The translations under genes and the position numbers were made by a program. The notes beneath the pieces are model-generated. The model was not told the origin of the DNA. It worked only from the letters and a program-made list of their open reading frames with translations, and did not search any database. From Massilicoli timonensis (lineage in GTDB: Bacteria > Bacillota_I > Bacilli_A > Erysipelotrichales > Erysipelotrichaceae), in NCBI RefSeq assembly GCF_900199515.1, contig NZ_LT963434.1, positions 1,233,272 to 1,265,271 of the forward strand: a stretch of DNA of 32,000 bases. Reading direction: 5' to 3'. Positions 1-32,000 of this stretch are shown here, in pieces (the stretch's first letter is position 1; the number at the start of each line of letters is the position of its first letter).

Positions 1-509
1 TGATCATCCTCATATTCCACCGAAACCTGTGTCTTGCCATCCGGTCCTAAAATAGAATGTGGATCGCTCTTTCGCACTTTTGCCAACTGGCGTGCCAATT
101 TATGCGCGTAATAAATCGGCGCCGGCATGTATTCATCACTTTCTGCGCAGGCAAAGCCAAACATGATGCCCTGATCTCCCGCACCGATCTCTCCTTCGTT
201 TTCCTGCGCCGTTACCGCGTGGTTGATCTCCGAAGACTGTTTGTTTACCTTTACCATCACTTCATATGTTTCTTCATACCCGATCTTCTTGATCGTATCT
301 TTGGCGATCTGTTCATAGTCGATCTTCGCGCTTGTATTCGCTTCTCCGTAAATTAAGACAAAATCGTCTTTGATCGTCGCTTCGACCGCCATTTTGCTGT
401 TAGGATCCTGCCGCAGCGCTTCATCTAAGATACTGTCCGCAATCTGATCACAGATCTTATCTGGATGTCCTTCCGTAATGCTTTCTGATGTAAATAAATA
501 ATCTCTCAT
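1..509 (-). CDS. metK: S-adenosylmethionine synthetase, N-terminal about 169 codons; 3' end runs off the window
   Basis: Own translation of the minus strand from ATG at 509-507: [32 protein letters not shown]...[15 protein letters not shown]. It carries the MetK hallmark motifs (TSESxxEGHPDK, GAGDQG). It is missing from the ORF track because no stop lies inside the window. Confidence 0.9.
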
Positions 510-527
510 GCTCCTCGTCCTTTCTTT

Positions 528-668
528 CAAATAAAAACTGCCTTCCGATAAGAAGACAGTAGTGTCATTTAACTGTTTCTCTTATCGCTGTCAGCTTTAC
601 CACCTTGTAGATACAGGTTGGCGCGGGATCATCGAGCTGACTCTCTACTCCGACTCTTGATAATAGGC
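528..668 (-). promoter_or_regulatory. SAM-I (S-box) riboswitch with terminator expression platform in the metK leader
   Basis: Minus strand reads TTATCAAGAGTCGGAGTAGAGAGTCAGCTCGATGATCCCGCGCCAACC...AAGGTGGTAAAGCTGACAGCGATAAGAG. This matches the S-box core blocks (TTATCAAGAG, GAGNGA, ATGA, GCCAACC, GGTG.TAA, GATAAGAG). It is followed by CTGTCTTCTTATCGGAAGGCAG plus TTTTTATTT, a terminator whose 5' arm can alternatively pair with the P1 3' strand. Confidence 0.8.
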
Positions 669-786
669 TTCTATATTAAAGCATAGAAAATAAAAAAAAG
701 CAACTGTCTATTTTTACCCTTTCCGGTAAATCAATCGTAACATGTACTTTTTTATTCCCGCCTTCATTCACCCTTTCTTTCTATAA

Positions 787-824
787 GAAAAAAGCCATGC
801 CTTGTCTATGAACAAAACATGACT
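787..824 (-). terminator. Probable intrinsic terminator after the LiaF-like gene
   Basis: Minus strand AGTCATG-N18-CATGGCT followed by TTTTTT, just 3' of the stop at 831. Confidence 0.45.
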
Positions 825-830
825 GTTTTC

Positions 831-1523
831 CTAAATATAAGTGATCGTAATACCCGCAAAACTGAGATTCCCGCTTAGGATCAAACGCGGTGCATTCCCA
901 TCTGCCGCATTGTGATTTTTCTCATTGATCCCGCCAAAGGAAGTGTGCATGCGGTTTACGACCTGCCAGTTCTTCGGTACATACAAATCCACTCCGCAAA
1001 AATCCACATCCATATAGAGATAGGCTTCCTCCTGAATGCCGGCATTTTCAAAATGCACCTTCATGCTGCCGAAAGAACAAGTCAAATAGGCTTTCTCTAA
1101 GGCATTGGAATTGACATATTTGATACTTTCGCCAAAGGAAGTATGAAAGCTTAATTCATCATCGCTCACGTGCTCGACGCTTTTACTGAAAGAATGCGCC
1201 TGTCCATGATCCACGTACTTTTTTTTCGGCTGCAAGAGAAAGTGAAACCCGATACTGAGAAACAGCGCTATGCTTAACAGCGTCCATGGCGCCCATGCAC
1301 CGATTCCCAGTTCTTCCGCAAACACACTTCCTAAACAAGCCGCCGCAAACAGCACACCGCTGATGCTTCGATAAAGCGCGCTTTTTACAAGCATTGCCGC
1401 AAACAACATGCCAAGTACGAGCTGCATCATACTGAATCCGCCCAGCATACCCAACTGATTGGCAATCATCACCGCCGCAATCGCAATAAAGAACAAGCCC
1501 CAAAAGATTCTCTGTTTTCTCAT
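831..1523 (-). CDS. Membrane protein with LiaF-like (cell-wall stress response) C-terminal domain
   Basis: 230-aa ORF. The N-terminal half forms 3-4 hydrophobic helices. The C-terminal soluble half has beta-rich repeats (KVHFENAG..LYMDVDFCGVDLYVP) typical of LiaF/DUF2154-type proteins. It lies 5 nt downstream of the LytTR gene. Confidence 0.55.
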   Translation of the reverse strand: MRKQRIFWGLFFIAIAAVMIANQLGMLGGFSMMQLVLGMLFAAMLVKSALYRSISGVLFAAACLGSVFAEELGIGAWAPWTLLSIALFLSIGFHFLLQPKKKYVDHGQAHSFSKSVEHVSDDELSFHTSFGESIKYVNSNALEKAYLTCSFGSMKVHFENAGIQEEAYLYMDVDFCGVDLYVPKNWQVVNRMHTSFGGINEKNHNAADGNAPRLILSGNLSFAGITITYI

Positions 1524-1528
1524 ATGAT

Positions 1529-2002
1529 CTACCTCATTTCTTCTAACCGCATTTTCAGCGTTTTATAATAATTTCTTGAAACATATACTTGTTTATGACA
1601 GTTCTTAAATTCCACTAAGCTGGACGCACTGATCGACTTTGTGATCGAATAGATCTCCCTGCAATTTAAGATCGTCGATTTTGATACCCGCATAAAATAA
1701 GCAGGGAGCAGCGTTTCCAGTTCATACAGGCGATACTTGGTTTCATAAATATCTTTAGCGGTATGCGCATACACCGTTTTGGCATCTGTTTCAAAAAACA
1801 AGATGTCTGTAAGCGACAGGTAATATTCCGTTTCTTTTTTATAAAATACGAGCTTGCTTGTGCCATGTGCGATTTCCGCAAGGGCGCGTTCGATCTGCCG
1901 CAGTTCTTCAGAGATGCGTGCAGCGCGAATATGGACTTCGATTTCTTCCAGTTGTTCTTCTAGTGCAATACTGATTTTCACGTCGCTCATCTCCTTGCCC
2001 AT
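1529..2002 (-). CDS. LytTR-family DNA-binding protein
   Basis: 157-aa ORF. The C-terminal two thirds match the LytTR pattern (ILFFETDAKTVYAHTAKDIYETKYRLYELETLLPAYFMRVSKSTILN). The exact start is uncertain, with ATG 2002, ATG 1990 or GTG 1981 all possible. Confidence 0.7.
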   Translation of the reverse strand: MGKEMSDVKISIALEEQLEEIEVHIRAARISEELRQIERALAEIAHGTSKLVFYKKETEYYLSLTDILFFETDAKTVYAHTAKDIYETKYRLYELETLLPAYFMRVSKSTILNCREIYSITKSISASSLVEFKNCHKQVYVSRNYYKTLKMRLEEMR

Positions 2003-2143
2003 AGTAAACCACAGTTTTGTTTAGGCGTAAAGAGCGATTGCCCAAGAGGTTCATTTTCCTAACCAAAACGTCATGATTTTGTGATAAAATGAAAGCATAA
2101 AGAAAGGGGATACAGGAGCGGTCATGAGAAAGGGGATCTTATC

Positions 2144-2737
2144 ATGAAGGGAAACAGAATCATACGAATCACTGCCGTTGCTTTTTTCATTATGATCATC
2201 ATTTTGCTGATCGTCTTCCTGAACCGAAAAGAAAAACCGCTTCGCTTTACGATCAAGGGAAAAGTAAAAGAACAGCTTATCCTGACGCATGAATACGGCG
2301 AAGCGCTGGACCTTTCACCAGAGGCATTGCAGCTGGAAGCAAAAAAAGGAAATGACGTCTATGAAATCTTTTATGAAGAACCAGCCTTTACGGAATTAAA
2401 AACGTATCACATTTCCTACAGGGTCAAAGACGAAGACGCTGTCTTTTCGGTAAAAGTAAAAGTGGTGGATACCACTGCACCGAAGCTCAGCGGCGAAATA
2501 CAATATACGATCACACAGGGAGAAGCCTTTGGCATTCACGATCTGTATATCAGCGCCTATGACGCGTATGACGGAGATCTCAGCGATCAACTGCACATGG
2601 AAGAAATCGACACATCGCAGGCAGGGGAACAGGAACATACCGTATCGGTTCATGATTCTTCCGGGAACCGTGCGGAAATCCTGATTCATATAACGGTCAA
2701 AGAAAGCATCGGTGTACAAGGGGTACAAACGAGATAA
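2144..2737 (+). CDS. N-terminally membrane-anchored protein with a bacterial Ig-like (DUF5011-type) domain
   Basis: 197-aa ORF. It has one N-terminal TM helix (IIRITAVAFFIMIIILLIVFL). The C-terminal VDTTAPKLSGE...AYDAYDGDLS...HTVSVHDSSGNRAEILIHITV resembles Ig-like surface domains. It is the last gene before the ICE. Confidence 0.55.
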   Translation: MKGNRIIRITAVAFFIMIIILLIVFLNRKEKPLRFTIKGKVKEQLILTHEYGEALDLSPEALQLEAKKGNDVYEIFYEEPAFTELKTYHISYRVKDEDAVFSVKVKVVDTTAPKLSGEIQYTITQGEAFGIHDLYISAYDAYDGDLSDQLHMEEIDTSQAGEQEHTVSVHDSSGNRAEILIHITVKESIGVQGVQTR

Positions 2738-2768
2738 AATAGAAATGAGGGGCGATAGAGCGGAAATG

Positions 2769-4277
2769 TCAGATTTTCCACTCTATCTGAACATGGTCGC
2801 TGGTGGCCTTGATTGTAGAAATCAAGCCATCGGCGGCTTTTCTTTTGTCGTCAAAATCTATGCTCTCCCAGTTGTCAAGATAATAGGACAGTTTCTTTAT
2901 CTGCTGGGGCGATATGGTTTCGACGCTCAAATCGGCTATGACTTTTGAAATGGTCTGACTGCAGGTGTCCAGTTCTTCGATTTTCTTGTTGGCGTAGGCA
3001 AGCAAGGTCGCATTGGCTCCGGTCAGCGTGTCCAGCAGTTTTTCAATTTCTGCCTCCACCTGTGCCAGCTCTACTTGATAGGCTGTCAGCTTCGGATTGA
3101 CCTTTTCCTCTTTGCCGTGGAGTATCTGAAAATCTTTGAACTTCTCTTGCATGGCCGAGAAAATAAATTGCTCAAATTCTTCTTTGCGGATTTTCCCGCA
3201 GCCCGGACAACCTTTGTTTTCCGTCCGTTTGGTGCAGCGGAAATAGCCTGTGCTGTTTGGTACATGGGTGGCTTTCAGCGCATACCCACAATGCCCGCAT
3301 TTGATTTTTCCGGCCAGCCAAGTGTTTTTCGGTTTCCGCCCCTGCTGGAAGGTGGTATTTGCCATGAGCTTTTTCCGGCATTTCAGCCATGTGTCCGAGG
3401 GGATCAATGCTTCATGGGGAGCGATAACAAGTATCTGGTCTTTTAGGCACCTGTCCTTGTCCTCCTTCACATCCCGCCCCTGATAGAGATAACAGCCGTT
3501 TGTTCCGGCAAAATCGGAAGCGTCATTGACAATCGCTGCGCCCTGGCTCTTGAAAAACTCGTACAGTTCCAAGTCGGCCTGTGCGTAAACAGGGTTCCGT
3601 AAAAGCTGGGAAAGGAAACTCCGAACCATTGACTTTTCGTAAATCTTGATACCCTGTTCTTCAAAGTAGCGGGTAATGTCTCCGAAAGAGGTTTCCGGCT
3701 CGGCGTACATCTCAAACATCAGCCGTACATGGTCGGCGGCTACGGGGTCGGCAACCATCTTTTTTGTACGGATACCCTCTACCACGGTGGGCTCCAACTG
3801 ATAGCCGTATGGAGCCTGCCCGCTCATGTGAAAGCCTTTCAGGCACCGGGAATAGTAGGCGTCCGTGACGCGCTTCTGGATTGTCTCACGTTCAAGCTGG
3901 GCGAATACAATGCAGATATTCAGCATAGCCCGTCCCATCGGGGTCGAGGTATCAAACTTTTCCGTGGATGATACAAACTCTACATCGTACTCTTGAAACA
4001 GCTCCATCATATTTGCAAAGTCCAGAATAGAGCGGCTTATCCGGTCCAGCTTGTACACGATGACCCGCCGAACCTTTCCCTTGCGGATCTCGCCCAGCAG
4101 CTTTTGAAACTCCGGCCTGTCGGTATTCTTGCCGGAATAGCCTTTGTCCTTAAATACCCGGCAGCTCCCACCTTTCAATTCATACTTGCAGAAGTCAATC
4201 TGACTTTCAATGCTGATACTGTCCTTACGGTCTACTGACTGTCTCGCATAAATGCAATCTTCTCTGATAAATTCCAT
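2769..4277 (-). CDS. Large serine recombinase (ICE integrase/excisionase enzyme)
   Basis: ORF 2769-4313. The likely start is MEFIREDCIYARQSVDRKDSISIESQ at 4277, behind GGAAAGGAG. It has a resolvase catalytic N-terminus (YARQS), a recombinase domain, a Cys-rich zinc ribbon (CGHCGYAL..FRCTKRTENKGCPGC) and a C-terminal coiled coil. Confidence 0.9.
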   Translation of the reverse strand: MEFIREDCIYARQSVDRKDSISIESQIDFCKYELKGGSCRVFKDKGYSGKNTDRPEFQKLLGEIRKGKVRRVIVYKLDRISRSILDFANMMELFQEYDVEFVSSTEKFDTSTPMGRAMLNICIVFAQLERETIQKRVTDAYYSRCLKGFHMSGQAPYGYQLEPTVVEGIRTKKMVADPVAADHVRLMFEMYAEPETSFGDITRYFEEQGIKIYEKSMVRSFLSQLLRNPVYAQADLELYEFFKSQGAAIVNDASDFAGTNGCYLYQGRDVKEDKDRCLKDQILVIAPHEALIPSDTWLKCRKKLMANTTFQQGRKPKNTWLAGKIKCGHCGYALKATHVPNSTGYFRCTKRTENKGCPGCGKIRKEEFEQFIFSAMQEKFKDFQILHGKEEKVNPKLTAYQVELAQVEAEIEKLLDTLTGANATLLAYANKKIEELDTCSQTISKVIADLSVETISPQQIKKLSYYLDNWESIDFDDKRKAADGLISTIKATSDHVQIEWKI

Positions 4278-4325
4278 ATTGGGCTCCTTTCCTTGTTGGA
4301 ATGGAGCTACCAACCTTACAACTAT

Positions 4326-4385
4326 ATTATACTATCAGCAGCCCCGGACAACAATGTTGCGAATGGTTAGTGAAATCTGTCCCCG
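4326..4385 (-). promoter_or_regulatory. Putative recombinase promoter plus conserved 44-bp operator-like motif (copy A)
   Basis: Minus strand: GGGGACAGATTTCACTAACCATTCGCAACATTGTTGTCCGGGG, then a 17-nt spacing and TATAAT (4331-4326). The motif recurs at 16162-16206 with the same spacing to a TAAAAT box. Confidence 0.45.
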
Positions 4386-4543
4386 TACTTACTGAACACA
4401 TCGTAAAGACGGCGTTCAATTTCTTTTTTGCGCTGTTCCTTCTCCTTCGGGGAAAGTACCGGCGTGAGGCTTTCCAGCACAATGGTTTTCCCTTGAAAGG
4501 GTACAGACTTTGTTTCTCGTTGATATGTGACGGCCTGTGTCAT
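4367..4543 (-). CDS. Small conserved-looking protein (58 aa), possible recombination accessory factor
   Basis: Below the 60-aa cutoff of the ORF track. Own translation: MTQAVTYQRETKSVPFQGKTIVLESLTPVLSPKEKEQRKKEIERRLYDVFSKYGDRFH. A strong RBS AAGGAGG lies 7 nt before the ATG. It sits immediately upstream of the recombinase gene. Confidence 0.55.
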   Translation of the reverse strand: MTQAVTYQRETKSVPFQGKTIVLESLTPVLSPKEKEQRKKEIERRLYDVFSKYGDRFH

Positions 4544-4608
4544 TGGAAACCTCCTTTTCAGAATGGGTGTACTTGCCAGCGTTTCCCTCTTGTCCTATGG
4601 GGAAATGT

Positions 4609-4635
4609 CAAAAGACGGCACCCGCAGGTGCCGCC
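4609..4635 (-). terminator. Intrinsic terminator
   Basis: Minus strand GGCGGCACC-TGCG-GGTGCCGTC followed by TTTT, located 16 nt after hairpin copy 1. Confidence 0.5.
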
Positions 4636-4651
4636 CTTTGAGCTTTCTCCA

Positions 4652-4674
4652 CTTCGGGCCGATGTGGCCCGAGG
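4652..4674 (-). repeat. ICE hairpin repeat copy 1
   Basis: Plus strand CTTCGGGCCGATGTGGCCCGAGG. It abuts the TGA stop (4675-4677) of the upstream minus-strand CDS with a 0-nt gap. Confidence 0.9.
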
Positions 4675-4878
4675 TCAGTACGGACTGGAGTGGAACTTCT
4701 GTTTGGCGTCCTCCACGCTGTTGAGATCAAAGACTTCATAAAGCTGTCCCACAACACGACGAATATCCTTCTTTGAAAAGCCGCAGTCCTCCATTGCCAT
4801 GATGACATAGCCGCGGCAGGCATCGTTGCTCCATTCATCCGGCTCAAAACCGGGAAACATCCCAAACGCATTTTCCAT
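4675..4878 (-). CDS. Small hypothetical protein (67 aa)
   Basis: ORF 4675-4935. The likely start is MENAFGMFPGFEPDEW at 4878, 6 nt after AAGGAG. No recognisable motif. Confidence 0.55.
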   Translation of the reverse strand: MENAFGMFPGFEPDEWSNDACRGYVIMAMEDCGFSKKDIRRVVGQLYEVFDLNSVEDAKQKFHSSPY

Positions 4879-4894
4879 AAGAAACTCCTTTGAG

Positions 4895-4961
4895 AAAAAA
4901 GATGGGGAGCCCCGCCGGATTGGTTGGCCTATCATCAGACAGCATTGCCGGAGGGCTCCCC
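4895..4961 (-). terminator. Long GC hairpin plus T-run (terminator-like 3' end of the noncoding region)
   Basis: Minus strand GGGGAGCCCTCCGG...CCGGCGGGGCTCCCC (9+4 bp stem) followed by ATCTTTTTT. Confidence 0.5.
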
Positions 4962-5315
4962 ACAGGTTTTTACTACATTACAGACACACCGGACGGGCAT
5001 AGGCTTTCTGCCCCATAGTATTTCAACTCTCCCCATTCTGATGGCAAGGCGTTTTCATTGCCTGCGACGGCTCACGGCTTGCAAGGCCGCTTCAACGCTC
5101 GGACTGTGACTAAACGCAAGTATCCGGGTTATGTACCTGTTCCGGTGGAGCCAGCCTTGCCCCACCTATGGCATGAGCCTGATCGCTCGCCCTGTTTTAT
5201 AGAGACTGTATTCTCCAAAAGCAGAGGTCGTGGCGGGCCTGTCACACAGCGCATTTCCCTTCGTATCCGGGTGCCTTTTTATTCAGTTTTCGATTTGCAT
5301 GAGTGCTTGTCCGAA
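4895..5315 (-). ncRNA. Candidate structured noncoding RNA / long structured leader (unknown class)
   Basis: About 420 nt between hairpin copy 2 and the terminator-like hairpin, with no credible minus-strand ORF or RBS. It is GC-rich with many local complementary segments. The only track ORFs here are plus-strand shadows. Confidence 0.3.
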
Positions 5316-5338
5316 CCTCGGGCCACCTTGACCCGAAG
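5316..5338 (-). repeat. ICE hairpin repeat copy 2
   Basis: Plus strand CCTCGGGCCACCTTGACCCGAAG, about 50 nt 3' of the sigma-like gene stop. Confidence 0.85.
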
Positions 5339-5388
5339 TGTTTTGCCTCTCATAAGCCATTTCATTTTTTGGCCTAAATCGGTACACC

Positions 5389-5811
5389 TCACAAAGATTT
5401 TTTCAAAATTTTTTCCAAGTGCCGCAGCCCTCGCTCGATTGCCACACGGACTACTTTCTCATTGACCCCTTCTGCCCGGGCAATGTCCTGTTTCGTCATG
5501 CCAAGAATGAAGTGGGCGTAAATCCGTTTTGCCTGTTTGTCCGGCAAGCTGGCAATAGCAGCGTGAAGCTCCTGCATAGTAACTTTCCGCTCGTACAGTT
5601 CATGGGGCGTAAGTGCGACAAAGACAGCCTCATGCTCCAGCCCATCATCCCGATCAAGGGAATAGTAGGCTTTATGTCGGTATGTACGCAGCCGGTAAGC
5701 AGCCTCCTTGCGGTCAAATTCTTTGAACATTTCAGCAACTTCGTCCGATACTTCCATGAAGCAATCGGATGTATAAAACGGGTAGTAGTCCCGCAGATTG
5801 ATAATAGCCAT
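5389..5811 (-). CDS. Sigma-70 region-4 / HTH regulator (small ICE sigma-like factor, 140 aa)
   Basis: ORF 5389-5961. The likely start is MAIINLRDYYPFY at 5811, behind GGAGGTCAAT. The C-terminus LPDKQAKRIYAHFILGMTKQDIARAEGVNEKVVRVAIERGLRHLEKIL is a sigma-70 region-4 type HTH. Confidence 0.75.
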   Translation of the reverse strand: MAIINLRDYYPFYTSDCFMEVSDEVAEMFKEFDRKEAAYRLRTYRHKAYYSLDRDDGLEHEAVFVALTPHELYERKVTMQELHAAIASLPDKQAKRIYAHFILGMTKQDIARAEGVNEKVVRVAIERGLRHLEKILKKSL

Positions 5812-5884
5812 ATTGACCTCCGTTTCGGTTGGTGGTTGACAAGTGACCGAAACAGAGGCGGCGGGGAGCGGCACCGGGGAATGA

Positions 5885-5907
5885 CTTCGGGCCAACATGG
5901 CCCGAAG
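5885..5907 (-). repeat. ICE hairpin repeat copy 3
   Basis: Plus strand CTTCGGGCCAACATGGCCCGAAG (consensus), about 75 nt upstream of the sigma-like gene start. Confidence 0.9.
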
Positions 5908-6063
5908 CAGTCCCATAAGAACGCAAAAGCGCCCGGGCGGCACAAGGCCACTCGGACGCATGAAATGACATAGCAGTTAAGGTTCCAACAAATTTCACAT
6001 ACATAGCCGGAATAACCCGGAGGGGGAGCTATGCTTTTTTTAACTGATGCAGGTCATGGATAC

Positions 6064-6116
6064 TGTAAAAAAAGACAAAAATAGACACGGCGGCAATCCT
6101 CCTATATGCCGCCGTG
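6064..6116 (-). terminator. Strong intrinsic terminator
   Basis: Minus strand CACGGCGGCA-N11-TGCCGCCGTG followed by TCTATTTTTGTCTTTTTTT. Confidence 0.6.
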
Positions 6117-6152
6117 GATTTACACGGTGTTAGGTCGTCGTTGGTTTAGGAT

Positions 6153-6194
6153 AAACGAAAAGAAACGGCGGCTCTGATTTCTCAAAACCGCCGT
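6153..6194 (-). terminator. Intrinsic terminator
   Basis: Minus strand ACGGCGG-N16-CCGCCGT followed by TTCTTTTCGTTT. Confidence 0.5.
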
Positions 6195-6297
6195 AAGGAT
6201 ATAGAGGTGTCATAAAAGCACAAGAAATTGTCTGCCCGTCAGCGGTTTTTTTCTTTCCTCCGCTGTGGAGGCAGATGTTTCTTATTGATTTACCACA

Positions 6298-6387
6298 AGC
6301 ATAAACTACAAATGTTACACAAATGTCCGAGGTGCCTTTGATTTCGACAGAAAAACAGGCTGAATTGTTACAAAGCTCGGACATTTC
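6298..6387 (-). promoter_or_regulatory. Orphan copy of the response-regulator-box promoter (copy 3)
   Basis: Plus strand AAATGTTACACAAATGTCCGAGG (6310-6332, direct AAATGT-N5-AAATGT) sits 6 nt from a TATGCT -10 (6298-6303, minus sense). An upstream inverted site GAATTGTTACAAAGCTCGGACATTTC lies at 6362-6387. The architecture matches 9595-9684. Confidence 0.4.
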
Positions 6388-6454
6388 AAAAAATATTTGA
6401 GAAATAGCAGAACCGGCAGGGTAGCATACGCCCCCCGCCGATCCCATACAGTTG

Positions 6455-8872
6455 CTATTCCGTTCTCAATCGATCCACCAAAGTATCTTTCTCAATGGAT
6501 CGGCTAACCCCATAGCTAATGCAAATCTGCAATCCGACGAGCAAAATGGAGAATAAAAGAATCGGGAATATATTAAACTCAAAAAGGATAAATTTCAGAG
6601 CCAATACCTTATTTGCCAAATAGCATAGCAAAGCACCTACTGTAACGCCCAAAAAGGTTGCCAATATTGCAGACTTTACACTAATGCTCATTCCCTCTCG
6701 GTAAAGCATTTTTCTTAGTTGTTGATTTGTCATTCCAACTGCCTGTAAAAGCGCAAATTCCCGTTTACGGACAATAGCGCTGCTGATTAGCATATTCACC
6801 ATATTTAATAGCCCGAAAAGAATTACAAATGCAGAGATACCATACAGACTGCTTGTGGTTGCCTTTATGAATCATCTAATTGTAGAAAATTCTTCATCGT
6901 AAATTTTGAGCCTCAAATTCGGATTTCCGCTTATAAGCGCCATGATCCCATCTTGAACAGCTTCCCTATAATCCGGGTCGCAAAAAACGGATAAATGTGA
7001 TGTATTATTATAAGGGGAAAGTTCTGCTATTGCTTCGCTGGTACAATAGAACAACCCTGTTGATGGGAAGTACGCAATCCCGGCAACGGTAAAAGTTTTT
7101 TCAATGTTTTTTCCGGAAACATCAAAATGGAATAATAGTGTATCTCCAATTTTCAGATCGCCATAGTTTGTATCACTTCGATCTGTACGGTATTTATTGA
7201 CAACTATGCCATCCAGACCGACTTCATCATAATTGATTGTACCGTCCACAAGTTCACTTGCATTAGCAACAAGTTCTGGTGATAGACTGTTTACAATTTC
7301 TAAATTGTCCTCTGGCGAATCGTAGACAACTTTTGATTCTACTAAGCGGCCCACGACACATCCATCCAATACAATCTTTTCTACGCCGGGAATTTTATAT
7401 ATTTGTGCCTGCAAATCCTCTGATAGAGGATTGTCTTGAATGATAGTCGGAAAACGCTCATAAAAGTTATCCATCTGTATGCCAATCTGGAAATCCTCGT
7501 CTAATGGATAGCTTTGTCGCAACATAGCCGGAAGATTGATGGAAGAAATAAGGATAGCTAATGCAATCATCAAGGTTCCACTAATACTCAATGAAATAAT
7601 TGACATACGGTTTTTCTTCTGATTCATTTTCAGGTTGCTTTGCGCCAAAGTATTTGGTGTAATCCGCTTCAATGTTTTGTGTCCTTGTCTGGCCTTTTCC
7701 CCTTGAAATTTCATTGCTTCAATAGGAGAAGTTTTGGCAAGAAGTTTCGCCGGCTTTCTCAAAGCGAACTTGATAACAGCAAAAATCAAGAAACCAGACA
7801 ATAAAACAATCGCCATGTCATATAAAAGCCATTGCACCCCGGAGAGAATAACTACAATCAAAATAGAAATCAATGCTCCCAAAGGGATAAACCGTAATGC
7901 CAGTAAATTCCCCTGCATTTTCAAAAAGTAACGCAACTGTTTTTTCGTCGTCCCTAATGAAATGAACTGGGCATACATCGGCATCGAATTGACAATGGAA
8001 ATATAAAAAATACTGTAAATTACAAAACTGCTGGCGAACATAATGAATATCGCAAAAAAGATAATACCGACCACCACAGCACCATCAATATAGATTCCAT
8101 CAATATATCTGTCATTTAATATGATGTCAAAATCTTCAATACCTTCGGCTTCGCCTTTACTTTTCAAAAAATCTTTTTGAGTGTCAGGACTCATATCGGC
8201 TTTTTCCGAATTAAGTGAAACTAATACATCAACCGTCGTAGCGGTTTGCGTGCTGTAAGTTAAAGAAAGCTCGCTGTACTGCTTTGCGTATTCTGTGCGG
8301 AAACGATCAGAGGTCAGAATATAAAACTGTTTTCCTTTTTCCTGTGTTTTGTTTTGGATAATGCCACAAACAGTAAATGTGTTTTCTTTCAATTCATTTG
8401 TCAAGGTGTCTACATATTCAAAGGAAAATGTATCACCTAATACCAATTTGTGAATAGACAGATAAGTTTCAGATACAAGTACCTCTGTGTTATTTTGCGG
8501 CAGGTTTCCATCCAGCAGTTCAAAGCCCAAAAGGGACATTGCCGGATCATCCATGTATGCCAGATCAGTGCGCCCATCATCGTTCACAATATTACCAAAA
8601 GTTTTGTAAACACCAACTGCTTCAAAATCATTATCGGTCTGTAACTTATTTTTCGTATCTTCGCTCACAGCGCGAAACATAGCATGATAAGGTGCTTGTG
8701 TGGATTGTTTCAGTGCGTCATTTACTAAAATCGAAAAGACGGTTGCCATTAGGCAAGTCGCAATTACAATAATAATTGCAGTGATTAAAGTCTTGAGCCT
8801 ATGTTCCTTTAGGTCAGCTTTCGCCAGTTTCTTTATAATAGTGCTGGTATCATTTTCAAAAGGCCATGTCAT
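6455..8872 (-). pseudogene. FtsX-family ABC permease (BceB/MacB-like, 805 codons) interrupted by a single in-frame TGA at 6872-6874
   Basis: ORFs 6872-8872 and 6455-6802 are in the same frame. The 69 nt between them read through cleanly (FIKATTSSLYGISAFVILFGLLNMVNMLISSAIVRKREFALLQAVGMT, an FtsX domain). The N-terminus has the typical TM1 plus large extracellular domain. Confidence 0.75.
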
Positions 8873-8886
8873 AGCCTGCCACCCCC

Positions 8887-9552
8887 TTACTCCACGATCT
8901 TGCCGTCCTCAATGCGGACAATCCGATCTGCAAGACGGGCAATGTCGTTGTTGTGGGTAATCATCACAACAGTTTGCCGGAACTCCGCGCTGGTACGCTT
9001 GATAAGCCCCAGCACCTCGGCGCTGGTCTTGCTGTCAAGGTTGCCGGTCGGCTCGTCGGCCAGCACAATAGCCGGTTTGGTAATTAGGGCGCGGGCAATC
9101 GCCACACGCTGCTGCTGGCCGCCAGAAAGATTGTTCGGCATATTTTTCAGTTTATCTTCCAGCCCCAGCAGGTGAACAATCTCGTCCAAAAACTTCTGAT
9201 CCACCGTATCCCCGTCCAGCTCCACCGGCAGGACAATGTTCTCATATACATTCAGGATGGGAACAAGGTTATAGTTCTGGAAGATAAAGCCGATGTTGCG
9301 GCGGCGGAAGATGGTAAGCTGTTCGTCGTTCATTTTCGACAGCTCTTTGTCCCGGACAATCACATTGCCGGAAGTGGGGGTGTCCAGCCCGCCCATCATG
9401 TGAAGCAGGGTGGACTTGCCGCTGCCAGAAGTTCCCACAACGGCCACAAACTCGCCGTCCTCCACGGAGAAGTTCACGCCGTCAAGGGCGCGGGTGATGT
9501 TCGGCTCTGTGCCGTAATACTTTTTCAGGTCAATCGTCTGTAAAACGCTCAT
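8887..9552 (-). CDS. ABC transporter ATP-binding protein (BceA/MacB-type)
   Basis: Start MSVLQTIDLKKYYG at 9552, behind AAAGGAG. Walker A GTSGSGKST, signature LSGGQQQRVAIARAL, Walker B VLADEPTGNLD. Confidence 0.9.
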   Translation of the reverse strand: MSVLQTIDLKKYYGTEPNITRALDGVNFSVEDGEFVAVVGTSGSGKSTLLHMMGGLDTPTSGNVIVRDKELSKMNDEQLTIFRRRNIGFIFQNYNLVPILNVYENIVLPVELDGDTVDQKFLDEIVHLLGLEDKLKNMPNNLSGGQQQRVAIARALITKPAIVLADEPTGNLDSKTSAEVLGLIKRTSAEFRQTVVMITHNNDIARLADRIVRIEDGKIVE

Positions 9553-9594
9553 ATTCAAAACTCCTTTCAAGGCTTCCTGCCTGTTGATAAGGCT

Positions 9595-9684
9595 ATTGTA
9601 AAACCCAAATGTCCGCGAAATGTTACAGCGGCCAAAAAATTTCATTGAAAATCGGGGTGAAATGTTACAACGCTCGGACATTTC
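9595..9684 (-). promoter_or_regulatory. Response-regulator-box promoter of the ABC operon (copy 1)
   Basis: AAATGTCCGCGAAATGTTACAGCGG (9607-9631) lies 6 nt from a TACAAT -10 (9595-9600, minus sense). The inverted site GAAATGTTACAACGCTCGGACATTTC is at 9659-9684. The 25-mer is identical to 11496-11520. Confidence 0.5.
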
Positions 9685-9698
9685 ATTTTATTTCTGCA

Positions 9699-9721
9699 CT
9701 TCGGGCCAACTTGACCCGAAG
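9699..9721 (-). repeat. ICE hairpin repeat copy 4
   Basis: Plus strand CTTCGGGCCAACTTGACCCGAAG, 13 nt after the histidine kinase TGA stop. Confidence 0.85.
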
Positions 9722-9734
9722 TAGAAAGTTCCTC

Positions 9735-10766
9735 TCAACGCAAAGGAAGCATAATGGAAAATTCCGAACCCTTACCTGGCTCCGAAACCACTTTGATATA
9801 GCCGCCCTGCCGCGTTACGATCTCGCGGGCCAGATACAGGCCAATACCCACGCCCTGCTGTTCGTGTACTTCTTCCTCACGATAGAAGCGCCGAAAGATG
9901 GCGGCCTGATTGCTTTCGGAAATGCCCTTGCCAGTGTCGGCTACTTTGATTTCTACATACATTTCCCACAGCACCACCGACACCGTGATTTTCCCGCCTG
10001 CCGGGGTGTACTTTACTGCATTATCCAGCAGATTAAAGAGGGCTTCGGATGTCCACTTGCTGTCATGGGAGAGGGTGAGATCTTCCGGGCAGTCCACGGA
10101 CACAGCGATTTGTTTTTTCTCCGCTGCATACACGATTCCGCTCATGGCCTGCGCCACGGTATCAAATAGACGGCCCGGCTTCTTATCCAACTGAATCACA
10201 CCCGTTTCCAACCGGGAGGTTTTCACAAGGGCTTGAAAAAGAAAGTCCAGCTTATCCGTCTGGCTGCGGATTCCACGGATAAAATCGGTGCGCTCCGCCT
10301 CGGTCATTGGCTTTTCCAGCAGGGTGTCCGTTGCCATTTTCAGGTTACTTACCGGCGTTTTCACTTGATGGGAAATATCTGATACAAGGGTCTGTAGCTC
10401 CTGCCGTTCCTCGTCCACCCGGCGGCGGTTCTCCTGCATGATCTGGTAAAGCCTTGTCAGCCGGTGTCCGATTCTGGCAAGCTGGGTTTCGCTGTCCTCC
10501 GGGCGCTGGGGTGCTTCATTTCCGGCAATCATGTGGTCTAAGGTCTGGCACAGGTCAGCGGTAAACTGCGACAGCCGCTTTCCAAACACCTGTGTCAGTA
10601 CAAAAATTCCCACAAGGGCGCACAGTAGCAGCGCCCCGCCCGTCAACAGCACCGCCGTCTGTTTTGTCACAAGAAACAGAGCTATGGTGATCCCGGACAT
10701 GGAGAGGACAAGCCCTATTACCACCCGGCCAAACAGCCGCTTTACCGAGAGGTTTTGAAACTTCAT
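9735..10766 (-). CDS. Intramembrane-sensing histidine kinase (BceS-like)
   Basis: Likely start MKFQNLSVKRLF at 10766, overlapping the regulator stop (AAATGAAG). It has two N-terminal TM helices with almost no loop. H-box SDISHQVKTPVSNL and ATPase motifs NLLDNAVKYT, DTGKGI, GVGIGLYLA. Confidence 0.9.
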   Translation of the reverse strand: MKFQNLSVKRLFGRVVIGLVLSMSGITIALFLVTKQTAVLLTGGALLLCALVGIFVLTQVFGKRLSQFTADLCQTLDHMIAGNEAPQRPEDSETQLARIGHRLTRLYQIMQENRRRVDEERQELQTLVSDISHQVKTPVSNLKMATDTLLEKPMTEAERTDFIRGIRSQTDKLDFLFQALVKTSRLETGVIQLDKKPGRLFDTVAQAMSGIVYAAEKKQIAVSVDCPEDLTLSHDSKWTSEALFNLLDNAVKYTPAGGKITVSVVLWEMYVEIKVADTGKGISESNQAAIFRRFYREEEVHEQQGVGIGLYLAREIVTRQGGYIKVVSEPGKGSEFSIMLPLR

Positions 10767-11455
10767 TTTGCCTCGCCTCCCGTCCATTGATAGCCCATGC
10801 CGTAAACGGTCTTAATGTAGGGTGCGCCGCCGTCGGATTCAATCTTGCTGCGAATCCGGCTGATGGAGGTTGTCAGGGTATGTTCGTCTACAAACCTCTC
10901 GTCTATATCCCACAACTTTTCCAAAAGCTGCCCACGGGTCAGCACTTGCCGGGGATTTTTACGGAACAGGTTCAGCATTTTGTACTCCATCGGGGATAGG
11001 GACAGAGGCTTGCCGTTTAAGGAAGCCGTCTGCTCCGAGAAGTCCAGAAACAGCCGCCCGTCGTCGTAAATGTCCTTGGCCGGTTTGTGGTGTTCCAGCA
11101 TGGCGAACATAGCTTTGATTTTCCGCTGCAAGGTCCCGATCACAAAGGGCTTTGTGATGTAGTCCACCGCGCCCACCTCATAGCCTCGTATCTGGTCGCT
11201 CTCCTGATCGTTAGCGGTCAGGAAGATTACAATGGTGTCTGGGTGCTGGGGCTTTATCAGCTTGCACAGCTCAAAACCGTTCCCGTCCGGCAGGTTAATG
11301 TCCAGCAGCACCAAATCAAATTCTCGCTGTCGGATGGCGTCGGCTGCGGTTCTGGCGTTTAGGACAGAAGTCACGCCGTAGCCGTCTACGGTCAGGTTAT
11401 AGGCCAACATCTTATTCAAAAAACTGTCGTCCTCGACAATTAAAATCTGCTTCAT
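10763..11455 (-). CDS. OmpR-family response regulator (BceR-like)
   Basis: Start MKQILIVEDD at 11455, behind AAAGGAAGTGAGG. Receiver domain (DLVLLDINLPDGNG) plus winged-helix output domain (LSPMEYKMLNLF...VDEHTLTTSISRIRSKI). Confidence 0.9.
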   Translation of the reverse strand: MKQILIVEDDSFLNKMLAYNLTVDGYGVTSVLNARTAADAIRQREFDLVLLDINLPDGNGFELCKLIKPQHPDTIVIFLTANDQESDQIRGYEVGAVDYITKPFVIGTLQRKIKAMFAMLEHHKPAKDIYDDGRLFLDFSEQTASLNGKPLSLSPMEYKMLNLFRKNPRQVLTRGQLLEKLWDIDERFVDEHTLTTSISRIRSKIESDGGAPYIKTVYGMGYQWTGGEAK

Positions 11456-11483
11456 ATCCTCACTTCCTTTGCTTTTTGCAGAT

Positions 11484-11520
11484 AGTATAACAGGCAAATG
11501 TCCGCGAAATGTTACAGCGG
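11484..11520 (-). promoter_or_regulatory. Response-regulator-box promoter of the two-component operon (copy 2)
   Basis: AAATGTCCGCGAAATGTTACAGCGG (11496-11520) lies 6 nt from a TATACT -10 (11484-11489, minus sense). Confidence 0.45.
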
Positions 11521-11562
11521 ACGGATTTTTTCAAAAAATCTATCAGCAAAATATAGCTCTAT

Positions 11563-11609
11563 TAAAAAAGCAGCACCAAAGAAGATATTTTCATATCCCC
11601 CCGGTGCTG
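11563..11609 (-). terminator. Probable terminator of the GntR-ABC operon
   Basis: Minus strand CAGCACC-N25-GGTGCTG followed by CTTTTTTAAT. The loop is large. Confidence 0.4.
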
Positions 11610-11617
11610 TTTATATA

Positions 11618-11740
11618 TTATTTCAGCTTATCCTTATTATCTTCTTGTTTCTTTTTATCCCGATATTTCCGTATGAGTTTATTACGGATAGGAACGCCAA
11701 CGCCAATCAGAAGAACTACCGCTAAAATTGTGAAATCCAT
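11618..11740 (-). CDS. Small single-pass membrane peptide (40 aa)
   Basis: MDFTILAVVLLIGVGVPIRNKLIRKYRDKKKQEDNKDKLK. Strong RBS GAGGTGA 5 nt before the ATG. It follows the ABC-2 permease directly. Confidence 0.5.
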   Translation of the reverse strand: MDFTILAVVLLIGVGVPIRNKLIRKYRDKKKQEDNKDKLK

Positions 11741-11750
11741 ATTGCTCACC

Positions 11751-12398
11751 TCACATTTCTTTATTTTCCATAATCCGAATGGAGAACCAGATCGACACAA
11801 CATACATGACAACGACGAGTACAAGCACAAGACCGATCAGCAGTACCGGGGAACTTACAACCGTAGTCACAAAGGGATTGTCTGCGGGCATCTTGGGCAG
11901 GAAAAACAAGGTCGCCAAAAATCCAGCCACAGGAATATACATGAACACACGGCCTTTAATGGCTCCATATTTGTAATAGCCCGGAATTTGAAATACGGTA
12001 TAGAGGGCAAACAGGAACAAACCGCCAATGGCCGCACTGATCATATCAAATGCTCCAACACTTTCACCCATTGCGCGCAGCACAATCGGCTGTGTGATAA
12101 GAGAAACCACCAGAGCCATCGCGCCCAGCGCAAGAACAAAGAGATACCGGCCTGTTACCATTTCGCTTTTCTTGATGGGTAAAATCCCATACAAACGCTC
12201 CATGCTGTTTTTCTCTGTTACCGAGAAAGTGTAGCCTGTGGTCATGGCGATAAAGCACATGGCAAATGAAACGCCGGTCAGGATGGAACGGTTAATGGCC
12301 GCAAAAGCGATAGGAAGAAGCATGGTAAACCCGATTACCTTGATATAGGGCTTTACCAGCGAAAAGTCCAATTTTGTTGCTTTTAATGTATTACTCAT
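11751..12398 (-). CDS. ABC-2 type transporter permease
   Basis: Likely start MSNTLKATKLDFSL at 12398, overlapping the ATPase stop (TATGAGTAA). Six predicted hydrophobic helices. Confidence 0.8.
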   Translation of the reverse strand: MSNTLKATKLDFSLVKPYIKVIGFTMLLPIAFAAINRSILTGVSFAMCFIAMTTGYTFSVTEKNSMERLYGILPIKKSEMVTGRYLFVLALGAMALVVSLITQPIVLRAMGESVGAFDMISAAIGGLFLFALYTVFQIPGYYKYGAIKGRVFMYIPVAGFLATLFFLPKMPADNPFVTTVVSSPVLLIGLVLVLVVVMYVVSIWFSIRIMENKEM

Positions 12399-13251
12399 AA
12401 TCGTCACCTTTCTTGCTCGTGAATACAACGATTTCATCAATGGTCGCCGGTTCAATGCTCAAAGGGGAAAAAGCGCCCGTATCTTCGGTCTTGACAAGAG
12501 CCTCAAAGCCCGTAGGGAATGTACGGACACCGACCGCTTTTTCCTTCAGGTCAGCAGACAGTTCTTCTGTTCCTCCTTTGACAATGCGGAACATATCGAC
12601 AAATTCATCCTTGCTGCCGCTGAAAAACAATTCTCCATAGCTGATATAAGTGATATAGTCCGCAGCGCGTTCCAGATCGCCGGTAATATGGGTGGAGAAC
12701 AGTACACTGTGTTCTCCGTCCTCGATATATTCCGAGAGAATTTGAAGCAGTTCATCTCTGGAAACCGGATCGAGGCCGCTGGTGGGTTCGTCCAGGATCA
12801 GCAGCTTTGCATCGTAAGAGAACGCACAGGCCAGCATCAACTTCATCTGCATCCCCTTTGAGAGTTCTTTCACTTTCTTGGTGGGAGCAATATGGAACTT
12901 CCGCAGCATCTCGGCAAACCGTTCCGACTTCCAGTTGGGATAGAAAACGGAGATGGATTTCTCTACTTGTGTTACCTGCCAATCATCGCTGAAATAGTTG
13001 GTATCAAATACAACACCGAGTTCCGCTTTTGCTTTCTGCTCGTCAGCGATATTATCCAGCCCCATGATCTTGATTTCGCCGCCGTTGCGCTGGAGCATAT
13101 TCAGAATGAGTTTGATAGTGGTTGTCTTGCCGGAGCCATTTGGCCCGATCAGCCCCATAATATATCCCTTTGGCAAAGTGAAGCTGATGTTGTGAAGCTG
13201 GAAACTGTCAAAGGATTTCGAGAGGTTTTTAACCTCTAAATAGTTAGTCAT
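12391..13251 (-). CDS. ABC transporter ATP-binding protein
   Basis: Walker A GPNGSGKTT, signature LSKGMQMKL, Walker B LILDEPTSGLD. Its start overlaps the GntR stop. Confidence 0.9.
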   Translation of the reverse strand: MTNYLEVKNLSKSFDSFQLHNISFTLPKGYIMGLIGPNGSGKTTTIKLILNMLQRNGGEIKIMGLDNIADEQKAKAELGVVFDTNYFSDDWQVTQVEKSISVFYPNWKSERFAEMLRKFHIAPTKKVKELSKGMQMKLMLACAFSYDAKLLILDEPTSGLDPVSRDELLQILSEYIEDGEHSVLFSTHITGDLERAADYITYISYGELFFSGSKDEFVDMFRIVKGGTEELSADLKEKAVGVRTFPTGFEALVKTEDTGAFSPLSIEPATIDEIVVFTSKKGDDYE

Positions 13252-13627
13252 CTGTATTCGCCTCCAATAAAATATCTAAAAGACGGTGCAGTTCCTCATT
13301 TGGAAGATTTGCTATTTTTGCCGCCTTGATTGCATCGGTCAACCCATTTTCTACTTTGCAGATAAGTTGCTCTCTCATTAGTTCAGAGCCACGGCCCATG
13401 ACAAAGCAGCCGCGCCCCTGGACATTTTTGACAAATCCCTCTTGCTCTAATTCTGTGTAAGCCCGTGTAACTGTTAGGACGCTGATTTTCAAATCTTTTG
13501 CCAGCGTTCGGAGGGAAGGTAAGGCTTCGTCCTCTTTCAGTTCTCCAGATAGGATTGCCGCCTTGACCTGCTGCTTAATTTGCTCGTAGATGGGTACGCC
13601 TGATACATTTGAAATAATTAGTTTCAA
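13244..13627 (-). CDS. GntR-family (YtrA-like, short) transcriptional regulator
   Basis: 127 aa. Winged HTH LPSLRTLAKDLKISVLTVTRAYTELEQEGFV. It is the first gene of a GntR-ABC-ABC2 operon. Confidence 0.9.
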   Translation of the reverse strand: MKLIISNVSGVPIYEQIKQQVKAAILSGELKEDEALPSLRTLAKDLKISVLTVTRAYTELEQEGFVKNVQGRGCFVMGRGSELMREQLICKVENGLTDAIKAAKIANLPNEELHRLLDILLEANTDD

Positions 13628-13653
13628 TCCATCTCACCTTCTTGCTGTTTTAA

Positions 13654-13677
13654 CTGTTATACTATTATATATAACAG
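13654..13677. promoter_or_regulatory. Palindrome CTGTTATA-N8-TATAACAG, candidate GntR operator
   Basis: A perfect 8-bp inverted repeat in the AT-rich region directly upstream of the GntR gene start. Confidence 0.4.
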
Positions 13678-13795
13678 CATAACACAATAAGAGCAAAATG
13701 GCAAGTGCATATTAGGTAAAATAATTTAGACCACAATATAAAATTTCATTACATTCTCATAATCTGACCCGAAATGTACAATGATATAGGGTGAT

Positions 13796-14161
13796 ATGAG
13801 AATGAACCAAGATGAAAGAAGGTTTGACTTTCACGGGCTCGGGCTGGCTCTGAAACAAGCCAGAGAGGAAAAGGGCTGGACGCAAGCCTATGTGGCGGAG
13901 CTGGTCGGCAAGACTGACCGCACCATTATGAACATTGAGAACAAAGGCCAGCACCCCAGCTTCAACCTGTTTTTCAAACTCGTCACTCTGTTCGATATTT
14001 CCGTAGATCAGTTTTTCTATACAGAAGGTCAGCGTGGAGAGAACAGTTGCAGAAAGCATATTGATGTGCTTTTAAGCTCGATGAATGAGAAAGAGCTTGT
14101 TGTTATGGAGGCCACAGCCGAAGGGCTCAAGAAAGCCAGAGAAACGGAGGTTCAAGAGTAA
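13796..14161 (+). CDS. XRE-family HTH regulator
   Basis: 121 aa. HTH_3 pattern LKQAREEKGWTQAYVAELVGKTDRTIMNIENKGQHPSFNLFFKLV. Divergent from the GntR operon. Confidence 0.85.
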   Translation: MRMNQDERRFDFHGLGLALKQAREEKGWTQAYVAELVGKTDRTIMNIENKGQHPSFNLFFKLVTLFDISVDQFFYTEGQRGENSCRKHIDVLLSSMNEKELVVMEATAEGLKKARETEVQE

Positions 14162-14177
14162 GAGCCTCCGTTTTTTC
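14145..14177 (+). terminator. Intrinsic terminator of the XRE gene
   Basis: ACGGAGG-N14-CCTCCGT followed by TTTTTT. Confidence 0.7.
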
Positions 14178-14272
14178 ATGCCATTTTGAGGGCTGCCGCT
14201 AAGTGGCAAGCAATGCCTCCGTGGCCACAAAGGCCCGGACGCTGCTTGTTGGGGCTCGCCCCAAACCCGTAT

Positions 14273-14295
14273 CTTCGGGCCAACATGGCCCGAAG
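14273..14295 (-). repeat. ICE hairpin repeat copy 5
   Basis: Plus strand CTTCGGGCCAACATGGCCCGAAG (consensus), 34 nt after the relaxase stop. Confidence 0.9.
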
Positions 14296-14329
14296 TATTT
14301 GCGTCGCTTTGCTCCTTGTTTTCATAACC

Positions 14330-15745
14330 TCAACGCTCCTTTTCCTGCTTTCTGCCCGGCTCGGTGTAGCCCAGCAGAGTATCAATATTTACCTTGATGG
14401 TGACGATCTCCTGCATATCCCGGCGCGCTTTCTGATACTCTCCATAAAGGCGCTTTTTCTTTGCCGTGAGCTTACGGCTTTCCTCCTTCAGCGCATCCAT
14501 TTTCGGGAGCTTCGCCCCGCCCAGCAGACGGCGCATTTCCGCCTGTGCCGCCCGGTACAGTTCAATATCGGCCTCATGCTCCGCAAGGAATTTCCGGCTG
14601 TACTTGGTAGCCTTGTACTGCTCAAAGACCGAGCGCGTTTTTGCATACTGAACCGTTGCGGCCTTTAGCCCGGCGTTGGTTTTCATGGCCTGTTCCGTCT
14701 GCTTGATCTGCTCGGAAAGCGCATGGAAATGGTCGGTTGCCTCGGTGGCTTTCTGCGCCAACTGCTCATAATCAGTCAGGCCGTTGTCCTGTATATAGGC
14801 AAGGGCGGCGGCCATCTGCTTGATGTTGAACACCTTCGCCCACCGCTCGTAGCCCGGCCCCTTTCCGGCAGCCAGCTTTGCTTGAATATCCACCGCCAGA
14901 CTGATTTTTCGCTCCGGGCGTCCGGGGCGTTTTTCTTTGCCCTCAATGGCGGCAAGAACATCTTTCAGATCGTAGCCGTCCCCAAGCGTAGAGGCCCGCA
15001 GACGGGTAAAGCGTTCCTGCCCCTGGCCGGTCAGCCGGAAGCTGATACCACCGCCCCGAACCTTCTTGACTTCATATCCGGCGCGCTTCATCAGGCCGAG
15101 AAATTCGTCCAGATCGGCGGGGCGCTCCGCCAGCGCAGTATCAATGGCAAGGCGCAGCCGGTCCTGATACGAAAGCGGCCCTTTCCGTTCTTTCTGCCAC
15201 TCCCCATAGTTCCGGTATTTTCCCTTGCTCCGGGGCTTCGGGTTCTCTACAATAGACAGCCCGTTTTCAAGGCACAGTCTGTCGGAGAGCCGCCGGAGGG
15301 CGAAGCTGGAGCCCCAGAAGTTTCGGAATTTCCGGGTGCAGTCAAGGGTGGTGGAGTTGTAATAGATGTGACAATGGATGTGCTGGCGGTCTGTGTGCGT
15401 GGTAACGATAAAAGCGTGCCGCCCCTTCGTCCAGCGCATAGCCAGCTCATAGCCGATACGGTTCGCCTCCTTCGGGGTGATCTCTCCCGGATAAAAGGAC
15501 TGTCGTATTTGATAGCACAGCACATCATTGGCCTTTTTCTGTTCCCGGCCTGTCATGGCGGCATAGCTGGCTTTCGCCAAAAGAAACTCGTCCGCCACGG
15601 TGGCAGGGTCGCACTCATAAGCGGAGATATACTTTCCGCTTTCTGTTTTTTCCGGGTTTTTACCATAGTCCAGACAATCCCGGATGGCCTCGGCAATCGT
15701 TTCTCCTTCGCCCGCATGGCGCTGCAACAAAGTTGTGGTAGCCAG
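14330..15745 (-). CDS. MOB-type relaxase (MobA/VirD2 relaxase domain)
   Basis: The histidine triad region HTDRQHIHCHIYYNS is followed by a long coiled-coil C-terminus. The track ORF starts at TTG 15730. A well-spaced RBS AGGGAGGG sits 7 nt before a CTG at 15745, giving (M)ATTTLLQRH. No in-frame ATG or GTG is available. Confidence 0.85.
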   Translation of the reverse strand: MATTTLLQRHAGEGETIAEAIRDCLDYGKNPEKTESGKYISAYECDPATVADEFLLAKASYAAMTGREQKKANDVLCYQIRQSFYPGEITPKEANRIGYELAMRWTKGRHAFIVTTHTDRQHIHCHIYYNSTTLDCTRKFRNFWGSSFALRRLSDRLCLENGLSIVENPKPRSKGKYRNYGEWQKERKGPLSYQDRLRLAIDTALAERPADLDEFLGLMKRAGYEVKKVRGGGISFRLTGQGQERFTRLRASTLGDGYDLKDVLAAIEGKEKRPGRPERKISLAVDIQAKLAAGKGPGYERWAKVFNIKQMAAALAYIQDNGLTDYEQLAQKATEATDHFHALSEQIKQTEQAMKTNAGLKAATVQYAKTRSVFEQYKATKYSRKFLAEHEADIELYRAAQAEMRRLLGGAKLPKMDALKEESRKLTAKKKRLYGEYQKARRDMQEIVTIKVNIDTLLGYTEPGRKQEKER

Positions 15746-15766
15746 AAATCATCCCTCCCTTCTATG

Positions 15767-15795
15767 AAAAAAGGGCGGCCCGTCCAGACCGCCCC
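15767..15795 (-). terminator. Intrinsic terminator-like hairpin between hairpin copy 6 and the relaxase RBS
   Basis: Minus strand GGGGCGG-N9-GCCGCCC followed by TTTTTT. Confidence 0.5.
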
Positions 15796-15797
15796 GA

Positions 15798-15820
15798 CTT
15801 CGGGCCAACATGGCCCGAGG
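15798..15820 (-). repeat. ICE hairpin repeat copy 6
   Basis: Plus strand CTTCGGGCCAACATGGCCCGAGG, 4 nt after the TAA stop at 15825-15827. Confidence 0.9.
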
Positions 15821-15824
15821 CTGT

Positions 15825-23231: not shown

Positions 23232-23254
23232 CTTCGGGCCAGCATGGCCCGAAG
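23232..23254 (-). repeat. ICE hairpin repeat copy 11
   Basis: Plus strand CTTCGGGCCAGCATGGCCCGAAG. It lies in the open frame upstream of the hydrolase ATG and reads ASGHAGPK. Confidence 0.9.
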
Positions 23255-23429
23255 CGCCGGTCTGCCCGGTATCCTCGTCCTCAAACCGCAGGCGTCGGGA
23301 CGGTGCGGGGGAAGGTCCTTCCCGGTCAGCCGGTCCGGGGCGAGTGCTCCCGGTATCCTCCGGCGGCCCCGGCCTTTGAAAATTCCGTTTATCCGGTTTC
23401 TTTCCGATGATGTATCCCTCCTTTCCGAA

Positions 23430-23452
23430 CCTCGGGCCAGCATGGCCCGAAG
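23430..23452 (-). repeat. ICE hairpin repeat copy 12
   Basis: Plus strand CCTCGGGCCAGCATGGCCCGAAG. It lies 4 nt after the VirB4 TAA stop and is followed by TTCGGAAAGGAGGG. Confidence 0.9.
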
Positions 23453-23456
23453 TGTG

Positions 23457-25850
23457 TTACGCCCGCTTCATTTCCTGTTTCTTGTCCTCCGGGCGGGTGG
23501 TCATAATGGCGTACAGCTCGGTATTCTGCGGGAAGCGGTCAACAAACGGGATGGTGGTGTTCCCGAAGAACAACAGCCCTTCGCCGGAATTAGTGTGGGT
23601 CACATAGGAAAGCTGGTGAGGGCTGATGCCGAGCTGTTTGGCTAAAATCTGCCTGTCGCCCTGCGCCTGCGAGAGCAGCACAAGGAAGTCCGAGTTTTCA
23701 AAGATGTTCTCGATCTCCGGGCTGGCAAGGAAGTCCTTCACGTTCTGCGTTAAGGCGCTGGGTACGCAGCCCTTCTTACGGAGCATTTTCCAGATCGCCA
23801 CACAGTAGCTTGCCGTCAGCCGGTCACGGAGCAGCACATGGAACTCGTCGAAGTAGCACCATGTAGCAATACCGCGCAGGAAATTCATGGACACCTGCGA
23901 ATTGACAAGGTCCTGCATAATGAGCATGGCAATCGTCCGAAGCCCGGCCCCCAGCTTTTTCAGGTCAAGACACACAAGGCGGCGGTTCAGGTCCACATTG
24001 GTTTCATGGTTGAACACGTTGAGAGAGCCCGACACATAGATTTCAAGGGCCGTTGCCAGCCGCACCGCCTCGCCCTCGGGCTGGGAACAGAGCAGGTCAT
24101 ACAGGGTTTGGAGGGTCGGCATTTTCGCCGTTTCCGGGTTCTGCAAATGCTCCCGGTACATCTGGCGCACACAGCGGTCAATGACGGTCCGTTCCACCGG
24201 CTGCAAGCCGTCCTTGCCGCCGACGATCAGCTCCATCAGCGACAAGATAAAGTCGGCTTTCAGCGCCATCGGGTTTTCCTCGTCGAAGCTCAAATCAATG
24301 TCCATCGGGTTAATGTGGTGCGGGCTGTCCGGGGCGATCTCGATGACCTGCCCGCCCAGCCGCTTGATAAGGGGAGAGTATTCGCCCATCGGGTCCACCA
24401 CGATAATCCGGTCACGGGTGGCAAGGAACACGTTCACAAGCTCCCGCTTTGCGGCAAAGGATTTGCCGGAGCCCGGCACACCGAGAAACAGGCCGTTGGG
24501 GTTTTTGAGCTTCTTCCGGTTTGCCATGATGACGTTATGGGAAAGAGCGTTGAGCCCGTAATAGACGGCCTCGCCGTCCATGCGGAGCTCCTGCGTCATA
24601 AAGGGAACGAAAATAGCCGTGGAGCTGGTGGTCATGCCGCGCTTGATCTCAATGCCGTTATGGCCCAGCGGCAGGCTGGAAAGAAAACCGTCCTCCTGCT
24701 GGAAGTCCAGCCGCTTCAAGGTGCAGTTGTATTTCTGAACGATACCCGACACCGTGAACAGGTCGTTGTCCAGCTCCCGGCGGGTCGGGGCCATGTTCAC
24801 CACAAGGAAGGTCAGCAGGAACATTCGCTCGTTCCGGCTCTGCAAATCTTCCAAGAGGGTCTTTGCGTCGTTGCTGTACGTCACAAGGTCGGGCGGGAGT
24901 ATGTCCATGTCGTACCCGGCCCGGGCGGCCTTCTTCTGTTCCTCCACCTTCATCTTGTCAATATCGGAGACTTTGGCCTTGATGGATTTCACGGCGGCGG
25001 CCTGATCGACGGTCTGGATATGGAGCGTGATCGTCATTTCCGCATCCATTTCCAAAAGCTCCGCCAGCAGCTTGTCCGAGAGCTCCGAGGCCAAAATCTG
25101 CAAATAGGAGGCAGCGCCCCAGGTCGTCCCCACCCGGAACAGGCGGCTGAAACGGAAGTCGAAGCTGTCCGGTGCGATAAAATCCTTTGTGGAAAGGCCG
25201 GTCTGGGGTATCATATCCCACGAAAACCGGAAAGGGTCGGTGCCGCCGGGGTGGAGCTGCCCGTGAAGGAGCTCCAGCCGTTCCAGCCCCGAGAGGGAGC
25301 GGCACTTGACACCCAGCTTTTTGAAGTTGCCGCAAATGTCCGCCTCCACACGCTCCAGCCTCGCCCTTGCGGTGGAGAGGTCGTCCACATTCACACCGAA
25401 GGTCAGGAGCTTTGTGCGGACAATGCCGTTGTTGCTTTTAGCGATCTGGTTCTCCAGCATTTCCACATATTCACGCCGGACGCTGTTGTAGTCGTCCTCC
25501 TGCATGGGGATGTTGACGCTGTACCGGCTGCCCGGGCGGCTCCGATGGTTGAGGAAAGAAAGCTGAAACGGCAAGGAGCTGTCAAAGTAATTCAGACAGG
25601 CACTCCACCCGTCAAAGATGGCCGCCTGATCTTCGGTCTGAGCGAGCTGGTAGTTGATGTCCTCATATTCAATGGTTTTGGTGTAATAGCGGTCCTCCAC
25701 CCGGCACACCCCATCCCGGTACATTTCCCGGTAAGGGAGGGTTTGCTGGGCGGTGGTGGGAATGTCCTTTCCCTTTGTGAACAGGCCGAGAAGGCCCGTC
25801 TTGTCAGGCTTTTTGCCTGCGGGCTTTCCGGCCCTTCTGTTGTTTTGCAA
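23457..25850 (-). CDS. VirB4-type conjugative transfer ATPase
   Basis: ORF 23457-25886. The favoured start is the TTG at 25850, 9 nt after GAAAGGAGG; ATG 25886 is the alternative. Walker A GVPGSGKSFAAK. Its size and order after a PrgI-like gene are typical of Gram-positive T4SS ATPases. Confidence 0.9.
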   Translation of the reverse strand: MQNNRRAGKPAGKKPDKTGLLGLFTKGKDIPTTAQQTLPYREMYRDGVCRVEDRYYTKTIEYEDINYQLAQTEDQAAIFDGWSACLNYFDSSLPFQLSFLNHRSRPGSRYSVNIPMQEDDYNSVRREYVEMLENQIAKSNNGIVRTKLLTFGVNVDDLSTARARLERVEADICGNFKKLGVKCRSLSGLERLELLHGQLHPGGTDPFRFSWDMIPQTGLSTKDFIAPDSFDFRFSRLFRVGTTWGAASYLQILASELSDKLLAELLEMDAEMTITLHIQTVDQAAAVKSIKAKVSDIDKMKVEEQKKAARAGYDMDILPPDLVTYSNDAKTLLEDLQSRNERMFLLTFLVVNMAPTRRELDNDLFTVSGIVQKYNCTLKRLDFQQEDGFLSSLPLGHNGIEIKRGMTTSSTAIFVPFMTQELRMDGEAVYYGLNALSHNVIMANRKKLKNPNGLFLGVPGSGKSFAAKRELVNVFLATRDRIIVVDPMGEYSPLIKRLGGQVIEIAPDSPHHINPMDIDLSFDEENPMALKADFILSLMELIVGGKDGLQPVERTVIDRCVRQMYREHLQNPETAKMPTLQTLYDLLCSQPEGEAVRLATALEIYVSGSLNVFNHETNVDLNRRLVCLDLKKLGAGLRTIAMLIMQDLVNSQVSMNFLRGIATWCYFDEFHVLLRDRLTASYCVAIWKMLRKKGCVPSALTQNVKDFLASPEIENIFENSDFLVLLSQAQGDRQILAKQLGISPHQLSYVTHTNSGEGLLFFGNTTIPFVDRFPQNTELYAIMTTRPEDKKQEMKRA

Positions 25851-26190
25851 TCGGCTGCGCCTCCTTTCTGGCGCCAAGCAGCGCATAGAAGTTTTCGGTT
25901 TTGTAAGGCCGCACCCGGGGATAGAGGAACCGGGTGCGGATGATGTTTTTCAGCACCTTTTCCAGCGGCAGGCCGTCCCGCTCATACATGGCGAAAAAGA
26001 AGAACGGGAGCATGAGGCCGATCATCAGGAACATGGCGGCGCTGTTTCCGATACTGCCACGGGAAAACAGGTAGGCCGGAAGGCCCACCGCCGCCGCGCC
26101 GGAAAAACAAATAAGCTGGCGCTTCGTGAGATTGAAGGCCAGCTTTGTCTTGATTTTGGACAGGTCTTTGGGTACTGGCACATAGGCCAT
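25804..26190 (-). CDS. PrgI/TcpE-like (VirB3-like) small T4SS membrane protein
   Basis: 128 aa. MAYVPVPKDLSKIKTKLAFNLTKRQL followed by two TM helices. RBS AAAGGAGG. It overlaps the VirB4 start. Confidence 0.7.
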   Translation of the reverse strand: MAYVPVPKDLSKIKTKLAFNLTKRQLICFSGAAAVGLPAYLFSRGSIGNSAAMFLMIGLMLPFFFFAMYERDGLPLEKVLKNIIRTRFLYPRVRPYKTENFYALLGARKEAQPIAKQQKGRKARRQKA

Positions 26191-26211
26191 TTCGTTACAC
26201 CTCCTTTGCCG

Positions 26212-26234
26212 CTTCGGGCCAACATGACCCGAAG
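26212..26234 (-). repeat. ICE hairpin repeat copy 13
   Basis: Plus strand CTTCGGGCCAACATGACCCGAAG. It abuts the TAG stop (26235-26237) with a 0-nt gap and is followed by CGGCAAAGGAGG. Confidence 0.9.
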
Positions 26235-26855
26235 CTACCTTGCGGCCTCTTTGGCCGGGGCTGTGCTGCGGGCGGCTTCGGCGGCCTCCCGTCCGCTCTG
26301 CCTTGCCCGCCAGTATTCGGGATTGTATTGCCGGATGGACTGATTGAGGTTTTCTTCAAACCGCTCTTTGTCCTTGATACGGTCGGGGATCTTCCAGAGC
26401 TTTTTGTCCAGCAGCTCCCGGAGCACCACGCTTTCCTGTGCGTCCTCCTCATAGCAGATATAGCCCTTGTCCTTGAAACCGCATTTTTTCGCCGCCGGAG
26501 AGAGGACGGCGGCCACCTCGTTTGCAACCATCGTTCCGCCGTGGCTGGCGGTGGATACCAAAAACACGCCCGGGCAGAGAACTTCACAGCTCTGCACCTC
26601 TCCCCACGGGGAGGTCCGGGGCGCATGGAACATCCCGCCCGTCCGGCTCCGGTCCGCCTGCATGAGAGCCGCCTTTTCCAAGATGGCCTTCAGCTCCGGG
26701 GAAAAGTAGGCGTATTCCCGCAGGACACGGGCGGCGTCCCCGCCGCAGGCGTTCATCAACAGGGTATAGGCGTCGCTGTCCGCTTTGGTACAGCGGCCCA
26801 GCAGCTTGCCGTCATAGTAGCAGGCCGCGTCATAGCCCGTCCGTTTGCGTGGCAT
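26235..26855 (-). CDS. Conserved-looking ICE protein of unknown function (206 aa)
   Basis: Likely start MPRKRTGYDAACYYDG at 26855, behind GGAAAGGAGG. No motif I can name. Confidence 0.6.
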   Translation of the reverse strand: MPRKRTGYDAACYYDGKLLGRCTKADSDAYTLLMNACGGDAARVLREYAYFSPELKAILEKAALMQADRSRTGGMFHAPRTSPWGEVQSCEVLCPGVFLVSTASHGGTMVANEVAAVLSPAAKKCGFKDKGYICYEEDAQESVVLRELLDKKLWKIPDRIKDKERFEENLNQSIRQYNPEYWRARQSGREAAEAARSTAPAKEAAR

Positions 26856-26874
26856 GGGTTTCGCCTCCTTTCCG

Positions 26875-26897
26875 CTTCGGGCCAGCATGGCCCGAGG
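26875..26897 (-). repeat. ICE hairpin repeat copy 14
   Basis: Plus strand CTTCGGGCCAGCATGGCCCGAGG. It abuts the TGA stop (26898-26900) with a 0-nt gap and is followed by CGGAAAGGAGGCG. Confidence 0.9.
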
Positions 26898-27539
26898 TCA
26901 ACGCTCTGTGCCACGGCTGGGCTTTTCCTTCGGGGGCCGTTCCGCCTTTGCCTGTTCGGCAGCCGCTTTCCCGGCCTTGAGCTGTTCGCTGATGGACGCA
27001 CGCCCGGCAGAGCCGCGCTCCGCCATCTGTTCCAGCTTTACTTCATAGGCTTGCAGAACAGCGGTGTTGAGCTGTTCCCGGAACTCCTTCGTGACAGGAT
27101 AGGCCATATCCCGGTAGCCGCCCTTGCCGTCCGGCTGGCTGGGCATCCCCACGAAAAGGCCCTTGCTGCCCTGCACGATTTTCAGATTTTCCACCACAAA
27201 GCAGTCGTTGAATTTCACGCTGGCAAAGCCCATCAGGTTTTTCACAGGTTCGATGACCCGCACGCTTACATCCAGCTTCAACGGTGCGGCGGGGGTGGTG
27301 TCCGCAACCTTTTCCTGCATGGTTTCCTCCTTTCCGGCGGGAACAAGATTCCCGTCCTTGTAGTCATAGCCTTCCGCCCGGAGTGCCGCCAGCGTGTCCG
27401 CCGATACGCACCCGGACAGTTTCAGATCGGCTTCTACCATAAAGCGCATGGTGTCTGTTTTAGAAAATTCCTCGGGGAGCTTTCCGTAGAAAGCCGGGTG
27501 CGGCTGTCCGTCCGCGCCCTGTTTGTAGCGCCGGGGCAT
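26898..27539 (-). CDS. Protein with a central SpoVG-like nucleic-acid-binding domain
   Basis: VSVRVIEPVKNLMGFASVKFNDCFVVENLKIVQGSKGLFVGMPSQPDGKGGYRDMAYPVTKEFREQLNTAVLQAY aligns by eye with SpoVG (ASITLD.EFVVHDIRVI.G..GLFVAMPS....G.FRDIAHP......I..AVL..Y). Confidence 0.7.
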   Translation of the reverse strand: MPRRYKQGADGQPHPAFYGKLPEEFSKTDTMRFMVEADLKLSGCVSADTLAALRAEGYDYKDGNLVPAGKEETMQEKVADTTPAAPLKLDVSVRVIEPVKNLMGFASVKFNDCFVVENLKIVQGSKGLFVGMPSQPDGKGGYRDMAYPVTKEFREQLNTAVLQAYEVKLEQMAERGSAGRASISEQLKAGKAAAEQAKAERPPKEKPSRGTER

Positions 27540-27554
27540 ACCGCCTCCTTTCCG

Positions 27555-27577
27555 CTTCGGGTCAGCATGGCCCGAAG
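27555..27577 (-). repeat. ICE hairpin repeat copy 15
   Basis: Plus strand CTTCGGGTCAGCATGGCCCGAAG. It lies 4 nt after the TAA stop and is followed by CGGAAAGGAGGCG. Confidence 0.9.
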
Positions 27578-27581
27578 TCTC

Positions 27582-28448
27582 TTAATGGCAGCCGAAGATG
27601 GATTTTGCAAGGCTGCCCGTTTTGAACAGGGTAAAACACAGCAGCACCGTATAGCCCACACAGCCCCAGATCGCCCCGATGGGGTCGCCGTCGGTGGCGA
27701 TACTCTGGATAAGCACCGCATAGATAGCGACACAGACCAAAATGAGCAAGCCTTGAAAGCCCACCGCAAAGAGGGAGCGGAAATAGTTCTGCCCCATGTG
27801 TCCGGTTTCCCGGTTGGGGACGGTGGCAAACGGGATGGGTGCCAAACTTGTGAGTAAGTAAATTTCAATCATACGGCCATATACGATCACGAAGATCACG
27901 ATGTTTAAGGCAATCATGGTAAGCTGAATCAGGAATGACTGGAGCCAGAGGCCAAACAGGGGACCTAACTCCATTGCCTCCAGCTCGGTCCGCAGACTGT
28001 CCATTACATCCGTTGTGATCTCTGTCCCGTTCTGGATAATGCCCGCCGATTGCTGGATGACGTGCTGGCTCACGTCAAAGACGGCCAGCACGATATTGAA
28101 GGTATTCGTCAGGATTATTACCGCCACAAAGGTTTTGAACACCCACTTGAAAAACATCCATGTGTCAACGTCATGGAGGTTGTTGCGGTCAATGAGCATT
28201 TGTATCAGCTCATAGGTCATTACAAAAGTGAGGATGACCCCGGCGATTGGCAGGATGGCGGTTTCAGAGATTTGCCGTATCATGGAAAAGACCCCGGCGT
28301 TCCAGTCCGCCGGGGTCGTGCCTACCTGTGTGGCGATCTCGCCAACGCTCTGATTGACGTTATTGAAAAGGCCATCCAGATTTCCCATGATACCATCGAC
28401 AAGCAAACCTTTGAGCCATTCAACGATTGCGTCGATGATAAAGTCCAT
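27582..28448 (-). CDS. Multi-pass T4SS membrane protein (VirB6-like)
   Basis: 288 aa with about 6 hydrophobic helices. RBS AAAGGAG. It sits between the Maff2-like gene and the VirB4 cluster. Confidence 0.7.
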   Translation of the reverse strand: MDFIIDAIVEWLKGLLVDGIMGNLDGLFNNVNQSVGEIATQVGTTPADWNAGVFSMIRQISETAILPIAGVILTFVMTYELIQMLIDRNNLHDVDTWMFFKWVFKTFVAVIILTNTFNIVLAVFDVSQHVIQQSAGIIQNGTEITTDVMDSLRTELEAMELGPLFGLWLQSFLIQLTMIALNIVIFVIVYGRMIEIYLLTSLAPIPFATVPNRETGHMGQNYFRSLFAVGFQGLLILVCVAIYAVLIQSIATDGDPIGAIWGCVGYTVLLCFTLFKTGSLAKSIFGCH

Positions 28449-28489
28449 ACATCAGCTCCTTTTCTGGAAAAAGGGACAACGGGTAAGGG

Positions 28490-28705
28490 TTAGCTGAACA
28501 GGCCGGACAGCAGAGGGATAAGCTGCATACCGATCAGGACGACACCGCCGCCCGCCATGAGCTGCTTAATGCCCTGGCTCTTTGCCGCGGGGTTGTCGGA
28601 CCCGTAACCTTCCAGCAGGTTGATGACGCCCCACACCGCCAGACCAGCGCCCAGCGCCATGACCAGAATCTTGAGAATGTCGATAGCAGAGTTGAAAAAT
28701 TCCAT
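28490..28705 (-). CDS. Small two-TM membrane protein (Maff2-like)
   Basis: Likely start MEFFNSAIDILKILVMALGAGLAVWGVINLLEGYGSDNP at 28705, 7 nt after GGAGG. Confidence 0.65.
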   Translation of the reverse strand: MEFFNSAIDILKILVMALGAGLAVWGVINLLEGYGSDNPAAKSQGIKQLMAGGGVVLIGMQLIPLLSGLFS

Positions 28706-28741
28706 ATACGTTCCTCCATTTTGTTTTTTGGTTTTGGGTAC

Positions 28742-28766
28742 AAAAAAAGCCGCCCACATTGGCGGC
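28742..28766 (-). terminator. Intrinsic terminator after hairpin copy 16
   Basis: Minus strand GCCGCC-AATGTG-GGCGGC followed by TTTTTTT. Confidence 0.65.
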
Positions 28767-28767
28767 G

Positions 28768-28790
28768 CTTCGGGCCATCATGGCCCGAAG
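28768..28790 (-). repeat. ICE hairpin repeat copy 16
   Basis: Plus strand CTTCGGGCCATCATGGCCCGAAG. It abuts the VirD4 TAA stop (28791-28793) with a 0-nt gap. Confidence 0.9.
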
Positions 28791-30614
28791 TTACACAAAC
28801 TCGTCGCTGTCCAGATCGTCGAAATTCAACAGGTCAGCTTCTTCGTCTGTGTCGGAGCCGTCCACCTCGTACACCGTGTATTCGTCCTCCGGCTTTAGTC
28901 TCAATGGCCGGTGGCGGAACAGGCTTTCCAAGTGGAAGGCGTTTTTCTTTTTGTCAAACTCGGCTGTGTACTTGTAGTTGGGGTGCTTTTTCAAATCGTA
29001 TTTGGGAGAAAAGAAGGGCGGAAGCCCTCGAAGCTGCAAGATACACTTGTCTCCCGGCATAGTAGTGATTTCGCTGGTCGTCATCAGCTCCCGGCCAAGC
29101 CGCTGCATATTCTGGCTGTAACTCTCGGACTGACCCCGGCTGCGGCCTTCGGTCTGCATGGAGATGGTGGCCTTGCCCAGCCAGTTTTCCGAAATATCCT
29201 TTAGGGTGGAAGCCTCCCGGCCTCCGAGGAACACGATACTGTCCATGTTTCCCATGATGGTTTCGGAATGGTCCTTGTACAGCGCCTTGCATTGGCTCAT
29301 AGCCTGATAAAAGAGCGTCAGGCTGATCTCCCGGGAACGGATAACGGCAACGATTTTTTCCAGCCCCGGCACCTGTCCCGTGTTGGCCGCCTCGTCCCAC
29401 AGCACCCGTACATGATGGGGCAGGCGTCCGCCGTAGGTGTTGTCGGCCCGTTCACACAGAAGGTTGAACATCTGCGAGAAAGCGAGGGCCACAAGAAAGT
29501 TATAGGTGGTGTCCGTATCGCTGATAAGGAAAAACAGCGCCGATTTTTCATCCCCCAGCCGGTCAAGCTCCAGCTCGTCATAGGACATGATCTCCCGAAG
29601 CTGGGGAATGTCAAAGGGGGCAAGTCTGGCTCCACAGCTAATCAGTATGCTCTTAGCTGTCTTGCCGCTTGCCAGCTTGTACTTCTTATACTGCCTCACA
29701 GCAAAGTGCTGGGGACTCCGGCGCTCCAGCCCGTCAAACATATAGTCCACCGCATTTTTGAAGGTTTCGTCATCCTCCCGGACTTCCATGCTGTTTATCA
29801 TTTCCACCAGCGTATTCATGTTGCGTTCTTCCTCCGGCCCCTCAAACACGATGTAGGCCACAAGAGCGCAGTATAAAAGGGTTTCGGCTTTGGTCCAGAA
29901 CTCGTCGCCCTCCTTGCCGTCGCCTTTGGTGTTGGCGATCAGGGCGGTGACGAATTTCAGCACGTCGCTTTCCGTTTTGATGTAGGCCAGCGGATTGTAG
30001 TGCATGGATTTGGAGAAGTCGATACTATTGAACACCCGCACCTTATATTTCTCCCGTTGCAGGAACCGCCCGCATTGGTCGAGGGTGCCGCCCTTCGGGT
30101 CCACCACCACATACGAGGAGTGGGCTTGAAGGAGCTGCGGGGTCAGCCAGAACCTTGTCTTGCCCGAACCGGACGAGCCGATGACGCAGGCGTTCAGGTT
30201 GCGGGCGTTGGCGGGTATCTTCGGGCGGGTGTTCATGGTAAGGAACTCCGTCCCGGTCAGAATGACATTGTTCTGAAATTTGGGGTCTACAAACGGCTTT
30301 ATATCCTCCTTTGTTCCCCAGCGGGCGGTGCCGTACTCCGCATCCCTCCGGAATTTCTTTGCCTGCTTGATTTTGGACTGTATCAGCAGATACACCCCAG
30401 CCGCACCGGCGAGGCCCACCAGCAGGTCAATGCCACCCAGCCCCGGCCAGTAAGTTTCAAAGGCTTTGGGGAAGGTGTCGAGCATCCCCATGAGCTTTGT
30501 CCCGAAGTCTGCGCCGGGCGCGATACGGTAGGCCGTCCCGATTTTGGAGAAAAACCAGAACACAAAGAGGTACGGCAGGTTGGGGAGCACATATTTTCTG
30601 ATCTTGTCACTCAA
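28791..30614 (-). CDS. VirD4/TraG-type type IV coupling protein
   Basis: 607 aa with N-terminal TM helices and Walker A GSSGSGKTRF. The TTG start overlaps the PcfB stop (CGTTGAGTG). Confidence 0.9.
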   Translation of the reverse strand: MSDKIRKYVLPNLPYLFVFWFFSKIGTAYRIAPGADFGTKLMGMLDTFPKAFETYWPGLGGIDLLVGLAGAAGVYLLIQSKIKQAKKFRRDAEYGTARWGTKEDIKPFVDPKFQNNVILTGTEFLTMNTRPKIPANARNLNACVIGSSGSGKTRFWLTPQLLQAHSSYVVVDPKGGTLDQCGRFLQREKYKVRVFNSIDFSKSMHYNPLAYIKTESDVLKFVTALIANTKGDGKEGDEFWTKAETLLYCALVAYIVFEGPEEERNMNTLVEMINSMEVREDDETFKNAVDYMFDGLERRSPQHFAVRQYKKYKLASGKTAKSILISCGARLAPFDIPQLREIMSYDELELDRLGDEKSALFFLISDTDTTYNFLVALAFSQMFNLLCERADNTYGGRLPHHVRVLWDEAANTGQVPGLEKIVAVIRSREISLTLFYQAMSQCKALYKDHSETIMGNMDSIVFLGGREASTLKDISENWLGKATISMQTEGRSRGQSESYSQNMQRLGRELMTTSEITTMPGDKCILQLRGLPPFFSPKYDLKKHPNYKYTAEFDKKKNAFHLESLFRHRPLRLKPEDEYTVYEVDGSDTDEEADLLNFDDLDSDEFV

Positions 30615-31081
30615 CGTCCGTCCTTCACCGCCTCTCTGGTCCGCTGCTTCTCCTTCGGCTTCGTCCTGATCTGCTCCGTGAGCTTTCGGAGCTGGCCGAG
30701 GATAGAAGTCTTGTCCTGGTCTTTGTTCAGCACCTTTGTACTGTATTTCTGGAAGGCCGCCGTGATGGCGTCCGCCTGATTGGATTTGAAGAACAGCAGG
30801 TAATGGCCGGGGCTCACTTTATGGAAAGCGTAGTCCACATGGAACTCCTTCGCTATCCGGTCAAAATCCTTCGGCGCGCCCACATACTGCATGGCGTTTT
30901 TGCCGCCGTAGTGGTTCATCAGCTTCTTCACGCTCTGGCGGCCCTGCGGGGTCAGCGCCTTCCGGTGGTGCTTTTGCAGCGCCCGAACCACCTTGCCAAG
31001 AGCGGCGGCCAGCACTTTTCCCGTCAGCTTTGCCGTCTTGATCGAAAGGGCAACTGTTTTTTGGTTTACTTCTTCCTGCAT
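30611..31081 (-). CDS. PcfB-like conjugation protein
   Basis: 156 aa. MQEEVNQKTVALSIKTAKLTGKVLAAAL...DYAFHKVSPGHYLLFFKSNQADAI resembles PcfB/DUF3801 proteins that precede coupling proteins. RBS AAAGGAGG. Confidence 0.7.
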   Translation of the reverse strand: MQEEVNQKTVALSIKTAKLTGKVLAAALGKVVRALQKHHRKALTPQGRQSVKKLMNHYGGKNAMQYVGAPKDFDRIAKEFHVDYAFHKVSPGHYLLFFKSNQADAITAAFQKYSTKVLNKDQDKTSILGQLRKLTEQIRTKPKEKQRTREAVKDGR

Positions 31082-31148
31082 AAAACCTCCTTTCCGTCAG
31101 GGCTCCCGGTAGACGGGAGGCCCCCGTACACTCCGGGGCAACAGAAAA

Positions 31149-31171
31149 CCTCGGGCCAATGTGGCCCGAGG
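31149..31171 (-). repeat. ICE hairpin repeat copy 17
   Basis: Plus strand CCTCGGGCCAATGTGGCCCGAGG (perfect 9-bp arms), 1 nt after the TAA stop at 31173-31175. Confidence 0.9.
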
Positions 31172-31172
31172 C

Positions 31173-32000
31173 TTACCGCTCGGCATCCCTGCCGGACGGA
31201 GCTTTCTTTTCCGGCTCCGTCTGGACTTTTTCGCCCTGTTCCCGCATGGCCTGCAAGATAGAGGGCTTCTTTTGAAGCTGGGAGGGCTTTTCGCCGGACA
31301 GCGGCTTGATACATTCCAGACGGTCAGCCGCCCGGATGGCGTTGTCCGTGAGCTGCCGCTGCCATGCGCCCACGCTGGGAGCCCAGCGAAAGCCGTTGCT
31401 TTTCAGCTCGGCCCGGGTGTCCGCGTCAGGCTTTCCATCAAAGAACACCTGCAAGCGGTTATCCTCCCGGTTCATTTCCACACGGCCCCCGTCAAACTCC
31501 CAGCCGGAAAACTCCCGCTGCGCCTGTTTGGAAAGCTGTTCGATACGGGCCTTTACCCGGCGGATCTCCGCGTTGTTGTTGGTAAGCTGGTAGCTTTCAA
31601 AGGGCCTCGGGTCACTCCGCCACCTTGACGCCATGCTGGCTTTCAGCTTTTCGATCTGGTCGGGCGACAGCAGCGCACAGCCGTCCAGCTTGCCATGCTT
31701 GCGGTAATAAGCGTTGACCTCCTTCATAATGAGCTGGGAGCGTTCCAGCCCGTCCAGCTTTTTCTGGAGCTTTTCAATGGCCGCCGGGTCATCGGCGCTG
31801 ATACCGCCCATGCCGGTGCTGCGTATCTTATCCAGCAGCCCTTGAATATGCCGCCATTCCTCCATGTTGCTGTCCCGCGCCCGGTTCTGTTTTTCTTTCT
31901 TTCCCACCGGGAAATTGGAAGGCCCGGCAATCAGCACAGAGGGAACCCTCGCGTCAATGGCAAAGCCCTGGTTCATGTTTTCGGCCAGCTTGCGGGCGTA
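31173..32000 (-). CDS. DUF3560-like conjugative element protein, probably 5'-partial
   Basis: C-terminus WEFDGGRVEMNREDNRLQVFFDGKPDADTRAELKSNGFRWAPSVGAWQRQ. The frame remains open from 31976 to the window edge (YARKLAEN upstream of the first ATG). Confidence 0.65.
   Translation of the reverse strand, partial: YARKLAENMNQGFAIDARVPSVLIAGPSNFPVGKKEKQNRARDSNMEEWRHIQGLLDKIRSTGMGGISADDPAAIEKLQKKLDGLERSQLIMKEVNAYYRKHGKLDGCALLSPDQIEKLKASMASRWRSDPRPFESYQLTNNNAEIRRVKARIEQLSKQAQREFSGWEFDGGRVEMNREDNRLQVFFDGKPDADTRAELKSNGFRWAPSVGAWQRQLTDNAIRAADRLECIKPLSGEKPSQLQKKPSILQAMREQGEKVQTEPEKKAPSGRDAER

Follow-up and report, generated by a model that had tools for sequence, protein, structure and literature searches.

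A duplicated promoter-like module with a common upstream box precedes the recombinase gene and the DUF5699/relaxase genes of a Tn1549-type ICE

The 32,000-nt stretch of Massilicoli timonensis DNA analysed here, referred to as the window, carries one end of a Tn1549-type ICE whose genes lie on the minus strand (Table 1). The ICE ends at about position 2703, where homology stops when 8 loci from different hosts are compared, and the DNA to the left is that of the host. The att arm found there (about 2703-2735) reads TTGTACCCCTTGTACACCGATGCTT and has nothing in common with the promoter motif described below. For the large serine recombinase, a start at TTG 4313 was rejected and ATG 4277 is taken as the start codon. 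The product of the sigma-like gene is 140 aa; a REP hairpin fills the supposed N-terminal extension of the longer open reading frame. Between the genes of the ICE there are 17 REP-like hairpins, as well as terminators. The small p58 gene upstream of the recombinase gene was found on more than 1000 contigs.

Table 1. Coordinates of the genes and sequence features of the ICE within the 32,000-nt window
Feature	Position	Strand	Remarks
Large serine recombinase	2769-4277	-	502 aa from ATG 4277; Resolvase, Recombinase and Zn_ribbon_recom domains; RBS AAGGAG 4289-4284
Core promoter A (promoter-like)	4326-4354	-	-35 TTGTTG 4354-4349; 17-nt spacer; -10 TATAAT 4331-4326
Upstream box, copy A	4353-4384	-	GGGGACAGATTTCACTAACCATTCGCAACATT; about -64 to -34; overlaps the last 5 codons of p58 and its TAA stop (4367-4369)
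p58, conserved 58-aa gene	4367-4543	-	C-terminal F-H-stop encoded by the motif of copy A
orf67, 67-aa gene	4675-4878	-	
Non-coding DNA, about 510 nt	4879-5388		between orf67 and the sigma-like gene
Sigma-like 140-aa gene	5389-5811	-	sigma region 4-type HTH; candidate box reader
Cargo: ABC transporters, two-component system, GntR regulator	6130-13627		
XRE-family regulator	13796-14161	+	DBD_HTH domain; weaker candidate reader
MobA/VirD2-type relaxase	14330-15745	-	probable CTG start 15745-15743
Terminator-like GC hairpin and T-run	15772-15795	-	between DUF5699 and relaxase
DUF5699 small membrane protein, 97 aa	15825-16118	-	RBS AAGGAGG 16130-16124; first gene past promoter B
Core promoter B (promoter-like)	16147-16175	-	-35 TTTATG 16175-16170; 17-nt spacer; extended -10 TGGTAAAAT 16155-16147
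Upstream box, copy B	16174-16204	-	GGGACAGGATTCACTAATCTTTCGCAACATT; homology with relatives begins exactly at GGACAG
HNH-like insert, low GC	16292-17128	+	
Intrinsic terminator	17135-17167	-	after the NikA/MobC gene
NikA/MobC	17171-17512		followed by DarA_C, an IS110 copy and type IV secretion genes to the window end

Two segments of the window, 4346-4390 and 16167-16211, are 80% identical over 45 nt without gaps; they lie on the same strand, offset by 11,821 nt. A 22-nt core, AATGTTGCGAANNNTTAGTGAA, has exactly two matches in the 32-kb window at up to 3 mismatches, against 0.01 expected from shuffled sequence, and the duplicate described in the sequence-only reading of this DNA is therefore real. 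A profile was then built from 24 distinct instances and run on the window, and it found these two sites alone (E 1e-13 to 1e-22), the next match having an E of about 0.5. Neither the profile nor further searches found a third or degenerate copy anywhere in the window, including at the promoter of the sigma-like gene itself. Near 19,890-19,950, a TTTCGTAACAT word lying by an 11-bp inverted repeat looks box-like by eye and has no score.

Read in the minus (gene) sense, both copies have the form GGGACAG-N2-TTCAC-TAA-N4-TCGCAACATT, followed by 21 nt, a TAnAAT hexamer, a ribosome-binding site and a start codon. The -35 and -10 hexamers and the 17-nt spacers between them were located in both copies at the places given in the sequence-only reading, which had also described the duplicate as a module of 44 bp; this extent is too short, as the likeness of the two copies runs past 44 nt into the -10/+1 region (TAnAATAnAGnT). 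Each of the -35 hexamers (TTGTTG and TTTATG) has just 3 of 6 positions in common with TTGACA, and neither promoter A nor promoter B is reported by a scanner that searches for the plain consensus. The -10 hexamer of copy B is TAAAAT (16152-16147) with TGG ahead of it, making an extended -10. Many variants of copy A in other elements also have an extended -10 (TGGTATAAT), and copy A of the window reads TAGTATAAT at this place. If the -10 hexamer is taken as -12 to -7, GGACAG falls at -63 to -58, TTCAC at -55 to -51 and TCGCAACATT at -43 to -34; the box holds a direct repeat, TTCAC/TTCGC, one helical turn apart. A strong -10 combined with a weak -35, against which a conserved block that is not A/T-rich is set, is the signature of a factor-dependent promoter. 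In the case of copy B, the intrinsic terminator after mobC stands just upstream, and therefore the DUF5699 and relaxase genes would need a promoter of their own.

The two modules recur in at least about 190 instances in gut Clostridia. A genome scan for the core, in which the -10 was left unspecified, gave 33 loci, about 30 of them genuine and 3 of them chance matches without the flanking blocks; the genuine loci come from Lachnospiraceae, Oscillospiraceae, Gemmiger, Agathobaculum, Flavonifractor and Ruminococcus. Among the strains in culture, the motif is present in Faecalicatena contorta JCM 6483, Agathobaculum butyriciproducens DSM 100391, Gemmiger formicilis ATCC 27749 and Clostridium fessum SNUG30386. 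Scans of IMG/VR gave 5 and 20 loci, and a scan of metagenomes at least 120. Copies of type A follow a small ORF and precede a large serine recombinase (MEFIREDCIYA...), and copies of type B follow variable DNA and precede DUF5699 (MKILLKILVAPFA...) and then the relaxase. All instances with a readable downstream gene have one or the other of these contexts, including the 124 instances in 120 metagenome contigs among the matches listed and 20 of 20 IMG/VR loci, with the exception of L030, in which the module lies ahead of a cargo response-regulator/kinase/ABC operon.

The geometry of the module is fixed as well. At every genuine ICE locus of the genome scan, apart from those truncated at the locus end, the gap between core and TAnAAT is 21 nt (20 nt in L019), and the module always has the orientation of the downstream gene, with a ribosome-binding site and start codon next. 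Both types share a strand within a single element in L015, L039, L041-43, L045, L082, L115, L129 and L131, and are split over contig pairs in L014+L036 and L020+L028; in the cargo-free elements L015 and L039 the distance from A to B is 5.5 kb. Both copies are thus kept together at equivalent positions in at least ten related elements, as expected under the sequence-only reading. Relatives reached through DUF5699 homologs, independently of any DNA pattern (L041 and L045), retain GGACAG, CTAA, TCGCAACATT, the 21-nt gap and the TAnAAT -10, while TTCAC varies to TTCGC, TTTAC or TTCCC and the 3' arm is lost in one of them.

Some elements depart from the usual arrangement. The module is found ahead of an unrelated 813-aa serine recombinase in L019 and ahead of a second recombinase in L035. 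In L172 a stripped form, GCAACATT-N21-TATAAT, precedes a recombinase that is only 23% identical, and copy B of this element is intact though p58 is absent. The motif is absent from Tn1549 and from a Subdoligranulum plasmid whose relaxase and sigma-like protein are each 52% identical to those of the window. A GGGACAAAGTGTCCC hairpin of the latter plasmid was considered and turned out to be the REP-like hairpin in a variant form rather than the box.

Comparison of the two types with each other indicates which part of the module has been kept. Paralogs A and B are 84% identical in the 32-nt box and about 48% identical across the remaining module (spacer, -10 and start region), within which the -10 region is conserved again. 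Copies A group with A and copies B with B, which argues for an old duplicate held by selection and against a recent copy or gene conversion; no concerted evolution of the two copies inside one element was seen, and among the few diverged elements compared the change in the two copies was not concerted with that of any regulator. The third codon positions of the flanking genes are more variable than the promoter and leader in a set of 58 distinct type A sequences, and in 56 distinct type B sequences the module is less variable than the adjoining third codon positions. The upstream flank of type B copies is unalignable right up to GGGACAG and is occupied by varied cargo or REP hairpins. Ahead of type A copies, unrelated small ORFs all terminate in F-(H/P/R/Y)-stop because the motif TTYNCTAA provides those codons. 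Stop codons supplied by the motif to unrelated ORFs indicate that DNA, and not protein, is the constrained object.

The duplication, the promoter-like anatomy, the fixed geometry, the conservation and the restriction to two gene contexts are all observed. From the anatomy and the conservation we infer transcription starts at the modules and binding of a factor to them. The explanation that we favour, at a probability of roughly 0.6, is that both copies are sigma-A promoters with a weak -35 and a common putative factor-binding box. The module would then measure about 75 bp (about -65 to +10) and be read by the housekeeping RNA polymerase of the host, with a box of 31-32 nt, GGACAG-N2-TTYNC-TAA-N4-TCGCAACATT, set against the poor -35. 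One sequence-specific factor would bind this box and compensate for the weak -35 in the manner of a class II/class I activator, so that synthesis of the recombinase (from promoter A) and of DUF5699 and the relaxase (from promoter B) would be switched together. Judging from the sequence, both promoters are probably governed by one common factor. The proposal of a shared operator, made in the sequence-only reading, holds in that a conserved box is common to both copies; however, the box spans about -64 to -34, where one would look for an activator site and not for a classical repressor operator.

The same reading had the two copies firing into the recombinase gene and into the relaxase operon. 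The promoter-like anatomy does point to these genes, but a terminator precedes the relaxase. This hairpin and T-run between DUF5699 and the relaxase has the same structure in L041 and L172 although its stem sequences differ there, and such a conserved terminator suggests that the relaxase would be reached from promoter B only via read-through. Relaxase synthesis from promoter B would thus additionally require read-through after DUF5699. This loosens the link between the box and the relaxase and, like the lack of a box copy at the promoter of the sigma-like gene, counts against the explanation that we favour; Porf7 of Tn916, in contrast, is autoregulated. Copy B might also fire without any factor, given its extended -10.

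Other explanations of the module have to be weighed against a factor-dependent promoter pair. The module could be a constitutive promoter that was duplicated and has no regulator of its own; its upstream block would contact RNA polymerase directly in the manner of an UP element, or bind a general host factor such as Spo0A. The -10 boxes are indeed near-consensus, with an extended TGn -10 in copy B, the module occurs in many Lachnospiraceae and Oscillospiraceae hosts, it fronts cargo in L030, and the recombinase of L172 has only the stripped form; moreover, TTCGCAA agrees at 6 of 7 positions with the reverse 0A box, TTCGNCA. However, the block is not A/T-rich as an UP element would be, the invariant CAACATT reaches past an 0A box that is itself matched imperfectly, and 84% identity over 32 nt between old paralogs, against about 48% downstream, argues for sequence-specific recognition. 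We therefore regard a constitutive promoter as unlikely. An ECF-like sigma promoter inside the box, in tandem with the sigma-A promoter, is quite improbable. In such a promoter GGGACAG would be the -35 and TCGCAAC the -10, with about 15 nt between them. No other blocks are as invariant as GGACAG and TCGCAAC, and no element lacks the sigma-like gene; words like GCAAC and GGAAC are typical of ECF -35 elements. The 140-aa protein, however, has a sigma-4-like domain only and no recognisable sigma-2, the would-be spacer TTCAC-TAA is conserved even in type B copies, which are non-coding, and such a promoter would not account for the fixed spacing of 21 nt to TAnAAT.

The position of copy B between mobC and the relaxase raises the question of an oriT or relaxosome-binding site, as the plus strand of this copy, GTGAATCCTG|TCCCGG, is similar to YATCCTG|Y, the nick core of MOBP systems. 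As in the MOBP oriT nick regions of RP4, Ti borders and Tn1549, copy B adjoins mob genes and has ATCCTG on the plus strand (16195-16200), and the DNA upstream of mobC yielded no clear oriT in this lineage; the oriT of Tn1549 is presumably upstream of mobC, but that region of the pMG2200 Tn1549 gave no match. Unlike those nick regions, the hexamer is variable, being found only in some type B copies and replaced in relatives by AACCTG, AATCTG, AACGTG or ATCCCG, and it occurs in the window at chance frequency (18 found, 15.6 expected). The conserved part of the module lies elsewhere (TCGCAACATT), its second copy stands at the recombinase gene, and neither the fixed distance to the -10 nor the gene-facing orientation is expected of an oriT, which makes this reading very improbable. 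Hardly any weight is left for a binding or accessory site of the serine recombinase, whether it served in autoregulation or as a pseudo-att with inverted ends and a length of about 40 bp. The length and the GGACA/TGTCC arms would suit such a site, copy A adjoins the recombinase gene, and modules lie near other serine recombinases in L019 and L035; against this, the att arm of the ICE is unrelated to the motif, the core is asymmetric, and copy B is unchanged in L172 despite its divergent recombinase. The arms themselves, which alone are symmetric, have a length of only 5-6 bp, and although they are present in both window copies they are dispensable, as they are missing from L041 type B, L035 and L019. 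In the sequence-only reading they had been given as bracketing the motif (GGGACA...TGTCCC). The arms could also have formed an RNA or DNA hairpin serving as a terminator, a processing site or a single-strand promoter. This is scarcely credible, as they would enclose a loop of about 27-30 nt and fold no better than shuffled sequence (z +0.19 and -1.23; range over both strands -1.23 to +1.05), are not kept in all relatives, have no match in Rfam and show no compensatory changes in the sequences compared.

If both copies are factor-dependent sigma-A promoters, the leading candidate for the factor is encoded by the ICE itself. It is the 140-aa protein, which has the fold of sigma region 4 and corresponds in position to Orf7 of Tn916; we put this forward tentatively, as possible rather than probable. 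None of the complete related elements examined lacks the sigma-like gene or orf67. The protein has a Sigma70_r4_2 match, and its C-terminal 60 residues superpose on the -35-binding domains of ECF sigma factors and on KorA at about 2 Å. Region 2 is not recognisable in it, either in an AlphaFold model of low confidence (pLDDT 62) or by comparison with solved structures, and we do not take the protein for a full sigma factor, only the sigma-4 part of this weak model having matched solved structures. The sequence-only reading had named the sigma-like and XRE proteins as the likely readers. The first has its gene in all complete elements but shows the fold of region 4 alone, and the second is weakened because the XRE gene is missing from L041, an element keeping both copies. 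The p58 protein is an unlikely reader of the box, given the intact copy B of L172 in the absence of p58.

The non-coding region between orf67 and the sigma-like gene may bear on how such a factor is made. All relatives have it at the same length and with 75-98% identity. An alignment of 12 sequences supports a structure of 110 pairs with 96% of cells paired. Compensatory changes are seen at 19 of the pairs; shuffles give 11.5 +/- 1.9, with none of 500 as high as 19, and slid partners give 3-8. The region ends in a hairpin and T-run just ahead of orf67, and has no match in Rfam even at E <= 1. In size and position, on which the likeness is based, it resembles canT of Tn916, being close to 450 nt and placed between the sigma-like gene and the recombination genes. 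With 17 REP-like hairpins and terminators between the genes, a processive antiterminator at 4879-5388 would make sense. This structured region may merit more attention than the promoter pair.

Taken together with the candidate factor, the region allows a two-step timer to be imagined, which we consider unlikely in this full form. The 140-aa protein would replace the -35 contact at the two promoters, binding TCGCAACATT (-43 to -34) and the upstream blocks and handing the promoters to the host sigma-A polymerase. It would be made only from an upstream transcript that also bears the canT-like antiterminator RNA (4879-5388). Antiterminated read-through would come first, followed by factor-dependent firing of the recombinase and DUF5699/relaxase promoters. 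In a variant of this timer, the factor, which has faint Q-like matches, would also make the polymerase resist the conserved terminator between DUF5699 and the relaxase.

Neither the motif nor the way in which this ICE lineage is regulated was found described in the literature. A promoter box shared in this way is nevertheless already known from other conjugative elements, and by analogy the closest working system appears to be the SetCD box. In SXT/R391 elements this 19-bp site accompanies the promoters of xis, int and tra, whose adjacent -35 elements are poor, and variable DNA is inserted beside one box (PMC4344509). As with SetCD and with AcaCD of IncA/C plasmids, the box described here abuts or overlaps a poor -35 and is repeated at recombination and DNA-processing promoters, and as with SetCD varied DNA directly adjoins one copy, in this ICE copy B. 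The two differ in box sequence, in host phylum and in number, with 2 copies here versus about 10. SetCD binding and transcription starts were established by ChIP-exo and 5'-RACE (PMC4344509), whereas those of the module here are predicted. No FlhC/FlhD domain came up when 30 ORFs of the window, reaching as far as 27539, were scanned with Pfam.

The gene order is closer to that of Tn916. In the Tn916 module, the repressor Orf9, the sigma-like Orf7 together with Orf8, which activate Porf7, and a 452-nt canT RNA are combined with xis-int (PMC5812530, PMC11658703). Likewise, this ICE has an opposite-strand HTH regulator, a small sigma-like gene, a non-coding RNA region of about 450 nt and recombination genes, and in both cases the sigma-like protein is thought to activate an ICE promoter leading to the recombinase, here as a candidate only. 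The status of the 140-aa protein as a counterpart of Orf7 is based on gene position. The target promoter in Tn916 is upstream of orf7 itself, whereas here there is no box copy at the sigma-like gene; the recombinase here is a serine and that of Tn916 a tyrosine recombinase, and the relaxase here is of the MobA/VirD2 type. A further parallel is offered by KorA/KorB of IncP plasmids (RK2/RP4), in which one short site is likewise found at several promoters and lets a single plasmid protein coordinate them, and it is on KorA that the C-terminal HTH of the 140-aa protein superposes. KorA operators are 12-bp palindromes at the -10 and are repressor sites. The box here is unlike them: it has no such symmetry, measures about 32 nt and is placed ahead of the -35.

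Serine-recombinase elements related to Tn1549 are very common in the Clostridia of the human and animal gut and carry resistance cargo, for example ABC transporter/two-component modules. A box common to the recombinase and DNA-processing promoters of such elements gives a testable handle on the switch to excision and transfer, and can be used both as a reporter target and as bait for the regulator. The signature GGACAG-N2-TTYNC-TAA-N4-TCGCAACATT-N21-TAnAAT can serve in annotation. If the interpretation given here is true, the activator-box logic of the proteobacterial SXT and IncC elements would also be found in ICEs of the Firmicutes.

Among the elements related to this ICE, the small ORFs located 5' of the type A copies of the module, those facing the serine recombinase gene, all end in F-(H/P/R/Y)-stop (L019:313-498, L041:11605-11781 and the IMG/VR loci L046-L061), and this includes one ORF that is unrelated in sequence. 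The ending is shared because the DNA motif TTYNCTAA encodes the last codons. Locus L172 carries a different serine recombinase of 522 aa (23% identical) and the 58-aa gene p58 is absent; there the recombinase promoter is reduced to GCAACATT-N21-TATAAT (gene-sense coordinates 9640-9765), and copy B, 5' of the gene for the small membrane protein DUF5699, is intact. The other features of the window are collected in the table.

Features of the window around and beyond the duplicated promoter module
Feature	Window position	Strand	Remarks
SAM riboswitch	579-666	minus	host side, left of ICE end
ICE end	~2703-2770		8 loci from different hosts are homologous up to here
REP-like GC-rich palindrome CTTCGGGCCAACATGGCCCGAAG (family D1)	e.g. 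4651-4676, 5315-5340, 5884-5909, 15797-15822, 16208-16233, 19856-19881, 23231-23256		17 sites, between most ICE genes
Conserved non-coding region, ~450 nt	4879-5388	minus	between sigma-like gene and orf67 (67 aa)
Repeat AAATGTCCGCGAAATGTTACAGCGG (families D6 and D9)	6362-6386, 9594-9644, 9659-9683, 11483-11533
Probable relaxase start codon CTG	15743-15745	minus	8 nt past RBS GGGAGGG
Terminator-like hairpin and T-run	15772-15795	minus	between DUF5699 stop and relaxase start
Low-GC gene, 278 aa	within 16234-17128	plus	weak HNH_2 match
IS110-family transposase gene, inserted	18477-19727		adjoins REP-like hairpin 19856-19881
11-bp perfect inverted repeat CCGGGGCGGGA...TCCCGCCCCGG, then TTTACTCCCTCATTTCGTAACATACC	19890-19950	minus

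At the recombinase end of the element, the homology shared by the eight loci breaks off after ...TTGTACCCCTTGTACACCGATGCTT, ~65 nt beyond the recombinase stop, and to the left of this point lie the host genes LytTR and LiaF-TM.

One of the REP-like palindromes, which could serve as RNA stabilisers, terminators or insertion targets, is found immediately upstream of copy B; in many relatives this position is a hot spot for cargo. Two insertions of the window are missing from L039. The first, the 278-aa gene with a consensus promoter of its own (16237-16265), separates the mobC terminator from the REP hairpin; the second, the IS110-family gene, lies between the Cys-rich VLP gene and DarA_C. The AAATGTCCGCGAAATGTTACAGCGG repeats precede the ABC and response-regulator operons of the cargo. 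They are likely to be boxes of the two-component regulator in the cargo, and they are unrelated to the duplicated promoter module, even though AATGTT is common to both.

The hairpin preceding the relaxase gene retains its structure in L041, L172 and L039 while its stem sequences differ, and it may act as an attenuator of the relaxase gene. In the window, L039 and L041 the start codon of the relaxase seems to be CTG; L172 has ATG at this place. The 11-bp inverted repeat, which lies 5' of the DarA_C/DUF4316/MobC genes and is conserved in L039 as well, is a candidate oriT of this lineage.

The non-coding region preceding orf67 is constant in length and 75-98% identical across all relatives compared, and its 3' end is a hairpin followed by a T-run (~4961-4895). 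In its consensus structure, compensatory changes are seen at 19 of the 110 pairs, versus 11.5 +/- 1.9 in shuffles and 3-8 with slid partners. Rfam gave no match for this region. The canT antiterminator RNA of Tn916 is 452 nt long (PMC11658703), and the region matches it in size and position, a likeness that consists of those two features.

Follow-up and report, generated by a model that had tools for sequence, protein, structure and literature searches.

A palindromic site repeated along the backbone of a Massilicoli timonensis conjugative element: a candidate parS-like array for an orphan ParB-family protein

A short palindrome recurs seventeen times along the integrative conjugative element (ICE) that occupies much of a 32,000-nucleotide stretch of the Massilicoli timonensis genome (the window), and the question is what reads it, and whether it is read as duplex DNA or as a folded single strand. 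A preliminary description had reported seventeen copies of a hairpin with 9-bp arms and a 5-nt spacer, and all seventeen are real. Sixteen match the pattern CYTCGGGYC-N5-GRCCCGARG exactly and the other (at 16209) is recovered with ≤3 mismatches; shuffled sequence gave 0.00 matches to the exact pattern and 0.03 with ≤3 mismatches, none being expected by chance. As described, the arms within the window differ only by transitions, at positions 2 and 8 and, in copy 7, also at position 1.

That first outline falls short of the full symmetric unit, which is a 25-bp palindrome, A-CTTCGGGCC-A-NNN-T-GGCCCGAAG-T, made of two half-sites (A-CYTCGGGYC-A) related by two-fold symmetry around a spacer (A-NNN-T) in which only three central bases are free. 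Of 195 copies, 143 have A at position −1 and 138 have T at +1. In most relatives the centre reads AASTT and is itself fully symmetric, so that the whole unit is a perfect 25-bp palindrome. Among ICEs that are ~97% identical, the arms have a diversity of 0.010, the flanks of 0.037 and the three central nucleotides of 0.123; the arms are under purifying selection relative to their flanks. These values, and the fact that each related ICE has an arm variant of its own, common to all its copies, uphold the argument that conservation at the level of sequence implies a specific reader. The symmetry of the units points to recognition of the duplex.

The copies mark one gene junction after another. Copy 1 (4652..4674; CTTCGGGCC-GATGT-GGCCCGAGG) abuts the stop codon of an 86-aa gene, with a terminator-like hairpin, distinct from the site, after it, and copy 2 (5316..5338; CCTCGGGCC-ACCTT-GACCCGAAG) lies 50 nt past the stop of a sigma-like gene. 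Copy 3 (5885..5907), a perfect copy with the centre AACAT, falls in the 5′ region or leader of a sigma-70 r4-like gene. Copy 4 (9699..9721), with a centre of the symmetric type (AACTT), occupies the gap between a histidine-kinase and an ABC-ATPase gene. The chromosomal flank (positions 1-2750) and three AT-rich blocks had been described as free of copies, which is correct; copy 4, however, sits inside this accessory two-component/ABC module. Copy 5 (14273..14295; perfect) follows the relaxase stop codon by 34 nt and has an orthologous site in the related elements L204, L031 and L119. Copy 6 (15798..15820) lies 4 nt past the DUF5699 stop and precedes a separate hairpin with a T-run, upstream of the relaxase gene; copy 7 (16209..16231; CTTCGGGTC-AACAT-GGCCCGAAA) is found 36 nt upstream of DUF5699 and adjoins a plus-strand insert (16292-17128).

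Copy 8 (19857..19879) was originally placed just upstream of the ribosome-binding site of a DarA_C gene, and an IS110-family element (18311-19847) is now inserted ~9 bp away from it. Copies 9 (20378..20400; centre ACGAT) and 10 (21266..21288) are both perfect, with the start of a Cys-rich VLP gene 6 nt downstream of the former and the ribosome-binding site of a CD1107-like gene downstream of the latter. The perfect copy 11 (23232..23254) departs from the earlier statement that every copy is intergenic or at the extreme 3′ end of a minus-strand ORF: it lies within an 89-aa ORF (23174-23443), ~58 nt before its stop codon, and encodes ASGHAGPK. Its equivalent in L211 and L212 falls within the 5′ end of a called NlpC/P60 gene. 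Copy 12 (23430..23452) begins 4 nt past the VirB4 stop, with GGAAAGGAGGG directly after it. Copy 13 (26212..26234) abuts the DUF7007 stop 21 nt ahead of the PrgI start; copy 14 (26875..26897) abuts the SpoVG/LPD26 stop and copy 15 (27555..27577) follows the TrbL_2 stop by 4 nt, each then leading into CGGAAAGGAGG and an ATG. Copy 16 (28768..28790) abuts the VirD4 stop and is succeeded by a conserved, separate intrinsic terminator ahead of Maff2. Copy 17 (31149..31171; CCTCGGGCC-AATGT-GGCCCGAGG), in which base pair 2 is compensated to C-G, starts 1 nt past the stop of a 349-aa-type gene that is truncated at the window end. The GC hairpins with T-runs that follow copies 1, 6 and 16 are, as had been noted, separate structures; since no copy has a T-run of its own, the units are not ordinary terminators.

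Elements 97-100% identical to this one indicate that the ICE extends ~4.3 kb past the right-hand window end and carries three further copies there, giving ~20 per element; nearly all gene junctions have a site, and the backbone averages about one every 1.3 kb. The copies travel with the ICE family: none occurs in the chromosomal flanks or in ~200 kb of other Firmicutes DNA that was fetched. Many near-identical palindromes could also be selfish REP- or MITE-like sequences, spread by a transposase or by gene conversion and of no use to the ICE. The single variant common to all copies of an element, the IS110-family element 9 bp from copy 8 and the gene-content differences between elements, which are bounded by site copies, would all fit such an origin. 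We nevertheless regard it as very improbable. The IS110 element is missing from near-identical ICEs, neither a RAYT nor an IS200/IS605-type transposase was found in the ICE, and both the selection on the arms and the confinement to the ICE family run against it. Moreover, orthologous junctions are occupied even between ICEs with no more than 50-75% protein identity, and the copies are therefore ancient rather than recent insertions. Among the sites with orthologues in related elements, copy 15 has them in L013, L040, L157 and L212, and copy 16 in L013, L034, L040, L204, L211, L212, L214 and L215.

The placement of the sites would also fit a role in RNA. A stop codon lies 0-4 nt before the site in 38 of 80 copies, and many copies stand 1-6 nt ahead of a ribosome-binding site (GAAAGGAGG, then a start codon). 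The units might thus act as intercistronic hairpins in a polycistronic ICE mRNA, protecting the upstream 3′ end or the downstream 5′ end, directing processing or insulating translation, with an ICE RNA-binding protein such as the SpoVG-domain protein as a possible reader. Consistent with this, the copies lie in transcribed backbone, the full-copy RNA hairpin has a predicted stability of about −19 kcal/mol (z = −6), and 11 of the 17 plus-strand spacers end in CAT, so that within the window one centre orientation does prevail, as the preliminary description held. There is also modest covariation between the arms (odds ratio 4.6, P=0.001 at base pair 2; 2.4, P=0.055 at base pair 8), which a hairpin model predicts and a simple model of two half-sites does not.

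Other features weigh against the RNA hairpin. In the 118 copies that could be confidently oriented by their flanking genes, the sense strand shows no excess of G.U over C.A (6 versus 14 at base pair 2; 15 versus 13 at base pair 8). The prevailing orientation is not kept past the window, where the centre in the same ICE is, in gene sense, AGCAT rather than its reverse ATGCT, so that orientation flips within one direction of transcription; in most relatives the centre is the symmetric AASTT. Three copies in L211 consist of one arm plus only the inner GTCC, and these half-sites have a folding energy of −6.3 kcal/mol versus −19 for full copies. Arm variants are uniform within an element, which structure alone would not require; the homologous type IV secretion operon of Tn1549 runs without such hairpins; and Rfam holds no family for the unit. 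Intragenic copies, moreover, keep their nucleotide sequence in parB homologues with no operon context in common, single-copy sites in ParA-ParB elements included (see below). The framing of the unit as a hairpin therefore gives way on the base-pair counts, the symmetric centre, the intragenic copies and the half-sites: the unit probably does not act primarily as a hairpin in RNA, and we consider a primary function at that level unlikely.

A dimeric DNA-binding protein, the first candidate that had been listed, is favoured instead by this evidence. The proteins then proposed for testing (XRE, sigma-like, SpoVG-like, MobC and relaxase) omitted the best candidate, because its gene lies just past the window. 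The first gene of the ICE, which in the 97-100% identical copies (from which we infer its presence here) lies ~3.5 kb to the right of the window, codes for a ParB-family protein of the orphan type, with no ParA encoded by the ICE. The N-terminal ~165 aa of the protein are disordered and rich in Pro, Glu and Lys, and include an AT-hook-like RRGRPPK; next come a ParB N-terminal (CTPase) domain whose GxRR CTP motif is GHRR, then a helix-turn-helix (...VKQVQRYIRL...) and finally the C-terminal domain. The protein matches ParB_N in Pfam (E=2.5e-19) and TIGR00180, and aligns with Spo0J, ParB, Noc and KorB, with GHRR opposite GERR. Its AlphaFold model has pLDDT values of 80-89 in the N-terminal domain, and its top matches in Foldseek, ParB-CTPgammaS, Noc, KorB and Spo0J, span the N-terminal as well as the DNA-binding domain.

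The site also lies within the gene for this protein. The parB linker holds one copy, and another directly follows the parB stop codon. An identical 23-mer occupies the same codon position in ParB homologues that are only 35-50% identical, and a ParA-ParB-RepA_N element has, at the same parB codon position, a single 27-bp palindrome in which five positions per arm are changed, with their partners changed to match and the peptide becoming TCTQVGYK. Across the clade, the linker peptide is fully compatible with a 25-bp palindrome in 74 of 129 representatives, where 4 would be expected (P about 1e-75), and the palindrome-compatible linkers comprise at least 28 distinct cores. The internal palindrome is missing from parB of the L213 type and of the L034/L070 type, though their ICEs have sites.

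Related ICEs follow the same pattern. Six were scanned for sites of their own. In five, an arm variant specific to the element recurs several times, and three of these five have that variant, or one almost identical to it, inside parB. L211 has CTTCGGGAC..GTCCCGAAG in seven copies, one of them exact inside parB; in L212 and L215 the variant is CYTCYGGAC..GTCCAGARG, and the copies inside their parB genes are nearly identical to it; and L213, L214 and L204 each have arm variants of their own. The inner core GGCC pairs with the ParB helix M[AT]VKQVQRY and GGAC with MN[GSPAY]KQVQRY, a co-variation that phylogeny confounds, as every ICE protein differs from lineage to lineage. Among relatives sampled without reference to the hairpin, sites occur at 0.4-0.9 per kb in every one down to 74% TrbL2 identity, and neither ParB nor sites were found in Tn1549, a Monoglobus element or an S. 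agalactiae element (57%, 53% and 41% TrbL2 identity, respectively). Two elements deviate: the mosaic L149 has the site and no ParB-like gene upstream as far as its contig shows, and L203 has a ParB-like gene and no recurring palindrome.

The symmetry and conservation of the sites would apply equally to duplex sites of another ICE-encoded dimeric protein, such as the NikA/MobC ribbon-helix-helix protein, the sigma-70 r4-like protein with its 86-aa partner, or the SpoVG-domain protein. These candidates are present in motif-bearing ICEs and absent or different in Tn1549, and SpoVG is unusually divergent (35% identity) in L204, an element with variant sites. The signal of a palindrome within the linker, however, belongs to the ParB clade, and the palindrome family occurs in single copy inside parB of ParA-ParB-RepA_N elements that have none of the candidates; a reader other than ParB seems quite unlikely. 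The same single copies tie the palindrome family to parB rather than to transfer. They thereby speak against hairpins of the transferred single strand, which might prime complementary-strand synthesis or give the relaxase, or proteins accessory to it, secondary sites. Units that form strong hairpins, are restricted to the ICE, are dense on its backbone and include a mob-region copy flanked by NikA/MobC and DUF5699 might suit such a role, but no strand asymmetry was found, half-site copies occur, and Tn1549-type relatives with homologous relaxase and secretion genes lack the sites. We give this reading very little credence.

Our preferred explanation, which we hold as probable though well short of certain, is that the units are the cognate parS-like double-stranded DNA sites of the orphan ParB-family protein. 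By analogy with ParB-parS, KorB-OB and BisD-bisS, ParB dimers would recognize the palindrome, close as a CTP-dependent clamp and slide to neighbouring DNA, as KorB does after loading at OB sites (PMC11790492). A loading site at nearly every junction would cover the conjugation and maintenance backbone and leave recently acquired cargo uncovered. The protein might in this way control transcription across the element, or compact, mark or segregate the ICE once it has excised. At 23-25 bp with a 3-bp free centre, the unit is longer than the classical 16-bp parS; the array would be analogous to KorB-OB or BisD-bisS. The bisS site of the ParB-like BisD of ICEclc, a palindrome of 23 bp whose 11-bp arms flank a single central base, lies inside genes (PMC12409273). 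The preliminary description knew of no described function for the unit. Our literature search found no paper that describes this particular site, but the kind of system is known, and a multi-copy array of putative ParB sites at gene junctions is undescribed for this very common family of gut conjugative elements.

Since the sites lie within operons, each is also transcribed, as a hairpin that separates a stop codon from the ribosome-binding site that follows. If the units are parS-like sites, that hairpin would be an unavoidable by-product, which the element may have co-opted. The regularity of placement near stop codons is striking for a pure DNA site, and could reflect selection at the RNA level.

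We examined the repeated unit (CYTCGGGYC-N5-GRCCCGARG) across the window and found 17 copies, at coordinates identical to those of the preliminary description; 16 are exact matches to the pattern and all 17 are recovered with three or fewer mismatches to the consensus, while shuffled sequence gave 0.00 exact matches and 0.03 at three or fewer mismatches. As had been reported, the arms differ by transitions only, at arm positions 2 and 8 and additionally at position 1 in copy 7 (numbering by coordinate), and the plus-strand spacer ends in CAT in 11 of the 17 copies. The symmetry reaches into the flanking sequence: among 195 non-redundant copies the base at −1 is A in 143 and the base at +1 is T in 138, and the spacer takes the form A-NNN-T. 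Because the flanking A/T and the spacer are both symmetric, the unit is a 25-bp palindrome with three free central bases. In form it resembles parS, OB and bisS, as a short dyad-symmetric DNA site carried on the replicon, with 17 copies in the window and a perfect AASTT centre in relatives.

Past ∼2.7 kb of chromosome, the remainder of the window is an integrative conjugative element (ICE), and nearly all genes lie on the minus strand. The ICE encodes a serine recombinase, an 86-aa protein and a sigma-70 r4-like protein; accessory modules (ABC transporter, two-component, GntR); mob genes (MobA-type relaxase, DUF5699, NikA/MobC and DarA_C); and Cys-rich VLP, CD1107-like, NlpC/P60, VirB4, PrgI, DUF7007, SpoVG+LPD26, TrbL_2, Maff2 and VirD4 proteins. 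The common arrangement on the gene strand is a stop codon, 0–4 nt, the palindrome, 1–6 nt, GAAAGGAGG and a start codon, with 38 of 80 oriented copies located 0–4 nt from a stop codon. The claim that every copy is intergenic or at the extreme 3' end of an ORF did not stand, since copy 11 lies inside an 89-aa ORF; copy 4 is located within the accessory two-component/ABC module. Loop ATGs at 23443 and 26888 (minus strand) are in frame with the downstream 89-aa and DUF7007 ORFs. We set these aside as start codons because proper ribosome-binding sites and ATGs lie downstream; they are probably ORF-calling artefacts, an annotation trap of longest-ORF calling, and in practice the palindromes give rise to false, overlong ORFs that begin at the loop ATG.

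The earlier view that the copies are not ordinary terminators was upheld: a T-run follows 0 of 17 copies, separate GC hairpins with T-runs follow copies 1, 6 and 16, and no copy combines a GC-rich hairpin with the immediate U-tract of an intrinsic (Rho-independent) terminator. The separate terminator just downstream of copy 16 (GCCGCC..GGCGGC plus T-run, 28730–28767, minus strand), between VirD4 and Maff2, is kept in seven related loci (L013, L034, L040, L204, L212, L214 and L215), which suggests a conserved transcriptional boundary or attenuator before Maff2. A search of the whole window with the Rfam 15 covariance models (cmscan, E≤1) produced no match at any copy; the chromosomal flank holds a SAM riboswitch (RF00162, 579–666, minus strand) whose 46.4 bits exceed the gathering score, and a match in AT-rich cargo to the HTH transcription-factor cis-regulator RF03532 (6146–6354, minus strand, E=0.005, 36.5 bits where the gathering score is 100) is probably not significant. 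An oriT inverted repeat occurs once per element, beside nic in the mob region, and is recognised by the relaxase, whereas the 17 copies here are dispersed, with one in the mob region. Integron attC sites are imperfect palindromes of 57–141 bp with extrahelical bases that flank cassettes lacking promoters and lie beside an IntI integrase gene; the present unit is 25 bp and near-perfect, IntI is absent, and the recombinase of the ICE is a large serine recombinase.

A hairpin acting as RNA or single-stranded DNA is expected to tolerate wobbles on its own strand only. When copies were oriented by their flanking genes, the sense strand showed 14 C.A versus 6 G.U at base pair 2 and 13 C.A versus 15 G.U at base pair 8; a bias for G.U over C.A in the sense strand was not found at these pairs, and an RNA-only reading is therefore set aside. 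The centre is AASTT in most relatives, so that the 'loop' is itself symmetric, and the proposal that the spacer keeps one orientation failed beyond the window, where the gene-sense centre is AGCAT; downstream it is the reverse, ATGCT, with the direction of transcription the same. Among ICEs of ∼97% identity, the arms have a nucleotide diversity of 0.010, most of it at positions 2 and 8; the corresponding values are 0.037 for the flanks and 0.123 for the three central nucleotides. One relative carries half-sites, in the form of three copies with one arm and the inner GTCC (folding at −6.3 kcal/mol versus −19 kcal/mol for a full copy), and some copies lie within coding sequence. Judged by sequence comparison, the strand symmetry, the centre, the pattern of constraint, and the intragenic and half-site copies point to recognition of duplex DNA. 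The two arms do covary modestly (odds ratios 4.6 and 2.4); given this covariation and the regular placement between stop codon and ribosome-binding site, an additional role at the RNA level may exist. For the same reasons we retain a primary role at the RNA level as an unlikely explanation that keeps some weight, weakened by the strand symmetry, centre and constraint just described and by the single-copy sites of ParA-ParB elements (below).

As a separate observation, the central three nucleotides of orthologous sites (window and L121–L179) are ∼3-fold more diverse than their flanks (π 0.123 versus 0.037), which could point either to a spacer that evolves neutrally or to hypermutation of the loop.

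A degenerate pattern run against one genome per species returned at least 120 stretches, each of 8 kb or less. Among the matches listed, every multi-copy locus comes from Firmicutes and has genes homologous to those of the window's ICE (50–100% amino-acid identity); one of them, in Gemmiger formicilis (L014), is the same element with identical spacing. Single matches in high-GC Actinobacteria and other phyla were rejected as real sites, having random centres, no ICE genes and a frequency consistent with chance in 596 Gb. A second sample, chosen from a metagenome collection by TrbL_2 homology and not by the hairpin (the best 80 hits, mostly 97–100% identical), showed the same arms in every relative down to 74% identity, at 0.4–0.9 copies per kb. 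One relative found in this way, from Subdoligranulum (L204, a record that ends inside VirD4 and whose opposite end is without ICE genes), has 10 copies of CTT[CT]G[GA]GAC..GTCCCGAAG, which occupy junctions orthologous to the window's, such as after VirD4 and after the relaxase. Tn1549, a Monoglobus element and a Streptococcus agalactiae element, with TrbL_2 proteins 57%, 53% and 41% identical to that of the window, contained no motif even at four mismatches and no other recurrent palindrome; all three have a homologous T4SS operon, so an operon of this type does not in general need the hairpins.

The restriction of the unit to the ICE was borne out in the DNA on which it rests: no copies occur in the flanks of the window or of its relative L157, or in ∼200 kb of other Firmicutes DNA. 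REP/BIME sequences are likewise short, GC-rich, imperfect intercistronic palindromes that form stable RNA hairpins and are possible insertion targets of IS110-family elements. REPs number in the hundreds, are scattered over the whole genome and depend on RAYT transposases for mobilisation, whereas the copies here are confined to one ICE family and tied to a ParB gene, with no flank copies and no Y1 transposase (IS200/IS605-like) among the ICE genes. That the unit is a selfish REP-like element strikes us as very improbable, because such an element fits neither the symmetry nor the conservation at orthologous junctions, RAYT is absent, and no copies occur outside the ICE in the flanks and Firmicutes DNA named above. 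A role of the single strand in transfer appears equally doubtful, being at odds with the same symmetry and junction conservation.

The first gene of the ICE, ∼3.5 kb past the right end of the window in related loci, encodes a protein of 457–459 aa with a ParB N-terminal domain (Pfam E=2.5e-19; TIGR00180), and is followed by a C5 methylase gene, ardA and a 349-aa gene that is cut by the window. The ParB-family protein that a cognate-site system calls for is thus found in 97–100% identical ICE copies outside the window, and by this near-identity the gene is presumably present in the window's ICE as well. Among PDB matches the protein aligns with Spo0J, ParB, Noc and KorB, with a GHRR sequence that matches the GERR CTP motif. 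A helix-turn-helix (...VKQVQRYIRLNEL...) follows that is 49% identical to true ParB proteins with Pfam HTH_ParB, and relatives carry HTH_ParB (PF17762). The AlphaFold model is confident in the N-terminal domain and poor in the C-terminal part, and its best structural matches, across both domains, are ParB-CTPγS, Noc, KorB and Spo0J. Residues 1–165 (L157 2373–2870; protein P0008) are disordered and Pro/Glu/Lys-rich, with an AT-hook-like RRGRPPK; we know of no classical ParB protein with a long disordered AT-hook N-terminus. No ParA gene was found beside the ParB-like gene in L157 or in the related loci L211–L216, which sets the system apart from classical ParABS; ParA is present in distant elements of the L024/L207 type. 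One copy of the palindrome lies within the ParB-like gene itself, in the interdomain linker, with RTSGQIDPK as the encoded peptide, and another lies directly after the stop codon.

The identical 23-mer occurs at the same codon position in genes for ParB homologues of 35–50% identity (L032, L046, L061 and L118; these loci were found through the DNA pattern, so that ascertainment applies), and the segment is deleted in some closer homologues (L034 and L070). A homologue of 49% identity in a ParA-ParB-RepA_N element (L024) has a linker palindrome that is perfect and different, A-CTTGTACCC-AAGTT-GGGTACAAG-T, in which five positions per arm are changed together with their pairing partners, so that the peptide reads TCTQVGYK; this palindrome is single-copy within ±10 kb in four contigs. 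On these comparisons it is the palindrome, and not the peptide, that is conserved. We then collected 150 diverse members of the clade by a profile search of 1.84 billion cluster representatives and asked, for each of the 129 that could be anchored, whether some choice of synonymous codons would let a 25-bp palindrome in the observed register encode the linker. All 12 pairs were reachable in 74 of the 129 proteins and at least 11 in 117; 0.12% of control windows reached 12, a rate at which chance would supply ∼4 proteins (P about 1e-75). A common frame, ACTT-N5-CAAGTTG-N5-AAGT, runs through the implied sites, with at least 28 different cores, these palindromes being inferred from protein, with three cores verified as perfect and three more as near-perfect on DNA. 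Site and protein are thus linked and co-varying, in a correlation that is confounded with phylogeny.

A different ParB-like protein in two further loci (L203 and L136, 55–57% identical, helix NYKKVMRYLRL) has no linker palindrome. There, a single palindrome, CCCTTTCCC-AAGACT-GGGAAAGGG, follows the ParB-like gene (L203 10782–10805; L136 889–912) and may be either that protein's own site or a mere terminator stem.

Since the TrbL_2 sample was mostly 97–100% identical, we reached divergent elements through ParB homologues, and fetched the contexts of six further ICE-type ParB-like proteins (53–85% identical to one another). Each ICE has its own arm variant. The arms are CTTCGGGCC..GGCCCGAAG in the window and L157 (17 copies in the window and ∼20 per element, one of them in parB; helix NKM[AT]VKQVQRY) and CTTCGGGAC..GTCCCGAAG in L211 (7 copies, exact in parB; helix KPMNGKQVQRY). 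The arms CYTCYGGAC..GTCCAGARG are found in L212 (7 copies, with CTTCCGGAC-AAAAT-GTCCAGAAC in parB; helix NNMNPKQVQRY) and in L215 (6 copies, with CTTCTGGAC-AAATT-GACCAGAAG in parB; helix NSMNAKQVQRY). L214 carries CTTSKGGAC..GTCCAMAAG (3 copies, imperfect in parB; helix NDMNSKQVQRY), L213 carries CCTTGGGAC..GTCCCRAGG (2 copies in 4.7 kb, none in parB; helix NGMNYKQVQRY), and L216 carries a single copy of CTTGAGGAC..GTCCCGAAG with no palindrome in its parB linker. Across these elements the presumed recognition helix begins with M[AT]VKQVQRY where the inner core is GGCC, and with MN[GSPAY]KQVQRY where it is GGAC. Such pairing would look like the pattern expected of co-evolution between a ParB protein and its site, and is likewise confounded with phylogeny; a few helix residues at the interface set the specificity of ParB and Noc and allow it to diversify (PMC7383237), a likeness to the present series. 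Binding of the sites by a different DNA-binding protein of the ICE would leave this clade-wide ParB signal unexplained, and we regard it as improbable.

One locus may depart from the association. In L149, positions 1–9800 belong to a mosaic ICE that is 98% identical to the window type from TrbL_2 onward, with a site at 10704; its upstream part (VirD4 57%, Maff2 71%, PcfB 35%) derives from a lineage that lacks the motif, and neither sites nor a ParB-like gene are visible there. This locus may therefore be an exception in which sites are kept without a ParB gene. Two other apparent exceptions were dropped: L136, as a mismatch of ParB and site, is a junction of two different elements, and L139, L163 and L175, as ICEs without ParB, have another element inserted in Maff2.

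We believe that the copies are probably parS-like sites of this orphan ParB-family protein. By analogy with ParB-parS, KorB-OB (PMC11790492) and BisD-bisS on ICEclc (PMC12409273), a dimer of the ParB-like protein would recognise the palindrome, close as a CTP-dependent clamp and slide. With one site per ∼1.3 kb of backbone, the entire conjugation and maintenance region could be loaded while recently acquired cargo blocks are skipped, and the output might be either element-wide transcriptional control or else compaction or segregation of the excised ICE.

ParB (Spo0J)-parS and Noc-NBS share with this system a homologous N-terminal CTPase domain with GxRR, a helix-turn-helix, and multi-copy palindromes. 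In B. subtilis, spo0J holds a parS site within its own coding sequence. The parS and NBS sites are contiguous palindromes of 14–16 bp and classical ParB works with ParA and SMC; the ICE sites, in contrast, label a mobile element, are placed where the CTPase domain is linked to the DNA-binding domain, and have a 5-nt core that diversifies among elements. KorB of the IncP-1 plasmid RK2 is a CTPase of the ParB family on a conjugative element, and its OB site, the palindrome TTTAGCSGCTAAA with a central S, is present in multiple copies over the element, also far from promoters (PMC11790492; PMC13584720), a likeness to the ICE sites. The KorB clamp loads at OB, slides and acts at a distance, as the ICE protein may do by analogy. 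KorB has ParA (IncC) and KorA/TrbA as partners, whereas no ParA or KorA homologue was seen in the ICE, and its sequence similarity to the ICE protein is weak (E=3e-5); the ICE sites further differ in length (23–25 bp), number (∼20) and position, at nearly every intercistronic junction and, in one case, in the linker of the ParB gene.

A second analogy is BisD, a ParB-like CTP clamp encoded by ICEclc of Pseudomonas that has no classical partition role and spreads over ∼50 kb of ICE DNA; its bisS site, palindromic over 23 bp, has two 11-bp arms around a single free base, the geometry of the AASTT form, and such sites lie inside genes (PMC12409273). ICEclc has two bisS sites only, and BisD, which has BisC as its partner, contains a dedicated activator domain (PMC12409273), whereas the present ICE has ∼20 sites and its extra domain is the disordered AT-hook N-terminus; phylum and ICE family differ as well. 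HerB/YfjB, from the leading region of conjugative plasmids, has anti-restriction genes as neighbours (PMC13370423), as the ICE protein has a C5 methylase and ArdA. HerB sites lie on the host chromosome, where host transcription is reprogrammed (PMC13370423), whereas the ICE sites are on the element itself.

A mobile-element clamp of the ParB family with multiple palindromic sites is therefore a kind already known. What would be new, going by the sequences, is the density of sites and their placement at almost every intercistronic junction, the lack of ParA, the disordered AT-hook N-terminus and the self-encoded, diversifying site. Full-text literature searches with the arm sequences returned primer noise alone, and in the literature on ParB/parS of Tn1549-like or CTn elements we found no description of the site, the ParB protein or the palindrome-in-linker rule. 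A wider synthesis is offered tentatively. A large Firmicutes ParB clade may write its own site into the linker codons between CTPase and DNA-binding domains, with the diversifying 5-nt core (at least 28 variants) serving mobile elements as a code of identity or incompatibility. One very abundant gut ICE family might then have lost ParA and multiplied the site to ∼20, one at almost every gene junction, such that an orphan ParB-CTP clamp loads along the backbone and controls or packages the ICE as a unit, skipping new cargo. The transcribed palindromes would form hairpins of −19 kcal/mol between stop codon and ribosome-binding site, so that the 25-bp element could act at both the DNA and the RNA level.

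The ICE family is extremely common in human-gut Clostridia and carries accessory resistance-type cargo; a single 90%-identity cluster of its ParB-like protein holds 23,026 sequences. If the reading as ParB sites is correct, a Gram-positive ICE would join the small set of whole-element ParB-family clamps (KorB, BisD), with the highest site density so far among them and no ParA, and would provide a handle on the silencing, activation and maintenance of this family. The cognate sites of many ParB proteins of the clade (∼4,500 cluster representatives, E≤1e-30) would be predictable from sequence, and the variants would form a natural series in which to follow the diversification of ParB specificity.

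An IS110-family element of ∼1537 bp (18311–19847; transposase 18477–19727, plus strand) lies between copy 8 and the DarA_C ribosome-binding site, ∼9 bp from the palindrome, and is missing from the otherwise near-identical ICE in L014. REP-like palindromes are known targets of IS110-family elements, and copy 8 may therefore have been its target. If so, the palindromes would be hot spots of insertion and recombination, which would account for some of the mosaicism in the ICE family. The interval between TrbL_2 and DUF7007 (window 26875–27577; L157 10872–11936; L161 10872–11357) varies in gene content with palindromes as its borders: L157 has MT-A70, a site and SpoVG (site spacings of 580+462 bp), the related locus L161 has SpoVG alone (462 bp), and the window has a single LPD26-SpoVG fusion (680 bp), variation that may reflect recombination at the sites. 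Finally, a serine-recombinase element is inserted just upstream of TrbL_2 in four independent relatives (L139 ∼5700–6700; L163 ∼8200–9200; L175 ∼8300–9200; L204 1256–12036) and in L204 demonstrably splits the Maff2 gene, which suggests that a second mobile element targets this ICE family at Maff2.
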